Source: an uncultured Flavobacteriaceae bacterium
Lineage (GTDB): Bacteria; Bacteroidota; Bacteroidia; Flavobacteriales; Flavobacteriaceae
NCBI GenBank assembly: GCA_947311635.1
Contig: CAMZLD010000056.1
Span: 365 to 64,364, forward strand
Length of the DNA stretch: 64,000 nt
Direction: 5' to 3'
Shown here: in pieces, positions 1-64,000 of the stretch
Position numbering within the stretch: the first letter of the stretch is position 1
Layout: the number at the start of each line of letters is the position of its first letter
Notes under the pieces: generated by a model
The model's input: only the letters and a program-made list of their open reading frames with translations
Databases searched by the model: none
What the model was told of the DNA's origin: nothing
Made by a program: the position numbers and the translations under genes

Positions 1-358
1 TGGTGCTCCAAGCATTGTAAAACAGATACAATTTATCATCTCTAATCTCATACGTTTCTGGATTTGATTGCATCTTTTTTCTTTTAGCAACCGCATAAGC
101 ACAATAACCTCCGTATTGAGGCTCGTATTTTTTTTGGCTTGCTTTAAAAGCTTCTAAATGTGCTTCTGAAACAAATAAAAACTGAACACCATTATACGCA
201 ATAGCAAACTTTTGTGTGCCTTTTTGTGGAGCGCCTTCAAAATACGAAACAACATCATAACCACCTAAAACCGTATTGTCTATGATATTATAGTCTAATT
301 GTTGTGCATTGCCAACATAAAACGCTAAGAGTAAAAAAAATGTATTGTAAAATCTCAT
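1..358 (-). CDS. YHS domain-containing protein (3' end runs off the window)
   Basis: Own minus-strand translation from the ATG at 358-356: MRFYNTFFLLLAFYVGNAQQLDYNIIDNTVLGGYDVVSYFEGAPQKG...PQYGGYCAYAVAK...DDKLYLFYNAWST. It has a signal peptide plus the GGYD..SYF / YGGYCA / KLYLF pattern of the YHS family. It is absent from the ORF track because it is open at the window edge. Confidence 0.7.
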   Translation of the reverse strand, partial: MRFYNTFFLLLAFYVGNAQQLDYNIIDNTVLGGYDVVSYFEGAPQKGTQKFAIAYNGVQFLFVSEAHLEAFKASQKKYEPQYGGYCAYAVAKRKKMQSNPETYEIRDDKLYLFYNAWST

Positions 359-401
359 TTCATTCATATTTGTAATACATAGTCGTTGCTATTAAATTTC
401 C

Positions 402-674
402 TTACAGAAAATTAGTAACTTCTTGAAAAGGCATCATGCTGCTCATTAAAAGTGCAATACTATCTTTTAAAATCTTGGTAATGGTAACTAAAATTACCGC
501 AATAAGTAAGGCAACTGTGGTATTTTTAATTTCTTGAAATTCATGAACACTTTTAGTAAGCACAGAAAACAATAAAAAAGTAACCACATTAACTACCAAG
601 GCAAATAAAAAACCAAAAGTAAATACAAGCCAGAATATTTTAATATTTGGGCAAACGGACAGTATCACTTTCAT
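402..674 (-). CDS. small membrane protein, two predicted TM helices, function unknown
   Basis: 90-aa ORF with two long hydrophobic stretches (IFWLVFTFGFLFALVVNVVTFLLF and ALLIAVILVTI). No recognisable motif. Confidence 0.45.
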   Translation of the reverse strand: MKVILSVCPNIKIFWLVFTFGFLFALVVNVVTFLLFSVLTKSVHEFQEIKNTTVALLIAVILVTITKILKDSIALLMSSMMPFQEVTNFL

Positions 675-794
675 TTATGGTTATTCTAATAATATTAGAA
701 ATCGATAAAAAAATAGTTTTACTAGTTGATTTACTAGGTTTTATAGATTCTTTTTAGTTTTTTTGTGTTTTTAAAAACATAATACAAACTAAAA

Positions 795-1241
795 ATGAAA
801 TTATTTAAAGGATTATTAGTTGTTGCATTTGTAAGCTTAGTAGCTGTTTCTTGTAACAAAACAAAAGCAGATGCTGCAGCAGCAGATGCTAAAACCGAGG
901 TTGTAGCAAAAGAAGTTGCTAAAGAAGGCGCAAAAAAATGTGGGCCAGATTGTAAAAAAGCATGTTGCGCTAACAAAGCAGCAGCAGATCACAAATGTGA
1001 TGAAAACTGTAAAAAGAACGGATGTTCTGCAGCAGACAAAGCAGCTCACAAATGTTCAGATGCTAAATGTAGCCCTGATTGTAAAGATGCTAACTGTGCT
1101 AAATGTGCTGCAAAAAAAGCAGCTTGTAAAGCGCATTGTGCTGCAAAAAAAGTTGAAGCAGGTGCTAAAAAAGCCGCAGCAGATGTAAAAGCTGGTGCAG
1201 ACAAGGTTGTAAAAGACGTTAAGGAAGCAGTGACACACTAA
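795..1241 (+). CDS. Cys/Lys/Ala-rich lipoprotein, metallothionein-like, function unknown
   Basis: Lipobox LVAVSC, then 14 Cys within about 80 aa in CxxxC/CC/HKC spacings (KKCGPDCKKACC, HKCDENCKKNGC, HKCSDAKCSPDCKDANCAKCAAKKAACKAHC). A 16-bp internal direct repeat tgtgctgcaaaaaaag sits at 1104 and 1137. A hairpin plus T-run follows the stop. Confidence 0.7.
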   Translation: MKLFKGLLVVAFVSLVAVSCNKTKADAAAADAKTEVVAKEVAKEGAKKCGPDCKKACCANKAAADHKCDENCKKNGCSAADKAAHKCSDAKCSPDCKDANCAKCAAKKAACKAHCAAKKVEAGAKKAAADVKAGADKVVKDVKEAVTH

Positions 1242-1271
1242 ATAATTCACAACTTCAAAAATTAACATAAA

Positions 1272-1298
1272 GGCTTTCCGATAGGAAAGTCTTTTTTT
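1272..1298. terminator. intrinsic terminator between convergent genes
   Basis: GGCTTTCC-GATA-GGAAAGTC stem (8 bp, one G-U) followed by T7. It lies between the Cys-rich gene (+) and ctaA (-). Confidence 0.65.
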
Positions 1299-2358
1299 AT
1301 ATTTTTTTCCGAAGGGAGAAGTAATAAAACAACAAACTAATAAAAAACAAAACCCCTACAAGTTGATGCGATACACCGTAAAACAAAGGAATACCGCCTT
1401 TTATATTCAAGAGTGTTAAAATGCCTAAAATTACTTGTACGCTAACCAAGACCATTGCTATTTGAAGCCATTTTTTTGAAAGCGTAAGAACAGAATTTCT
1501 ATTCTTAACAAATAGAAAAAGCATACAAAAGAGTATTAAATAAGCTAACAAACGATGTGTAAATTGTACAAAAGCTGGTGCAAATAAAAAGGAGTCATAA
1601 TTTGTTAAATTATGTAATGTCCAATGTTGAGGTTGTTTTAAAACTTTCGGAATAAAGGTTCCGTTCATATCTGGCCATGACGGAAAATACAAACCAGCTT
1701 TCATGCCAGACATTAAACCTGCAAAGATTAGCTGTAAAAAAGTTAACCCTAAAATAACTTTAATGAGTGTTTTATTTTGATAAGTATTTGCTTTGTAATT
1801 ATAAACATCTGCAATGGTTTTTACCATGGCGGCAATACTTAAAGTCGCTAAAATAAAATGTAAAGTAAGTTTATAAGCATTAACCCAAGGTCTATTTATT
1901 AAACCACTTTTAACCATAATCCAACCTGCAGAAGCGGTTAAAGCTGTAAAAAAAATAACCAACCCTAGGCGTTTAATTAAATACCAATTAATTTGTTTTT
2001 TTAGTAAGAATAGTAGAAAAGGAATTAAAAAAACAAAACCTAAAACTCGTACCCAAAGACGGTGAAAATATTCCCAAAAAAAAATAAATTTAAAGTCTTT
2101 TAATTTAAAATCGGCATTGATTTTATGGTATTGAGGTGTTTGTTTATACATTTCAAAAGCATCATTCCATTGTGTTTTGTTTAATGGCGGAATGACACCG
2201 CTTACTATATCCCATTTTGTAATTGATAATCCAGAGCCTGTTAGCCTTGTAATACCGCCTAAAATAACTTGCCCAACAAGCATCACTAGACCAATAATGA
2301 GCCAAATTCTAATAATTTTTGTGTATTTATAATCTTTAAACATCTTTATTTTTTCCAC
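1297..2358 (-). CDS. ctaA: heme A synthase, COX15/CtaA family
   Basis: 353-aa polytopic membrane protein. The N-terminus (GGITRLTGSGLSITKWD, PPLN..QW..F..YK..PQY) and conserved His-containing helices are typical of COX15/CtaA. Confidence 0.85.
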   Translation of the reverse strand: MEKIKMFKDYKYTKIIRIWLIIGLVMLVGQVILGGITRLTGSGLSITKWDIVSGVIPPLNKTQWNDAFEMYKQTPQYHKINADFKLKDFKFIFFWEYFHRLWVRVLGFVFLIPFLLFLLKKQINWYLIKRLGLVIFFTALTASAGWIMVKSGLINRPWVNAYKLTLHFILATLSIAAMVKTIADVYNYKANTYQNKTLIKVILGLTFLQLIFAGLMSGMKAGLYFPSWPDMNGTFIPKVLKQPQHWTLHNLTNYDSFLFAPAFVQFTHRLLAYLILFCMLFLFVKNRNSVLTLSKKWLQIAMVLVSVQVILGILTLLNIKGGIPLFYGVSHQLVGVLFFISLLFYYFSLRKKI

Positions 2359-2906
2359 TTTAGGGTTTCAATCAAATGCATTACATCTTTTTCTATGTAT
2401 TTAATAGCTGGTTGAATAGAATCGTAGTTTGGTTTTACGTTAAAATACAAAGCTCCAGCCAAGACATGTTTAACGCTGTCTGTAACTCTAAACTGAAGAT
2501 TAGAAGCTGCATTTCCTTCTACATTATAGATCATTGCATAGACATTTTCCTTTTTGTTTTCAAACGGAATACTGTTAATTGCATCTGCTTTAATTGTGTG
2601 TTCTAAGGTGATTTTTTCTACTTCTTGAAGTACAATATTTAAATTGTTTTTTACATTTCTATACGTTAAGTGAAGGGTTGCATTTAATTTTGGGTATTTA
2701 ATTTTTGCCCAACAATTTTGCTGAATTTGAATGCTTGTTTTCTTCGAGATTTCAAAAATATAAGGACACGCGCTTTCTATTTTCTGATAGTTGGGTTTTT
2801 CATATTTTAATCTTAAAAAAGCTTTGGGTTTGGGTATTGTTTCTTGTTGGCAAGCAGTTACCACAAAAAATAGAACACAAAAAAATACACCTACAACTTT
2901 ATTCAT
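2346..2906 (-). CDS. gldD: gliding motility lipoprotein GldD
   Basis: 186-aa lipoprotein (VVTAC) immediately downstream of gldE and overlapping it by 8 nt, the canonical gldE-gldD arrangement. The size and N-terminal region fit GldD. Confidence 0.75.
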   Translation of the reverse strand: MNKVVGVFFCVLFFVVTACQQETIPKPKAFLRLKYEKPNYQKIESACPYIFEISKKTSIQIQQNCWAKIKYPKLNATLHLTYRNVKNNLNIVLQEVEKITLEHTIKADAINSIPFENKKENVYAMIYNVEGNAASNLQFRVTDSVKHVLAGALYFNVKPNYDSIQPAIKYIEKDVMHLIETLKWKK

Positions 2907-4221
2907 TCATAGTGATTTTTACTTGTTTAATACGTTTTCTATCAACAGACTCTATTGTGAATGTAAAATTTTTGAAATGTATTTTTTCTTTTTTCTTCGG
3001 AAATTTTCCATATAATTCTAATAAAAACCCTGCAATTGTTTCAGATTCGCCTTTGCTATCTTCAAACAGAGCTTCGTCTATTTGAAGGACTTTGCAAAAA
3101 TCTTTTAAGGTAGTTTTAGCTTCGAAGACGTAATTGTGAGCATCTAATTTAGAATAATTTAAATCATCTTCATCGTATTCATCTGTAATATCACCTACAA
3201 TTTCTTCTATAACATCTTGTAAGGTTACAATGCCGCTTGTGCCACCATATTCATCTACAACGACAGCAAGGTGATTTTTTTTACTTTTAAACTCTACAAG
3301 TAAATCGTCTAGTTTTTTGTTTTCGGGCACAAAATAAGGTTCTTTTAAAAGGCTATGCCAATCAAATTCCTTTTTATCTAAATGTGCTAATAAATCTTTG
3401 GTATAAATTACACCTACAATATTATCTATGTTTTCTTGATAAACAGGGTTTCTAGAAAATCCTTTTTTAGTTATTTTTTTAAGCATTTCAGAAAAATCTT
3501 CGTCTTTAGAGATTCCAAAAATTTCTGTACGCGGTGTCATGATTTGAATGGTTTCTGTGTTTCCGAAGTTAACAATACCTTCTAGTATTTTCTGTTCTTC
3601 TGTTGTTGTAGCATCTTCTGCTGTTAGCTCTAATGCTTTTGATAAATTTTCTACAGATAAATTGCTTTGTTTTGCGCCTAATTTTTTTTCAACAAAATTG
3701 GTTAACCCTAACAACGGAATGCTTAAAAAACTTAAAAATGAGGTGATATATTTTAAAGGAAACACCATAAAAGAAGCGAATTTTAATGAATTTCTTGTGG
3801 CGTATACTTTTGGTAAAACTTCACCAAACAATAAAATTAAAAAGGTAATTAGTACAACTTCTAATAAAAACCGAATGCTAACATTAAAGAAATATAAATT
3901 TAGGTTGTAGGTTAGATTGGCAAAGATTATTTCGCCTAATACGGCAAACAGCAGTACAATTAAAATATTGATAAAATTATTTGCAATTAAAATACTAGCC
4001 AATAATTTTTTTGGTTTATTAAGCAATGAAACTACATGCTGTTGAGCTTTTGATTTGCTTTGCGAAGCGGCATCTAAATCGGTTTGCGATAACGAAAAAA
4101 ACGCAACTTCTGCACCAGAAATTAATGCAGAACAAATTAAAAGTGTTATTAATAAAACACTGTAGATTACAACTGTAAAGTTAAAACTGAAAGTTAAAAA
4201 TATGACGGGTTCTGGATCCAA
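2899..4221 (-). CDS. gldE: gliding motility-associated protein GldE (DUF21-CBS pair-CorC/HlyC)
   Basis: 440 aa with an N-terminal four-TM DUF21 region, a CBS pair (IMTPRTEIF...NPVYQENIDNIVGVIYTKDLL) and a C-terminal CorC_HlyC region. It sits upstream of gldD. Confidence 0.85.
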   Translation of the reverse strand: MDPEPVIFLTFSFNFTVVIYSVLLITLLICSALISGAEVAFFSLSQTDLDAASQSKSKAQQHVVSLLNKPKKLLASILIANNFINILIVLLFAVLGEIIFANLTYNLNLYFFNVSIRFLLEVVLITFLILLFGEVLPKVYATRNSLKFASFMVFPLKYITSFLSFLSIPLLGLTNFVEKKLGAKQSNLSVENLSKALELTAEDATTTEEQKILEGIVNFGNTETIQIMTPRTEIFGISKDEDFSEMLKKITKKGFSRNPVYQENIDNIVGVIYTKDLLAHLDKKEFDWHSLLKEPYFVPENKKLDDLLVEFKSKKNHLAVVVDEYGGTSGIVTLQDVIEEIVGDITDEYDEDDLNYSKLDAHNYVFEAKTTLKDFCKVLQIDEALFEDSKGESETIAGFLLELYGKFPKKKEKIHFKNFTFTIESVDRKRIKQVKITMNE

Positions 4222-4242
4222 ATAGTTAAATTTTTATGTTAA

Positions 4243-4665
4243 TTAAAATGGCAAATCATCGTTTTGATTTGCTGTATTTTCTGGTGTTGTTGTGTTAGTG
4301 TTTTGCGTTTTTTGATTGCTTTGGGTTTCTTTTTTTGTGCTTAAAAAATTCATGTCAAAGACATGAATTTCTGTTGTATAACGCTTTACACCATCTTGTT
4401 CCCATTGGCGTGTTTTAATTCTTCCTTCGCAATATACTTTATCGCCTTTACTTAAATATTTTTCGCAAATTTCTGCTAATTTATTTCGTACAACAATATT
4501 ATGCCACTCTGTGGTTGTTACGCGTTCGCCAGTTTGTTTGTTGGTGTAACTTTCGTTTGTAGCTAATGGAAAACGCCCAATAGAATTTCCGCCATCAAAA
4601 TAATGCATTTTAATTTCGTCTCCTAAATGTCCTATAAGTATTACTTTATTAATTGTACCTGCCAT
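4243..4665 (-). CDS. ssb: single-stranded DNA-binding protein
   Basis: OB-fold N-terminus (NKVILIGHLGDE...TEWHNIVV...GDKVYCEGRI..R.W), a disordered Q/N/T-rich tail and a terminal DDLPF acidic tip. Confidence 0.95.
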   Translation of the reverse strand: MAGTINKVILIGHLGDEIKMHYFDGGNSIGRFPLATNESYTNKQTGERVTTTEWHNIVVRNKLAEICEKYLSKGDKVYCEGRIKTRQWEQDGVKRYTTEIHVFDMNFLSTKKETQSNQKTQNTNTTTPENTANQNDDLPF

Positions 4666-4695
4666 GGTTTTTGTCTTAAATATTATTCAAAAATA

Positions 4696-5745
4696 CTAAA
4701 AATTTAAATCCCTTTTATAAGACTGTAAAAAATTAGCAATTAAGACGGGTACTGCAAAGGTCTCAACTTTATTCCATGAGATTGTTTTTGCTGTGGTTGT
4801 ATTGGTTTTAAGAACCCAAAATTGAGTGTATAAGTGCTGATGTGACAATTTATGAATAATAGGTTTTTTATTATATAAATTTAGGCTGTATTTTTTCGGA
4901 AATAATTTTACAAAGTCATTCTCTTTTTCCAGTTGTTTTTTTGTTAAAATAGCAGTTGTTTCTATGAGCGGAAATTCATACAAATTTTGCCAAATACCTT
5001 TGCCTTTACGTTGCGTAAGGATGGTATTTTCTTCTAAAATTGTAGAGATGATGAAATTAAAATACCTCTTTCTTACTTTCGTTTTGTTAATTTTTACGGG
5101 TAGATCTTGCTGTAAATTTTCTTTAAAAGCAACACATGTATATTGTAAATCACAATCTGTGCATAGTGGATTTTGAGGTTTACAGACACGCGCTCCATAT
5201 TCCATAATGGCTTGGTTATGCGTTCCGGGATTGCTAACATCTAAATATTGTTGTGCTTGTTTTTTAAAAAGTTTGATTCCTTGAGAAGCGTTTATGGGTG
5301 TAAATATTCCGAAGAATCTTGCAAGAACACGATAAACATTGCCATCAACAACAGCTGTTGGCTCATTATAACAAATAGAAGCAATGGCAGATGCGGTATA
5401 ATCACCAACACCTTTAAGAGCAAGAAGGGTTTTGTAATCTTTTGGAAATTGACCATTTAATTCGTTTACAATATATTGCGCTGATGCGTGTAAGTTTCTA
5501 GCTCTAGAATAATACCCTAAACCTTGCCAAAGTTTTAAAACAGTTTCTTGTTTTGCAGCAGCGAGGTCAAAAACTGTTGGAAAATGTTTAACAAATGATA
5601 GGTAATACGTAATTCCTTGATCTATTCTTGTTTGCTGTAGAATAATTTCTGAAAGCCAAATTTTATAAGGATCTTTGGTTTGCCGCCAAGGTAAATCTCT
5701 TTTATTTTGTAAATACCAGTTTGTGAGTGTTTTAGAAAATAGCAT
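4696..5745 (-). CDS. mutY: A/G-specific adenine glycosylase MutY
   Basis: HhH-GPD region (LPWRQTKDPYKIWLSEIILQQTR...LKGVGDYTA), 4Fe-4S Cys cluster (CKPQNPLCTDCDLQYTC) and a NUDIX-like C-terminus. I chose the start at the internal ATG MLFSKTL; the ORF track extends to 5775. Confidence 0.9.
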   Translation of the reverse strand: MLFSKTLTNWYLQNKRDLPWRQTKDPYKIWLSEIILQQTRIDQGITYYLSFVKHFPTVFDLAAAKQETVLKLWQGLGYYSRARNLHASAQYIVNELNGQFPKDYKTLLALKGVGDYTASAIASICYNEPTAVVDGNVYRVLARFFGIFTPINASQGIKLFKKQAQQYLDVSNPGTHNQAIMEYGARVCKPQNPLCTDCDLQYTCVAFKENLQQDLPVKINKTKVRKRYFNFIISTILEENTILTQRKGKGIWQNLYEFPLIETTAILTKKQLEKENDFVKLFPKKYSLNLYNKKPIIHKLSHQHLYTQFWVLKTNTTTAKTISWNKVETFAVPVLIANFLQSYKRDLNF

Positions 5746-5827
5746 AATTGCAATATTACAAATGCAATAATACACTATTATTCTATTAAAAATTAGGATT
5801 TTACTTTATCAAGAAGATTTAATACGT

Positions 5828-5835
5828 TATATTTG
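5828..5835 (+). promoter_or_regulatory. candidate Bacteroidota -7 box (TAnnTTTG) for the HU gene
   Basis: TATATTTG lies 46 nt upstream of the HU ATG. No clear -33 TTG partner. Confidence 0.3.
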
Positions 5836-5880
5836 CCGTCTTAAAATTTGTATAAAAAAACACAATAAATAATAGAACTC

Positions 5881-6171
5881 ATGACGAAAGCAGATATCGT
5901 ATCAAAAATTTCTGACAAATCAGGAATAGAAAAAGCAGATGTTTTAGCAACAGTTGAAGCATTTATGGGAGAAGTTAAAGACGCCTTAGAAGGTGGAGAC
6001 AATGTTTATTTAAGAGGTTTTGGAAGCTTTATTATTAAAAAGAGAGCAGAAAAAACAGGAAGAAACATTTCTAAAAACACGACCATAAAAATTCCGGCAC
6101 ATAATATTCCAGCATTTAAACCTGCAAAAATATTTGTAGAAGGCGTTAAAACAAAAGTTTCTGTAAAATAA
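5881..6171 (+). CDS. hup: HU family DNA-binding protein
   Basis: 96 aa with the MTKADIV...VEAFM..V..AL..G..V.LRGFGSF..K.R..K.GRN..........IPA...P.FKP signature of HU/IHF. Confidence 0.9.
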   Translation: MTKADIVSKISDKSGIEKADVLATVEAFMGEVKDALEGGDNVYLRGFGSFIIKKRAEKTGRNISKNTTIKIPAHNIPAFKPAKIFVEGVKTKVSVK

Positions 6172-6204
6172 TTTACAAAAAATATTAATTAAAAACATTT
6201 TATT

Positions 6205-6297
6205 ATGCCAAGTGGTAAAAAAAGAAAGAGAGCTAAAATCTCTACGCATAAGCGTAAAAAAAGAGCAAGAGCAAATAGACATAAGAAGAAAAAGTAA
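6205..6297 (+). CDS. very basic 30-aa protein, bS22 / AURKAIP1-COX24-like small ribosomal protein
   Basis: Own translation: MPSGKKRKRAKISTHKRKKRARANRHKKKK then TAA at 6295. From memory it matches the MPSGKKRKR.K..THKRKKR...NRHKKK family annotated in Bacteroidota. It is below the 60-aa cut-off of the ORF track and is followed directly by a hairpin plus T-run. Confidence 0.6.
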   Translation: MPSGKKRKRAKISTHKRKKRARANRHKKKK

Positions 6298-6316
6298 GCT
6301 AAGCTTACTTTTTCGT
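6291..6316 (+). terminator. intrinsic terminator after HU / bS22-like genes
   Basis: AAAGTAAGC-TAA-GCTTACTTT stem-loop overlapping the stop codon, followed by TTTCGTTTT. Confidence 0.5.
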
Positions 6317-6446
6317 TTTGCTTAAAAACAAACAAGTTCATTGAAATAGAAATTTGAAAATCAAATTTCGTTGGGTTAAAACCCTGTAAAACTTACAAAC
6401 CAGTTGTACATTATTTAATTAGTGTATAACACAAAAACATTTCAGA

Positions 6447-7973
6447 GTGAAAAGAGAAATAATTATTAGATCCGAGAACTCTGATGTAGATTTTGCTTTA
6501 TTAAAAGATGGTAAGTTAATGGAGTTGTATAAAGATTCAATAGATAATAAGTTTGCTGTAGGAGACGTTTTTTTAGCGTCTGTTGGTAAAACATTATCTG
6601 GCTTAAATGCTGCCTTTGTAAATGTAGGCTATCAAAAAGATGGTTTTTTACATTACCATGATTTAGGCGCACAGATTAAATCTTTAGACACCTTTATTAA
6701 ACGCGTAAACACAGGTAAACAAAAAGAATTCACTTTAAAAAATTTCCGTTTTGAAAAAGACATTGACAAACACGGAAAAATTGAAGACGTATTAAAGTCT
6801 AAACAACAATTATTAGTTCAAATTGTTAAAGAGCCAATTTCTACCAAAGGACCTCGATTAAGTTCTGAGATTTCCATTGCAGGTAGATATTTGGTGCTTA
6901 TTCCTTTTTCTGACAAGGTTTCGGTATCTCAAAAGATTCCAGACGATAAAGAAAAAGATAGATTAAAAAGATTAGTAAGAAGCATTAAGCCAAAAGGTTT
7001 TGGTGTTATTGTAAGAACAGTAGCACAAAACAAAAAAGTGGCTCAATTAGATAAAGATTTAAGTAACTCATTAGAGCGTTGGGTTGGTATGTGTAAGCGT
7101 ATTAAAAACTCAAGCACGCCTTCCAAAGTGCTTAGTGAAATTAACAGAGCTTCTTCCATTTTAAGAGATGTCTTAAATGACTCCTTTACGGGTATTGTTA
7201 CAGATGATAAAAAATTATCTGAAGAAATAAAAAGCTATTTAATGGAAATAGCACCAGGTAGAGAGTCTATAGTTAAATATTATAGCGGTAAGTTTCCTAT
7301 ATTTGAAAAATTCAACATTGAACGCCAAATCAAAACAGCATTTGGAAAAACAGTTTCAATGACCAAAGGTGCTTACTTAGTAATAGAACATACAGAAGCA
7401 TTACATGTTATAGATGTAAATAGCGGAAACCGTTCTAACAAGGCAAAATCTCAATCAGAAACCGCTCTAGAAGTTAATTTAATTGCAGCAAGTGAAGTTG
7501 CAAGACAATTACGACTAAGAGATATGGGCGGCATTATTGTGGTAGATTTTATTGATATGCATAAAGCAGAAGATAGACAACAATTGTTTAATCATCTAAA
7601 AGAAGAAATGCAGTTTGATAGAACCAAACACAAAATTTTACCGCCAAGTAAATTTGGACTTGTTCAAATTACTAGGCAACGTGTTAGACCAGAACTAGTC
7701 ATTAAAACACGCGAAGATAATCCTAATACAAATAATGAAGTAGAAGCACCAATTGTTATCATAGATAAAATTGAGGCTGTACTAGAAAAAAAATTACAAC
7801 ATGGTAAGAAATTTTCATTACACGTACATCCGTTTGTAGCTTCATTTTTAAAACAAGGATTTCCTTCTATTCAACAACGTTGGTTGTTAAATTACAAAAA
7901 GTGGATTAAAATTGTACCTCGTGACGCTTTTACTTATCTAGAATTTAAATTTGTAAATGATAGAAACAAATAA
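6447..7973 (+). CDS. rng: Rne/Rng family ribonuclease (RNase G-like)
   Basis: 508 aa with an S1-like N-terminus (VGDVFLASVGKTLSGLNAAFVNVGYQKDGFLH) and a catalytic core (ALHVIDVNSG...GGIIVVDFIDM). GTG start at 6447. Confidence 0.9.
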   Translation: MKREIIIRSENSDVDFALLKDGKLMELYKDSIDNKFAVGDVFLASVGKTLSGLNAAFVNVGYQKDGFLHYHDLGAQIKSLDTFIKRVNTGKQKEFTLKNFRFEKDIDKHGKIEDVLKSKQQLLVQIVKEPISTKGPRLSSEISIAGRYLVLIPFSDKVSVSQKIPDDKEKDRLKRLVRSIKPKGFGVIVRTVAQNKKVAQLDKDLSNSLERWVGMCKRIKNSSTPSKVLSEINRASSILRDVLNDSFTGIVTDDKKLSEEIKSYLMEIAPGRESIVKYYSGKFPIFEKFNIERQIKTAFGKTVSMTKGAYLVIEHTEALHVIDVNSGNRSNKAKSQSETALEVNLIAASEVARQLRLRDMGGIIVVDFIDMHKAEDRQQLFNHLKEEMQFDRTKHKILPPSKFGLVQITRQRVRPELVIKTREDNPNTNNEVEAPIVIIDKIEAVLEKKLQHGKKFSLHVHPFVASFLKQGFPSIQQRWLLNYKKWIKIVPRDAFTYLEFKFVNDRNK

Positions 7974-7994
7974 AGTAGACACTATGTCAAATAA

Positions 7995-8028
7995 AAACCT
8001 GTTATTCAAAAGAATAACAGGTTTTTTT
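7995..8028. terminator. bidirectional intrinsic terminator
   Basis: AAACCTGTTATTC-AAAA-GAATAACAGGTTT (13-bp stem) flanked by an A-run and a T-run, between convergent rng (+) and the patatin gene (-). Confidence 0.8.
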
Positions 8029-8032
8029 ATGT

Positions 8033-10222
8033 TTAAAACCAAAAACCAATATTAAAATACCAGTTTTTGTTAACATCTGGAGACCAGGTGTAATGAAATT
8101 GTACAGGACCAATAAAGGTTTCAAGCCCATAGCCTAATGCCAATCCATATTTTGTGTTGTCAAAAATTTTACCTTGATTATAAATGTCATTTGTAGATCG
8201 TGCTACATGCACACCTGCTTCTAAATAATTTTTATTGAAAATTTCATAACGAATATCAAAAGTTGATTTTAAAAAAGAACTATTATTTAAATCAGCAATG
8301 TCATACCCGTGTAAAGGAATAAAATTAGCTATATAATTACCTCCAAAACCCCCAAGACTATAATCTAATACAGGGTTGTTGTTAACACCAATAGTGAAAC
8401 CAGCCGAAGTAGTAAAGAGAGCAGTTAATTTGTTTGAAAAAGAATGTGCATAACCCACTTTACCTTGTAGCTGAGAAAACGAATAAAAATCATTTCTGTA
8501 ATTTGAAGAAAGTAAATACCATCTAAAATTAACATCAACTAAAACCCCAGATGTTTGAAAATAAGGTTTGTCATAAGTGTCTATTTTTAAATAAGAGATA
8601 AAATTTAAGTAATTAGACTTATCTAAGTAGTTTTTTATTTCATTGTTGGTAATTGACACTGTTTTTGTAAAAACTCTCAAAAGCTTGTGCTCTAATCCAA
8701 CACCTAATGCATAACGTCTTCCGAAGACCGTTTGAAAATATATTTGATTGCTCAAGTCTTGGTAGTCCACCTTATCCTTATTGGTTGCAGCAGCATCAAA
8801 GCTCATGGTTGCATTAAAAGCATTATAGGTTGAGTGTATACCGTAACTCCAATAAAAACCATTATCTATAAAGTAATTTAATTGATACCGTATATTATCA
8901 CCAACAACAAGGTCTGTCGATAAAATATCATTTTTAGAAAGTATATGCTTTGTTGTAAAATTTAAAAGTACCGCCGTTTTATATAAATCATCATAATGTG
9001 GCGAGATTTTAAATTGAGATGTAATAGGGTTTTCTTTTAAACGCAAACTTATTTGGTGCTTATTAAATTGATGCAAGATACTTTGAAAATTACCTGTGGC
9101 AGAAAGATTGTTAATACCTTCTATGAAACTTTCATAAGAAATAGAATCATTGGTTTTAATATTCAATTTTCCCATGATGTATGCTCTTGTGTAATCTTTG
9201 TTTCCAGAAATTCCAATAGAATTTACTAGCCTTTTTCCAGAATATTGTAAAGCAACATGTTGTTTTTTTTGTTGAATACCTAATTGTCTTTGTTTGTTTG
9301 CTAGCGCAGTAAAAGATGTTTGTAATTCATTTGCTGCAACTTCACCTTTTTCTATTATTTCGTCTAATTTATCAAAAGAAACCACAGAATAATTATAAAT
9401 ATCTGGATGCATATACAAATGTACTTTTTCATTTTTTTCTTTATTATCTTTATACATCTGAAAGCTTACAATCTGGTTAACAATATCAACAGCAGAATTT
9501 AAATCTTCTTTTTTACTTAAATCTCCTTGTACATCAACGCCAATAATAATATCTGCTCCCATGGCAATCATTTCGTCTATCGGAAAATTATTTACAATGC
9601 CGCCATCAGACAGTAGCATGCCATCATATTCTACAGGTTCTAATAACGTAGGGAAAGCGCCACTCATTCTAACAGCTTCTGGCAAAAAACCTTTATTTAA
9701 AAGTACTGGTTTACCGGTTTCTAAATTTGTAGCCAAACAATAAAACGGAATTGGAAGTTTTGAAAAATCATGAATATGATGTACGTGTCGTGTTAATTTA
9801 GTTAATAAGTCAAATACTCGCTGTCCAGAAGAAAGCGCTTTAGGTAACCCAACTTTTCTTTTGTGAATTGGTAATGAAATGGCATATTTTTCGCCATTTA
9901 CTTTTTCGTAATAAGGTTTAGATTTTCTAGGAAACTCATCTTTCATAACCTCATTAAAGTCAAAGGTATGCACAATAGAATCTATTTGTGTGGCGCTGTA
10001 TCCAGAGGCATATAAAGAACCAATAATTGCACCCATACTTGTGCCGCCAACATAATCTATTTGTACACCACTTTTTTCTAAGACCTTTAACACGCCAACG
10101 TGCGCAAGACCTTTTGCTCCACCACCACTTAAAACCAAGCCAACTTTTAATTTTTTAGGAGTCGTTTCTTGAGAAAAAAGGATCAAAGGAAACAATAAGA
10201 GAAAAAAAACTATTTTTTGCAT
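8033..10222 (-). CDS. patatin-like phospholipase fused to an Omp85/BamA-type beta-barrel (PlpD-like)
   Basis: Signal peptide, oxyanion GGGAKG, lipase serine GTSMG and a DGG catalytic Asp region. The C-terminal ~400 aa are rich in alternating aromatic beta-strands and end in ...FNIGFWF. I set the start at MQKIVFF (10222), because the track ORF (to 10285) would overlap uvrC. Confidence 0.8.
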   Translation of the reverse strand: MQKIVFFLLLFPLILFSQETTPKKLKVGLVLSGGGAKGLAHVGVLKVLEKSGVQIDYVGGTSMGAIIGSLYASGYSATQIDSIVHTFDFNEVMKDEFPRKSKPYYEKVNGEKYAISLPIHKRKVGLPKALSSGQRVFDLLTKLTRHVHHIHDFSKLPIPFYCLATNLETGKPVLLNKGFLPEAVRMSGAFPTLLEPVEYDGMLLSDGGIVNNFPIDEMIAMGADIIIGVDVQGDLSKKEDLNSAVDIVNQIVSFQMYKDNKEKNEKVHLYMHPDIYNYSVVSFDKLDEIIEKGEVAANELQTSFTALANKQRQLGIQQKKQHVALQYSGKRLVNSIGISGNKDYTRAYIMGKLNIKTNDSISYESFIEGINNLSATGNFQSILHQFNKHQISLRLKENPITSQFKISPHYDDLYKTAVLLNFTTKHILSKNDILSTDLVVGDNIRYQLNYFIDNGFYWSYGIHSTYNAFNATMSFDAAATNKDKVDYQDLSNQIYFQTVFGRRYALGVGLEHKLLRVFTKTVSITNNEIKNYLDKSNYLNFISYLKIDTYDKPYFQTSGVLVDVNFRWYLLSSNYRNDFYSFSQLQGKVGYAHSFSNKLTALFTTSAGFTIGVNNNPVLDYSLGGFGGNYIANFIPLHGYDIADLNNSSFLKSTFDIRYEIFNKNYLEAGVHVARSTNDIYNQGKIFDNTKYGLALGYGLETFIGPVQFHYTWSPDVNKNWYFNIGFWF

Positions 10223-10235
10223 GAATCTAAATGTC

Positions 10236-12026
10236 TTACTGTTTATGATAGTAATTATAAATTTTGGTTGCGCGATGCTCTCCAATAATTTTGCTTAAAT
10301 CTTGTTGATTTGCTTCAGAAATTCGTTTTGCTGATTTAAAATAACGTAATAAAGTTACAATAGTTTGCTCACCAATTCCAGAAATTTGTGTTAATTCTGT
10401 AGTAATGGCACTTTTACTGCGTTTGTTTCTATGAAATGTAATGCCAAAACGATGTGCTTCGTTTCGTAATTGTTGAATAATCTTAAGGGTTTCAGACTTT
10501 TTATCTAAATATAAAGGTATTTTGTCTTCTGGATAATAAATTTCTTCCAATCGTTTGGCAATACCAATAATGGCAATTTTTTTCCGAAGCCCTAAGGCAT
10601 CTAAACTTTTTAATGCAGAAGATAATTGACCTTTACCGCCATCTATCACTATAAGTTGCGGAAAGCCTTGTCCTTCTTCTTGCAAACGTTTGTAGCGTCT
10701 ATAAACAACCTCTTCCATTGATGCAAAGTCATCTGGACCAATCACTGTTTTTATATTAAAATGCCGGTAGTCTTTTTTACTTGGTTTTCCATTTTTAAAA
10801 ACAACACAAGCTGCAACAGGGTGTGTGCCTTGTATGTTTGAGTTATCAAAACATTCTATCCAACGGGGTTGTACCGTTAATCTTAAATCTTTTTGCATTT
10901 GAGACATGATACGATTGGTGTGTCTGTCTGGATCTACTATTTGTAAATGCTTAAATCGCTCTTGTCTGTAGTATTTGGCATTTCTAAGTGATAAGTCTAC
11001 AATTCGTTTTTTATCACCTAATTTTGGAATGGTAATTTTTAAATTTTCGCCTAGATCTAACTTAAAAATAGAATAAATCTCTTTAGATTGTGAGTGGAAG
11101 CGTTGTCTAATTTCAACAATAGCAAGTTCTAATAGTTCTTTGTCTGTTTCGTCAAGTTTTTTCTTTACTTCTGTTGTGTGAGATTGCACAATGGCACCGT
11201 TAGAAATTTTTAAAAAGTTAATATAACCATAACTTTCGTCAGAAATGATTGAAAATACATCTACATTATTGATTGAAGGATTTACAATGGTAGATTTTGC
11301 TTGGTAGTTTTCTAATAAGGCAAGTTTTTCTTTGATGTGTTGGGCTTCTTCAAATTTCATTTCAGAAGCAAAAAAGAGCATTTTTTCTTTTAATAGTTTT
11401 ATAGACTCTTTAAAATTTCCTTTTATAATATTTTTGATAGCAATAATATCTTGGTTGTAATCTTCTTCGGTTTGTAGATCTTCACAAGCGCCTTTGCAAT
11501 TGCCTAAATGATATTCTAGGCAAACTTTATATTTTTTGTTTTCAATGTTTTTTTGACTTAAATCATATTTGCATGTACGTAATTTGTAAATTTCTTTTAT
11601 TAAATCTAGCAATACTTTTACGGTTTTAACAGAAGTAAAAGGGCCAAAATATGCTGATCCGTCTTTAATGATGTTTCGTGTTAAAAACACTCTGGAAAAG
11701 CGTTCTTTTTTAATACAAATCCAAGGGTAGGTTTTGTCATCTTTTAACATGACATTATACTTGGGTTGGTGTTTTTTTATAAGGTTGTTTTCTAGCAATA
11801 AAGCATCGGTTTCTGTCTCTACAACAATGTGTTTAATGCTTGCAATTTTTTTAACTAAAATACGTGTTTTACCGTTGGGTTGGTTTTTGTTAAAATAAGA
11901 TGCAACACGTTTTTTTAAATTTTTTGCTTTACCAATATACAAAAGGATTTCGTTTTTATCGTAATATTGATAAACGCCTGGACTGTTTGGTAAGGTTTGT
12001 ATTTGAAGTTTTAATGCTGTTGGCAT
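10236..12026 (-). CDS. uvrC: excinuclease ABC subunit C
   Basis: GIY-YIG N-terminus (GVYQYYDKNEILLYIGKAKNLKKRVASYF), a UVR domain, an RNase H-like endonuclease domain and a C-terminal (HhH)2 (ISGIGEQT). Confidence 0.95.
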   Translation of the reverse strand: MPTALKLQIQTLPNSPGVYQYYDKNEILLYIGKAKNLKKRVASYFNKNQPNGKTRILVKKIASIKHIVVETETDALLLENNLIKKHQPKYNVMLKDDKTYPWICIKKERFSRVFLTRNIIKDGSAYFGPFTSVKTVKVLLDLIKEIYKLRTCKYDLSQKNIENKKYKVCLEYHLGNCKGACEDLQTEEDYNQDIIAIKNIIKGNFKESIKLLKEKMLFFASEMKFEEAQHIKEKLALLENYQAKSTIVNPSINNVDVFSIISDESYGYINFLKISNGAIVQSHTTEVKKKLDETDKELLELAIVEIRQRFHSQSKEIYSIFKLDLGENLKITIPKLGDKKRIVDLSLRNAKYYRQERFKHLQIVDPDRHTNRIMSQMQKDLRLTVQPRWIECFDNSNIQGTHPVAACVVFKNGKPSKKDYRHFNIKTVIGPDDFASMEEVVYRRYKRLQEEGQGFPQLIVIDGGKGQLSSALKSLDALGLRKKIAIIGIAKRLEEIYYPEDKIPLYLDKKSETLKIIQQLRNEAHRFGITFHRNKRSKSAITTELTQISGIGEQTIVTLLRYFKSAKRISEANQQDLSKIIGEHRATKIYNYYHKQ

Positions 12027-12062
12027 CTAACGAAAATAAGCATTTATTTTGAAAACAAAAGC

Positions 12063-12677
12063 TTATTGAGGTGTTGTAATTTCTTCTTTTGGTTTAGAGA
12101 AAGCTTGTTTGTTAAAAAACAGTAATAGCCCAACGGCTACAGATATTGCAGTATCTGCCACATTAAAAATAGCATTAAAAAAGGTGAATTTTTCGCCCCG
12201 ATACATAGGAAAATAAAACATATCTACTACTTTACCATGAAATAATTCGCCATAAGGTTTGTCTGCAAAAAAGGTTGCTACATTTCTTCCGCCAGGGGTG
12301 TCAAAGATAATTCCGTAGAAAACAGAATCAATAATATTACCCAATGCGCCAGCAAAAATAAGAGCAATTGCAATAATTAATAAATGGTTTGCCTTTTTTT
12401 GTACACTATCATACAACCAATACCCAATACCAACAATAGCAAATAGTCTAAAAATGGTAAGAAATAGTTTGCCGGTTCTTCCACCAAATTCTGTTCCCCA
12501 AGCCATGCCGTTATTTTCTACAAAATGAATTCGAAACCAATCTAAGCCTAAAACACGAATTTCTTCGCCTAAATAAAAATGAGTTTTAATATAGATTTTA
12601 CTTAGTTGATCTATTAATAAAACTATGAAGATAATTAAGATAGGCTTTTTCAATGAGTTTGGTTTTAGGTAGCACAA
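12063..12677 (-). CDS. lspA: lipoprotein signal peptidase (signal peptidase II)
   Basis: DQLSK...FVENNGMAWG...NVADTAI motifs and four TM segments. There is only a TTG start at 12677 and no nearby ATG, so the exact start is uncertain. Confidence 0.85.
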   Translation of the reverse strand: MCYLKPNSLKKPILIIFIVLLIDQLSKIYIKTHFYLGEEIRVLGLDWFRIHFVENNGMAWGTEFGGRTGKLFLTIFRLFAIVGIGYWLYDSVQKKANHLLIIAIALIFAGALGNIIDSVFYGIIFDTPGGRNVATFFADKPYGELFHGKVVDMFYFPMYRGEKFTFFNAIFNVADTAISVAVGLLLFFNKQAFSKPKEEITTPQ

Positions 12678-12688
12678 AAATAGGAATA

Positions 12689-13348
12689 TTATTGTGTTTT
12701 AAAAGTCTTTAACAATACATTAGCATAAATGGTCTTGATTTTTAAGCTATTTATAGGTTTTTGATAATCCATTTGTAGTTTTTTTAAGAACACTGTATTT
12801 TTTTTATCAAAGGTTGTTGTAATTCTGGCTTTGCTATTTTCAATATTAATAATGCTGTTTAACAAAGCGCATTCTATAAAACCTGCCAAAACCGTAATGT
12901 TACTTTTACCTTTAAAGCCATTAATGTGCACATTGCTATTTTCTGCTTCTAGGGTAATGTTTCCGTAAAAATTTGAAGTGTAAAAATTCCCTTTTTTATA
13001 ATGTAAGTATATGTTTTTCTGCTTCGGAATTGAAATTTCAAAGCTTGGATAAAAAGGTTGTTCTTTACAAATTTTGTTTATTTCCTTTAGGTTTTCTACT
13101 TCTATTTTTTTTGAAAGGATAAAGATTTCATTATTTTTTTCTTCTATAGTTAGTAGGTATTTTGAAAACGGATAAGTGTTCATTTTCACAGCAATAATTC
13201 CTTCGGTATTATGAACTATATTGATAGCATCTGCTTGCTCTAATTCAATATTAATTGTAGTAGCATTACTTGTAAGCGTTTTTGTGATGGTGTTTTGAGA
13301 CCAAGAGAAGCTTGCTAAAAAAAATATTATAAGGCTACTTTTTTTCAT
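12689..13348 (-). CDS. exported hypothetical protein
   Basis: 219-aa ORF with an N-terminal signal peptide (LIIFFLASFSWSQ). No motif recognised. Confidence 0.5.
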   Translation of the reverse strand: MKKSSLIIFFLASFSWSQNTITKTLTSNATTINIELEQADAINIVHNTEGIIAVKMNTYPFSKYLLTIEEKNNEIFILSKKIEVENLKEINKICKEQPFYPSFEISIPKQKNIYLHYKKGNFYTSNFYGNITLEAENSNVHINGFKGKSNITVLAGFIECALLNSIINIENSKARITTTFDKKNTVFLKKLQMDYQKPINSLKIKTIYANVLLKTFKTQ

Positions 13349-13373
13349 AAAAAAAAGCTTCCGAAGAAGCTTT
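13349..13373 (-). terminator. intrinsic terminator with C(UUCG)G tetraloop
   Basis: The minus strand reads AAGCTTC-TTCG-GAAGCTT followed by T8, directly after the dksA-like stop. The loop is one copy of the over-represented octamer. Confidence 0.75.
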
Positions 13374-13377
13374 GATG

Positions 13378-13758
13378 TTAAGATTGTTGTTTTTTAGCTT
13401 CTATGCTAAGTGTAGCATGAGGCACTAGTTTTAAGCGTGCTTTCTGAATTTTTTTACCTGTTGCTCTACAAATTCCATAGGTTTTGTTTTCAATACGCAA
13501 TAAAGCATTGTTTAAATCACGAATAAATTTTTCTTGACGAATGGCTAATTTTACATTGGCTTCTTTACTCATGGTTTCACTTCCTTCTTCAAAGGCTTTA
13601 AAAGTAGGCGCAGTGTCATCGGTTCCGTTGTTACTGCCATTTTTAAATGAGCTGCGTAAAATTGCTAAATCTTCTTCTGCATGTGCTATTTTAGCTAAGA
13701 TGATTTCTTTAAATTCTTGAAGTTCTTTGTCTGTATATTTTTCTTTAATTTCTGGCAT
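13378..13758 (-). CDS. TraR/DksA family transcriptional regulator
   Basis: 126 aa with a coiled-coil N-terminus and a C-terminal ...YGIC..TGK.I...RL...P.A.L.... region. It sits in the conserved ileS / dksA-like / lspA neighbourhood. Confidence 0.75.
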   Translation of the reverse strand: MPEIKEKYTDKELQEFKEIILAKIAHAEEDLAILRSSFKNGSNNGTDDTAPTFKAFEEGSETMSKEANVKLAIRQEKFIRDLNNALLRIENKTYGICRATGKKIQKARLKLVPHATLSIEAKKQQS

Positions 13759-13764
13759 GATATT

Positions 13765-16700
13765 TTAAATTTTTTGAATGTGTAATTTGGTTTGTATTGA
13801 ATCAAACACAATTTCTATACCATTTTTTAAATGTTCTTTAACAGAAACTTCTGTTGCTAAGGTTTCTGTTTTTATATATGTTTTATTTTGAGCTATTGCT
13901 TTTTCTATTGTTTTGTCTTTTTGTAGCGTTACTACAATTTTATCTGTTATTTCAAAGCCAGAGTCTTTACGTAAATTTTGTATTCTGTTTACAAGCTCTC
14001 TTGCAATACCTTCGTTTTTTAAATCTTCGGTCAATGCTATGTCTAACGCAACAGTAATACCATTTGCATTGGCAACCAACCAACCTTCTATGTCTTGCGA
14101 TGTTATTTCTACATCTGAAAGCTCTAAAGTAATAATTTTTTGGTTAATATCAAGTTCTAAGAAGCCATTTTGTTCTATTTTCTGAATATCTTCTGAAGTA
14201 AATTTACCAACAGCATTTGCTATCTGTTTCATGTCCTTTCCAAAACGTGGCCCTAAGGTTTTAAAGTTCGGTTTTATTTGCTTCACTAAAATATCTGAAG
14301 CATCTTCTAACAATTCAATTTCTTTAATGTTAACCTCGTGTTTTATTAAATCTGCAACCGCCAAAATTTCTTCTTTTTGTTGCGCATTATCAATCGGAAT
14401 CATTATTTTTTGTAATGGCTGACGTACTTTAATCTTTTCTTTAGCTCTTAATGATAATACCAAAGAAGAAATGATTTGTGCATTTTCCATTTTACGTTCT
14501 AAAGATTTATCTACAAAGCTTTCATTATAAACAGGAAAATCTGCTAAGTGTATGCTTTCAAAAGTTTCTTTTTTAGTAACACTATTTAAATCTAAATACA
14601 GACGATCCATAAAGAAAGGAGCAATTGGTGCGCTTAATTTTGCTACGGTTTCCATACAAGTATATAGTGTTTGATAGGCAGAAATTTTATCTTGCTGGTA
14701 ATCGCCTTTCCAAAAACGTCTTCTGCTTAATCTAACATACCAATTACTTAAATAATCTTGTGTAAAGTTAGAAATAGCTCTTGCTGCTTTTGTTGGTTCG
14801 TATGCTGCATAAAAGGAATCAACATTTTTTATAAGTGTATGCAACTCACTTAAAACCCAACGGTCTAATTCTGGTCTTTCTGCTAATGCAATGTCTTTTT
14901 CAGAATACTTAAATCCATCTAAATTTGTATATAATGAGAAGAAAGAGTAGGTATTGTATAGCGTTCCGAAGAATTTACGCTTTACCTCTTCTATACCTGC
15001 AACATCAAATTTTAGATTGTCCCAAGGGTTTGCATTGGCAATCATATACCAGCGAGTAGCATCGGCACCATAGGTTGCTAGAGTTTTAAAAGGATCTGTG
15101 GCATTGCCCAAACGCTTTGACATTTTAAGTCCGTCCTTGTCTAAAACAAGCCCGTTAGAAACAACATTTTTATAAGCAATATCATCAAAAATCATCGTTG
15201 CAATGGCATGTAATGTGTAAAACCAACCTCTTGTTTGATCTACACCTTCTGCTATAAAGTCTGCTTTTCTCCAAGTTTTTTCTACCAACTCTTTGTTTTG
15301 AAATGGATAATGCCATTGAGCGTAAGGCATACTTCCAGAATCAAACCAAACATCTATCAAATCACTTTCACGATGCATTGGTTTTCCTGTTTCAGAAACC
15401 AATATAATTTCATCTACAATGTTTTTGTGTAAATCAATTTTTGCGTAGTTTTCTTCGGAATTGTTTCCGACTTCAAAACTTTCAAAGATGTCTTTTTTTA
15501 GGACCCCAGCAGCAACTGCTTTTGCCATTTCGGACTTTAATGTTGCTACAGAACCAATACAAATTTCTTCTTTTCCGTCTTCTGTGCGCCATATTGGCAA
15601 AGGAATTCCCCAATAACGTGATCGTGATAAATTCCAATCATTGGCATTTGCCAGCCAATTTCCGAAGCGACCTTCGCCAGTACTTTTAGGTTTCCAGTTT
15701 ATGGTTTTGTTTAACTCGTGCATTCTACCCTTAATATCGGTCACTTTTATAAACCAAGAATCTAAAGGATAGTATAAAATTGGTTTGTCTGTACGCCAGC
15801 AATTTGGATAACTATGTTTGTGTTTTTCAACTTTAAAAGCTTTGTTTTCTTCTTTTAATTGAATGGCAATCTCAACATCAACAGATCTTTCTGGTGCCTC
15901 ACTTTCATTATAATATTCGTTTTTTACATATTTGCCAGCATATTCTTTCATTTCTGGTCTAAAACGCCCTTGTAAATCTACCAAAGGCACCAAGTTACCA
16001 TCGTTGTCTTTTACCAACATTGGTGGTATTTCTGGTGAGGCTTGTTTGGCAACCATAGCATCATCTTGACCAAAAGTTGGTGCTGTATGCACAATACCCG
16101 TTCCGTCTTCTGTAGTTACAAAATCTCCAGCAATTACACGGAATGCATTTTCTTGCTTATCGTTTGGTAATGTGTAAGGCATTAATTGTTCATAACGAAT
16201 ATCAATTAAATCTTTTCCTTTGAATTCTTTTACAATAAAAAAAGGTATTTTTTTATCTCCCGATTTGTAGTCTAATAATGCTGGTTTTTCTTCTACTTGA
16301 TTAAATTTTCCAGCAAATTGTTTGCCGACTAAATTTTTAGCTAAAATCACATTTATTGGCTTAAATGTGTATTGATTATAGGTTTCTACCAACACATAAT
16401 CAATTTTATTTCCAACGGTTAGTGCGGTATTACTTGGTAATGTCCAAGGGGTTGTTGTCCAAGCAAGGAAGTAAATAGCACCTTCGTTTTGTAAAAAATC
16501 TGGAAGTGTTTTTGCTTTCGCTTTAAATTGCGCAACAACAGTGGTGTCTGTTACGTCTTGGTATGTTCCTGGCTGGTTAAGTTCGTGTGAGCTTAAACCT
16601 GTACCTGCTTTAGGTGAATAAGGCTGAATGGTGTAGCCTTTGTACATTAATTTTTTATCGTAAATCTGCTTAAGTAACCACCAAACGCTTTCCATGTATT

Positions 16701-17166
16701 TTGGATCGTAAGTAATATATGGATCATCCATATTAACCCAATATCCCATTTTTTGGGTTAGGTCATTCCAAACATCTGTATAACGCATTACAGCTTTTCT
16801 ACAAGCGGCATTGTATTCTTCTACAGATATGGTTTTGCCAATGTCTTCTTTAGTAATACCGAGTTCTTTTTCTACACCAAGCTCTATAGGTAGCCCATGC
16901 GTGTCCCAACCTGCTTTACGTTTTACTTGAAAGCCTTTCATGGTTTTGTAGCGCGGAAAAATATCTTTGATAGCACGTGCTAACACATGGTGTACTCCAG
17001 GTAATCCATTAGCAGAAGGTGGACCTTCAAAAAAGATATAAGGCGTTGCGCCTTCTCTTGTTGAAATACTTTTTTCAAAGATGTTATGTGTTTTCCAATA
17101 ACTGTTGATCTGGTCGGCAACTTTAGGAAGGTTAAGTCCTTTATATTCAGGAAACTTTTGGCTCAT
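13765..17166 (-). CDS. ileS: isoleucine--tRNA ligase (long, type 2 form)
   Basis: 1133 aa with a class I HIGH-type motif (PSANGLPGVHHV), KMSKRLGN and a CP1 editing domain. Confidence 0.97.
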   Translation of the reverse strand: MSQKFPEYKGLNLPKVADQINSYWKTHNIFEKSISTREGATPYIFFEGPPSANGLPGVHHVLARAIKDIFPRYKTMKGFQVKRKAGWDTHGLPIELGVEKELGITKEDIGKTISVEEYNAACRKAVMRYTDVWNDLTQKMGYWVNMDDPYITYDPKYMESVWWLLKQIYDKKLMYKGYTIQPYSPKAGTGLSSHELNQPGTYQDVTDTTVVAQFKAKAKTLPDFLQNEGAIYFLAWTTTPWTLPSNTALTVGNKIDYVLVETYNQYTFKPINVILAKNLVGKQFAGKFNQVEEKPALLDYKSGDKKIPFFIVKEFKGKDLIDIRYEQLMPYTLPNDKQENAFRVIAGDFVTTEDGTGIVHTAPTFGQDDAMVAKQASPEIPPMLVKDNDGNLVPLVDLQGRFRPEMKEYAGKYVKNEYYNESEAPERSVDVEIAIQLKEENKAFKVEKHKHSYPNCWRTDKPILYYPLDSWFIKVTDIKGRMHELNKTINWKPKSTGEGRFGNWLANANDWNLSRSRYWGIPLPIWRTEDGKEEICIGSVATLKSEMAKAVAAGVLKKDIFESFEVGNNSEENYAKIDLHKNIVDEIILVSETGKPMHRESDLIDVWFDSGSMPYAQWHYPFQNKELVEKTWRKADFIAEGVDQTRGWFYTLHAIATMIFDDIAYKNVVSNGLVLDKDGLKMSKRLGNATDPFKTLATYGADATRWYMIANANPWDNLKFDVAGIEEVKRKFFGTLYNTYSFFSLYTNLDGFKYSEKDIALAERPELDRWVLSELHTLIKNVDSFYAAYEPTKAARAISNFTQDYLSNWYVRLSRRRFWKGDYQQDKISAYQTLYTCMETVAKLSAPIAPFFMDRLYLDLNSVTKKETFESIHLADFPVYNESFVDKSLERKMENAQIISSLVLSLRAKEKIKVRQPLQKIMIPIDNAQQKEEILAVADLIKHEVNIKEIELLEDASDILVKQIKPNFKTLGPRFGKDMKQIANAVGKFTSEDIQKIEQNGFLELDINQKIITLELSDVEITSQDIEGWLVANANGITVALDIALTEDLKNEGIARELVNRIQNLRKDSGFEITDKIVVTLQKDKTIEKAIAQNKTYIKTETLATEVSVKEHLKNGIEIVFDSIQTKLHIQKI

Positions 17167-17315
17167 TTTTACGGATTTCTAATACGATTGCGAAATTAAG
17201 GATTTATTTCTAATATTCTTTTAAAAATAATCACTTTGAATAGATGCTTTATTAACCAAAAAAGCCGCTGCATTTTTCTGAAACAAACACAAATCTATGA
17301 GATAACTCTATTAAC

Positions 17316-17360
17316 CTGAGTTCGACCTAAACTTTGATTGCAAGTTTAGGTCGAACTCAG
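17316..17360. repeat. perfect 19-bp-stem inverted repeat (hairpin), 7-nt loop
   Basis: CTGAGTTCGACCTAAACTT-tgattgc-AAGTTTAGGTCGAACTCAG. The right arm contains the TGA stop of the 92-aa ORF. No T-run follows on either strand. Confidence 0.9.
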
Positions 17361-17635
17361 CTTATTACTTCTCCTGGGTCTTTTACAATACATTGGTAAG
17401 CATCACATTCTTCTTTTTCTACTGAACTACTCATTTCTGTCCAAATAAGGGCTTTATAAGTATGCTCATCAAAAGTTGTAGACACTGATAACTTTCTTGC
17501 TATTGCATAGAAATTTCCTGTACTTTTACTTTTTCCTATTTCAATTCCACTTTGTACATCAGGTGTGAAAAATGGTTTTCCATTTTCAGAAGTTCTCTCT
17601 GAATAATTTATCTTATATTTGACATCTTCTGACAA
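17357..17635 (-). CDS. hypothetical 92-aa protein (TTG start; possibly a gene fragment)
   Basis: The open frame has only a TTG initiator, 20 nt from the divergent XRE ATG. No motif recognised. Confidence 0.35.
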   Translation of the reverse strand: MSEDVKYKINYSERTSENGKPFFTPDVQSGIEIGKSKSTGNFYAIARKLSVSTTFDEHTYKALIWTEMSSSVEKEECDAYQCIVKDPGEVIS

Positions 17636-17654
17636 GAATTAAAAAGACAAGACA

Positions 17655-17954
17655 ATGCAACTATCTGAATTATTAAAATTCAAAAGAGAAAAGAAACAAT
17701 TACTAATGAGAGAAGTAGCCTCATTGGTAGCCGTTGATACTGCTATTATTAGTAAGGTAGAAAAAGGAGAAAGAAGACCTACAAAAGAACAATTACTAAA
17801 ATATGCAACTGCTTTAGACATTGATTACAACAAACTATTAACCCTTTGGTATAGTGAAAAAATATACCAAGAAATTAAAGAAGAGCCTTTAGCAATAAGC
17901 ATTCTTAAAACAGCAAAAAAAAGAATTAAACAAGACTTAAAAACAGCTAAATAA
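17655..17954 (+). CDS. XRE-family helix-turn-helix transcriptional regulator
   Basis: 99 aa with a classic HTH_3 pattern (LLKFKREKKQLLMREVASLVAVDTAIISKVEKGERRPTKEQLLKYATAL). Confidence 0.85.
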   Translation: MQLSELLKFKREKKQLLMREVASLVAVDTAIISKVEKGERRPTKEQLLKYATALDIDYNKLLTLWYSEKIYQEIKEEPLAISILKTAKKRIKQDLKTAK

Positions 17955-18058
17955 TATGTCAACACTTTATTGGATAGGAAAAGAATGAGGCTATCAGTAT
18001 CTCAAATTAAAATAAGGTAGATAATTCTGAATTGAAAATTAATTAGAAAACATTGACT

Positions 18059-19858
18059 ATGAATATAACACCCAACAAATTAACTATATCACAACTTTTA
18101 GCAACACCAAATGAACAATTTGTAGTACCATCTTATCAAAGAAGATATGCTTGGGGTTACCCTCAATACACGGCATTGTTTGAAGATATTGACATGTTAA
18201 AAAACAACGAAGGTCATTTGTTTGGTACTATAATTCTACACTCAAGCCACCATACAGGTGGTTTAAATAGACCTGAATTAGTAGATGGTCAGCAAAGACT
18301 TACTACTTTAATTATTCTATTAAAAGCAATAGAAACTGTTTATAGAATTAAAAACGAAGACCAAAAAGCAAATGAAATAAGAAATAAAGTTATTTGTAAA
18401 GGATTAGATGAAATTGAAAAATCAAAATTAGAATTAGGAAAATTAGATAATGCAGATATTAAGCAGTTAATTTTAGAAAATAAGACAGAAAATATTACTA
18501 ATAAAAAAATTAAAAATGCTTTTTTAGATTATAAAGCATGGCTTTTAGAATTTGATGTTTCTGAAATTAACCGGTTCCTATTTAAGCTAACAAACATTGC
18601 TGTTATTATTAGATTAGATGTTGGTATGGCACAAGATGCCTATAAATTATTTGAAACAATAAACAATAGAGGTTTGCGCTTATCTGCAACAGATATTATA
18701 AAGAACTTCTTATTGGGTCATGCTTCTAAAATACCAGACAAAACTACACTTGAAAAAGTAAAAGAACTTTGGTCTAATATTATAATTAATTTAGACGATA
18801 TTGATTCCGATGATTTTTTAAGACAATTTATGTGTTCTATTCTTTTTAGAAAAATCACCATGTCTAAATTGGTTTTAGAATTTAAAAAGCACTATTTAAA
18901 AAATGTTAAATATGGAGAGTTATTAGGTGAATACCAATACTATTTTGATACCGAATTAGTTGATGATGATGAAAATGAAATAGAAGTTGAAAATGAAAGT
19001 GAAATAGTTATAAATGAACCAGTAGAAGATGAAAATAAGTTTACTATTATAGAATTTTTAGAAAATTTAGAAACACTTTCTTCTACATATAAAAAATTAG
19101 TTTTTAATAATCATGAGAATATTAGAATTCAGAGACGAATCAAAAATCTAAACAACATTTTATCGAAACCAGCATATATATTTTTAATGCACTTTTTAGA
19201 TAATAACAAATTCAATGTAAACGAGAAATTAAAAGTTTTAGAATACTTTGAAAGTTTAATGTTGAGAAGGCATATTTGTGAAAGAAGAACAAGTGAAAAT
19301 GATGATATATTTTCTAAGTTACTTTTATTATTTAATAGCGACAACTTACTAAAAAGTATAAAAGAACATTTAACCAAGACAGAAAACATTCCTTTAGATG
19401 ATGAATTTATTGAAAGTTTTCCAAAGCATCAGTTTAAAGGAAGATTAATTGACAGAGCAAAATATGTATTAGAAAGTATAGAATACTATCACAGAGGTAA
19501 TACTGGTGAATTAACTGTTTCATCAAGTGAAGAAGTACATTTAGAGCATATCATACCTCAGACAATCAAAACAAAAAAAGCCAAATTAGAGTTTGGAGAT
19601 TGGGTTACATATCTTGGAAACAATAGTTTAGTGAAGCATAAAAAGTATGTTAATTACATTGGTAATATGACTTTGCTAGGAGAAACTTTAAATATCCAAG
19701 CTTATAATAATCCTTTTACTAAAAAGAAAACAAGTTATAAAAAATCAAGTTTTATGATCACCAATGAATTAGCAAAATTAAATGATTTTAGATTTTATCA
19801 TGTTGATAAAAGAAGTGAGCAATTAACAACTCTTGCTATTAAAATATGGAAAGTTTAA
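18059..19858 (+). CDS. DUF262/DUF1524 nuclease, GmrSD-family (type IV, modification-dependent restriction-like)
   Basis: N-terminal DUF262 motifs (PSYQRRYAWG, and LVDGQQRLTTL with DGQQR at 18284-18298). C-terminal DUF1524 His-Me-type motifs (HLEH at 19538-19549, then IGNMTLLGETLN). I took the ATG at 18059; the track starts at the TTG at 18053. Confidence 0.75.
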   Translation: MNITPNKLTISQLLATPNEQFVVPSYQRRYAWGYPQYTALFEDIDMLKNNEGHLFGTIILHSSHHTGGLNRPELVDGQQRLTTLIILLKAIETVYRIKNEDQKANEIRNKVICKGLDEIEKSKLELGKLDNADIKQLILENKTENITNKKIKNAFLDYKAWLLEFDVSEINRFLFKLTNIAVIIRLDVGMAQDAYKLFETINNRGLRLSATDIIKNFLLGHASKIPDKTTLEKVKELWSNIIINLDDIDSDDFLRQFMCSILFRKITMSKLVLEFKKHYLKNVKYGELLGEYQYYFDTELVDDDENEIEVENESEIVINEPVEDENKFTIIEFLENLETLSSTYKKLVFNNHENIRIQRRIKNLNNILSKPAYIFLMHFLDNNKFNVNEKLKVLEYFESLMLRRHICERRTSENDDIFSKLLLLFNSDNLLKSIKEHLTKTENIPLDDEFIESFPKHQFKGRLIDRAKYVLESIEYYHRGNTGELTVSSSEEVHLEHIIPQTIKTKKAKLEFGDWVTYLGNNSLVKHKKYVNYIGNMTLLGETLNIQAYNNPFTKKKTSYKKSSFMITNELAKLNDFRFYHVDKRSEQLTTLAIKIWKV

Positions 19859-20071
19859 TCTTATGTCAACCAGCTTATATATTAAAAGTAATATCAAAAT
19901 TTTAAAAGAAGAAGTTCAATTAAATAAGGAAACATACTTGCAAATGTTTGCCAAACTTCTTTATCAACTTGTATTCACGTTCTATTTTTTTAAGAAGTAT
20001 TAGTGAACCATCTTAACTAATTTTTAATGCTGAAAAATCAACAGAAATAACGGTATTTCCTCTGTAAAATA

Positions 20072-20449
20072 ATGTATCTTTATTACCCAAAATTGGGTGT
20101 TTTTTTTAAGATTTTTTTTTCACACAATAAAAATAACACTTTACACCCAATTTTATCAAATTATAATGAATTTTTCAGGTTAAGTGAAACCTGCCTTAAA
20201 TATGGTGCCATAGAAAAGATTGAAATCTATACCAAAGAAATTGATAAATAAGTTTCCATAAAGTATTTTTCATCTTTCGAAAAATTAGAAGGGAATAATA
20301 TTAAAATTGAATTAGAAAAAGAAATAACAATACAAGGGTTTTTCGACATAAAACCAAAAATGATATCGATATTTCTTATTATAGACAATAAAGGAGCATT
20401 TTTATACAAAACAACCACTATGATTCAAATCCAAAATAAAAAACCATGA
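20072..20449 (+). pseudogene. reading frame of ~125 codons interrupted by one in-frame TAA (20249-20251)
   Basis: Own translation: MYLYYPKLGVFFKIFFSHNKNNTLHPILSNYNEFFRLSETCLKYGAIEKIEIYTKEIDK*VSIKYFSSFEKLEGNNIKIELEKEITIQGFFDIKPKMISIFLIIDNKGAFLYKTTTMIQIQNKKP*. Both halves are in the same frame. The stop overlaps the next ATG (ATGA at 20446-20449). Confidence 0.35.
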
Positions 20450-20796
20450 ATCCACAAAAATGTTTAGAGTGTAATGCGCCTTTTAAAGGAAGAATAGATA
20501 AAAAGTTTTGCTCTGATTATTGTAGAAACACCTATAATAATAAGATAGATAAAGCAAGTAAAAATATGATACGTAATGTAAATTACAGGTTGCGTAAAAA
20601 CTACAAAACACTTTGCAAACTCAATAAATCTGGAAAGACAAAAGTAACACGTGTTAAATTAATTACCGAAAACTTTGACTTTAACACCTTTACATCTATT
20701 TATACTACTAAAACAGGCAACACCTATTTTTATGTGTACGATCAAGGTTATTTAGCCTTAGAAAACGATTATTACTTGTTAATTAAACGTGATTAG
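20446..20796 (+). CDS. zinc-ribbon hypothetical protein
   Basis: 116 aa with N-terminal CLEC...(13 aa)...CSDYCR, a four-Cys zinc-ribbon-like pattern, followed by a basic region. Confidence 0.6.
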   Translation: MNPQKCLECNAPFKGRIDKKFCSDYCRNTYNNKIDKASKNMIRNVNYRLRKNYKTLCKLNKSGKTKVTRVKLITENFDFNTFTSIYTTKTGNTYFYVYDQGYLALENDYYLLIKRD

Positions 20797-20797
20797 T

Positions 20798-22225
20798 TTA
20801 TTTAATTTCGGTTACTCTAAGGGTGTTTACCATTCCTTTTTCTTTTACAGGGGTTGAGGTGAGACTAATCACAAAATCATCTTTTTTTACAAAGCCTTTT
20901 TCTTTTGCAATGGCGGCAATATCTCTAACAGTTTGGTCTGTAGAGACAAACTTATCATAATAAAAACATCGTACACCCCAAAGCAGGTTAAGCATTGCTA
21001 AAATTCTTCGGTTAGAAGAAAAGGCAAGTACGTGTGCAGTTGGTCTCCAAGCAGAAATTTGAAATGCAGTATAACCACTATTGGTTAATGTAAAAATAGC
21101 TTCTGCTTTAATATCATTCGCCATTAATGCAGCATGGTGACAAACGGCTTTTGTAATATAACGATTGGTACGAATATGAGGCGGTGCTTGAGGAACATTA
21201 ATTAACGGAGAGTCTTCTACACCTTTAATAATATCGCACATTTTTTGTATTACTTGTAGCGGATATTTTCCTACAGAAGTTTCTCCAGAAAGCATTACGG
21301 CATCTGCTCCATCCATGATAGAGTTGGCAACATCATTAACCTCTGCACGTGTTGGCACTTCGTTTTCTATCATAGTTTCCATCATTTGCGTAGCAATAAT
21401 CACAGGAATCCGTGCTTTTTTTGCTGTATGCACCAGCATTTTTTGTATTAAAGGTACTTCTTGCATGGGCAATTCTACACCTAAATCGCCACGAGCAACC
21501 ATTAATGCATCACAATAAGGTATTAAACTATCTATATTTGCAACAGCTTCTGGTTTTTCGATTTTCGCAATGACAGGTATTTTATGATCGCTGTTTTCTT
21601 CAATAAGCGTATTAAGCAGTTGTAAATCTTCTTTAGTTCTTACAAAAGAAAGTGCAATCCAATCTACTTTTTGTGCTATAGCAAAATGAGCATCTTTAAC
21701 ATCTTTTTTGGTAAGCGCAGGTAAAGAAATTTTGGTATTTGGTAGATTTACACCTTTTTTAGAATTTAAAGGACCACCACGCAATACCTTAGTGGTAACT
21801 TCATCTATTTTATTGGTATCAATAACTTCAAATAAAAGTTTACCATCATCTACCAATATTTTTTCACCTTTAGAAACATCCTTCGGAAACCTTTTGTAGG
21901 TCATAAAGGCTTTTTCTGAAGAACCAATACATTTGTTGGTAGTAAATGTAAATGCTTGTCCTTCTTTAAGAAAAATACCATCTTCCATTTTACCAACACG
22001 TAATTTTGGTCCTTGTAAATCTGCTAGAATAGCAACATTATAACCTTTGCGATTGTTGATTTCTCTAATATCTTTAATACGTTGTTCTACATCTTCATAC
22101 ACCGCATGAGAAAAATTTACTCTAAAGACATTGACGCCAATATCCATCATTTCTTCCATGATTTCTTTTGATCCACATGCAGGGCCAAGGGTAGCAACTA
22201 TTTTTGTTTTTTTTCTATTTACCAT
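20798..22225 (-). CDS. pyk: pyruvate kinase
   Basis: KTKIVATLGPA...NFSHA...DLQGPKLR...MVARGDLGVE...ATQMMETM signatures; 475 aa. Confidence 0.97.
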   Translation of the reverse strand: MVNRKKTKIVATLGPACGSKEIMEEMMDIGVNVFRVNFSHAVYEDVEQRIKDIREINNRKGYNVAILADLQGPKLRVGKMEDGIFLKEGQAFTFTTNKCIGSSEKAFMTYKRFPKDVSKGEKILVDDGKLLFEVIDTNKIDEVTTKVLRGGPLNSKKGVNLPNTKISLPALTKKDVKDAHFAIAQKVDWIALSFVRTKEDLQLLNTLIEENSDHKIPVIAKIEKPEAVANIDSLIPYCDALMVARGDLGVELPMQEVPLIQKMLVHTAKKARIPVIIATQMMETMIENEVPTRAEVNDVANSIMDGADAVMLSGETSVGKYPLQVIQKMCDIIKGVEDSPLINVPQAPPHIRTNRYITKAVCHHAALMANDIKAEAIFTLTNSGYTAFQISAWRPTAHVLAFSSNRRILAMLNLLWGVRCFYYDKFVSTDQTVRDIAAIAKEKGFVKKDDFVISLTSTPVKEKGMVNTLRVTEIK

Positions 22226-22227
22226 AT

Positions 22228-22686
22228 TTAAAATATTAATGCGTCTCTAGAATTTAACACCTCGGTATTTATTGTGTAGCTTGTTAAAATTTGAGGGATT
22301 TTGTTTATTTTATTTACAATATCTTGTAAGCAAGAATGAGATAGATCGCCTTCTATTTTTAAAAAATAATCAACGTTTTTATATTCAGGTATTAAATAAG
22401 TAGTTTCATTAATAACACTTGTAAACAACGTGTTTTGTTTTTTATTTTTCGGGCTTCCGGTGTGCTTATTAGAAATTAAATATTGATCTGTACAAGTATA
22501 TGTATCTTCAAACACAAAAATTGAAAAACAAGCGTTTTTATCTTCAAAGTCTAAAGAAACAGCGTGCTTTGAAAAACATGTTGCCATATTTTTGTTTATT
22601 AAATATGCCAAACGATAATCTTCTTCAGGGCTATGAATGCCAATTAAAGCATAGGTATAATCTAGTTCTAATGTAAGTTTTTGCAT
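22228..22686 (-). CDS. IPExxxVDY family protein
   Basis: Contains LIPEYKNVDYFLKIEG, the name-giving motif, and sits between rnc and pyk. I set the start at MQKLTLELDY (22686); the track ORF extends to 22716. Confidence 0.75.
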   Translation of the reverse strand: MQKLTLELDYTYALIGIHSPEEDYRLAYLINKNMATCFSKHAVSLDFEDKNACFSIFVFEDTYTCTDQYLISNKHTGSPKNKKQNTLFTSVINETTYLIPEYKNVDYFLKIEGDLSHSCLQDIVNKINKIPQILTSYTINTEVLNSRDALIF

Positions 22687-22747
22687 TTCAAAGTTAAATG
22701 AAACGCTAAGGTACATATTGTTTTAGTAAGGAAGAAATAAAAAGGAG

Positions 22748-23503
22748 TTAAGGCTTCCTTTTTTTTGGTTGATTTTCTATAGAGTTTTGAAAAGCATAAT
22801 AGGCACGTTTTGATGCTTTTTCTTCGGCTTTTTTCTTAGAAGTAGCCCTTCCTTTAGCAACAACTTTTTTATCTACTAAAAGTTTTACACTAAAATGCTT
22901 TACGGTGTCTTTACCGGTATCTTCATAAACGTCAAAAAAGAATTTTCGTTTTTCTTTTTGGCACCATTCTATAAAAAGACTTTTATAACTTGTTACTTTT
23001 CCTTCTAGTTTTTTAATATCTATATAGGGTACAACAACACGTTTGTAAACAAATTTTTTGCAATACTTATAACCTCTATCTAAATAGATGGCACCTAACA
23101 ATGCCTCAAAAACATTGCCGTGAATATTTTCACCAAAATGACTGGTTTCTATGGTACTTTGAACAAATTTAATAAGGTTTAAATCTCTACCTAATTCATT
23201 TAAATGTTCTCTATTTACTATTTTAGAACGCATTTGAGTGAGGTATCCTTCATTTCCTGAAGGTACTTTTTTAAATAAATAAGAAGCAATAACGGCGCCT
23301 AACATAGCGTCTCCTAAAAATTCTAAACGCTCATAATTTAGAGGATTTCCTTTTGAATCGGTATTTTTTATTGAACTGTGTAAAAAGGCTTTTTTGTAGA
23401 GTAATATGTTTTTTGGAGAAAATCCTAAAATTGTTTTAATTTCATCATAAAATAAGGCTTCTTCTTTTGTTTGACGCCTTATTATTTTATGAAATAAACG
23501 CAT
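22748..23503 (-). CDS. rnc: ribonuclease III
   Basis: RNase III signature ERLEFLGDAMLG, plus a C-terminal dsRBD (...KLLVDKKVVAKGRATSKKKAEEKASKRAY). Confidence 0.95.
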   Translation of the reverse strand: MRLFHKIIRRQTKEEALFYDEIKTILGFSPKNILLYKKAFLHSSIKNTDSKGNPLNYERLEFLGDAMLGAVIASYLFKKVPSGNEGYLTQMRSKIVNREHLNELGRDLNLIKFVQSTIETSHFGENIHGNVFEALLGAIYLDRGYKYCKKFVYKRVVVPYIDIKKLEGKVTSYKSLFIEWCQKEKRKFFFDVYEDTGKDTVKHFSVKLLVDKKVVAKGRATSKKKAEEKASKRAYYAFQNSIENQPKKRKP

Positions 23504-23507
23504 TGGG

Positions 23508-24761
23508 TTATTCTTTTAATTTTTTAAATACTACACAGGCATTATGACCTCCAAAACCAAAAGTATTGCTCATAGCAACGTTTACTTCTCTTTTTTGAGG
23601 CTTATTTAAGGTTAAGTTTAGTGACTGGTCAATATTTTCATCTACGGTTGTATGATTAATTGTTGGTGGCACAATGTTGTTTTCCATCGCTAAAATAGCA
23701 GCAATAGATTCAACAGCACCAGCCGCACCTAATAAATGTCCTGTCATTGATTTGGTAGAATTAATGTTGATGTTTTTAGCATGATCACCAAAGACCTCTG
23801 TAATGGCTTTTAGTTCTGCAACATCACCAAGAGGTGTAGAGGTTCCGTGCGTGTTGATATGGTCTACATCTTCTGGTTTTAATCCAGCATTTTCAAGACA
23901 ATTTTTCATAACGGCAATAACGCCAATACCGTCTGGATGAGGAGCTGTCATATGATGTGCGTCTGAAGATAAGCCTCCGCCAGCAACTTCTGCATAAATT
24001 TTTGCTCCTCTGGCTTTGGCATGCTCATATTCTTCTAAGATAATAGCGCCAGCACCTTCTCCTAAAACAAAACCATCACGTGTTGCGTCAAAAGGTCTAG
24101 AAGCTTTCTCTGGATTTTCATTTCTGGTAGACAAGGCGTGCATAGCATTAAAGCCACCCATACCTGCAATGGTAACTGCGGCTTCGCTTCCACCAGTAAC
24201 AACAACATCACAATGTCCTAAGCGGATGTTGTTAAGTGCATCTATCATAGCATTTGCAGAAGATGCACAAGCAGAAACTGTGGTATAGTTTGGCCCCATA
24301 AAACCATATTTAATAGAAATTAAACCTGGCGCAATATCTGCAATCATTTTAGGGATAAAAAATGGATTGAACCTTGGGGTACCATTACCACTAGCAAAAT
24401 TTAAGACTTCATTTTGAAAGGTTTCTAAGCCACCAATACCTGCGCCCCAAATAACACCTACACGTAATTTATTTAATGTAGAAAGGTCTAGTTTAGAATC
24501 TAGAATAGCTTCGTCTGATGCAACCATGGCATATTGAGCAAAGCGATCCATTTTTCGAGCTTCTTTTCTGTTAATAAAGTCTGTTACTTCAAAGTTTTTC
24601 AACTCACAAGCAAACTTTGTTTTAAAGAGTTCTGCATCAAAATACGTAATAGGTGCAGCGCCACTTTTACCTTGTAAAAGGGCTTCCCAAAAGGCATCTT
24701 TGGTATTTCCTATTGGTGTCAAAGCTCCTAATCCTGTAACTACTACGCGTTTTAATTCCAT
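23508..24761 (-). CDS. fabF: beta-ketoacyl-ACP synthase II
   Basis: MELKRVVVTGLG..., active-site TVSACASS, and HGTSTPLGD / GHLLGAAG His motifs. I set the start at MELKR (24761); the track extends to 24806. Confidence 0.95.
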   Translation of the reverse strand: MELKRVVVTGLGALTPIGNTKDAFWEALLQGKSGAAPITYFDAELFKTKFACELKNFEVTDFINRKEARKMDRFAQYAMVASDEAILDSKLDLSTLNKLRVGVIWGAGIGGLETFQNEVLNFASGNGTPRFNPFFIPKMIADIAPGLISIKYGFMGPNYTTVSACASSANAMIDALNNIRLGHCDVVVTGGSEAAVTIAGMGGFNAMHALSTRNENPEKASRPFDATRDGFVLGEGAGAIILEEYEHAKARGAKIYAEVAGGGLSSDAHHMTAPHPDGIGVIAVMKNCLENAGLKPEDVDHINTHGTSTPLGDVAELKAITEVFGDHAKNININSTKSMTGHLLGAAGAVESIAAILAMENNIVPPTINHTTVDENIDQSLNLTLNKPQKREVNVAMSNTFGFGGHNACVVFKKLKE

Positions 24762-24842
24762 TTGATTTGGTTGTTGGTTAAAGTAAAAAAACCTATCAAT
24801 GACCAAAAGGACATTAATAGGCTTTACTAATATATAAAATTC

Positions 24843-25076
24843 TTATTTAGCTCCTTCGATATACGAAATAGCTTGACCTACTGTCCCAATGTTTTCAGCT
24901 TGGTCGTCTGGAATTTGAATATCAAATTCTTTTTCGAACTCCATGATTAATTCTACAGTGTCTAATGAATCTGCACCTAAATCGTTTGTGAAGCTCGCTT
25001 CTGTTGTTACTTCGTTTTCGTCAACGCCTAGTTTATCAACTATAATGGCTTTTACTCTTGATGAAATGTCTGACAT
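24843..25076 (-). CDS. acpP: acyl carrier protein
   Basis: 77 aa with the [16 protein letters not shown] phosphopantetheine-attachment motif. Confidence 0.97.
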
Positions 25077-25108
25077 AATTTATTTAATTTAATTAATTTT
25101 AATTGTTG

Positions 25109-25116
25109 CAAAAATA
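25109..25116 (-). promoter_or_regulatory. candidate -7 box (TATTTTTG) for acpP-fabF-rnc
   Basis: The reverse complement of CAAAAATA is TATTTTTG, matching TAnnTTTG, 33 nt upstream of the acpP ATG. No obvious -33 TTG. Confidence 0.35.
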
Positions 25117-25151
25117 TGAAACTTTCTTTAATTCCTAATTGTTATTTTAAA

Positions 25152-25159
25152 TACTTTTG
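25152..25159 (+). promoter_or_regulatory. candidate -7 box (TACTTTTG) for purN-rnhA
   Basis: Matches TAnnTTTG about 95-105 nt upstream of the purN ATG candidates, in the divergent intergenic region shared with acpP. Confidence 0.3.
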
Positions 25160-25264
25160 TGAAAGTACAAAAAAATATAGTTTAATAAAACTTTTTTCTA
25201 CTTTTAGAAACATTATTTAAGCATATCTTTGCTTTTTTTGTACTCATTAAAAATGACTATTGTA

Positions 25265-25834
25265 ATGAAACGTATCGTGGTGCTTGCTTCTGGTTCTGGT
25301 AGCAATGCAGAAAATATTATAAAGTACTTTCAAAAGAATGCCACTATTAAGATTACGCATGTGCTTTCTAACAAGAAGGATGCCAAAGTTTTAGAGAAGG
25401 CTAAAAAACACAATATCAACAGTTTGTATTTCAACACCTCTTTTTTAACTTCTGAAGAAGGCTTGCTTTCTTTTTTAAAAGAGCACGCAGATTATATTGT
25501 GTTAGCGGGTTTTTTACAACGCATTCCTAAAATTATTGTAAGTACTTTTCCGAATAAAATTATAAACATTCATCCTGCTTTGTTACCAAAATATGGCGGT
25601 AAAGGAATGTATGGCATGCATGTTCATAAAGCAGTTGTTGAGAATAAGGAGACTAAAACAGGCATGACCATTCATTTTGTAAATGAAAATTATGATGAAG
25701 GCGCTATTATTTTTCAGCAAAGCGTTCCAATATTACCAAATGATACTCCAAAAGTTGTTGCAGTAAAAGTACTGGCATTAGAACACGCTTTTTTTCCGAA
25801 GATTATCGAAAAAGTTATCAATGAGCAACGATAA
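25265..25834 (+). CDS. purN: phosphoribosylglycinamide formyltransferase
   Basis: RIVVLASGSGSNAE...VLAGF...INIHPALLPKYGG.G signatures. ATG at 25265 (or 25253); the track starts at the TTG at 25229. Confidence 0.92.
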   Translation: MKRIVVLASGSGSNAENIIKYFQKNATIKITHVLSNKKDAKVLEKAKKHNINSLYFNTSFLTSEEGLLSFLKEHADYIVLAGFLQRIPKIIVSTFPNKIINIHPALLPKYGGKGMYGMHVHKAVVENKETKTGMTIHFVNENYDEGAIIFQQSVPILPNDTPKVVAVKVLALEHAFFPKIIEKVINEQR

Positions 25835-26309
25835 AATACATATTTATACAGATGGTTCTTCTAGAGGAAACCCTGGGCCTGGCGGTTATGGTATTGTCAT
25901 GGAATGGGTTGGAAAACCGTATGTAAAAGAGTTTTCAGAAGGATTTAGAAAAACGACCAACAACCGTATGGAACTGTTAGCAGTAATTATTGCGTTAGAA
26001 AAATTGACCAAAAAAAAATTGGAAGTCACTGTTTTTTCGGATTCTAAATATGTGGTAGATGCTGTTGAAAAAAAATGGGTGTTTGCATGGCAAAAAAAGG
26101 GCTTTAAGGATAAGAAAAACGTTGATTTATGGAAACGTTTTTTAAAAGTGTATAAAAAACACAATGTCCGTCTACAATGGATCAAAGGCCATAATGACCA
26201 TAAACAGAATGAACGTTGTGATGTATTAGCTGTAAATGCTTCTAAAAAAGAACCGTTACAGATTGATAATGGTTACGAAACGCAATCTGACAATTTGTTT
26301 ACGGCTTAA
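25821..26309 (+). CDS. rnhA: ribonuclease HI
   Basis: IYTDGSSRGNPGPGGYG...TNNRMEL...SDS.Y...W..KGH...NE.CD catalytic DEDD pattern. Overlaps purN by 14 nt. Confidence 0.93.
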   Translation: MSNDKIHIYTDGSSRGNPGPGGYGIVMEWVGKPYVKEFSEGFRKTTNNRMELLAVIIALEKLTKKKLEVTVFSDSKYVVDAVEKKWVFAWQKKGFKDKKNVDLWKRFLKVYKKHNVRLQWIKGHNDHKQNERCDVLAVNASKKEPLQIDNGYETQSDNLFTA

Positions 26310-26886
26310 AGCTCTTTAATTTTGCTACCAAAGCTTGTAGTTCTTTTGGTGGATTACCTGCATCAAAAGTAGGGCAAGTAATACTTTCTTTACCGTTAAA
26401 AACCGTAATTGTTGCCACAGAAGCACCATCATATTGGTGTTTGGTAGAAGGAGGCTGTATTTTAGAAAACCTTTTATAATCTATACGTTCTAAAACAGCT
26501 TTTAATTCTTTAACATTTTTAGCATTAAGTGTTTTACTTTTAGAGGTAGAATGACCTCTAAAATAGTTTTTAAATTGTGCGTTAGTGCCATTAATAACAA
26601 TTGACTCACGACTACCCCTAGAAGAAGTTGTATAGGTTATAACCATTTCCTTTTGTTGGGTGTTTTTGGCTGATTGCTTGGTGGTTTTAGGTTTGTTAGA
26701 TTGATTGTCAATTGTTTTTGTTGGCGTGTTACTTACAGCGTCTTGCTGATTCTTAGTATTAGAAACAGCACTATCTATAACTTCTTTAACAGTTGTTTTT
26801 TGTGTTTCTGCAGTTTTCTTTTTTCCTTTACAAGCATTTAATTGAAAAGACATAAAAGTGATTAATAACATAGAAGTAAGTTTCAT
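26299..26886 (-). CDS. hypothetical lipoprotein
   Basis: Lipobox QLNAC, a T/K/Q-rich low-complexity linker, then a ~110-aa globular C-terminus. No motif recognised. Confidence 0.55.
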   Translation of the reverse strand: MKLTSMLLITFMSFQLNACKGKKKTAETQKTTVKEVIDSAVSNTKNQQDAVSNTPTKTIDNQSNKPKTTKQSAKNTQQKEMVITYTTSSRGSRESIVINGTNAQFKNYFRGHSTSKSKTLNAKNVKELKAVLERIDYKRFSKIQPPSTKHQYDGASVATITVFNGKESITCPTFDAGNPPKELQALVAKLKSFKP

Positions 26887-26931
26887 AATGAGTTGTTTTT
26901 TGTCTAAAAATACAAAAAATGTACCAAATTT

Positions 26932-28146
26932 TTAAGAAAGCATCTTTTTTGCACGTTCAACAGCACTGATAAATAGATCTATTTCTTCTTTGGTGTTGTA
27001 AAAAGCAAACGAAGCTCTTACGGTACCAGGAATATTATAAAAGCTCATAATTGGCTGTGTACAATGATGCCCTGTTCTAACAGCTATGCCAAGTTTATCA
27101 ATGATAACACCAATATCATACGGATGAATACCATTTATATTAAAAGAAATAACGGCTGTTTTTTCTTCTGAAGTACCATAAATGGTTAAACCATTTATTG
27201 CTTTTAATTGTTTTGTGGCATATTGTAATAATTCATTTTCATAAGCTGCTATGTTTTTAAAGCCAATAGCATTCATATAATCTAATGCAACTCCAAAGGC
27301 AATTCCGCCAGCAATATTTGGTGTCCCGGCTTCCATTTTATGGGGTAACTCTGCATAGGTTGTTTTTTCAAAAGTTACGTCTTTTATCATTTCACCACCA
27401 CCTTGATATGGAGGAAGTTTGTTAAGCCACGTTTCTTTTCCGAAGAGCATACCAACACCCGTTGGACCACACATTTTATGAGCAGAAACAGTATAAAAAT
27501 CAACATCTAATGCTTGCATGTTTGCCTTTATGTGCGGGCTTGCTTGTGCGCCATCAATTAAAACAGCAGCGCCAACAGCATGGGCTTTATCTATGATTTT
27601 TTTAATGGGATTTACGGTGCCTAAAGCGTTAGAAACATGATTTACAAAAACCAATTTGGTGTTTTTTGAGAGTAATTGTTCATAAGCATCCATATCCAAT
27701 TCACCACTTTGTACCATAGGAATTACTTTAAGCACAGCGCCTGTTTTTTCGCACAACATTTGCCAAGGCACAATATTAGAATGATGCTCTAAGGCAGAAA
27801 CAATAATCTCATCATCTTTTTTTATAATTTTAGCAAACCCACTAGCTACAAGGTTGATGCTTTCTGTAGTACCCGAAGTAAAAATGATTTCGTGTGCATG
27901 CTTGGCGTTAAAATGATGTTGTATTTTTTTTCTAGCAAGCTCGTAGCCATTTGTTGCCTCTTGACTTAACGTATGAACACCTCTATGTATGTTTGCATTG
28001 TAATTTGAATAGTAATTTACAATACTATCAATCACCAATTGTGGTGTTTGAGAGGTTGCAGCATTGTCAAAATAAACCAAAGGTTTTCCGTTTACAGAAC
28101 GTTTTAATATTGGAAAATGAGCACGTATTTTTTGAATATCAAACAT
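26932..28146 (-). CDS. sufS: cysteine desulfurase, SufS family
   Basis: Class V aminotransferase with PLP lysine SAHKMCGPTG and active-site RTGHHCTQP; 404 aa. Confidence 0.93.
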   Translation of the reverse strand: MFDIQKIRAHFPILKRSVNGKPLVYFDNAATSQTPQLVIDSIVNYYSNYNANIHRGVHTLSQEATNGYELARKKIQHHFNAKHAHEIIFTSGTTESINLVASGFAKIIKKDDEIIVSALEHHSNIVPWQMLCEKTGAVLKVIPMVQSGELDMDAYEQLLSKNTKLVFVNHVSNALGTVNPIKKIIDKAHAVGAAVLIDGAQASPHIKANMQALDVDFYTVSAHKMCGPTGVGMLFGKETWLNKLPPYQGGGEMIKDVTFEKTTYAELPHKMEAGTPNIAGGIAFGVALDYMNAIGFKNIAAYENELLQYATKQLKAINGLTIYGTSEEKTAVISFNINGIHPYDIGVIIDKLGIAVRTGHHCTQPIMSFYNIPGTVRASFAFYNTKEEIDLFISAVERAKKMLS

Positions 28147-28221
28147 AGTGAAAATTTGTTAAAAAAAATGTACACAAAAGTATAGTAAATTATCTACATT
28201 TGCTTCTAAAGATAACAATTA

Positions 28222-29553
28222 ATGAAATTATTTAAAAGAATACTTATTATTGTACTTTTAGCTTTTGTTGTAGTTGTTTGGCTCAATTACCCTAGGCTCA
28301 ATCTTATTTCTGGCTATGCGGCTAAAAACATGGCGTCTAACGTTTTTTATGCACAAAGAAAAGCGGTAACCATAAATGCTGTAGATCATCAAATAGCTTC
28401 TATTAGTATTGCTAAAACCAATGTTGATAAAAACGAAAAATCGGCAACTGCTAGTGTTTTTGGATTTGTAAAACGTACTGCTATTTATAGAGAGGGTTTG
28501 GGTGCTGTTTTAGTAAATGATGATTTTGATGTTAAAGCTCCTTACGACATTCCGAAGCGGAACAAAACAGCTAAAAACCTACCTTTTCCCTTCGGAAATT
28601 TACCTCAAAAAGATACCGTTTTTTTAAATGTAGATTATAAAACTTTAGAAAGTGTTGTCAATAACGCTTTTGATAAAGGAAATGAAAAAAAATTACAAAC
28701 ACGCGCTTTGTTAGTCATTTATAAAGATCAAATAATTGCAGAAAAATATGCAAAGGGTTTTAATAAAGAAACACCTTTGTTAGGTTGGTCAATGACCAAG
28801 AGTATAACTGCAACTATCTATGGCATTTTAGAAAAAGAGCGCGGTTTTGATATTCAAAAACCTGTGGTACTTTCTGCATGGAAAAATGATGAGCGTTCTA
28901 AAATTACTTACAATGATTTACTGCATATGAATAGTGGTTTAGCTTGGGAAGAAAATTACAAAACCATCTCTGACGTTACAAAAATGCTTTTTTTTGAAAG
29001 CGATATGTCGAAACCTCAAATAGACAAACCATTGGTTGGTAAAACAGGGAATACATGGAATTATGCTTCTGGGACAACAAATTTATTATCGGGTTTGCTT
29101 CAAAAAGAATTTAAAAATCATCAAGAATATCTTGATTTTTGGTACCATAAATTAATAGACAGAATAGGAATGCATTCTATGTTGATAGAAAGTGATTTAG
29201 CGGGTAATTTTGTAGGTTCTTCTTATGGTTGGGCAACTCCTCGTGATTGGGCTAAGTTTGGACTTTTATACTTACACAAAGGCAACTGGAATGGCGATCA
29301 AATTTTTAAACCTACCTGGGCAAAGTATGTTGCAATACCAACCGAAACATCTAACGGACAGTATGGTGGGCATTTTTGGTTAAATGCAGGTGGTATTTAT
29401 CCAGACATTCCAAAAACAGCATTTTCTGTTAATGGATACCAAGGGCAGCGAATCTTTATTTTTCCGACCAAAGATTTGGTGGTTGTGCGTATGGGCTTAG
29501 CTACGATGGATTTTAATAGGATGTTAAAAGATATTTTAGCAACTGTAAAGTAA
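28222..29553 (+). CDS. serine hydrolase (beta-lactamase/transpeptidase-like family)
   Basis: N-terminal TM/signal segment and an SxxK motif (WSMTKSITA); 443 aa. It lies on the opposite strand between sufS and sufD. Confidence 0.7.
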   Translation: MKLFKRILIIVLLAFVVVVWLNYPRLNLISGYAAKNMASNVFYAQRKAVTINAVDHQIASISIAKTNVDKNEKSATASVFGFVKRTAIYREGLGAVLVNDDFDVKAPYDIPKRNKTAKNLPFPFGNLPQKDTVFLNVDYKTLESVVNNAFDKGNEKKLQTRALLVIYKDQIIAEKYAKGFNKETPLLGWSMTKSITATIYGILEKERGFDIQKPVVLSAWKNDERSKITYNDLLHMNSGLAWEENYKTISDVTKMLFFESDMSKPQIDKPLVGKTGNTWNYASGTTNLLSGLLQKEFKNHQEYLDFWYHKLIDRIGMHSMLIESDLAGNFVGSSYGWATPRDWAKFGLLYLHKGNWNGDQIFKPTWAKYVAIPTETSNGQYGGHFWLNAGGIYPDIPKTAFSVNGYQGQRIFIFPTKDLVVVRMGLATMDFNRMLKDILATVK

Positions 29554-29555
29554 GA

Positions 29556-30869
29556 CTACAAATCAAACCCAATTGCAACACCCAATTTTTTTGCAATAAG
29601 TTTGTTGATGCGTTTTTTTATTTCAGGTATTTTTACACTTTCTAAAACATTGTTAGAAAAAGCATACAATAATAATGCGCTAGCTTCTTTTTTAGGAATT
29701 CCTCTTTGCTGCATATAAAACAACGCATCTTGGTCTAATTGACCAATGGTACAACCATGAGAACATTTTACATCATCTGCAAAAATTTCTAATTGAGGTT
29801 TGGCATTAATAGTTGCTTTATCATCAATAATAATATTGTTGTTTTGCTGATAAGCATTTGTTTTTTGAGCTTCTTTATTGACAAGTACTTTGCCATTAAA
29901 AACACCAATGGCACGTTCTGCAAAAATACCTTTATAATCTTGATGGCTTTCGCAATTTGGTGTGATGTGGTGTACCAAGGTACTATGATCTACATGTTGT
30001 TTGCCTTTAATAATGGTTATGCCTTTTAAGATGGAGTCAATACCTTCTCCTTTTTGAAAAAATTGTAAATTATTTCTGGTTAATTTTCCTCCAAAAGAAA
30101 ATGTATGTACAGAACAAATACTACCTTGTTTTTGTTGCACAAAGGTGTTGTCTATTAAAGAAGCTGTTTCATGGTCATTCTGAACTTTATAAAAATCGAC
30201 AACAGCACGTTTGTTTGCAAAAATTTCTGTAACTGAATTAGTAAGCACAGGGTTTTCTGTTAAACTTTGGTGACGTTCTATAATTTGAATGTGCGAATTT
30301 TCATTTACCACAATTAAATTACGCGGTTGTATTAACAGAGCACTTTCTTTTCTGGTAGAAAAATATATGATTTCAACAGGTTTATCGACTACTTTTCCCT
30401 TCGGAATATTAATATACACACCTTCTTTTGCAAAGGCTGTATTTAAAGAGGTTAAACTGTCTTTTGATGCAATCTGGTTAAAATAAGTATCTATAACCAT
30501 TTTGTATTTTGGCTTGTTTAATGCCGATGATAAAAGACAAATATCTAAGCCATCATGACTAGTTTCAGAAAGAAAAGAGCTGTAAATACCATCAACAAAT
30601 ACCACTTTATAAGTGTCAATATTATGCAGAAAATAAGGTTTTACAGCATTGTAATCTATGGTAGTTTCTTGGTTAGGAAAAACACTATAATCATGCTTTA
30701 GTAATGATTTTAATGAGGTGTATTTCCAGGCTTCGTCTTTTTTAGTAGGAAAACCCTTGGTTTCAAACATTTTGATAGCTTCTGTACGAATATCATGTAT
30801 ACTGGTAGAGACATCAACCTGATTTTCAAAAGCCATAAATGACGCAACTAATTTCTTTTTTAATTCCAT
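29556..30869 (-). CDS. sufD: Fe-S cluster assembly protein SufD
   Basis: 437 aa with the beta-helix C-terminal pattern (...PQLEIFADDVKCSHGCTIGQLD..ALFYMQQRGI) and its position in the suf operon. Confidence 0.92.
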   Translation of the reverse strand: MELKKKLVASFMAFENQVDVSTSIHDIRTEAIKMFETKGFPTKKDEAWKYTSLKSLLKHDYSVFPNQETTIDYNAVKPYFLHNIDTYKVVFVDGIYSSFLSETSHDGLDICLLSSALNKPKYKMVIDTYFNQIASKDSLTSLNTAFAKEGVYINIPKGKVVDKPVEIIYFSTRKESALLIQPRNLIVVNENSHIQIIERHQSLTENPVLTNSVTEIFANKRAVVDFYKVQNDHETASLIDNTFVQQKQGSICSVHTFSFGGKLTRNNLQFFQKGEGIDSILKGITIIKGKQHVDHSTLVHHITPNCESHQDYKGIFAERAIGVFNGKVLVNKEAQKTNAYQQNNNIIIDDKATINAKPQLEIFADDVKCSHGCTIGQLDQDALFYMQQRGIPKKEASALLLYAFSNNVLESVKIPEIKKRINKLIAKKLGVAIGFDL

Positions 30870-30892
30870 TTGTAAGTTTCTTGTTTCTTGTT

Positions 30893-31291
30893 TTAAGCTT
30901 TATCCTTAAATTTGTTGCCTTTAAAGGTTTTTTTATTTAAATAATAAATAAAACTTGCAATTCTTTTGCTTAACTGTGTGTATTGATTAACCAGTTTTAT
31001 TAACTTACTTTCAGAGATATATTCAGCGTCATACAATCTGTATAATTGTGACCTTGTTTCACCTTCAGAAGCTTTTGCAATTGATAAGAATTGCCGAAAT
31101 TCCAAATTCCCATCTCTTTCAAAGCCTTCTGCAATATTATCCATCACAGAGCCAGAAGACGCTTTGATTTGATCTTTTAAACGAAAGTCTGTTTTTAAAT
31201 CTGTAACCTTAGAAAGAACAATGATTTCTTTAGCCAACACTCTAGCTTCTTGCCATATTTCTAATTCTTCAAATTGTTTTATGGTTGACAT
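30893..31291 (-). CDS. four-helix-bundle protein (23S rRNA intervening-sequence / Avd-like family)
   Basis: 132 aa with FEELEIWQEAR...DQIKASSGSVMDNIAEGFER....EFRQFLSIAKASEGETRSQLY, the typical signature of this family. Confidence 0.8.
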   Translation of the reverse strand: MSTIKQFEELEIWQEARVLAKEIIVLSKVTDLKTDFRLKDQIKASSGSVMDNIAEGFERDGNLEFRQFLSIAKASEGETRSQLYRLYDAEYISESKLIKLVNQYTQLSKRIASFIYYLNKKTFKGNKFKDKA

Positions 31292-31313
31292 AATTGAATT
31301 TAAATACTTGAAA

Positions 31314-32069
31314 CTATAAACTAGAAACTTCTTTTTTAATCCAATCGTAGCCTTTTGCTTCTAGCTCGTGAGCCAATTCTTTACCTCCAGATTTTACAAT
31401 TTTACCATCATATAATACATGTACAAAATCGGGCACAATATAATCTAGTAAACGTTGGTAATGTGTAATGATAATTACAGCATTGTCTTTGCTTTTTAGT
31501 TTATTTACACCATTGGCTACAATCCGTAGTGCATCAATGTCTAGACCAGAATCTGTTTCATCCAGAATAGCTAATTTTGGTTCTAACATGGCAAGTTGAA
31601 AAATTTCATTACGTTTTTTTTCACCACCAGAAAAACCTTCATTTAATGAGCGCGATAAAAATTTTCTATCAATTTCTAATAATGCTGCTTTTTCTTTAAT
31701 TTTTTGTAGTAAATCTTTGGCAGACATTTCTTCTAAACCTTGTGCTTTACGTGATTGATTGATCGCGGTTTTAATAAAATTTGTTACCGTAACACCCGGT
31801 ATTTCTACAGGATATTGAAACGATAGAAAGATACCTTTATGTGCTCTTTCTTCTGGGCTCATTTCACTAATATCTTCGTTGTTCAATGCTATCAAACCTG
31901 CTGTAGTTTCATAGTCTTCTTTTCCTGCTACAACACCAGCTAAGGTGCTTTTTCCTGCACCATTTGGACCCATAATAGCGTGTACTTCTCCTGCTTTTAC
32001 TTCTAAGTTAATTCCTTTTAAAATTTCTTTAGTGCCAATAGTAGCATGTAAATTGGTTATTTTTAGCAT
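31314..32069 (-). CDS. sufC: Fe-S cluster assembly ATPase SufC
   Basis: MLKITNLHA..., Walker A GPNGAGKST, ABC signature FSGGEKKR and Walker B ILDETDSGLD. I set the start at 32069; the track ORF extends upstream into the neighbouring gene. Confidence 0.95.
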   Translation of the reverse strand: MLKITNLHATIGTKEILKGINLEVKAGEVHAIMGPNGAGKSTLAGVVAGKEDYETTAGLIALNNEDISEMSPEERAHKGIFLSFQYPVEIPGVTVTNFIKTAINQSRKAQGLEEMSAKDLLQKIKEKAALLEIDRKFLSRSLNEGFSGGEKKRNEIFQLAMLEPKLAILDETDSGLDIDALRIVANGVNKLKSKDNAVIIITHYQRLLDYIVPDFVHVLYDGKIVKSGGKELAHELEAKGYDWIKKEVSSL

Positions 32070-32455
32070 TATTTTGTCTTTAATTCTATTATTTCTTCTT
32101 TTACCTTTATAGGTTCTACTTTTATAATTTCTTTGATAATCACCATGCGCTCCCAACCTTCATTTGGGTTTTTAATGACGATACCTTTTACAGAAACAGG
32201 TACCATATCATACTTTGAATCTTGATACTGTTTGCATTGATTTGCTAGTTTTTTGGCTTTTTCATCAATCTTAACCGCGTACATTTCTGACGGAGATTGT
32301 ATTACGGCAGCATCTTTTGTCATTAAAAAAGTACCGTTAATATAATTAAATTGTTGAATATCTTCAGTAGTTGATTTTTGTTTTTTTGAAGTTTCCTTTT
32401 TACAGTTTACAACGCTTAATGATATAAGCATTAGGTAAAAAAATATTTTTTTCAT
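32069..32455 (-). CDS. hypothetical lipoprotein inserted between sufB and sufC
   Basis: 128 aa with lipobox VVNC. Its stop overlaps the sufC start (TAATG). No motif recognised. Confidence 0.55.
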   Translation of the reverse strand: MKKIFFYLMLISLSVVNCKKETSKKQKSTTEDIQQFNYINGTFLMTKDAAVIQSPSEMYAVKIDEKAKKLANQCKQYQDSKYDMVPVSVKGIVIKNPNEGWERMVIIKEIIKVEPIKVKEEIIELKTK

Positions 32456-32466
32456 TCTATTGTTTT

Positions 32467-33915
32467 TTAACCCACACTTCCTTCGAGTGATATTTCTAAT
32501 AATTTTTGAGCTTCAACCGCAAATTCCATAGGTAATTTGTTTAATACTTCTTTGCTAAAACCATTAACGATTAAAGCAATGGCTTTTTCGGTATCGATAC
32601 CTCTTTGGTTGCAGTAAAAAATTTGGTCTTCGCCAATTTTACTAGTGGTAGCTTCGTGCTCTATTTGTGCTGTTTTGTTTTTTGCTTCTATGTACGGAAA
32701 CGTGTGTGCACCGCAGGCATTGCCCATTAAAAGGGAATCGCATTGTGTAAAATTACGTGCATTATCTGCTTTGGCGTGTACTTGTACTAAGCCTCGGTAG
32801 CTGTTTTGTGATTTTCCTGCAGAAATTCCTTTTGAAATAATGGTCGATTTGGTATTTTTTCCGAGGTGAATCATCTTGGTACCTGTGTCTGCTTGTTGAT
32901 GATTATTGGTTACGGCAATTGAATAAAATTCACCAATGGCGTTGTCTCCTTTTAAAATACAACTTGGGTATTTCCAAGTAACGGCGCTTCCTGTTTCTAC
33001 TTGTGTCCAAGAAATTTTTGAATTTTCATGGCAAATACCTCGTTTTGTTACAAAGTTATAAACGCCTCCTTTGCCTTCTGCATTTCCTGGAAACCAGTTT
33101 TGTACGGTTGAGTATTTTATTTCGGCACCATCAAGCGCTATCAATTCTACTACGGCAGCATGTAGTTGGTTTTCATCACGTGCTGGTGCTGTACAACCTT
33201 CTAGATAACTTACATAACTATCTTTGTCTGCTATTAAAAGGGTGCGTTCAAACTGACCTGTTCCGCCTTCATTAATTCTAAAATAGGTTGATAATTCCAT
33301 GGGGCATTTTACACCTTTTGGAATGTAGCAAAAAGAGCCGTCTGTAAAAACGGCCGAATTTAATGCTGCATAAAAATTATCTGTTTTAGGCACAATGGTA
33401 CCCATGTATTTTTGGACTAATTCTGGATGTTTTTGAATGGCTTCTGAAATGGGCATGAACAAGATTCCTTTTTCTGCCAAGGTTTTTTTAAATGTAGTGG
33501 CTACAGAAACCGAATCTACTACAATATCCATTGCAATATTGTTCATTCTTTTTTGCTCATTAACAGAGATTCCTAACTTTTTATACATGGCTAAAAGCTC
33601 TGTATCTACATCATCTAAAGTTTTATTTGGATCTGTTTTTTTTGGTGCAGAATAGTACGAAATAGCCTGAAAATCGGGTTTCTCGTAGTGTACATTTGCC
33701 CATTCTGGCTCTTCCATTTCTTGCCAAATACGAAAGGCGTCTAAACGCCAATCAAGCATCCATTGGGGTTCTTCTTTCTTTTTAGAAATGGCTTTTATAA
33801 TGTTTTCGTTTAATCCCTTCGGAAATGTTTCTGCGTCTAATTCAGAATAAAAACCAAATTCGTATTCTTGGGTTTTAAGTTCTTCTCTTAAATCATCTTC
33901 GGTATATTTATTCAT
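32467..33915 (-). CDS. sufB: Fe-S cluster assembly protein SufB
   Basis: Highly conserved SufB sequence (...[27 protein letters not shown]...[21 protein letters not shown]). Start at MNKYTEDD (33915). Confidence 0.95.
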
Positions 33916-33926
33916 AATAGAAAAAA

Positions 33927-34256
33927 TTAAAGTGAAAATGACTCTCCACAACCACAGGTGCGTTGTGCGTTTGGATTGTTAAAAACCAATCCTTTACCGT
34001 TTAAACCACCAGAATAATCTAATATAGTGCCTGCTAGGTATAAAAAACTTTTTTTATCAACCAGTAGGCGTATGCCATTATCTTCAAACAGTTTATCGTT
34101 TTCTAATTTATTATTATCAAATTTTAATTCGTAAGAAAGCCCAGAGCAACCACCGCTTTTTACACCAACACGTACAAAATCTTTTGTGGTGTCAAAGCCG
34201 TCTTCTTGCATCATCTCTAGGACTTTTTTTCTTGCTTTTTCTGAAACTTTTATCAT
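33927..34256 (-). CDS. sufA: iron-sulfur cluster assembly accessory protein (HesB/IscA/SufA family)
   Basis: 109 aa with GGCSG...and a C-terminal CGCGESF cluster-ligand motif. Start at MIKVSEKA (34256). Confidence 0.88.
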
Positions 34257-34353
34257 AATCTTTAGATTTAGATTCATTCTAAATAGAGCACAAATATACA
34301 TACAAAAATTAAGATTTGTAGTATAAATTAAGATAAGGATTTCTTTTACTTAA

Positions 34354-35418
34354 TTAGGGTGCTTGAAAATTGGGATTGTTGATAAATTCAGTATCAGAAA
34401 GTGATAGTAAAAAGGCTTTTAAATCTGCTTTATCTGCGGCTGTTAATTGTGCGCCACCAGTTGCCAAATTTTTCATTAGTGGGTCTATAGTTGGGGAGTT
34501 AACCAAACCTTCGCTGTAATGATTTATAACTTCATCTAAGGTTGCAAAACGACCATCATGCATATACGGAGCCGTAAAAGCTAGGTTTCTTAATGAAGGG
34601 CTTTTAAATTTGCCATTGTCTGCGGGATCACCTGTTATTTCTCCCAAACCTAAATCACTAAAAGACGTGTCTAAACCATTGTTATGAAATATATTATCTG
34701 TCCATAATGGGTTTCTGTCACTTCCATGGCAATGAAAACAATCTCCTTTAGATTCGTCCATAAAGACACTAAACCCATTTAATTCTGAAGGGGTTAACGT
34801 ACCTTGATTGGTAAGGTATTTGTCAAATTTTGAGTTGGCAGAAATTAGTGTACGTTCAAATTGAGCAATGGCTTGTATTACCCTTGGCGGCATGATTTGA
34901 TCACTACCAAAAGCAGCCTTGAAAAGCGCAGGATATTCTGAACTTGCACGTAAATTTTGTACTGCATTTGGCCATGTGTTATGCATTTCTATAGGATTAA
35001 TAACGGGCTGCATAGCTTGGTTTTCAATGCTAAAAGCCCTACCGTCCCAAAAGAAATTTTCATCATAATTCCAAGCCATATTAAAAATAGGCATTGAATT
35101 ACGCGTACCTAATAGACCATCAATACCTGTACTAAACTGATCACTATCTGTAAAAGCATTTTGTGGTGAATGACAAGATGCACAAGATTGCGTACCATCG
35201 CCAGAAAGAATGGGATCGTAAAATAATTTTCTACCCAATGCAACTCCTTCTACTGTTTGAGGGTTGTTTGTGGGTATGATTGGCGCTAAAATGTTGTCAG
35301 CAAAAAGTTGCGGAATTTCTAGAGGTGAGGGTGTTGCTCTTACTGTTTCTGTACCCTTGTCAGATGTACATGAAAGAGAAGATATTCCGAAGAAAATAAT
35401 AAGGCTTAATTTTTTCAT
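34354..35418 (-). CDS. di-haem cytochrome c peroxidase family lipoprotein (MauG/MbnH-like)
   Basis: Lipobox SSLSC and two CxxCH haem motifs (CASCH and CFHCH) at CCP-family spacing. It lies immediately downstream of the MbnP-like gene (6-nt gap). Confidence 0.85.
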   Translation of the reverse strand: MKKLSLIIFFGISSLSCTSDKGTETVRATPSPLEIPQLFADNILAPIIPTNNPQTVEGVALGRKLFYDPILSGDGTQSCASCHSPQNAFTDSDQFSTGIDGLLGTRNSMPIFNMAWNYDENFFWDGRAFSIENQAMQPVINPIEMHNTWPNAVQNLRASSEYPALFKAAFGSDQIMPPRVIQAIAQFERTLISANSKFDKYLTNQGTLTPSELNGFSVFMDESKGDCFHCHGSDRNPLWTDNIFHNNGLDTSFSDLGLGEITGDPADNGKFKSPSLRNLAFTAPYMHDGRFATLDEVINHYSEGLVNSPTIDPLMKNLATGGAQLTAADKADLKAFLLSLSDTEFINNPNFQAP

Positions 35419-35424
35419 TTTAAT

Positions 35425-36180
35425 TTAAGGGTTTATTGTACCAAGACTAAAAACACTGGCACCATTTTCTTGCATAAGTATTTGTGCTGCATAATTGCCC
35501 ATTAATGCATTGTTATAAACATTTAAATCCCATTGATTTGGATTTTTAAACCATTCTGCAATGTTCATTTTAAGCTCAATGGATGCATCACCTGCAAATG
35601 TTTGGTTGTTTAAAGGCAAATTAATTGCGATATGATTGTCTTCATAAGTTCCTGTAGAAACTAAAGCTTTTCCCATGTGGTAAGCATAGGTGTTTGCTGC
35701 TGGCATAGTATTGTTTATGTATTGCCCTTCTAATTGCATGTTATGATAACCGCCACCTAGCATGTCTGGCCAATTCCAAGAAGCCGAATTTAAATCTGCA
35801 TAATTTTCTGCATTATCTGCTGCATCAAAACCAAAATTGAATGAAAATGAAGTATATGTTTTGTTAGGAACAACAGTGTTTGAAGTAAAATTTAAGGTAT
35901 TGTCATTTGCAAGATCTATTAGGTTATAGCCTTCTAGTTCTACTGTTGACCCATCACTTGCGTGTAATTCCATTTTAGAAATTAAGTAACGCAATCTGGT
36001 TACGCTTAATTGCTCTCCGTTGGCATTTGTATATTGAATGGTATTAAAATTAATAGCTGTTCCGTCCCAGTTCTGCGTAAAATTCATGGTTATGGTTGCC
36101 GTCTGAACAGGATCATCTGAGTTACATGAAACAAAAAGTGTAATGATTGTTAATAGGGTTAAAATTTTTGGTATTTTCAT
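35425..36180 (-). CDS. MbnP-like family lipoprotein
   Basis: 251 aa with lipobox LFVSC. The N-terminal pattern (...F.Q.WDG......T..YTNANGEQLSVTRLRYLISKMEL...DGS) matches my memory of MbnP-family proteins, and it is paired with a di-haem peroxidase as MbnP/MbnH are. Confidence 0.6.
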   Translation of the reverse strand: MKIPKILTLLTIITLFVSCNSDDPVQTATITMNFTQNWDGTAINFNTIQYTNANGEQLSVTRLRYLISKMELHASDGSTVELEGYNLIDLANDNTLNFTSNTVVPNKTYTSFSFNFGFDAADNAENYADLNSASWNWPDMLGGGYHNMQLEGQYINNTMPAANTYAYHMGKALVSTGTYEDNHIAINLPLNNQTFAGDASIELKMNIAEWFKNPNQWDLNVYNNALMGNYAAQILMQENGASVFSLGTINP

Positions 36181-36197
36181 TGTTAATCTTTTAAGGG

Positions 36198-37532
36198 TTA
36201 TTTTATTTTAATGAGTAATCCATCGGTAAAACCTTTGTTGGTAATAATATCATGATCATTGCTACTAGTTTCTCCTGCGATAATTAGGTTTTTGTTAGAA
36301 AGCTCGATTACACCAAAAGCTAAATCGGTGCTAGAACCTCCAATAGATTTATTCCATTCTAAATTTCCTGTTTCAGAAATTTTAATAATCCAGGCATCGT
36401 TTCTTCCTAAATTTGGAGTTGAAATATCGCCAGTTGTACTTCTTGAGTTTCCTGCAATGTAAAATCCACCATCTTGTGCAGCGGTTATGGATGTTGCAGC
36501 ATCAAATTGTTCTCCTCCATAATTTTTTTCCCAAAGTAATTGGCCATCTTCGTCAATTTTAATCGCCCAAATATCTGCTACACCATTGTTTGTGCTAATA
36601 TCGAAATCTGTACTTCTACTATCGCCTACGATTATAAAATTACCGTCTGCTGTTTTAGTGATTGCATAGGATTTGTCTATTTGAGATCCGCCATATGTTT
36701 TTTCCCACATTTTATTTCCATTGGCATCAATTTTAATGAGCCAGTAATCATAGCTTCCATGATTGCTACTAATATCAATATCAGAGCTATCTGTATATCC
36801 AGATAAGATAAAACCATTGTCATTGGTTTGTACAACGCCATTAGTTACTTCTGTTAATGAGCCTCCAAAATAACGTCTCCAAATTTTGTTGCCATTTGCA
36901 TCTAATTTTATTGCCCAGTAATCTCCCCCAGCATGTGCTTGTCTTGTGCTTCTGTCATTTCCTTGTAAGTTAGATGCCGTTACATCTAAACTACCAGTTA
37001 TTAAATAGCCTCCATCATTGGTTTGAATTGCAGAATATGCTCTATCGAATCCTGAAAATCCAAATGTTTTTTCCCATGTTATATTTCCTAGGGCATCAAG
37101 TTTTACAATCCAAAAATCATCAGCACCAAAATTAGTAGTTACATCTTCATCATTGCTTCTAGATGCTCCAATTAATAAAAATCCGTTATCATTTGTGGCT
37201 ATTAATGTATTACCTCTATCGTCTCCTGTTCCTCCAAAAGTTTTAGACCATAGCATTTGATCATTAGAATCATATTTAACCAACCAATAGTCATAACCAA
37301 TTACAGGTTTGTCTGTAATATCGCCATCATTGCTTTGTGTAAAACCAAAAGCGGCATAGCCATCATCATTGGTTTTAACAACAGATTGAAAGCTGTCGTT
37401 ATTACTCCCTCCTGAAGTTTTTACTGCTTCAATTTCACCTAAAAAAGTATAAGTAGATTGTGCAGGTCCATCTTTATTACAACTTGTAAAAAGCAACAAG
37501 CCTAATATAGATAGTATTGATATGTTTTTCAT
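36198..37532 (-). CDS. seven-repeat beta-propeller lipoprotein (SBBP-like repeats)
   Basis: Lipobox LFTSC and seven ~58-aa repeats of the form W.KtfGGs..D.a.sv.qT.DGGy...G.s.S.dgDi..n.G..D.W..K.d..Gn. The conserved Trp residues fall at aa 95, 153, 218, 276, 334 and 393. Confidence 0.75.
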   Translation of the reverse strand: MKNISILSILGLLLFTSCNKDGPAQSTYTFLGEIEAVKTSGGSNNDSFQSVVKTNDDGYAAFGFTQSNDGDITDKPVIGYDYWLVKYDSNDQMLWSKTFGGTGDDRGNTLIATNDNGFLLIGASRSNDEDVTTNFGADDFWIVKLDALGNITWEKTFGFSGFDRAYSAIQTNDGGYLITGSLDVTASNLQGNDRSTRQAHAGGDYWAIKLDANGNKIWRRYFGGSLTEVTNGVVQTNDNGFILSGYTDSSDIDISSNHGSYDYWLIKIDANGNKMWEKTYGGSQIDKSYAITKTADGNFIIVGDSRSTDFDISTNNGVADIWAIKIDEDGQLLWEKNYGGEQFDAATSITAAQDGGFYIAGNSRSTTGDISTPNLGRNDAWIIKISETGNLEWNKSIGGSSTDLAFGVIELSNKNLIIAGETSSNDHDIITNKGFTDGLLIKIK

Positions 37533-37533
37533 C

Positions 37534-39072
37534 TTAATTTCTCTTTTTAATAATAAATAAACCTCCTTCTATATCACTTACTACAATGTTTCCACTTGCA
37601 AAGTAAGGATATACACTCCAAACACCATTAAAATTAGCACTGTCGCTACTAGGGAAGGTGTCAAAGTATCCAGTTTCTGTCATGGTACCAGAAGCGATAT
37701 TTGTAATATCATGCATACGAACACCTGCTCTGTAATTTGCTAAGTAGTACATGTTTCCATCAATATATCCGTTATGGTCTATAGCTAGTGTTGGACCAAA
37801 ATAGTCTGATAGTAATGTAGGGTTGTTTAAATCTTGTACATCAAAAATTAATATTCTGGTATTGTTTCCAAAATTTAGTTCATCTACTTCATCTCCTACA
37901 ATAAGGTATTTATGATCTTCTGTAAACCATCCTTGATGAGCGTAAGCGTTATTATTATATGAAACCGAAGAAATTGTTACAGGATTGGCTTTATTTGTAA
38001 CATCTGCAAAAACGATATTATTATCATTACTTCCCACAAAAATTTCTTTACCAGTATATGCGGTATCAGGACCGTGATAGGTAACTACCTGTGCGTCATG
38101 AGAATAACCTCCAGAAGAATAACCTCCCGCAGCAATTGGATTTGTAGGGTTTTGAATGTTGATAAAATGACCACCACCGCTAAATGTAGAGGTGCCTACC
38201 GCATACGCAAAACCGGTATCTTCATTAATAACAATATTATGGGCTTTTCCAAAACCTGTATAATGTGCATCAGAAGCAAAGGTTGTTGGTGGCGACATTA
38301 CATTTCTTAATTTTGTTAAATCGAAAACCTGCATTCCGTGACCTCCAGCTTCACTAACTATAAATGCGTAATTTTGATATACTTTAATATCTCTCCAAAT
38401 ACTATTTACGGTTGCTGTTGGTAGTTTTCCGAGATATACAAGATTTTCTGTATCTGTAATGTCTACAAAAACAGTACCGTCAGAAACACCCATAATGGCA
38501 TATTCTTTATTGGTTGTTGGGTCTGTCCAACCCCAAGAATCATTACCTTCTATACCACCTCCGCCAAAATCTGCTAAGGTTAAATGCGCCATTAAATCAT
38601 AGTTACTACACGGATAAGACCCTGCAAAACCATTTTCACAAGCGTTTAATGGAGCAGGAAAATCACAAACATCTCCTACGCCATCACCATCGGTATCTAA
38701 TTGATCAGCATTCGCTGTTAATGGGCAGTTGTCATTTGCATCTAAAATACCATCGTTATCATCGTCATCATCACAGACATCACCCATACCATCATCATCG
38801 GTGTCCAGTTGATCTGCATTTACTATGGACGGACAGTTGTCTTCAAAATCAAAGACACCGTCACCATCAGAATCATCACAGACATCTCCTATACCATCAC
38901 CATCCATATCTGCTTGATCTGTATTTGCCGTGTTTGGGCAGTTATCTTCTGCATCCACTACGGTGTCGTTATCACCATCTGATGGTGTCACAATTTTAGG
39001 CTCGTCTTTAGAGCATGATTGAAAAATAAGAAATAAAAATACAGTAAAAAGAGTGATGTTTTTTTTTAACAT
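37534..39072 (-). CDS. lipoprotein with thrombospondin type-3 Ca-binding repeats and C-terminal LVIVD-repeat propeller (choice-of-anchor-B-like)
   Basis: Lipobox IFQSC and three DNCP...N.DQ.D.D.DG.GD.CD units. The C-terminus has repeated ...a.v...gG..v.Dv.n..nP... units ([57 protein letters not shown]). Confidence 0.75.
38662..38979 (-). repeat. tandem coding repeats (three TSP type-3-like units)
   Basis: aa 32-137 of the 512-aa protein: [24 protein letters not shown] / [24 protein letters not shown] / [24 protein letters not shown]. The Asp-codon periodicity also creates a long spurious antisense ORF. Confidence 0.85.
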
Positions 39073-39210
39073 GAGTAGGTGGTTTTTTTAATTTTAACGT
39101 TATGGGCAAATAAATATTATAATTTACTTAAGTGAATTTAATAAAAAATCAATTACTTTGTAATAAGAGATTAGTCAAAATTACACATTTATAATTTAAT
39201 ATCTTTTTTA

Positions 39211-40254
39211 ATGTTAATAAATAAGCAAGAATCAAGCACATCACTAGCTTCTTTAGGAGAATTTGGATTGATAACGCATCTAACAAAAAACTTTAAATGT
39301 ATTCAAAAAACAACTATAAAAGCTGTTGGTGATGATGCTGCTGTATTGAAAACGAATCAAAACACGTTAGTTTCGACTGATTTATTGATAGAAGGTGTTC
39401 ATTTTGATTTAAGTTATATGCCTTTAAAACATCTAGGGTATAAGGCTGTTGTAGTCAATCTTTCTGACATTTATGCAATGAATGGTGTAGCTACTCAAAT
39501 AACAGTTTCTATAGCAGTTTCAAATCGTTTTTCGTTAGAAGCCTTAGAGGAATTATACGCCGGAATTCATCTTGCTTGTAAAACATACCATATTGATTTA
39601 ATAGGTGGAGACACTACGTCTTCTACAAAAGGCTTGCTAATTAGTATAACAGCAATTGGCGAAGCTAAAAAAGAAGCAATTACTTACAGAAATGGAGCTA
39701 AAGAAAATGATTTATTGGTAGTTTCTGGTGATTTAGGAGCAGCATATTTAGGACTACAAGTTTTAGAAAGAGAAAAACAGGTTTTTCAAGCCAACCCAAA
39801 TTCTCAACCAGATCTAGAACAATATTCATATTTGGTGGAGCGACAATTAAAACCCGAAGCTCGTAAAGATATTGTTAATTTATTAAAAGAATTAGAAGTA
39901 AAGCCAACAGCCATGATTGATATTTCTGATGGGCTTTCTTCAGAAATTATTCACCTTTGTAAGCAATCTAATGTTGGTTGTGATTTGTATGAAGCTAAAA
40001 TACCGTTAGATCCACAAGTTATTTCAGCATGTGAAGAATTTAATATAGACAGTACAATGGTTGCTTTAAGTGGTGGTGAAGATTACGAGTTGCTTTTTAC
40101 CATTGCCCAAAAAGATTTCGATAACATTAAAGGAAATCCACATTTAACAGTAATTGGTCATATGACCGATAAAAACACAGGAATCCATTTAGTTACAAGA
40201 GCAAATCAAAAAATAAAACTTACAGCCCAAGGTTGGAATGCTTTAGAAGATTAA
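39211..40254 (+). CDS. thiL: thiamine-monophosphate kinase
   Basis: AIR-synthase-like fold motifs (GDDAAVL...DLLIEGVHF...GGDTTSS...GGEDYELLFT); 347 aa. Confidence 0.9.
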   Translation: MLINKQESSTSLASLGEFGLITHLTKNFKCIQKTTIKAVGDDAAVLKTNQNTLVSTDLLIEGVHFDLSYMPLKHLGYKAVVVNLSDIYAMNGVATQITVSIAVSNRFSLEALEELYAGIHLACKTYHIDLIGGDTTSSTKGLLISITAIGEAKKEAITYRNGAKENDLLVVSGDLGAAYLGLQVLEREKQVFQANPNSQPDLEQYSYLVERQLKPEARKDIVNLLKELEVKPTAMIDISDGLSSEIIHLCKQSNVGCDLYEAKIPLDPQVISACEEFNIDSTMVALSGGEDYELLFTIAQKDFDNIKGNPHLTVIGHMTDKNTGIHLVTRANQKIKLTAQGWNALED

Positions 40255-41036
40255 CAATTTTTTGCAAAGTTTTTTAAAGCAATTATCAAAGGTTTTATAT
40301 TTTCTATATGGCTCATATGACCTTCTGGAAGAATCGTAGTTGGAATGTTATTTTCTTTTGAAAAAGTAATTAAAAAATTAACATTTACAACCGTATCTTT
40401 TTTACCAATAATGAGTGCCTTGTAAAAAGGTGCTTCAGTAAAAAAAGAAGTAGTATCCTCGCGTAACCGCATTCCTTCTTGCGAAGCGATATAACTCTGT
40501 AAAGGCGTTTTTAAAGCAATTTGTAAAGCAGCTTTTATTTGAGGTTTAAAATTTTCACGACTTTCTTTGCTAAATAAATTGGTGAACGACATGTGTACCA
40601 TGTTTTTAAAATTAGTTTGAACCATTTTGTTAGCTCGAACTCGCAAAGCTTGTGTTTCTAAACTGTCTGCCTGAAAAGTAGAATTGTGTAAACACAAACC
40701 TTTAATAGTCTTTGGATAATGTTTTGCATATGTCAAAGCAATGTAACCTCCCATAGAATGACCAATGATACTGTATTTACGAAGCTTTAAAAATTTTAAT
40801 ACAGCATGTACCATATTAGCCTGATCATTCATAGTGTGTATATATCTCAGACATGGTGTTTTGCCATGCCCTAATAAATCAATACAAATTACTCGATTGG
40901 TTTGTGAAAGTACAGGAACAATATCTTTCCACATCGAAGAATCTTCTAAAAAACCATGCAATAAAACAATAACAGATCCTTTGCCTTCAGAAGAAAAATG
41001 AACACGAATATTTTTATAATTTACAAAGCCTTGCAT
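40251..41036 (-). CDS. alpha/beta hydrolase
   Basis: HGFLED oxyanion region and nucleophile elbow GHSMGG, with a C-terminal His (EGHMSH). Its 3' end overlaps thiL by 4 nt (convergent). Confidence 0.8.
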   Translation of the reverse strand: MQGFVNYKNIRVHFSSEGKGSVIVLLHGFLEDSSMWKDIVPVLSQTNRVICIDLLGHGKTPCLRYIHTMNDQANMVHAVLKFLKLRKYSIIGHSMGGYIALTYAKHYPKTIKGLCLHNSTFQADSLETQALRVRANKMVQTNFKNMVHMSFTNLFSKESRENFKPQIKAALQIALKTPLQSYIASQEGMRLREDTTSFFTEAPFYKALIIGKKDTVVNVNFLITFSKENNIPTTILPEGHMSHIENIKPLIIALKNFAKNC

Positions 41037-41078
41037 CGTACAAAAATATGTACTTTTGTAGATATATTCTATTAAAAT

Positions 41079-41627
41079 ATGTTTTTATCACCTTTTTCAA
41101 AATTGAGTCAGAAACGGCTTCAAAATAACACCATTATCACTTTTGTTTTAGTTGCTTTAAGTGTTTTTCTGTTACACTATTTAGATGGTTTTTTAAAAAA
41201 CAAGATTGCTGTAAACGGTATTGTTTCATTTGAATTAGCAAAAAACACAGAGGTAGCAAGTCAAATTATTAATTCTTGGAATCCTGTATCTACAGCCGCT
41301 GCAGGTTACAGTTTGATTTTTGATTTCTTTTTTCTGGCTGTTTATAGTGTTTTTTTAGGACTCGTTATTCATCGTTTAAACGAAAAAGTGTGGAAAAACA
41401 CTTCAATTTATAAAATAGGTGTAGTATTAATTTTTGTACAATTTACTGCAGCTTTTTTTGATAGCATAGAAAATATTTCTTTACTGCAAGTTTTTAAAGG
41501 TCCAACGCAGTTTTGGACTTTATCAGCCTATTATTTTGCCATTGCAAAATTTAGTTTAATCGCACTCGGAATTCTTTTTATTTTAGGAAGTGTCCTTGCA
41601 TTCCTTTTTCAGAAAAAACAAATATAA
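41079..41627 (+). CDS. hypothetical integral membrane protein
   Basis: 182 aa with about five hydrophobic helices. No motif recognised. Confidence 0.5.
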   Translation: MFLSPFSKLSQKRLQNNTIITFVLVALSVFLLHYLDGFLKNKIAVNGIVSFELAKNTEVASQIINSWNPVSTAAAGYSLIFDFFFLAVYSVFLGLVIHRLNEKVWKNTSIYKIGVVLIFVQFTAAFFDSIENISLLQVFKGPTQFWTLSAYYFAIAKFSLIALGILFILGSVLAFLFQKKQI

Positions 41628-41641
41628 TTCCTTCGAAAATT

Positions 41642-42931
41642 TTAATGCATGATATCCTCAATTTCATCTGCGTCAATAGGAATGTTGCGCATTAAATTAA
41701 AAGGAGTTCCTTTTTCTTGAATAACCACATCGTCTTCTAAACGAATGCCAAAACCTTCTGCAGGAATATAAATACCCGGCTCTACCGTAAAAACCATATT
41801 GGCTTGCATTGGCTCTGTTAAAATACCATAATCATGTGTGTCTAAACCTAAATGATGACTTGTACCGTGCATAAAATATTTTTTATAAGCAGGCCAATTA
41901 GGATCTTCATTTTGAATGTCTGCTTTGTCAAGTAAGCCCAAACCTAGTAATTCTGAAGTCATAATTTTCCCTACTTCTACATGGTAATCTGCCCAAATAG
42001 TACCTGGAGTTAGCATTTTGGTAGCTTCGTTTTTTACTCTCAAAACAGCGTTGTAAACTTCTTTTTGGCGCTTTGTAAATTTTCCTGAAACAGGAATCAT
42101 ACGCGTCATATCACTAGAATAATTAGCATATTCTGCACCAACATCAAGCAAGATAATATCGCCAGCTTTACATTGTTGGTTGTTTTCTATGTAATGCAAA
42201 ATATTGGCGTTATTTCCACTAGCAACAATAGGTGTGTATGCAAATCGTTTAGAACGGTTTATTAAAAACTCATGCATAAATTCTGCTTCAATTTCAAATT
42301 CCCAAACATTTGGTTTTACAAATTTTAAAGCGCGTCTAAATCCTTTTTCTGTAATATCACATGCTTGCTGAATAAGGGCAATCTCTTGTTTTTCTTTTAC
42401 AGAACGCAAGCGTTGTAAAATAGGATTGCTTTTTGCCACGCTATGTGCTGGGTATTTTTGTAAGAGCCATTTGGTGAAACGCGCTTCACGTGTTTCTACT
42501 TCTACGTTTGCTCTATAATGTTCATTGGTGTTTATATAAATAATATCACATTGAGTCATGATTTCGAACAATATTTTTTCTAAATCCTGTAGCCAATAAA
42601 CCGTTTTAATACCGCTTGTTTTAAGTGCTGTTTCTTTGGTGAGTTTTTCGCCTTCCCAAACCGCAATATGTTTGTTGGTTTCTTTTAAAAATAAAATTTC
42701 ACGATGTTCTGGTTTAGGGCAATCAGGAAATAATATCAGTACACTTTCTTCTTGATCAACACCGCTTAAATAAAAAATATCACGATGTTGTTCAAATGGC
42801 AAAGTACTATCTGCGCTAATAGGATATATATCATTAGAATTAAAAACAGCCAAACTGCTAGGCTTCATTTTGCTAGTAAATTTTTTTCTATTTTTTATAA
42901 AAAGAGCATTGTCTATTAAGTGATATTTCAT
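41642..42931 (-). CDS. pepP: Xaa-Pro aminopeptidase (M24B family)
   Basis: Creatinase-like N-domain plus the M24 metal ligands (DVGAEYANYSSDMTR, HGTSHHLGLDTHD, EPGIY, RLEDDV). Confidence 0.88.
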   Translation of the reverse strand: MKYHLIDNALFIKNRKKFTSKMKPSSLAVFNSNDIYPISADSTLPFEQHRDIFYLSGVDQEESVLILFPDCPKPEHREILFLKETNKHIAVWEGEKLTKETALKTSGIKTVYWLQDLEKILFEIMTQCDIIYINTNEHYRANVEVETREARFTKWLLQKYPAHSVAKSNPILQRLRSVKEKQEIALIQQACDITEKGFRRALKFVKPNVWEFEIEAEFMHEFLINRSKRFAYTPIVASGNNANILHYIENNQQCKAGDIILLDVGAEYANYSSDMTRMIPVSGKFTKRQKEVYNAVLRVKNEATKMLTPGTIWADYHVEVGKIMTSELLGLGLLDKADIQNEDPNWPAYKKYFMHGTSHHLGLDTHDYGILTEPMQANMVFTVEPGIYIPAEGFGIRLEDDVVIQEKGTPFNLMRNIPIDADEIEDIMH

Positions 42932-42980
42932 AAGATATTATTTTGTTCAAAAATAATGTTTTTATTAGTGTAATAAATAA

Positions 42981-43010
42981 AAAAGGCGCTCAAATTTTTT
43001 GAGCGCCTTT
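42981..43010 (-). terminator. intrinsic terminator (symmetrical, could act both ways)
   Basis: AAAAGGCGCTCAAA-TTT-TTTGAGCGCCTTT, a GC-rich stem flanked by A and T runs, downstream of the Gly-rich gene. Confidence 0.8.
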
Positions 43011-43028
43011 AATTTTAAATGTAAGGTA

Positions 43029-43316
43029 TTACTTGCTCATGGCATTTTTGATCATGCCAACAACAGCCATTAAAACACCACCACCAACACCACCACTAGC
43101 AAGATTGCTAAGGATGCTTGCAATGTCAAGACCGCCGTCTGCACCGGCTGCAGCTGCAGCGCCCATGCCTAGCATGCCAAGTACTTTCCCTCCAATTCCT
43201 CCACCAAGAATACCTAAGATAGAGTTACCTACGGTTCCTAATGAAAACTTTTTTAATAAAGAACCCGCAACGTTTCCGCCTAAGGCACCACTAATTAATT
43301 GAATAATTAATTCCAT
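43029..43316 (-). CDS. glycine-zipper small membrane protein
   Basis: 95 aa with repeated GxxxG (GALGGNVAGS, GILGGGIGGKVLGMLGMG, GGVGGGVLMAVVG). It forms a local GC-rich patch that also generates a spurious antisense ORF. Confidence 0.6.
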   Translation of the reverse strand: MELIIQLISGALGGNVAGSLLKKFSLGTVGNSILGILGGGIGGKVLGMLGMGAAAAAGADGGLDIASILSNLASGGVGGGVLMAVVGMIKNAMSK

Positions 43317-43466
43317 AATACAATTTTGTTGATTAAATTAGTTATAAAGCAACGAAATATTTTTGAAATACGCAAAATTAATGTTAATAAAATATAAATA
43401 TGTTAATAAATATAACATTTTTAATATTGGCTGAATAAGAGTATATTTGTTTTAAATATATGAAAT

Positions 43467-44324
43467 ATGAAATTTAAAATATTTGTAGCATTCGCTATTT
43501 TCTTAACTTCTTTATCTTCTTTTGCTCAAAAAAAACAAGCATTTAAATTATTTAATTCTAAAGGAAAAAAGGTTTCGTATAAAAAAATGATGAAACAAAT
43601 AAATAACGCAGATATTGTATTGTTTGGTGAGCATCATAACAACCCTATTGTTCATTGGTTGCAATTAGAAGTTACCAAGGACGCGTTGACAAAACAGCAA
43701 TTAACTTTAGGAGCAGAAATGTTTGAAGCAGATAATCAACAAGCATTAAACAACTATATAGCTGGTACAATTGACCGAAAAGGCTTAGACTCTACTGCTA
43801 GATTATGGAATAATTTTAAAACGGATTACAAACCGTTGGTAGATATCGCCAAAAGACATCATTTAAAATTTATAGCGACCAATGTGCCTAGAAGAAACGC
43901 AAAAATTGTGTTTAAAAAAGGGTTTGAAGGTTTAGATAAATTATCTTCTCAAGAAAAAGCTTGGATAGCACCTTTGCCTATTAAATATGACAAAAATTTA
44001 CCAGGATATGTTGCCATGAAAAAAATGATGGGTGGTCATGGAGGTGATAATTTGCCGAAAGCACAAGCCATAAAAGATGCTACCATGGCGTATTTTATTT
44101 TACAAAATAAAAAAAAAGGCACTTTATTTATACATTATAACGGCTCATACCATTCTGATAATTTTGAAGGAATTTATTGGTATTTAAAACAAGCCAATGC
44201 GGATTTAAAAATTATAACCATAAGTACTTCTGAACAAAAAAGTGTTCAAAAACTTTCATCAGAAAGTAAAGGGATTGCTAATTTTATTATAGCCGTACCA
44301 GAAAGCATGACCAAGACTTATTAA
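43467..44324 (+). CDS. ChaN-family (haem-binding, Tiki-superfamily) lipoprotein/exported protein
   Basis: Signal peptide and the ADIVLFGEHHNNP motif typical of ChaN/DUF399 proteins. Confidence 0.65.
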   Translation: MKFKIFVAFAIFLTSLSSFAQKKQAFKLFNSKGKKVSYKKMMKQINNADIVLFGEHHNNPIVHWLQLEVTKDALTKQQLTLGAEMFEADNQQALNNYIAGTIDRKGLDSTARLWNNFKTDYKPLVDIAKRHHLKFIATNVPRRNAKIVFKKGFEGLDKLSSQEKAWIAPLPIKYDKNLPGYVAMKKMMGGHGGDNLPKAQAIKDATMAYFILQNKKKGTLFIHYNGSYHSDNFEGIYWYLKQANADLKIITISTSEQKSVQKLSSESKGIANFIIAVPESMTKTY

Positions 44325-44435
44325 GGTTAACTGTTTTTGTTTCATAAGCAAGTTGTTTTATAGAGAATTTAATATTTGTATTTCATAGGTACAATTGTTA
44401 TATTAGCTTGATATTCTAATTTTAAAATTGTAATT

Positions 44436-44975
44436 ATGAAATCTTCTAAAGCTAAATTCCTCCCGTTTATATTCTTATTTTTTTTTATTTCATGTAACAC
44501 TAATAAAAGAGATGCTGTTTTTAAAACTCAAGAAGCATCAAAAGAAAAACGAAAAATCATAAATAACAATATTGAAGTCATTACTGATAAAAAAGGCAAT
44601 ATTGCTTTTTTTACAGATAAAACAAAAGAAGGTTATTTAAAGATGTATGTCTTTCAAACTGATGGTAAAAAAGACATTAAAATTGAAAAGTTTTTTAATG
44701 GAACTATTCGTTCTAAAGGAGCAGATTTAATAATAGAAAATGAGAATACAAAAAGAAAAAAACTTTTTACAGTTGATGTGAAAAATTATAAAAAAAGTGT
44801 ACTTGAAAATAAAGAAGCTTTTTTAGGAGTTGGAATTTCGGAACATAAAGGGCTTTTTGTTTTTACACCAAGCGCTAAAAAGAAAATTAACTATATAGAT
44901 GATGTTATCATAAATAAAAATATATCTAAAACAAAAACTTTGGCTAAATTAGTTTTGAGTAAAGAATCTGTTTAA
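44436..44975 (+). CDS. hypothetical lipoprotein
   Basis: 179 aa with lipobox FFISC; K/N-rich. No motif recognised. Confidence 0.5.
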   Translation: MKSSKAKFLPFIFLFFFISCNTNKRDAVFKTQEASKEKRKIINNNIEVITDKKGNIAFFTDKTKEGYLKMYVFQTDGKKDIKIEKFFNGTIRSKGADLIIENENTKRKKLFTVDVKNYKKSVLENKEAFLGVGISEHKGLFVFTPSAKKKINYIDDVIINKNISKTKTLAKLVLSKESV

Positions 44976-44986
44976 GTTTCACTTTT

Positions 44987-45949
44987 TTAACTACCAATAT
45001 GAAATAGGGCATCGCCCATGTTTATAATCGGAAAATTATTAACAGCAATAACATAGCCATCATGAGGCGCTTTGACTTTAAAATTTGTTTCGCCATAGGT
45101 ATCCATAATAAGTCCTAAAACCTGTCCTTTTTGTACTTTTTCACCATTTTTAATTGTACTACTAAAAAGGCCCGCAATGTTTGCACGCACCCATTTTCGT
45201 TTAGAAATTTGTATGCTTTTTGTTGCTGTAGTAATGTTAACATCTTTATTTATCATATTAAAATAACGTAAGATGTTTAAAGTGCCATTAATGCCTTTTT
45301 CTATAGAAATAGGGTTTAACCGTAAAGATTCTCCACCTTCAAAAACTAAAATAGGAATGTTGTTTTTAAAACATTCATTCCGAAATGATTTCGGAATTAA
45401 TTTAGAACCAAACATAAAAGGAGCATTAAACAGGGTGGCAAGTGCTTTGGCGCGATTATCTTGTGGTGTGTAACGCACTTGTGGGTAATTACAGCGCTGT
45501 TCTCCGCCTGTATGAAAATCAATTCCGAAGTCTACATTTAATACCAATTCTTTCATTAAATAATATGCCATTCTACTTGCTAAAGAGCCTTTTTTAGAAC
45601 CCGGAAAACTACGATTTACATCTTTTCCGTGCATATCTCTAGACAAATTTAAGAAACCAAAAACATTTAAAAGCGGCACAACTATTACACATCCTCTATA
45701 AATTTTATAGGATTTATCAATTAACATTCTTCTAATAAGCTCAATGCTATTTACCTCATCACCATGTAAACCGCCTTGTAATAAGACTGTTGGTCCAGCT
45801 TCTTTTCCGTTAAAAACATAAACAGGTATTTCTATCAAGGTACCAGTTGGTAATCTATCAATAGGGATTTTGATGAGTTTAGATTCGTCCAAACCTATTT
45901 TATGTCCACGTATTTCTACAACTTCGTTTTTATAATTTGTTTTAAACAT
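44987..45949 (-). CDS. succinylglutamate desuccinylase/aspartoacylase (AstE/AspA, M14-like) family protein
   Basis: Zn-ligand region GGLHGDEVNSIE, a later DFHTGG motif and a C-terminal beta-barrel tail. Its start overlaps the rimK stop by 8 nt. Confidence 0.8.
   Translation of the reverse strand: MFKTNYKNEVVEIRGHKIGLDESKLIKIPIDRLPTGTLIEIPVYVFNGKEAGPTVLLQGGLHGDEVNSIELIRRMLIDKSYKIYRGCVIVVPLLNVFGFLNLSRDMHGKDVNRSFPGSKKGSLASRMAYYLMKELVLNVDFGIDFHTGGEQRCNYPQVRYTPQDNRAKALATLFNAPFMFGSKLIPKSFRNECFKNNIPILVFEGGESLRLNPISIEKGINGTLNILRYFNMINKDVNITTATKSIQISKRKWVRANIAGLFSSTIKNGEKVQKGQVLGLIMDTYGETNFKVKAPHDGYVIAVNNFPIINMGDALFHIGS
45377..45397. repeat. perfect 21-bp palindrome ATTCCGAAAT-G-ATTTCGGAAT inside the AstE-like CDS
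   Basis: Read directly from the sequence: two inverted copies of the TTCCGAA heptamer, encoding IPKSFRN on the minus strand. Confidence 0.95.
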
Positions 45950-46823
45950 TTTTTTCTAAAAATTTTATGATGGCTTCTGCAATGTTTATTTTAGTATATG
46001 CTTCAATGCCTTGTAGTCCCGGCGTAGAGTTTACCTCAATTAATAAAGGCCCTTTAGAAGATCTAATCATATCTACACCACAAACAGGAAGACTTAAATA
46101 ATTGGCAGCTCTAATAGCCATACTTTTTTCTTTTTTGGTTAAGACTACCGGTTCTCCGCTACCACCTCTGTGAATATTAGATCTAAAATCACCTTTTACA
46201 CCTATGCGTTTCATGGCAGAAATAATTTTGCCACCAACAACAAAAGCCCGAATATCTTCACCATTAGATTCTTTAATAAACTCTTGTAATAATATGCTGG
46301 TGTGCATATTGTAAAAAGTGTCAATGATAGATTTTGCTGATTTTTTTGAGTCTGCCAAAATAACACCCAAACCTTGGGTGCCTTCTTGCAATTTGATAAT
46401 TACAGGTGCTCCACCTAGCATTTCTATTTGTTCTTCAATATTTTCTGGATTGATAGAAAACACCGTTTTAGGAATAGGAACGTGTTTTCTATTCATAATC
46501 TGTAAAGTGCGCACCTTATTTTGTGCTCTTAAAATACCTAAAGAACGTGCGGTGCTAAAAACACCGTTCATTTCAAACTCTTTTACTACGGCCGCTCCAT
46601 GCCTACTAACAGAAGCTCCTATTCTAGGGATAATAACCGAAGTGTCATCAATAATATTTTTACCATCATAAAAAATTTGAGGTTTTCCTTCACCAAGTTT
46701 TACAGAACATTTTGTATGATTGATAATACGTGCATTATGACCTCTTTTTATGGCTTCGTCATAAAGGCGTTTTGTAGAGTAAATTCTTTCACTAACAGAA
46801 AGGATAAAGATTTTCATAGGCAA
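45942..46823 (-). CDS. rimK: RimK-family alpha-L-glutamate ligase (ATP-grasp)
   Basis: 293 aa with ATP-grasp motifs (...PVIIKLQEGTQGLGV...EDIRAFVVGGK...RSNIHRGG...GVDMIRS..GPLLIEVNSTPG). Confidence 0.88.
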   Translation of the reverse strand: MPMKIFILSVSERIYSTKRLYDEAIKRGHNARIINHTKCSVKLGEGKPQIFYDGKNIIDDTSVIIPRIGASVSRHGAAVVKEFEMNGVFSTARSLGILRAQNKVRTLQIMNRKHVPIPKTVFSINPENIEEQIEMLGGAPVIIKLQEGTQGLGVILADSKKSAKSIIDTFYNMHTSILLQEFIKESNGEDIRAFVVGGKIISAMKRIGVKGDFRSNIHRGGSGEPVVLTKKEKSMAIRAANYLSLPVCGVDMIRSSKGPLLIEVNSTPGLQGIEAYTKINIAEAIIKFLEKNV

Positions 46824-46920
46824 ATGCTTTTTACAAAGCTACTAAAAAAGGGAACAACTCTTTGAATAGGTTGATTTATATTATAATGATTCTAAATATT
46901 GCATAAAAGAGCTTTAAAAA

Positions 46921-46952
46921 TTTGTGTTCTGAATTACGGTACACTACCTTTG
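46921..46952 (+). promoter_or_regulatory. candidate sdhCAB promoter (-33 TTTG, -7 TACCTTTG)
   Basis: TTG at 46922-46924, then a 20-nt spacer to TACCTTTG (46945-46952, fits TAnnTTTG), 30 nt upstream of the sdhC ATG. Confidence 0.45.
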
Positions 46953-46981
46953 TTACATTAATTAACTAATTACTTTTAATA

Positions 46982-47644
46982 ATGAGCGGGTTTTTTAAAT
47001 CTTCAATAGGCAGAAAAGTAGCCATGGCACTTTCTGCATTTTTCTTAATATTTTTCTTGTTAATGCATGTATCTATAAACCTTTTGTCGGTTTTTAGTAA
47101 AGATGCTTTCAACACCGCTTCTCATTTTATGGGAACCAACCCTTTAATTCAGTTTGTTATGCAACCTGTTTTAATTTTAGGCGTTGTTTTTCATTTTGTA
47201 ATGGGTTTTGTGTTAGAATTGAAAAATAAAAAAGCACAAGGCGTACCATATGTAAAAAACAATGGTGCTGCCAATTCTACTTGGATGAGTAGAAACATGA
47301 TTTATTCTGGTTTGGCTATCTTGGCTTTTATTGTATTGCATTTTATCGATTTTTGGATTCCAGAGATTAACCATAAATATATAGCTGTTTTGCCAGAAGA
47401 CCCAACAAGGTATTTTGGTGAGTTACACCATAAATTTGAAAACCCTTTAAGAGTTGGTGCCTATGTACTTGCATTTGTGTTTTTGGCATTGCATTTATTA
47501 CATGGATTTCAATCGGCATTTCAATCTATGGGTGTCAATAATAAATATTCTGAAAGAATTAAAAAATGCGCTAAGGGCTATTCTATACTAGTACCTGCAC
47601 TTTTTATTTTCATAGCACTTTTTCATTTTTTTACTAATCACTAA
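46982..47644 (+). CDS. sdhC: succinate dehydrogenase/fumarate reductase cytochrome b subunit (b558 type)
   Basis: 220 aa with five TM helices carrying conserved His residues. It sits directly upstream of the flavoprotein subunit. Confidence 0.85.
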
Positions 47645-47649
47645 GAAAT

Positions 47650-49665
47650 ATGGCAACATTAGATTCTAAAGTCCCAAAAGGTCCTTTAAAAGACAAATGG
47701 ACAACTTATAAAGATAAAATTAACTTGGTAAATCCAGCCAATAAACGTCATATAGACATCATTGTAATTGGTACAGGTTTGGCAGGAGGTTCTGCAGCTG
47801 CAACTTTAGCAGAATTAGGCTATAATGTAAAAGCATTTGCTTATCAAGATTCACCAAGACGTGCACATTCTATTGCAGCGCAAGGAGGCATTAATGCCGC
47901 CAAAAACTATCAAGGAGATGGAGATTCTAACTACCGCTTATTTTACGATACCGTAAAAGGAGGTGATTATAGATCAAGAGAAGCTAACGTGTATCGTTTG
48001 GCAGAGGTTTCGGGAAATATCATTGATCAATGTGTAGCACAAGGAGTCCCTTTTGCACGTGATTATGGAGGATTACTTGACAATCGTTCGTTTGGTGGTG
48101 TATTGGTTTCAAGAACATTTTATGCCAAAGGACAAACAGGACAACAATTATTGTTAGGAGCATATTCTGCAATGAACCGTCAAATTGCACGTGGAAAAAT
48201 TACCATGCACAACCGACATGAAATGTTAGATGTTGTGATTGTTGATGGAAAAGCAAGAGGTATCATTGCCCGTAATTTAATTACCGGTGAAATAGAAAGA
48301 CATTCTGCACACGCTGTAGTTGTTGCTTCTGGTGGTTACGGAAACGTTTATTTTTTATCAACAAACGCTATGGGTTCTAATGCCACTGCTGCTTGGAAAA
48401 TTCATAAAAAAGGAGCTTATTTTGCAAATCCTTGTTATACGCAAATTCACCCAACATGTATTCCAAGAAGTGGAGACTATCAATCTAAATTAACTTTGAT
48501 GTCAGAATCATTACGAAATGATGGTCGTATTTGGGTGCCAAAAAGCATGGAAGATGTGATGGCTATTAGAGAAGGAAGCAAAAAACCAACCGATTTGTCA
48601 GAAGAAGAACGCGATTATTACCTAGAACGCCGTTATCCTGCCTTCGGAAATTTGGTGCCGCGTGATGTAGCTTCAAGAGCAGCAAAAGAACGTTGTGATG
48701 TGGGTTATGGAGTAAATGCTACAGGCGAAGCAGTATATTTAGATTTTAAATCTGCAATAAATAGATATGGAAAAGAACAAGCTTTATTACATGGTGATAG
48801 AAACCCTTCAGAAGCAAAAATTATAGAATTAGGGGAAAAAGTTATCGAAGAAAAATACGGAAACTTATTTCAGATGTATGAAAAGATTGTTGATGAAAAT
48901 CCATATAAAACACCAATGATGATTTATCCTGCAACGCATTACACAATGGGTGGTGTTTGGGTTGATTATAATTTAATGACTACCGTACCTGGTTTGTATT
49001 GTATTGGAGAAGCAAACTTTTCAGATCATGGCGCAAACCGTTTAGGAGCATCTGCATTAATGCAAGGTTTAGCAGATGGTTACTTTGTGCTGCCTTATAC
49101 TATTGGTGATTATTTAGCTGACGATATTAGAACAGGAGAAATTTCAACAGATACTGCTGAATTTGAACAAGCAGAAAAAGCCGTAAAAGAACGCTTAGAT
49201 TTCTTTATCAATAATAAAGGAACTCATTCTGTAGATTATTTCCATAAGAAACTTGGAAAAGTAATGTGGGACAAAGTAGGGATGGCACGTAATGAAAAAC
49301 ATTTAAAAGAAGCCATTTCTGAAATTAAAGAAATAAGAGAAGATTTTTGGAAAAATGTAAAAGTGCCAGGAACTTTAAATGAATTTAATCAAGAATTAGA
49401 AAAAGCAGGAAGAGTAGCAGACTTTTTAGAATTAGGCGAGTTATTTGCCTTAGATGCTTTAAATCGTAAAGAATCTTGTGGAGGTCATTTTAGAGAAGAA
49501 TCTGTAGAACAAGATGGCCCTCAAAAAGGAGAAGCTTTACGCGATGATGTAAATTATAAATATGTTGCTGCATGGGAATACAAAGGAGAACCAAGCGAAG
49601 CAATATTACATAAAGAAGAGTTAGAATTTAACGATATAGAGTTAAAAACGAGGAGTTATAAGTAG
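47650..49665 (+). CDS. sdhA: succinate dehydrogenase/fumarate reductase flavoprotein subunit
   Basis: FAD dinucleotide fold ([13 protein letters not shown]), the covalent-FAD His region ([14 protein letters not shown]) and HYTMGG; 671 aa. Confidence 0.95.
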
Positions 49666-49780
49666 GTTAAAGAGAAGAGAGAAATCAACCAAGAAAACAG
49701 ACAAGTTGAAGTTTCATATTTGAAAGGTTAAGTCTTTTTTCTACTCTCTATATTCTTTTTTCTAATAAAAATTAAAAATT

Positions 49781-50524
49781 ATGAATCTTACACTAAAAAT
49801 CTGGAGACAAAAAGGACCAAATGATAAAGGTCAGATGGTTGATTATAAAGTAACTGATATTTCAGAGCACATGTCATTTCTAGAAATGATGGATGTATTG
49901 AATGAGCAATTAGTAAACGCTGGTGAAGAACCTGTTGCTTTTGATCATGATTGTAGAGAAGGAATCTGTGGTATGTGCTCTATGTACATTAACGGTGAAG
50001 CACATGGTCCAGACAGAGGCATTACAACATGTCAGTTACACATGCGTATGTTTAAAGACGGTGATACGATTACTATTGAACCATTTAGAGCTAATGCTTT
50101 TCCTGTAATCAAAGATTTAGTGGTAGATAGAATGGCATTTGAACGCATTCAGCAAGCAGGAGGTTTTATTAGTGTTAACACCTCTGGTAATACGCAAGAT
50201 GCCAATTCTATTCCTATTTCTAAACACGCAGCAGACCAAGCTATGGATGCCGCTACATGTATTGGTTGTGGTGCATGTGTTGCAACCTGTAAAAATTCTA
50301 GTGCCATGTTATTTGTATCTGCCAAAGTAAGTCAATATGCCTTGTTGCCTCAAGGGCAAGTAGAAGCTACAGACAGAGTTTTAAACATGGTAGCACAAAT
50401 GGATTTAGAAGGCTTCGGAAATTGTACCAATACGGGCGCTTGCGAGATTGAATGTCCTAAAGGAATTTCTTTAGAAAACATTGCACGTATGAATCGTGAA
50501 TTGATGAAAGCAAGTGTAAAGTAA
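49781..50524 (+). CDS. sdhB: succinate dehydrogenase/fumarate reductase iron-sulfur subunit
   Basis: 2Fe-2S (CREGICGMC), 4Fe-4S ([11 protein letters not shown]) and 3Fe-4S ([12 protein letters not shown]) Cys clusters. Confidence 0.95.
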
Positions 50525-50547
50525 TTTTTCATTATAAAACAAAAAAA

Positions 50548-50576
50548 CCAAACACTTGTGTTTGGGTTTTTTGTTT
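50548..50576. terminator. intrinsic terminator between convergent sdhB and S46 peptidase genes
   Basis: CCAAACA-CTTG-TGTTTGG stem followed by GTTTTTTGTTTT, with an A-run on the other side. Confidence 0.65.
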
Positions 50577-50581
50577 TAATT

Positions 50582-52732
50582 TTATTTTTTTGGGTGAACC
50601 AGCGTCATTTCATCAATAAGTCTTTTTGCGCCAGCATATTTATCGACAATAAAAAGGACATAACGTATATCTACCATGATGTTTCGGCAAATTTCTGGAT
50701 CATAATTCATGTCACTCATGGTACCTTCCCAGACACGATCAAAATTGAGACCTACTAAATTTCCGTAGGCATCAATAGCAGGAGACCCAGAGTTACCACC
50801 TGTGGTGTGATTTGTACCTAAAAAGCAAACAGGTATTTTACCATTTTTATCGGCATATTGTCCGTAATCTTTAGCTTTATACAAATCACGTAATTTTTTT
50901 GGCACATCAAATTCATAATCGCCAGGGACATATTTTTCTATTACACCATCTAAATAACTTACCGGGTTGTAATAAACAGCATCTCTTGGAGAATATCCAT
51001 GAACTTGACCGTAAGTAACACGTAAAGTACTATTTGCATCAGGAAAATAACGAGCATTTGGCAGCGCTTCCATTAAAGCAGTCATGTATTTTGCTTGTAA
51101 TGTGTTGATGGCGTTATTTTTTGTTTGATATGCTGGGTTTATCTTGTTATAAAATTCTGCAATTAAAGGTTTTGCGTATTTATAGGCAGCATCTTGGTTT
51201 AGATTTCTTATAATTTGATCTGCAGTTCCATCTAGTAATTTTAATGATTTGTCTAAGCTGGTAAAAGCAGTAAGGTTATAGATTGATGCATCAATATTAG
51301 AGGTATATAACGGCATGATGTTATTAAAAACACTTTTATCAACAGAGACGTCATAATTTTTATGGATTCCTTTTAAACGTCCAATGAATGAAGTTTTAGC
51401 CTTTTCAAAATTTGAAGGATTTTTAGTAATTGCTTGTTCCATTTGATAAGCTCTAAAGCACATTTGCATAAGCTCATTGTTAACTAAAAAGACTTCTATA
51501 AAGTTTCTACGTTTAATATTTATAGATGAAAAATCGGAATATAATTGTTTAAATTGAGGTAAGATATTACCGTATTTATTTTCAAGACCTTTTTCTTTTA
51601 ATGCTTTGGTAAACGTTGCTTCAAAAGCGCGTCTTTTTGCAACGGCATTACTTTTTTCTATGCCTAAATTTTCGCCAATCCATTTTTTCCAATAATTGGC
51701 AATTCGTGCTTGTTTTGAAGCATATTTAATTCGAATAGCATCACTTGTTTTCATCTTAGCATCAATCACTTTTAATGCAGCTGCTCTTATAGCTATATTA
51801 CTTGGATTAAATTGTTTTGTAATGTGTTCTATTGCTACTGCAGGCAAATATTCATTTGTTCTTCCAGGAAAGCCAAAGACAAGTGTAAAATCACCTTCTT
51901 CAATACCATCTAAAGAAACAGGTAAATAATGTTTTGGTGTGTACGGCACATTGTCTTTACTGTAAGCTGCGGGTTTGTTATTTTTATCAGCATAAATACG
52001 AAACATACTAAAATCACCTGTATGTCTTGGAAAAACCCAATTATCAGTATCATTTCCGAATTTTCCAATGCTAGAAGGTGGTGCGCCAACTAAGCGAATA
52101 TCTTCAAAAAGTTCTGTTACAAACAAAAAGTATTGGTTGCCTTTGTAAAAAGCTTTTACCTTGGTGTCTTGCCATGCTTCTTTTACAATACTTTTTTGGG
52201 CAGCATTTGTATTTTTAGTTATTTGAGATTGTTTTTGGGCTTCGGTCATGTTGTCTGTAATACCCATAAAAGCTTGTTTTGTAATGTCTTCTATGCGCAC
52301 AATAAATTCTATAAACAACCCTTCGTTTGGTAGTTCGTCTTCTAGATTCATTGCCCAAAAGCCATCTTTTAAATAATCGTTTTCTAAAGAAGAATGCGAT
52401 TGAATTTGGCTAAATCCACAATGATGATTGGTTAATACCAAACCTTGATTAGAAATGATTTCGCTGGTACAACCGCCATTAAAATGCCCAATGGCATCTT
52501 TTAAGCTAGAATGGTTAACATCATAAATGTCTTTGGCAGTTAGTTTACTACCTAAATTTATCATTTCGGTTTCGTTCATGCCTTCTAAAAGTGAAGGAAT
52601 CCACATGCCACCTTGCATGGTTTTAAGGTCAATTGGTGAAGATTCTGCTACCGAAGGTGTTATTTTTGTAGTTTTACAAGAAAGTAAGAAGATAGTTAAA
52701 AGTAAAGCGTAGAATTTAAAATTTTTCATCAT
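50582..52732 (-). CDS. S46 family peptidase (dipeptidyl-peptidase 7/11-like)
   Basis: Signal/lipobox LLSC, catalytic His region (GGCTSEIISNQGLVLTNHHCG) and catalytic Ser region (TTGGNSGSPAID). Start at MMKNFKF (52732); the track extends to 52780. Confidence 0.88.
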   Translation of the reverse strand: MMKNFKFYALLLTIFLLSCKTTKITPSVAESSPIDLKTMQGGMWIPSLLEGMNETEMINLGSKLTAKDIYDVNHSSLKDAIGHFNGGCTSEIISNQGLVLTNHHCGFSQIQSHSSLENDYLKDGFWAMNLEDELPNEGLFIEFIVRIEDITKQAFMGITDNMTEAQKQSQITKNTNAAQKSIVKEAWQDTKVKAFYKGNQYFLFVTELFEDIRLVGAPPSSIGKFGNDTDNWVFPRHTGDFSMFRIYADKNNKPAAYSKDNVPYTPKHYLPVSLDGIEEGDFTLVFGFPGRTNEYLPAVAIEHITKQFNPSNIAIRAAALKVIDAKMKTSDAIRIKYASKQARIANYWKKWIGENLGIEKSNAVAKRRAFEATFTKALKEKGLENKYGNILPQFKQLYSDFSSINIKRRNFIEVFLVNNELMQMCFRAYQMEQAITKNPSNFEKAKTSFIGRLKGIHKNYDVSVDKSVFNNIMPLYTSNIDASIYNLTAFTSLDKSLKLLDGTADQIIRNLNQDAAYKYAKPLIAEFYNKINPAYQTKNNAINTLQAKYMTALMEALPNARYFPDANSTLRVTYGQVHGYSPRDAVYYNPVSYLDGVIEKYVPGDYEFDVPKKLRDLYKAKDYGQYADKNGKIPVCFLGTNHTTGGNSGSPAIDAYGNLVGLNFDRVWEGTMSDMNYDPEICRNIMVDIRYVLFIVDKYAGAKRLIDEMTLVHPKK

Positions 52733-52803
52733 AATAAATGGTTTGTTTTCCAAAGGTAAAGAACAACATGTAAAATACATTAAAAAAAGCGTAATTTTAA
52801 ATT

Positions 52804-53568
52804 ATGAAAAACAAATTAGAAGTAGCGATTATTCAATCTGATATTGTTTGGGAAAACCCGATTGAAAACAGAAAAAACTTTACAGATAAGATAACTGCCA
52901 TTTCTTCGGAAATTGACCTCATTGTGTTGCCAGAGATGTTTACTACAGGTTTTACCATGAATGCTTCAAAGTTTTCTGAAACTATGCAAGGTAAAACTGT
53001 TTTATGGATGCAAGAAATGGCATTAAAAAAACAATGTGCCCTAGTAGGAAGTTGTATTATTTATGAAGAAGAAAAGTACTACAATAGGTTGTTTTTTGTA
53101 AAACCATCTGGAAAAATTGCACATTATGACAAACATCATTTATTTACTTTGGCAGGTGAACACAAAGTATATAGTAAAGGTTTAAACCGCCTTTTAGTTG
53201 ATTTTAGAGGATGGAAAATTTGTCCGTTAATTTGTTACGATCTTCGTTTTCCTAGATGGAGTAGAAACACAGTTAATTATGATTTACTTCTTTATATTGC
53301 CAGTTGGCCAAAAGCTAGAATATCTGCGTGGAATACCTTATTAAAAGCACGTGCTATCGAAAATATGACGTATTGTATTGGGGTAAATAGAATAGGCGAA
53401 GATAAGAATGCATACGAGTATTCTGGAAATTCAGTTGCTTTAGATTACTTCGGAAATGAACTAGTAACCACAACAGCGTATAAAGAAGAAATTAGCTTTG
53501 TAACTTTAAATAAAAAAAGCCAAGATACTGCTCGAAATAAGTTTTCTTTTTTAAAAGACCAAGATTAA
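52804..53568 (+). CDS. carbon-nitrogen hydrolase (nitrilase superfamily, omega-amidase YafV-like)
   Basis: Glu (LPEMF), Lys (YDKHHLF) and Cys (ICYDLRFP) catalytic-triad regions; 254 aa. Confidence 0.85.
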   Translation: MKNKLEVAIIQSDIVWENPIENRKNFTDKITAISSEIDLIVLPEMFTTGFTMNASKFSETMQGKTVLWMQEMALKKQCALVGSCIIYEEEKYYNRLFFVKPSGKIAHYDKHHLFTLAGEHKVYSKGLNRLLVDFRGWKICPLICYDLRFPRWSRNTVNYDLLLYIASWPKARISAWNTLLKARAIENMTYCIGVNRIGEDKNAYEYSGNSVALDYFGNELVTTTAYKEEISFVTLNKKSQDTARNKFSFLKDQD

Positions 53569-54434
53569 CCTTTATTCTTATTGGCTAAATAAACACCTAA
53601 AAGAATAATAGCACTGGCAAGCAATTGCCATAAACCAAATATTTCGTCATCAAAAAGCCCCCAAGCCAAGGCAATAATTGGCATTAAATATGTTACCGAA
53701 GATGCAAAAACGGGCGTTGAAATTTGCACCAATTTATTAAACATTATTTTTGCTAATGCTGTTCCAAAAACTGCTAAAATAGCTACATAGATCAATGATT
53801 TTTGAACTGTAGGTTCTTTAAAATCTACAACAGTAAAAAAATTAGAAAATAATAATACGACAAGTGCAGGAATAGAGATTACGACAAAATTACCAACAGC
53901 AATAGCCATTGGCGACATGGTTTGCATGTGTTTTTTAATAATATTTACATTGGCAGCATACATAAGAGTAGCAATCAAAATAAAACTAGCATAGAGATAA
54001 TTATGTGTTGGATTTAATTCTGCACTGAGATAAATAAGAAATACAGTACCAATAAACCCAATAATTATGCTTATAAATTGACGAACACTAGATGCTATTT
54101 TAAAAATTAAAGAACCAATAATAATGGTGTTAATTGGCACCAAAGAATTTAAGATAGAAGCTACAGCACTATCAATTTCTGTTTCTGCGTATGCAAATAA
54201 AAACGCCGGAAAAAATGTGCCGAGCAATGCAGATATGGTAATCCATTTCCATTCGTGCTTTTGAATTTTTGAAATACTTTTAAAGCCTATTAAAAGTAAA
54301 AAAACGGTAGTGAATAAAATTCGTAAAGCACCTAATTGTAAAGGAGTTAATCCTATTAAGGATTTTTTAATTAAGATAAAAGAACTTCCCCAAATAAGAG
54401 AAAGTACAATAAGATATAACCACTTTTTTTGCAT
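53565..54434 (-). CDS. DMT-superfamily (EamA) transporter
   Basis: 289 aa with ten hydrophobic helices arranged as two EamA-like halves. Confidence 0.8.
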   Translation of the reverse strand: MQKKWLYLIVLSLIWGSSFILIKKSLIGLTPLQLGALRILFTTVFLLLIGFKSISKIQKHEWKWITISALLGTFFPAFLFAYAETEIDSAVASILNSLVPINTIIIGSLIFKIASSVRQFISIIIGFIGTVFLIYLSAELNPTHNYLYASFILIATLMYAANVNIIKKHMQTMSPMAIAVGNFVVISIPALVVLLFSNFFTVVDFKEPTVQKSLIYVAILAVFGTALAKIMFNKLVQISTPVFASSVTYLMPIIALAWGLFDDEIFGLWQLLASAIILLGVYLANKNKG

Positions 54435-54527
54435 TGTCTAGATTGTCATTTTGAAATGCAAAAGTCTTGATAATTTTCGGTTTCTACACAAAAACAGCGT
54501 AAATTTGTAACTTAATTTATTTGAAAT

Positions 54528-54896
54528 ATGAAAACATTAAAACTCTTTTTACTAATACTTACATTTGGTTTAACTACAATTTCATGTTCAAAAGAAAAAG
54601 CTCCAAAATTAAAAACCGTTGAGGTTATGATTGAAGGAATGACTTGCGAACAGGGCTGTGCACGCTTAATTAGATCTAAAGTTGCTAAAGAAGTAGGCGT
54701 ACAATATGCTGCTGTAAGTTTTAAAGCCAAAAAAGGTGTTTTTACGTATGATGCTTCTAAAACATCAAAAGAAAACATTATTAAAAAGATTAACAGTATT
54801 GCTGATGGTTCTCTTTATAAAGTTGTTTCTCAAAAAGAGTTAGACACTATTTATACTAAAAACCAATCATTTAAAAAAGCGCCCCCTGTTGACTAA
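54528..54896 (+). CDS. heavy-metal-associated (HMA) domain lipoprotein
   Basis: Lipobox TISC and an HMA metal-binding loop IEGMTCEQGCA (MxCxxC) in a ~65-aa ferredoxin-like domain. Confidence 0.8.
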   Translation: MKTLKLFLLILTFGLTTISCSKEKAPKLKTVEVMIEGMTCEQGCARLIRSKVAKEVGVQYAAVSFKAKKGVFTYDASKTSKENIIKKINSIADGSLYKVVSQKELDTIYTKNQSFKKAPPVD

Positions 54897-55049
54897 CCCG
54901 CATAATTCACAGTACTAATAATATTAAAAACGTTCTCTTCATTTCTAAAAATTCCGTCATTAGGAGTATTCATTATTTCAGGGTTTAACCCCTATACTGA
55001 CACCTCTTGTCTATCCCAAAAATTTATTTAAGATGGAATTGTTTTAAAA

Positions 55050-55622
55050 CTATTTATTTATAATTTTTGCAGCTACTTTTTCTAGTTCTACATACCAGTC
55101 TTCTCCAAATTTTCGAATAAGCGCTTGCTTAACAAATTTATAAACAGGTACTTGTAATTCTTTACCTAAAGTACAAGCGTCATCACAAATCTCCCAACGG
55201 TTATAATTAACCGCAGAAAACGCTGTATAGTTATGTACTCTAATTGGGTATAAATGACAAGAAACAGGTTTTTTCCATTGGACTTCGCCTTGATTGTAAG
55301 CTTCTTCTATTGCACACAAAGCAACATTATTTTCATCAAAAATAACATACGCACAATCTTTATTATCTATCAAGGTTGTTTCGTGTTCTCCGTCTTCATT
55401 TGTTGTAAAAACGCCTTGCTTTTCTATAGCTTCTATACCTTCTTTTCGAAGGAAAGGTTTTACCTTAGGGTAAATATCTTTCATTATCTGAAGCTCACTT
55501 TCTTCTAAGGGCGCCCCTGCATCGCCATCAATACAACATGCACCTTTACATGCCGACAAGTTGCAAACAAAATCTGAACTAATTATGTCTTCTGAAACTA
55601 TCGTTTTTCTTAACTGAAACAT
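55050..55622 (-). CDS. DUF3109 family protein
   Basis: 190 aa with N-terminal IVSEDI....FVCNLSACKGACCI.GD.GAPL..EE, a Cys-rich pattern recalled from DUF3109. Confidence 0.7.
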   Translation of the reverse strand: MFQLRKTIVSEDIISSDFVCNLSACKGACCIDGDAGAPLEESELQIMKDIYPKVKPFLRKEGIEAIEKQGVFTTNEDGEHETTLIDNKDCAYVIFDENNVALCAIEEAYNQGEVQWKKPVSCHLYPIRVHNYTAFSAVNYNRWEICDDACTLGKELQVPVYKFVKQALIRKFGEDWYVELEKVAAKIINK

Positions 55623-55710
55623 CTATTAAATTTTCGGTAAATTTACATAAATATAACATTGCAATGTCATAGCTTTTTATACATTTGCCAACAATTTTAA
55701 AATCAGCATC

Positions 55711-56301
55711 ATGGAATTTAATTTTAAACAGATATTTACGGCCTTTATGATCCTATTTGCTGTAATTGACATTATAGGTAATATTCCTATTATTATAGAT
55801 TTACGTAAAAAGGCAGGGCATATTCAATCAGAAAAAGCATCTTTGATTGCTGGTATTATTATGATTGTCTTCTTGTTTTTAGGACAAAGTTTGTTATCCC
55901 TAATTGGTATTGATGTCCATTCTTTTGCTGTTGCTGGTTCTTTTATCTTGTTTATTATTGCCATTGAAATGATTTTGGGTGTTACACTTTTTAAAGAAGA
56001 TGAAGATGATGCGTTAACAGCTTCTGTTTTTCCTTTGGCTTTTCCGCTTATTGCTGGTCCGGGAAGTTTAACAACATTACTTTCTTTAAGAGCAGAATTT
56101 CATATAGAAAACATTATCATAGCGGTATTATTAAATGTACTTTTAATTTATATTGTTTTAAAGGCATCTTCAAAAATTGAACGTATGATTGGTGCAAATG
56201 GCATTAAAATCATTAGAAAAGTTTTTGGTGTTATTTTACTTGCTATTGCTATCAAGCTTTTTAGTCATAATATTTTAAAATTATTTGAAGTTGTTTCTTA
56301 A
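55711..56301 (+). CDS. MarC family (UPF0056) membrane protein
   Basis: 196 aa with six TM helices and the N-terminal F..LFAV.D.IGN.P pattern typical of MarC. Confidence 0.8.
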   Translation: MEFNFKQIFTAFMILFAVIDIIGNIPIIIDLRKKAGHIQSEKASLIAGIIMIVFLFLGQSLLSLIGIDVHSFAVAGSFILFIIAIEMILGVTLFKEDEDDALTASVFPLAFPLIAGPGSLTTLLSLRAEFHIENIIIAVLLNVLLIYIVLKASSKIERMIGANGIKIIRKVFGVILLAIAIKLFSHNILKLFEVVS

Positions 56302-56651
56302 TAATTATTTAGTAGTGTCCGTCTAAATACTTAAGACCGTTTCACTATTAAACGAAAGATAAAAGACTTGATTGTAACGATACGATAAACAGTTATTTGA
56401 AAATTATAGTTATTGATAGATAACATAAAATTTAAAAAACAGAAAAAGCAAGGTGTCTATTTAAAAAAGCTCTTAGAACCTCTATTAAGCATAACTTTTT
56501 AGAGTTTTTATAAGTATTAATCGGACAACATTGTAATTTATAAAGTAAAATCGTTTCATTTTTAGACAAATGTCTTGATTCCAACTACACAAAAGGCAAT
56601 CTTATATGAAGAGTGCAATGTAGAGAATTAAAAGATTAAGAAACTAGAAAT

Positions 56652-58502
56652 TTATTCTACTGTAACGGCTTTTGCTAAATTACGAGGTTGATCTACGTTT
56701 TTATCTAACATCAATGCAATGTGGTATGATAATAATTGTAAGGGTATGGTTGTTAATAACGGTGTAAAAGCCTCTTCTGTGTCTGGAATTTCAATTACAT
56801 GATCTGCAATGGCTTTAACCGTTACATCACCTTCGGTTACAATGGCAATAATTTTACCAGCTCTTGATTTTATTTCTTGAATATTACTAACCACCTTTTC
56901 ATAATGACCTTTGTTAGTTGCAATTACAAAAATAGGCATATTTTCATCTATTAAAGCTATAGGCCCGTGCTTCATTTCTGCTGCAGGATAGCCTTCTGCA
57001 TGAATATACGAAATCTCTTTTAATTTTAATGCGCCCTCTAATGCTACAGGAAAATTAAATCCTCTTCCTAAATACAAACAGTTTTTAGAATCTTTATAAA
57101 CAGAGGCAATGTGCTTTACTTGAGCATCTATTTTTAAAAGCTTTTCTACTTTTGAAGGGATTAATTGCATTGTATGAAGGTACGCGCGAAAATCGGATGT
57201 AGATAAAGAGCCGTTTTCTTTTCCTAATTTTAAAGCAATTAAAGAAAGTACCGTAATTTGTGTTGTAAAAGCTTTGGTAGATGCTACGCCAATTTCTGGA
57301 CCAGCGTGTGTATAAGCGCCTGCATCTGTTTCTCTTGCAATAGAAGATCCAACCACATTACAAACGCCAAAGACAAATGCTCCTTTTGATTTTGCTAATT
57401 TAATAGCTGCTAATGTATCTGCTGTTTCTCCAGATTGAGATATTGCAATGACAATATCGTTTTCTGTTATGATAGGATTTCTATATCTAAACTCTGAAGC
57501 GTATTCTACCTCTACTGGTATTCTTGCTAAATCTTCAAACAAATATTCTCCAACTAAACCTGCATGCCATGAGGTACCACAAGCAACAATAATAATTCTT
57601 TTTGCATTTAAAAAACGGTCTATATTATCATCTATACCTGCCATTTTAATTAAGCCTTCGTCTGGTAACATTCTACCTCTGTAAGTGTCAATAATAGCTT
57701 TTGGCTGTTCGTGAATTTCTTTTAACATAAAGTGGTCATAACCACCTTTTTCTATTTGCTCAAGACTTAAAGTTAATTCTTGAATATCATGTTTAACTAA
57801 AGAGTCACTTTTTATTTTTCGAATACGAATATCTCTATTGAGCTTTATCACCGCCATTTCTTCATCTTCTAAATAAATGGCATTTTTTGTATATTCAATA
57901 AAAGGTGATGCATCTGAAGCAATAAAGAATTCTGAATTATCTTTGCCTATTCCAATTGCAATTGGGCTTCCTAATCTTGCTACAACTAATTCGTTTGGTT
58001 TTTCTACATCAAAAACAGCAATGGCATAAGCACCAACAACGTTTGTTAAAGCTAATTGTACTGCTTTTCCTAATTTTACGTTGTGTTTCTTTTTAATCTC
58101 TTCTATAAGATTCACCAATACTTCCGTGTCGGTATCGCTCTGAAAAACGTAACCTCTTGAAATTAATTCTTTTTTTAAAGTATCATAATTTTCTATAATA
58201 CCATTATGAACTATTGTAATTTTACCAGATTGTGATGTGTGTGGATGTGAGTTAATATCATTAGGAACTCCATGTGTTGCCCAACGTGTGTGACCAAACC
58301 CAATATTTCCTTTTGTAGATTTGTTTTCTAAAATTTTCTCTAGGTCGGCTACCTTTCCTTTTGTTTTAGAAACGTTTAACTTTTTTCCGTCAAATAAAAA
58401 AATACCTGCGCTATCATAGCCTCTGTATTCTAAGCGCTGCAGTCCTTTAATAATGATTGGTTTTGCTTCTCTAAAACCAATATAGCCTGTTATTCCACAC
58501 AT
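56652..58502 (-). CDS. glmS: glutamine--fructose-6-phosphate aminotransferase
   Basis: N-terminal nucleophile MCGI.GY, two SIS domains and a C-terminal ...RNLAKAVTVE. Confidence 0.97.
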   Translation of the reverse strand: MCGITGYIGFREAKPIIIKGLQRLEYRGYDSAGIFLFDGKKLNVSKTKGKVADLEKILENKSTKGNIGFGHTRWATHGVPNDINSHPHTSQSGKITIVHNGIIENYDTLKKELISRGYVFQSDTDTEVLVNLIEEIKKKHNVKLGKAVQLALTNVVGAYAIAVFDVEKPNELVVARLGSPIAIGIGKDNSEFFIASDASPFIEYTKNAIYLEDEEMAVIKLNRDIRIRKIKSDSLVKHDIQELTLSLEQIEKGGYDHFMLKEIHEQPKAIIDTYRGRMLPDEGLIKMAGIDDNIDRFLNAKRIIIVACGTSWHAGLVGEYLFEDLARIPVEVEYASEFRYRNPIITENDIVIAISQSGETADTLAAIKLAKSKGAFVFGVCNVVGSSIARETDAGAYTHAGPEIGVASTKAFTTQITVLSLIALKLGKENGSLSTSDFRAYLHTMQLIPSKVEKLLKIDAQVKHIASVYKDSKNCLYLGRGFNFPVALEGALKLKEISYIHAEGYPAAEMKHGPIALIDENMPIFVIATNKGHYEKVVSNIQEIKSRAGKIIAIVTEGDVTVKAIADHVIEIPDTEEAFTPLLTTIPLQLLSYHIALMLDKNVDQPRNLAKAVTVE

Positions 58503-58515
58503 TTTTTAAATTATT

Positions 58516-60081
58516 TTAGTTCAATTCTGAATAGAAAATTTCTAATTTTATTCTTTCGGGTTCTGTAATTGGTAAATTCCCTTTCAAAACAACACCTTTT
58601 GGATTCCAGTTTCGGTTTTTAATAAGTGTGTCTATTGGAGAAATAGGGTTGTCTGTTGGGTTATACACTTTTAATCCTAATTTAGGCACAGTACCTGTAA
58701 AGTCGCTTTTTAATACATCCGAAATAAAATCTGTTATCGTAAATTTATAATAATTTAAAGTGTTTCCATCTTCATCTTGTGCCAACGCACCACCAATTGT
58801 TCCTTCAGAAAGCACATCTTTTATTTGAGAATTAGTATCATAATTATACAAATAAAGTCTTTCTGGACTTATTAAATTTGGACTGTTTTGATCTTTATAA
58901 ATATAAATATTTGCTTCATTAATAAGCCAGTTATTAGATTGTAATTGTGCTAAATTATCATTTTTAAACAATTCTATAACTGCATTTGACCCTACGGCTC
59001 CTTGCACAAATAATTTGTCTTCACCAGCAATCATGTTTGGGCTTAAAATATAAGGCGCTATTAAAGATCCTGAGTAATCTCTATTTATGGCATTATTTAC
59101 TATACTTCCGAATAAAAAATCAAAAGATTTTGGTGTCTTGATAATGACGCCTGTTTCTCCTGTTGTGCCATCAAAATCTAAATCTTCGCCCGAAGCTTCA
59201 TCAACTATATTTTCTTCACTGTAATAAATTGTCATTTTTGCTGCAGCAAGATTTAGTGATAACAACGATGAAAAATCATTTCCGTTTGGTGTTGCCTTGA
59301 TAAAAAGTCCTCTAAAATATTGTTTAAAATCATCGTTTGTTGAAAGTTCTGAACCTGTTGCAGAGGTAATAAATTTTGAATAAATTAAATTTTTGTCTAG
59401 CGGTATTTTAATTGATGGTGATACCTGCACTGATTTAACGGTGTCTGTATCATAAACAACAGCTGGCGTTACTAAATTGTATTTTCTAGAAATATATGCA
59501 ACGGTGTCTTGATTGTTAGGTTTAAAGGTTCCTGAGTAAAGTAAACTTCCTGTATTATACACTTTATCGGTGTAATATTCGTTTAAAAGTGTTGGGTTTA
59601 AAGGGTCTAAGGTGGTTAAATACGTGCCTAACTCAAAAACTTCTAATTTAAAAGGTACGCTTTGGTCTCCTATTATTGAATCTAAATCAAATTTTGGTGA
59701 TCCATTGGCATAATCATCTACATTTCTGGTTGCTTGATAAGGAATGTCTATCAAGACAGAATCTATTGTTGGGTTTATTCCAAAATCAACGGCTTCTATA
59801 GAAGGAAGGTTTAACTGGGTAATGACACTACTTTCTATTTTTCCAAAATTGGTGTCTTTATAAACGCCTAATATGTATTGTCCTAATCTTTCGGCTCTTT
59901 GGCTTAAAATATTTTCATTATAGGCTACAATTTCAGAGGTGTAACTGTTTGTGTTGAAATTGTTATTATCTACTAAGTTTACGCCTACATTTTCAATGTC
60001 TTTTTCGCAAGAGCTTAAACTTAATAGTGTAATAATGGTAAGTAGTAAATACTTACTTAGCTTCATAACATTTGTTGTCAT
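58516..60081 (-). CDS. DUF4270 family lipoprotein
   Basis: 521 aa with lipobox LSSC. It occupies the conserved Bacteroidota position between the short glycogen-synthase-like gene and glmS. An alternative start is at 60066. Confidence 0.6.
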   Translation of the reverse strand: MTTNVMKLSKYLLLTIITLLSLSSCEKDIENVGVNLVDNNNFNTNSYTSEIVAYNENILSQRAERLGQYILGVYKDTNFGKIESSVITQLNLPSIEAVDFGINPTIDSVLIDIPYQATRNVDDYANGSPKFDLDSIIGDQSVPFKLEVFELGTYLTTLDPLNPTLLNEYYTDKVYNTGSLLYSGTFKPNNQDTVAYISRKYNLVTPAVVYDTDTVKSVQVSPSIKIPLDKNLIYSKFITSATGSELSTNDDFKQYFRGLFIKATPNGNDFSSLLSLNLAAAKMTIYYSEENIVDEASGEDLDFDGTTGETGVIIKTPKSFDFLFGSIVNNAINRDYSGSLIAPYILSPNMIAGEDKLFVQGAVGSNAVIELFKNDNLAQLQSNNWLINEANIYIYKDQNSPNLISPERLYLYNYDTNSQIKDVLSEGTIGGALAQDEDGNTLNYYKFTITDFISDVLKSDFTGTVPKLGLKVYNPTDNPISPIDTLIKNRNWNPKGVVLKGNLPITEPERIKLEIFYSELN

Positions 60082-60104
60082 AAAAAAGTTTTCTTTTAAT
60101 TAAT

Positions 60105-60908
60105 CTAAATTTGTGTTGTGTAAAACTCAATATATTCATCAGAAAATTCTTCTAAATTTTTATAAGCAAAACTAGGCTTGTCTTGAGTTTTAAGGAAATC
60201 TTCTAATTCTTTTGGTAGCTTTTCACTGCCAATCATAAAGGCATCTGAATTTGCTACTGCACTTTTTAAAAGATTGATATAGTTAGGTGATTTGAGTTGT
60301 TCTATTTTTGATTCGGCAATATTATCGTATTTAATCTTTTCAATAATTTTTTTATTTAAAGATCCTTCAAAACCATTTTCATAAACAGATGTTACTATCT
60401 TACTGTTTGTAAATAAAGGGTCATCTCCATAATATTCTTTCAAATACAACGGAAGCAATGAAGCCAACCAGCCATGTACGTGAATAATATCTGGCGACCA
60501 ATTTAATTTTTTTACAGTTTCTACTACGCCTTTAGCAAAAAAGATGGCTCTTTCATCATTATCGTCAAACAATTTATCATCTTCGTCTGTAAAAATTGCC
60601 TTTCTTTTAAAATATTCGTCATTATCAATAAAGTATACTTGCATTCTTTCCTTCGGAATGGAAGCAACTTTAATAATCAAAGGCATATCCATGTCGTTAA
60701 TTATTAAATTCATTCCAGAAAGACGAATTACTTCGTGTAATTGATGTCTTCGTTCATTAATGACACCAAATCGAGGCATAAATATACGTGTTTGCCCTCC
60801 GTTTTTATGTACTTTTTTTGCCAATTCGAATGCTGTTGTTCCTATTTCGGTTTCTGGTAAATACGGCACAACTTCCGAAGAAACAAATAATACTCTCTTA
60901 TCTTTCAT
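60105..60908 (-). CDS. short glycogen/starch-synthase-like protein (N-terminal GT5 half only)
   Basis: 267 aa with a KRVLFVSSEVVPY... N-terminus like GlgA. The length covers only one Rossmann-like half, and the C-terminal nucleotide-sugar-binding domain is missing. Confidence 0.7.
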   Translation of the reverse strand: MKDKRVLFVSSEVVPYLPETEIGTTAFELAKKVHKNGGQTRIFMPRFGVINERRHQLHEVIRLSGMNLIINDMDMPLIIKVASIPKERMQVYFIDNDEYFKRKAIFTDEDDKLFDDNDERAIFFAKGVVETVKKLNWSPDIIHVHGWLASLLPLYLKEYYGDDPLFTNSKIVTSVYENGFEGSLNKKIIEKIKYDNIAESKIEQLKSPNYINLLKSAVANSDAFMIGSEKLPKELEDFLKTQDKPSFAYKNLEEFSDEYIEFYTTQI

Positions 60909-61047
60909 GTGATCTCTTTATCTTTAAAGGAAGCAAAATGCTAACTTTACAAGTATTCATTAGAATGCAAAAATACAAAAATTTATGCAGATTTTAATGT
61001 AAAAGAAGTAAGTTTGCATGCTTTTAACAGTAATTAACAGTATTGAT

Positions 61048-61887
61048 ATGCTCGTTTTCGAAAAAACAAAATTACTTCAAGAAAAAATTGCAGCGATTAA
61101 AGGAATTAAAAAAATAGGTTTTATACCTACTATGGGGGCTTTGCATAAAGGTCATCTATCATTAATTCAAGAAGCAAAAAAAAACAATTCAATTATTGTT
61201 GTTAGTATTTTTGTAAATCCAACTCAATTTGACAATAAAGAAGATTTAAGCAACTATCCTAAAACTTTAGAAAATGATCTTAAATTATTAAGATCTGTTG
61301 GTTGCGATATTGCTTTTACGCCTTCTGCAAAAGAAATATATCCTACAAAAATTGTGTCTCAGCATTTTCATTTTGATGGTCTTGAAAACGAAATGGAAGG
61401 CAAGCACAGAAAAGGTCATTTTGATGGTGTTGGCACTATTGTAAAAAGGCTTTTTGAAATTGTAAAGCCAGACAATGCTTATTTTGGAGAGAAAGATTTT
61501 CAGCAATTACAAATCATAAAGAAACTGGTTTTAAAAAACCGCATTCCTGTTCAGATAGTTGGCTGTAAGATTTTTAGAGAAAAAGATGGCTTGGCTATGA
61601 GTTCTAGAAATACAAGACTTACAAAAAAACACAGGCTTGCTGCTCCTTTTATATACCAAACACTTCAAAAAGCAAAAGAGAAATTTAAAACAGAAAGTAT
61701 TTCAAAAATTAACTTTTGGGTTGCCCAGCAATTTAAAGAACATGCTTTATTAGAATTAGAATATTTTACCATAGCTGACGAAAAAACACTTAAAGAAAGC
61801 TTTCGTAAAAGAAAACAAAAAAATTATCGTGCTTTTATCGTTGTTTTTGCAGGTAAAATACGACTGATTGATAATATTGAATTATAG
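61048..61887 (+). CDS. panC: pantoate--beta-alanine ligase
   Basis: GFIPTMGALHKGHLSL...VSIFVNPTQF...FGEKDFQQ signatures. Start at MLVFEKT (61048); the track begins at 61018. Confidence 0.93.
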   Translation: MLVFEKTKLLQEKIAAIKGIKKIGFIPTMGALHKGHLSLIQEAKKNNSIIVVSIFVNPTQFDNKEDLSNYPKTLENDLKLLRSVGCDIAFTPSAKEIYPTKIVSQHFHFDGLENEMEGKHRKGHFDGVGTIVKRLFEIVKPDNAYFGEKDFQQLQIIKKLVLKNRIPVQIVGCKIFREKDGLAMSSRNTRLTKKHRLAAPFIYQTLQKAKEKFKTESISKINFWVAQQFKEHALLELEYFTIADEKTLKESFRKRKQKNYRAFIVVFAGKIRLIDNIEL

Positions 61888-61924
61888 TGCTTTTCATTAA
61901 CAAAAAAATAAGTAAATTTATCGC

Positions 61925-62275
61925 ATGCTTGTAACTGTAGTAAAATCAAAAATCCATAGAGTCAAAGTAACTGGCGCCGAACTTAATTATATTGGCAGCA
62001 TCACTATTGATGAAAATTTAATGGATGCCGCAAACATTATCCAAGGAGAACGTGTTCAGATTGTAAACAATAACAATGGAGAGCGGCTAGAAACATATGC
62101 TATTCCTGGACCTAGAAATAGTGGCGAAATAACTTTAAATGGCGCTGCTGCTAGAAAAGTTTCGAAAGGTGATGTGCTTATTTTAATAACTTACGGCATC
62201 ATGCCTATTGAAGAAGCTAAAAACTTTAAACCTTCTCTTGTTTTTCCAAATGAAGACAACAACCTTTTAGAATAA
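61925..62275 (+). CDS. panD: aspartate 1-decarboxylase
   Basis: [29 protein letters not shown], with the self-processing Gly-Ser site; 116 aa. Confidence 0.95.
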
Positions 62276-62276
62276 T

Positions 62277-63245
62277 TTGTTAAAAAAATACCGTAAAATA
62301 TTCTTTATCTTACTTCCAATTGCATTGGGAGTTTTTTTAATATGGTATTCGCTCTCAAAATTAACTTCAGAAGATATTTTCACCATAAAAAACGCTTTTA
62401 AAACAGCTAATTACTGGTGGATTGCACTATCTTTATGCTGCGGAATTTTAAGCCATATCTCTAGAGCTTACCGCTGGCATTTTATGCTAGAACCTTTGGG
62501 TTACAAGCCTCGATTTGGAAACACCATCATGGCGGTTTTAGTAGCATATATTGTAAACCTTGCGTTTCCTAGAGCAGGTGATGTAGCAAGAGCTACAACC
62601 ATTTCTAAATATGAAAACATTCCTTTTGAAAAAGCTTTTGGAACCATCGTAGCAGAACGCGTAGCAGATGTAGCCATGTTGCTATTGGTAATTGCCATAG
62701 CATTGCTTGTACAATTTGGGTTTTTAAAATCCTTCTTACTTACCAAATTACCTACTAATCCAACTAGAAGCGGACTCATAATACTAAGTTTTGTCTTCAT
62801 TTTTTACATAATTATTAAACGTCTTAAAAAGTCTACAAACGCCTTTGCAATCAAAATAAAAACATTTTTAAAAGGTCTATTTGAAGGTGTTAAAAGTATT
62901 TTTACAATGCAAAAAAAATGGGCGTTTATTTTTCACACCTTATTTATTTGGGTCATGTACATCCTCATGTTTTACTTTGCGGCTTTTGCAATACCAGATA
63001 CTGCTTTTTTACCATTAGGCGCTTTACTTACAGGTTTTATTGTAGGCGCATTAAGTATTGCGGCAACAAATGGCGGGTTGGGTACGTATCCTGTTGGTGT
63101 TCAGCAAGTACTTATGCTTTACGGTATTAGTAGTGTCTCTGCCCTTGCATTTGGTTGGATTATGTGGACGGCACAAACAATAATGATTGTTGTATTTGGA
63201 GGTCTTTCCTTTTTCTTACTTCCAATTTATAACAAAGAAAAATAG
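62277..63245 (+). CDS. UPF0104 / lysylphosphatidylglycerol-synthase-TM-region family membrane protein
   Basis: 322 aa with eight TM helices and the ...ISRAYRW.....LGY....... N-terminal pattern. TTG start 1 nt after the panD stop. Confidence 0.7.
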   Translation: MLKKYRKIFFILLPIALGVFLIWYSLSKLTSEDIFTIKNAFKTANYWWIALSLCCGILSHISRAYRWHFMLEPLGYKPRFGNTIMAVLVAYIVNLAFPRAGDVARATTISKYENIPFEKAFGTIVAERVADVAMLLLVIAIALLVQFGFLKSFLLTKLPTNPTRSGLIILSFVFIFYIIIKRLKKSTNAFAIKIKTFLKGLFEGVKSIFTMQKKWAFIFHTLFIWVMYILMFYFAAFAIPDTAFLPLGALLTGFIVGALSIAATNGGLGTYPVGVQQVLMLYGISSVSALAFGWIMWTAQTIMIVVFGGLSFFLLPIYNKEK

Positions 63246-63260
63246 TTATACCTTTATCAA

Positions 63261-64000
63261 ATGGCAAAAGTAAAAACCACTTTTTTCTGTCAGCAATGTG
63301 GCACACAATATGCTCAATGGCAAGGGCAATGTAATGCGTGTAAAGAATGGAACACAATTAGTGAAGAAATTATAGAAAAGAAAGAAATTACCTCTTGGAA
63401 TATTTCTTCTAAAAAAACCAGTGCCTCAAAATCCCAAAAAATTTCTGAAATAGCCATTAAAACTGAAGATAGAATTTCTACCAACAACCAAGAATTTGAT
63501 AGAGTTTTAGGCGGCGGAATTGTTAAGGGTTCTGTTATTTTGTTAGGCGGAGAACCTGGCATTGGAAAATCAACATTACTACTTCAAATTGCTCTTTTAT
63601 TAGAAAAAAAAGTACTCTATGTGTCTGGAGAAGAAAGTGCATCGCAAATAAAAATGCGCGCAGATCGCTTACATAAAGACCATAGTAATTGTTATGTATT
63701 AACAGAAACCAAAACGCAAAATATTTTTAAAAATATTGAAACTATTAAACCAGACATTGTTGTAATAGACTCTATACAAACATTACATACTGACTTTATA
63801 GAAGCAAGCGCTGGTAGTGTTTCTCAAATAAAGCAAACCACATCAGAACTTACAAAATTTGCTAAAGAAACCGCCATTCCGGTTTTGATTATTGGTCATA
63901 TTACTAAAGATGGTCATATTGCAGGACCAAAAATATTAGAACATATGGTAGATGTGGTCTTACAATTTGAAGGCGACAGAAATCATGTCTATAGAATTTT
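63261..64000 (+). CDS. radA: DNA repair protein RadA (5' part; runs off the window)
   Basis: Own translation from the ATG at 63261: MAKVKTTFFCQQCGTQYAQWQGQCNACKEWNT (zinc ribbon), then Walker A LLGGEPGIGKSTLLLQ. Confidence 0.93.
   Translation, partial: MAKVKTTFFCQQCGTQYAQWQGQCNACKEWNTISEEIIEKKEITSWNISSKKTSASKSQKISEIAIKTEDRISTNNQEFDRVLGGGIVKGSVILLGGEPGIGKSTLLLQIALLLEKKVLYVSGEESASQIKMRADRLHKDHSNCYVLTETKTQNIFKNIETIKPDIVVIDSIQTLHTDFIEASAGSVSQIKQTTSELTKFAKETAIPVLIIGHITKDGHIAGPKILEHMVDVVLQFEGDRNHVYRI

Follow-up and report, generated by a model that had tools for sequence, protein, structure and literature searches.

The DNA uptake sequences of Neisseriaceae (DUS, with the GCCGTCTGAA core) and Pasteurellaceae (USS, AAGTGCGGT / ACAAGCGGT) are short asymmetric words, at least tens-fold over-represented, that occur in both orientations, mostly within genes and in several reading frames; they influence which codons are used and, wherever constraint is weak, the protein sequence too. 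They have a sharp core with weak flank preferences, are common to a clade and occasionally belong to terminator hairpins. All of this also applies to the octamer TTCCGAAG, found in a 64-kb stretch of DNA (the window, i.e., the whole stretch that was analysed). Known uptake sequences, which are thought to accumulate through molecular drive, are 9-12 bp long, present at ~1 per kb and family-wide, with drifting dialects; unlike them, TTCCGAAG has 8 bp, is present at ~0.4-0.6 per kb, forms no inverted pairs at terminators and is identical in two lineages that are not sisters, the genera between these being unenriched and dialects absent.

A second parallel is HIP1 (GCGATCGC) which, together with the alternate highly iterated palindromes of cyanobacteria, is an octamer found in all coding frames, like TTCCGAAG, and whose function is still debated after decades. 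Both words are patchy among related lineages and have sites retained above control words. The over-representation of HIP1 amounts to 15-300 fold, and the word is conserved and present in every reading frame (PMC5861425). It has been linked to methyltransferases that recognise it (PMC4390886) and, more recently, to the efficiency of transformation (bioRxiv 10.1101/2024.09.10.611283). It is, however, a perfect palindrome holding the sites of two orphan methyltransferases, whereas the flavobacterial word is asymmetric. We know of no cognate enzyme for the latter and, to our knowledge, neither an uptake sequence nor a HIP1-type word has been defined in Bacteroidota, the phylum in which TTCCGAAG behaves like the uptake sequences of Neisseria/Haemophilus or like HIP1; no mention of it was found in the literature searched.

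Two further systems are more distant. Chi (GCTGGTGG, which ranks first among octamers in E. coli) and the KOPS/AIMS polar octamers are, like TTCCGAAG, among the most over-represented octamers, at one per few kb, but they are strongly co-oriented with replication (with an expected skew of 3:1 for Chi and over 9:1 for KOPS), whereas TTCCGAAG has no polarity in any sample. The footprints of Dcm/Vsr very-short-patch repair (CCWGG excess, CTAG deficit) are likewise a DNA-level bias at a short word with a methylatable C; they are less than 2-fold, reflect only T to C correction and are accompanied by depleted T-variants, in contrast with a ~25-fold excess to which transversions contribute equally, with T-variants not depleted.

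Abundance and coding contexts of the word

An exact match search of the window gave 26 copies of TTCCGAAG/CTTCGGAA (14 on the + and 12 on the - strand), the very count of the first-pass annotation, 24 of whose 26 positions were exact, while 33827 and 35395 were each 10 too high (33817 and 35385). The GC content of 32.1% bears out its by-eye estimate of one-third, and its expectation of about one copy holds as well (0.8-1.1 for Markov orders 0-2; mean 0.94, maximum 5, for dinucleotide shuffles), the order-3 value being 2.1. The word ranks first among all octamers for Markov orders 0-3 and tops the list under every null tried, with a ~20-30 fold over-representation. For the 25 copies within CDSs, synonymous-codon permutation (n=1000) gave a mean of 1.2 and a maximum of 5, sampling codons conditional on the previous base 1.5 and 6, and a codon-pair model, deliberately overfitted by training on the same window genes, 5.5 and 13. 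Codon- and dinucleotide-aware shuffles therefore stayed, with maxima of 5-6 (13 when overfitted), below the 20 or so copies that, by the first-pass annotation's own measure, would have refuted the claim.

The 8-bp core is sharp and its flank preferences are weak (Y at -1, A/T at +1). After the shared heptamer the last base is G 26 times, A 5, T 3 and C 0, as counted before; TCCGAAG is preceded by T in 26/26 cases, and single-mismatch variants show little excess.

The coding contexts agree exactly with those listed previously (Phe-Gly 12, [Ile/Phe]-Pro-Lys 8, Leu-Arg-Lys 2, Ser-Ser-Glu 2, Asn-Ser-Glu-Glu 1, intergenic 1), as does the 16:9 orientation relative to the coding strand. Phe-Gly is read, on the + strand within - strand CDSs, at 3561-3568 (AAC-TTC-GGA-AAC, Asn-Phe-Gly-Asn; CDS 2899-4221), 5307-5314 (Phe-Phe-Gly-Ile; MutY-like CDS 4696-5775), 8719-8726 (Val-Phe-Gly-Arg; patatin-like CDS 8033-10285, with differing ortholog residues such as LFRK, LFAQ and others), 14964-14971 (Phe-Phe-Gly-Thr) and 15660-15667 (Arg-Phe-Gly-Asn), both in IleRS (13765-17166), 27438-27445 (Leu-Phe-Gly-Lys; SufS-like CDS 26932-28146), 35385-35392 (Phe-Phe-Gly-Ile; di-haem cytochrome c peroxidase CDS 34354-35418) and 45523-45530 (Asp-Phe-Gly-Ile; CDS 44987-45949, orthologs DYCL, DLIL, DYAI and others); and, on the - strand within + strand CDSs, at 28590-28597 (Pro-Phe-Gly-Asn; CDS 28222-29553), where the nearest relative, L081, reads CTCCGTAA at the aligned position, 48642-48649 (Ala-Phe-Gly-Asn; CDS 47650-49665), 50413-50420 (Gly-Phe-Gly-Asn; CDS 49781-50524) and 53448-53455 (Tyr-Phe-Gly-Asn; CDS 52804-53568).

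Pro-Lys copies share the strand of their CDS. On the - strand they lie at 2995-3002 (TTT-CCG-AAG, Phe-Pro-Lys; CDS 2899-4221, whose sole ortholog found reads TTCCAAAA), 13022-13029 (Ile-Pro-Lys; CDS 12689-13348), 21881-21888 (Phe-Pro-Lys; pyruvate kinase 20798-22225), 30399-30406 (Ile-Pro-Lys; SufD 29556-30869, kept in L081 at position 1859), 33817-33824 (Phe-Pro-Lys; SufB-like CDS 32467-33951) and 60651-60658 (Ile-Pro-Lys; CDS 60105-60908, 7 orthologs of which encode Ile-Pro-Lys with TTCCAAAA, TTCCTAAA and similar words), and on the + strand at 25794-25801 (Phe-Pro-Lys; CDS 25229-25834) and 28550-28557 (Ile-Pro-Lys; CDS 28222-29553). Leu-Arg-Lys is read from + strand copies in - strand CDSs at 1307-1314 (CTT-CGG-AAA; CDS 1297-2358) and 10582-10589 (UvrC 10236-12026), and Ser-Ser-Glu at 52904-52911 (-; CDS 52804-53568, +) and 60873-60880 (+; CDS 60105-60908, -), the orthologs of the latter encoding Ser-Ser-Glu with CATCTGAA or CCTCGGAA. 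Asn-Ser-Glu-Glu (AAT-TCC-GAA-GAA) stands at 15453-15460 (-) in IleRS. The sole intergenic copy, 13359-13366 (+), makes up the loop and stem top of an intrinsic-terminator-like hairpin on the - strand (13349-13373; stem AAAGCUUC, UUCG loop, stem GAAGCUUU, U-run), which proved as real as first described.

The codons involved are rare in the window (TTC 10%, AAG 11%, CCG 11%, CGG 3%, TCC 2%), as had been presumed for CCG and AAG; nonetheless, 25 of the 125 synonymously possible sites in the CDSs are filled, and 12/28 in the xxC-TTC-GGA-Axx frame. The flanks of the copies are unrelated to one another, which excludes a mobile or repeated element as their source, and together with the five frames, the rare codons and some amino-acid replacements this places the cause at the DNA level; the contexts and codon-aware nulls thus agree with the first-pass annotation, which had argued against a conserved peptide.

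Substitution, turnover and distribution

Orthologs reveal how the sites come about. In IleRS, the residues at 14964 are invariant and CTTCGGAA is found in 18/80 orthologs; those at 15660 are invariant in 80 orthologs, the commonest word there being TTTTGGAA and the octamer being absent among the six commonest words listed. At 15453 the orthologs mostly encode Met-Ser-Glu-x, and Asn in place of Met is always accompanied by the octamer (7/7), in loci from two clades. In UvrC, Lys stands at the copy in place of a Gly that is kept in 41/45 orthologs (Leu-Arg-Gly). In a second enriched clade, 24/40 comparisons of octamer with near-octamer involve a protein difference. Every copy arose in place via point substitution. 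Where the protein permits it the change is synonymous, at the expense of rare codons, whereas residues under weak constraint are replaced, and the process is still active in at least two Flavobacteriaceae lineages. Orthologous octamer and near-octamer states differ by 31 transversions v 30 transitions, GC-to-AT changes also yield the word, and its T-variants are not depleted (TTCTGAAG 13 vs 6.2 expected, CTTTGGAA 3 vs 4.0), which rules out the simple very-short-patch repair offered earlier as an alternative. Turnover is fast, 19/28 sites being private to one of four genomes, yet the retention of sites, at 30%, is roughly double that of arbitrary 8-mers (14%).

This second clade, Subsaximicrobium/Sediminibacter, is not sister to the lineage of the window. 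TTCCGAAG is the top octamer in every genome sampled from it, at 0.4-0.7 per kb (P < 0.002 each vs synonymous permutation), while 80 pooled Flavobacteriaceae loci show only a ~2x enrichment, i.e., it is not family-wide; the genera in between (Bizionia, Winogradskyella, Algibacter, Gelidibacter and Psychroserpens ponticola) show neither an excess nor an alternative dialect. (Y)TTCCGAAG is, then, a hyper-abundant genomic word limited to particular lineages. The second clade consists of culturable flavobacteria, and the window genome is marine flavobacterial.

The word has neither strand nor gene polarity: the 14:12 of the window, already noted as unlike Chi or KOPS, is matched by 21:22 (sense strand 20:18) when the same neighbourhood is pooled over four syntenic genomes of the second clade. 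Spacing in the window is Poisson-like (CV 0.99). The AT-rich islet does lack copies, as first described, with 0/7 possible sites filled, but this depletion is not significant, nor is the longest gap beyond chance (P = 0.26 for a maximum of at least 10.1 kb). Intergenic DNA is not enriched (1/26 copies in the window, 5/43 in the second clade), and no inverted-repeat pairs were found at terminators.

Outside the Flavobacteriaceae, a family of large myovirus contigs of 46-58% GC, probably virulent and apparently of Firmicutes type rather than from Flavobacteriaceae phages, carries the word as the palindrome CTTCSGAAG, closer in form to HIP1, at 1-2.4 per kb. A process other than transformation can therefore also make it hyper-abundant, and non-uptake mechanisms stay open.

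Candidate mechanisms

Our best guess, and a tentative one, is a molecular drive like that of uptake sequences. Some part of the natural-transformation machinery that binds DNA would prefer double-stranded fragments with TTCCGAAG. Other cells would therefore import and recombine alleles that had gained a copy more frequently than alleles without it, and the word would build up throughout the recombining core genome until, at ~0.4-0.6 per kb, its gain was balanced by mutation and by the cost in codons or protein. The sharp asymmetric word, its two orientations and many frames, the rare codons and replaced amino acids, its inheritance across a clade with fast site turnover but better-than-arbitrary retention, and the terminator loop are all consistent with it. 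The first-pass annotation's preference for an uptake sequence fits this anatomy; inverted pairs at terminators, intergenic enrichment and significant depletion of the islet (one probable island) are nevertheless absent, an identical word in two non-sister lineages without intermediate dialects does not fit, and neither do the myovirus contigs. No recognisable competence gene lies in the window. Some species of Flavobacteriaceae are naturally competent, and Riemerella columbina shows a preference for DNA of its own, an uptake sequence being not yet identified there (PMC7965970). Culturable strains put the uptake idea within reach of testing.

In cyanobacteria, GCGATCGC has been suggested to accumulate as the recognition word of the CGATCG/GATC methyltransferases. 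Similarly, although we consider it unlikely, a DNA-modifying or nicking/repair enzyme could recognise TTCCGAAG or the core TTCSGAA; its gene may be transferable, and it would bias repair or recombination or be needed at many sites, the word thereby building up in any genome that hosts it. Patchy non-sister distribution is expected of mobile modification genes, a CpG-centred, nearly palindromic core is typical of methyltransferase sites, and the word's hyper-abundance in unrelated phages and the twofold site retention point the same way. However, the flavobacterial word is asymmetric, with an obligatory final G and C at -1 in 14/44 second-clade and only 3/26 window copies (against the palindromic half-site suggested earlier, as judged for the window), and the substitutions and undepleted T-variants above exclude a drive through simple patch repair of T:G to C:G. 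Some second-clade genomes have a DUF559 insert (Vsr-like fold) in LeuRS, but its presence does not go with enrichment, the densest, L084, being without it. No methyltransferase or Vsr-type gene was seen in the window, part of which was covered by a Pfam scan.

Might the dispersed copies instead be favoured by selection, since an abundant chromosomal protein binds them? This seems rather improbable. The reader would be a nucleoid/condensin-type factor, or a nuclease/defence system attenuated by the word as a 'self' mark, which phages of such hosts would mimic. The 8-bp specificity, the site retention and the word-packed phage genomes are as expected from it, and selection and a chromosome-structure role have been argued for HIP1 (PMC5861425). 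Against it, the majority of sites occur in a single genome, spacing is random rather than regular, the dense phages look like Firmicutes-type myoviruses and not like those of Flavobacteriaceae, and the inferred value of any one site among ~1500-2000 should be too small to outweigh what rare codons and replaced amino acids cost at 20-40% of possible positions; moreover, a RecBCD/AddAB-type single-strand reader is unlikely because the word has no polarity.

An excess tied to replication direction, as in Chi (read by RecBCD/AddAB) or the FtsK-orienting KOPS, is very improbable: an 8-mer at one per 2-2.5 kb that ranks first, like Chi, would suit it, but the balance over a contiguous 64 kb and four syntenic genomes leaves it close to refuted. 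That the excess merely follows from protein sequence, from codon usage or from the context of codon pairs is hardly conceivable, since, although all TNCCGAAG words (C-TTC-GGN-A) are in 2-3 fold excess family-wide and TTCCGAAG itself is 2-fold enriched across the 80 loci, this reading is refuted by the codon-aware nulls (25 seen vs 1.2-1.5, and 5.5 even when overfitted), by enrichment in both orientations and five frames, and by close relatives that have the same proteins free of the word.

Abundance and coding context of the octamer

The octamer TTCCGAAG/CTTCGGAA, singled out by the first-pass annotation as over-represented, is found 26 times in the 64-kb window by exact search (14 copies on the + strand, 12 on the - strand), in agreement with the count given there; 24 of the coordinates listed at that stage were exact, and the remaining two were typing errors, each 10 too high, the true starts being 33817 and 35385. 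With a GC content of 32.1%, dinucleotide-preserving shuffles of the window lead to an expectation of 0.94 copies (maximum 5), and Markov models predict 0.8-1.1 copies under orders 0-2 and 2.1 under order 3, the word being rank 1 of all octamers in the window for orders 0-3. The maximal-order Markov ranking did not flag it, because the word inflates its own sub-words, and lower orders and codon-aware nulls were therefore used instead. The specificity is sharp: T precedes TCCGAAG in 26 of 26 cases, and the base following TTCCGAA is G 26 times, A five times, T three times and never C. The final G is likewise obligatory in a second enriched clade, composed of Subsaximicrobium and Sediminibacter genomes (cultured strains and MAGs). 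Preferences in the flanks are present yet weak, with T 14, A 8, C 3 and G 1 at position -1 in the window, a pyrimidine at the same position in 40 of 44 second-clade copies and A or T at position +1 in that clade.

Ordinary housekeeping genes harbour 25 of the window copies, among them those encoding IleRS, UvrC, a MutY-like protein, pyruvate kinase and SufBDS, together with the CDSs at 47650-50524. Both the reading frames (Phe-Gly 12, [Ile/Phe]-Pro-Lys 8, Leu-Arg-Lys 2, Ser-Ser-Glu 2 and Asn-Ser-Glu-Glu 1) and the 16:9 ratio relative to the sense strand are exactly as first described. The codons that the word imposes are rare in the window: TTC makes up 10% of Phe codons, AAG 11% of Lys, CCG 11% of Pro, CGG 3% of Arg and TCC 2% of Ser. 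Against the 25 copies observed, synonymous-codon permutation within each gene yields 1.2 (maximum 5 of 1000), sampling of codons conditional on the previous base 1.5 (maximum 6), and a codon-pair model deliberately overfitted by training on these same genes 5.5 (maximum 13). A codon-aware shuffle giving about 20 or more copies had been named beforehand as the outcome that would overturn the observation; with 25 copies and 1.2-5.5 expected, that level was not reached, and the finding thus survives the annotation's own test. No octamer deviates more from the permutation expectation than this word (z = 21), the next in rank being its own overlapping shifts, and its single-mismatch variants in the window stay at 0-2.6 fold. 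These nulls, together with permutation tests in other genomes, exclude an artefact of codon usage or of a recurrent peptide. Overall, 25 of 125 synonymously possible sites are filled, and in the xxC-TTC-GGA-Axx frame 12 of 28.

The only intergenic copy forms the UUCG loop of a terminator-like hairpin, as had been proposed, and the palindrome reported at 45377-45397 is indeed a perfect inverted repeat, ATTCCGAAA-TGA-TTTCGGAAT, made of two one-off copies of the word and lying inside the CDS at 44987-45949 (-). The two gaps between copies that had been pointed out are not significant. The copies are spaced in a Poisson-like manner (CV 0.99), with P = 0.26 for a maximum gap of 10.1 kb or more, and in the AT-rich islet none of 7 possible sites is filled compared with 25 of 118 elsewhere in the window (P about 0.15). 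That islet (17357-20796, 28-30% GC) is situated between IleRS and pyruvate kinase and contains genes for an XRE-type HTH protein (17655-17954) and for a 601-aa type IV (modification-dependent) restriction enzyme of the GmrSD family (18053-19858).

Distribution and turnover in the Flavobacteriaceae

With IleRS as the query, 80 loci from Flavobacteriaceae were retrieved, each about 23 kb long. In the pooled loci, IleRS itself left out, the word is only 2-fold over expectation (rank 279), and all TNCCGAAG words (C-TTC-GGN-A on the other strand) show a 2-3 fold excess (2.2-2.9), which looks like a family-wide Phe-Gly codon-context preference and provides the baseline for judging the word. Since the 2-fold pooled excess is shared by all TNCCGAAG words, the enrichment of the octamer is not family-wide. 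Measured against this baseline, no robust dialect of the word was found among the sampled loci: neither TACCGAAG in L069 (OZ238266.1; 7 copies versus 0.39 expected) nor TCCCGAAG in L023 and L078 (6-7 copies) was robust, and the "moderate" enrichment of the word in four further loci (L029, L038, L044 and L059) was dropped for the same reason.

One of the 80 loci stood out: in that of Subsaximicrobium wynnwilliamsii the word occurs 11 times in 23 kb and outranks all other octamers. Tracing relatives through its FtsX gene gave 10 copies in 20.9 kb for another Subsaximicrobium assembly, 14 for an ENA MAG, 11 for Sediminibacter sp. Hel_I_10, 9 for an ENA contig near-identical to the latter and 8 for a further MAG. 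These genomes have 39-41% GC and 0.4-0.7 copies per kb, the word tops the octamer ranking in each, and synonymous permutation gives P < 0.002 throughout the enriched clade. Next in FtsX relatedness come Psychroserpens ponticola and Gelidibacter mesophilus, with one copy each; by synonymous permutation, Psychroserpens mesophilus is moderately enriched (5 copies versus 0.34 expected), and P. ponticola, Gelidibacter and Bizionia show no enrichment. For the lineage of the window itself one relative is known, with 90% SufD identity, whose 4.5-kb contig (L081) carries one copy, matching the window copy at 30399, and lacks that matching 28590. Judged by IleRS, UvrC, patatin, LspA and DksA, the window and the Subsaximicrobium clade are not sister lineages, so that the same word is enriched in at least two separate lineages, and the genera that lie between these, Bizionia, Winogradskyella and Algibacter among them, are unenriched: it is common to Subsaximicrobium, Sediminibacter, the related MAGs and L081, and absent from the intervening genera.

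How do these copies arise and persist? In UvrC, the window has Leu-Arg-Lys at its copy where 41 of 45 orthologs have Leu-Arg-Gly, and in IleRS it has Asn-Ser-Glu-Glu where most orthologs have Met-Ser-Glu-x; the 7 IleRS orthologs with Asn, which come from two different clades, all have the octamer in exact form, its Ser encoded by the rare codon TCC. At other window copies the residues are conserved and the codons alone differ, Ile-Pro-Lys being encoded, for example, by TTCCAAAA in relatives. Four second-clade genomes contain 28 distinct sites, of which 19 are private to one genome, 7 common to two, 2 to three and none to all four. Comparison of the octamer with near-octamer orthologous states in this clade gives 30 transitions and 31 transversions, some of which replace G or C by A or T, and the protein also differs in 24 of 40 such comparisons. 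The octamer is kept in 30% of pairwise aligned comparisons versus 14% for arbitrary 8-mer windows (nominal P 7e-5, the comparisons not being independent). Taken together, the mixed substitution types, the protein differences and the retention indicate that sites are continually created by any kind of substitution; judging from these alignments, new sites appear to cost the proteins something and to persist somewhat longer than neutral sequence.

The LeuRS gene offers two observations of its own. Its 5' end contains a run of Ser-Ser-Glu codons with three octamer copies within 90 bases (475-563 in L018, one of the 80 loci, and 9015-9103 and 9256-9345 in the second-clade loci L082 and L084), and which of the three positions bears the exact word varies among the genomes of the clade. 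Furthermore, several Subsaximicrobium/Sediminibacter genomes encode a LeuRS of 1139-1171 aa with an inserted DUF559 domain (PF04480), presumably of restriction-endonuclease/Vsr-like fold (L082 6105-9596; L086 6343-9835, called as two genes; L087 6416-9835; L088 6310-9825). The enzymes of L084, Psychroserpens ponticola and Gelidibacter (1003-1043 aa) are devoid of the insert, which does not track octamer density, because L084 is the densest locus.

Candidate explanations

A molecular drive like that behind the DNA uptake sequences (DUS/USS) of Neisseriaceae and Pasteurellaceae would be our first-ranked, still tentative, explanation, on the grounds of its anatomy and of the existence of competent Flavobacteriaceae. 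Like those sequences, the word is present in many copies far above compositional expectation (26 in 64 kb versus about one); has a sharp asymmetric core with weak flanks, in both orientations; and lies mostly inside genes, in the cheapest reading frames, using rare codons and with replacements at weakly constrained residues. Across one clade it appears to be inherited, and its sites turn over. Where DUS/USS operate, competent cells preferentially bind and import DNA bearing the word, and the transformation apparatus includes a receptor that is sequence-specific, such as ComP in Neisseria; no competence genes are recognisable among the 62 ORFs of the window. The family includes naturally competent species, Riemerella among them, and Riemerella columbina prefers its own DNA, and a naive k-mer search there gave only poly-A words; a recognition signal for own-DNA preference in competent Flavobacteriaceae has been sought and not found (PMC7965970). 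Confidence in an uptake-like drive is nevertheless kept low. Inverted pairs forming terminators, a feature of DUS/USS, were not seen, a single copy forming a terminator loop instead; the intergenic copies, when folded, revealed no common hairpin; and the AT-rich islet, a probable island, shows no significant trace of the lower density expected of recently acquired DNA. Unlike in Neisseriaceae or Pasteurellaceae, moreover, lineages that are not sisters share one identical word, and there are no dialects.

The main rival, which we consider unlikely, is a word linked to an enzyme that modifies or repairs DNA, in the manner of HIP1, the cyanobacterial highly iterated palindrome, which is 15-300 fold over-represented, found in all frames and conserved (PMC5861425). 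HIP1 is a perfect palindrome whose abundance goes with a cognate methyltransferase; the word in Flavobacteriaceae is asymmetric, the palindromic form being confined to the phage contigs described below. Since methylated HIP1 was recently found to raise the efficiency of natural transformation (bioRxiv 10.1101/2024.09.10.611283), the two known kinds, DUS and HIP1, may not be fully separate. The other main rival, a recognition word maintained by selection, is improbable as well.

A less probable alternative arises from viral contigs. The 2.9 million contigs of IMG/VR were scanned for two octamer copies within 30 bases, which returned mostly chance pairs, plus contigs packed with the 9-mer palindrome CTTCSGAAG: L101 (27 octamer copies in 13.3 kb, 24 of them as the 9-mer palindrome, at 55% GC), L275 (21 in 7.8 kb), L216 (12 in 4.2 kb), L264 (21 in 9.9 kb), L201 (18 in 14 kb, plus 20 CTTCGAAG), and also L139/L170, L287, L254 and L283, the last of which carries CTTCNGAAG too. 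This contig family has 46-58% GC and 1-2.4 CTTCSGAAG per kb, 50-70 fold over expectation, and encodes myovirus tail, baseplate and lysis proteins. A relative identified via its tail sheath, the 105-kb contig JGI 3300042934 (L308), has 35 copies in 21 kb and encodes a Phi812-type tail tube as well as a giant SNF2 helicase (2302 aa). Among named homologs of the family's tail sheath the nearest come from Paenibacillus, and an INPHARED search with L101 gave a nearest phage too distant to name a host; going by gene content, these are probably large virulent phages of another phylum, namely Firmicutes-type myoviruses. Temperate phages accumulate the uptake sequences of their hosts (PMC6776037). A dense word in seemingly virulent phages implies that some process other than transformation can make this word hyper-abundant, although the match may be a coincidence, given that 2.9 million contigs were searched for exactly this word. 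The phage contigs nevertheless lower the confidence in an uptake sequence and motivate the proposal that the two Flavobacteriaceae lineages and the myoviruses share one transferable, sequence-specific system that writes or selects its own word into the genomes carrying it, to which we attach little credence. Such a system would differ from uptake receptors, from the known HIP methyltransferase pairs and from Chi, and, if real, would represent a new kind of genome-wide sequence drive.

The remaining candidates can be dismissed briefly. Very-short-patch repair, suggested in the first-pass annotation, should in its simple form convert only T to C and deplete the T-variants of the word, and neither feature is seen: transversions equal transitions (31 versus 30), and in the window TTCTGAAG occurs 13 times versus 6.2 expected and CTTTGGAA 3 times versus 4.0. 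A palindromic dimer site, the half-site idea of the same annotation, would call for a completing C at -1, which is not favoured in the window (3 of 26 copies; 14 of 44 in the second clade). The word is not a dispersed repeat element (REP, MITE), because the flanks are unrelated beyond +/-1 base. For a polar chromosome motif such as Chi or KOPS a strong strand skew following the direction of replication is expected, and the balanced orientation first noted in the window (14:12) extends to four syntenic second-clade genomes (21:22, and 20:18 relative to the sense strand).

Significance and other words in the family

The word is real, strong and without an ordinary explanation. Hyper-abundant genomic words form a small class, and this member lies in a phylum new to the class and has an unusual phylogenetic distribution. 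To our knowledge, such short words are known from few bacterial groups only, i.e., Neisseriaceae, Pasteurellaceae and cyanobacteria, and in each of them they opened a view on DNA exchange or chromosome organisation. Literature searches for the word itself returned nothing relevant, and those for an uptake sequence or HIP-like word in Bacteroidota found none described. The word constitutes a concrete candidate signal for own-DNA recognition in Flavobacteriaceae, and the uptake hypothesis is directly testable, because the word is equally strong in the culturable Subsaximicrobium wynnwilliamsii and Sediminibacter sp. Hel_I_10. If uptake were not the cause, the case would arguably be more interesting, as a second HIP1-like puzzle with an asymmetric word and a phage counterpart, which would show ongoing site creation at the expense of proteins. 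In practical terms, the word could mark lineages in binning and in host assignment, and it is a candidate element for making marine flavobacteria easier to manipulate genetically.

Some other features were noticed along the way. In the window, a gene of the 23S rRNA-intervening-sequence protein family (PF05635; 30893-31291) lies between sufD and sufC in the suf cluster. Another lineage-specific over-represented word is present in a Flavobacteriaceae MAG (L034, CAVQTP010000007.1), where CGCGAAAG/CTTTCGCG occurs 8-11 times in 23 kb (0.5 expected), accompanied by GCGAAAGC and TTCGCGAA; GCGAAAGC, which is contained in that word, is what we take to be a known stable DNA mini-hairpin. Finally, CCATCATT (23-29 copies) and GGTGATGG (44-65 copies) are extremely repeated in L016 and L030, probably reflecting highly repetitive coding sequence in these Polaribacter/Tenacibaculum loci.
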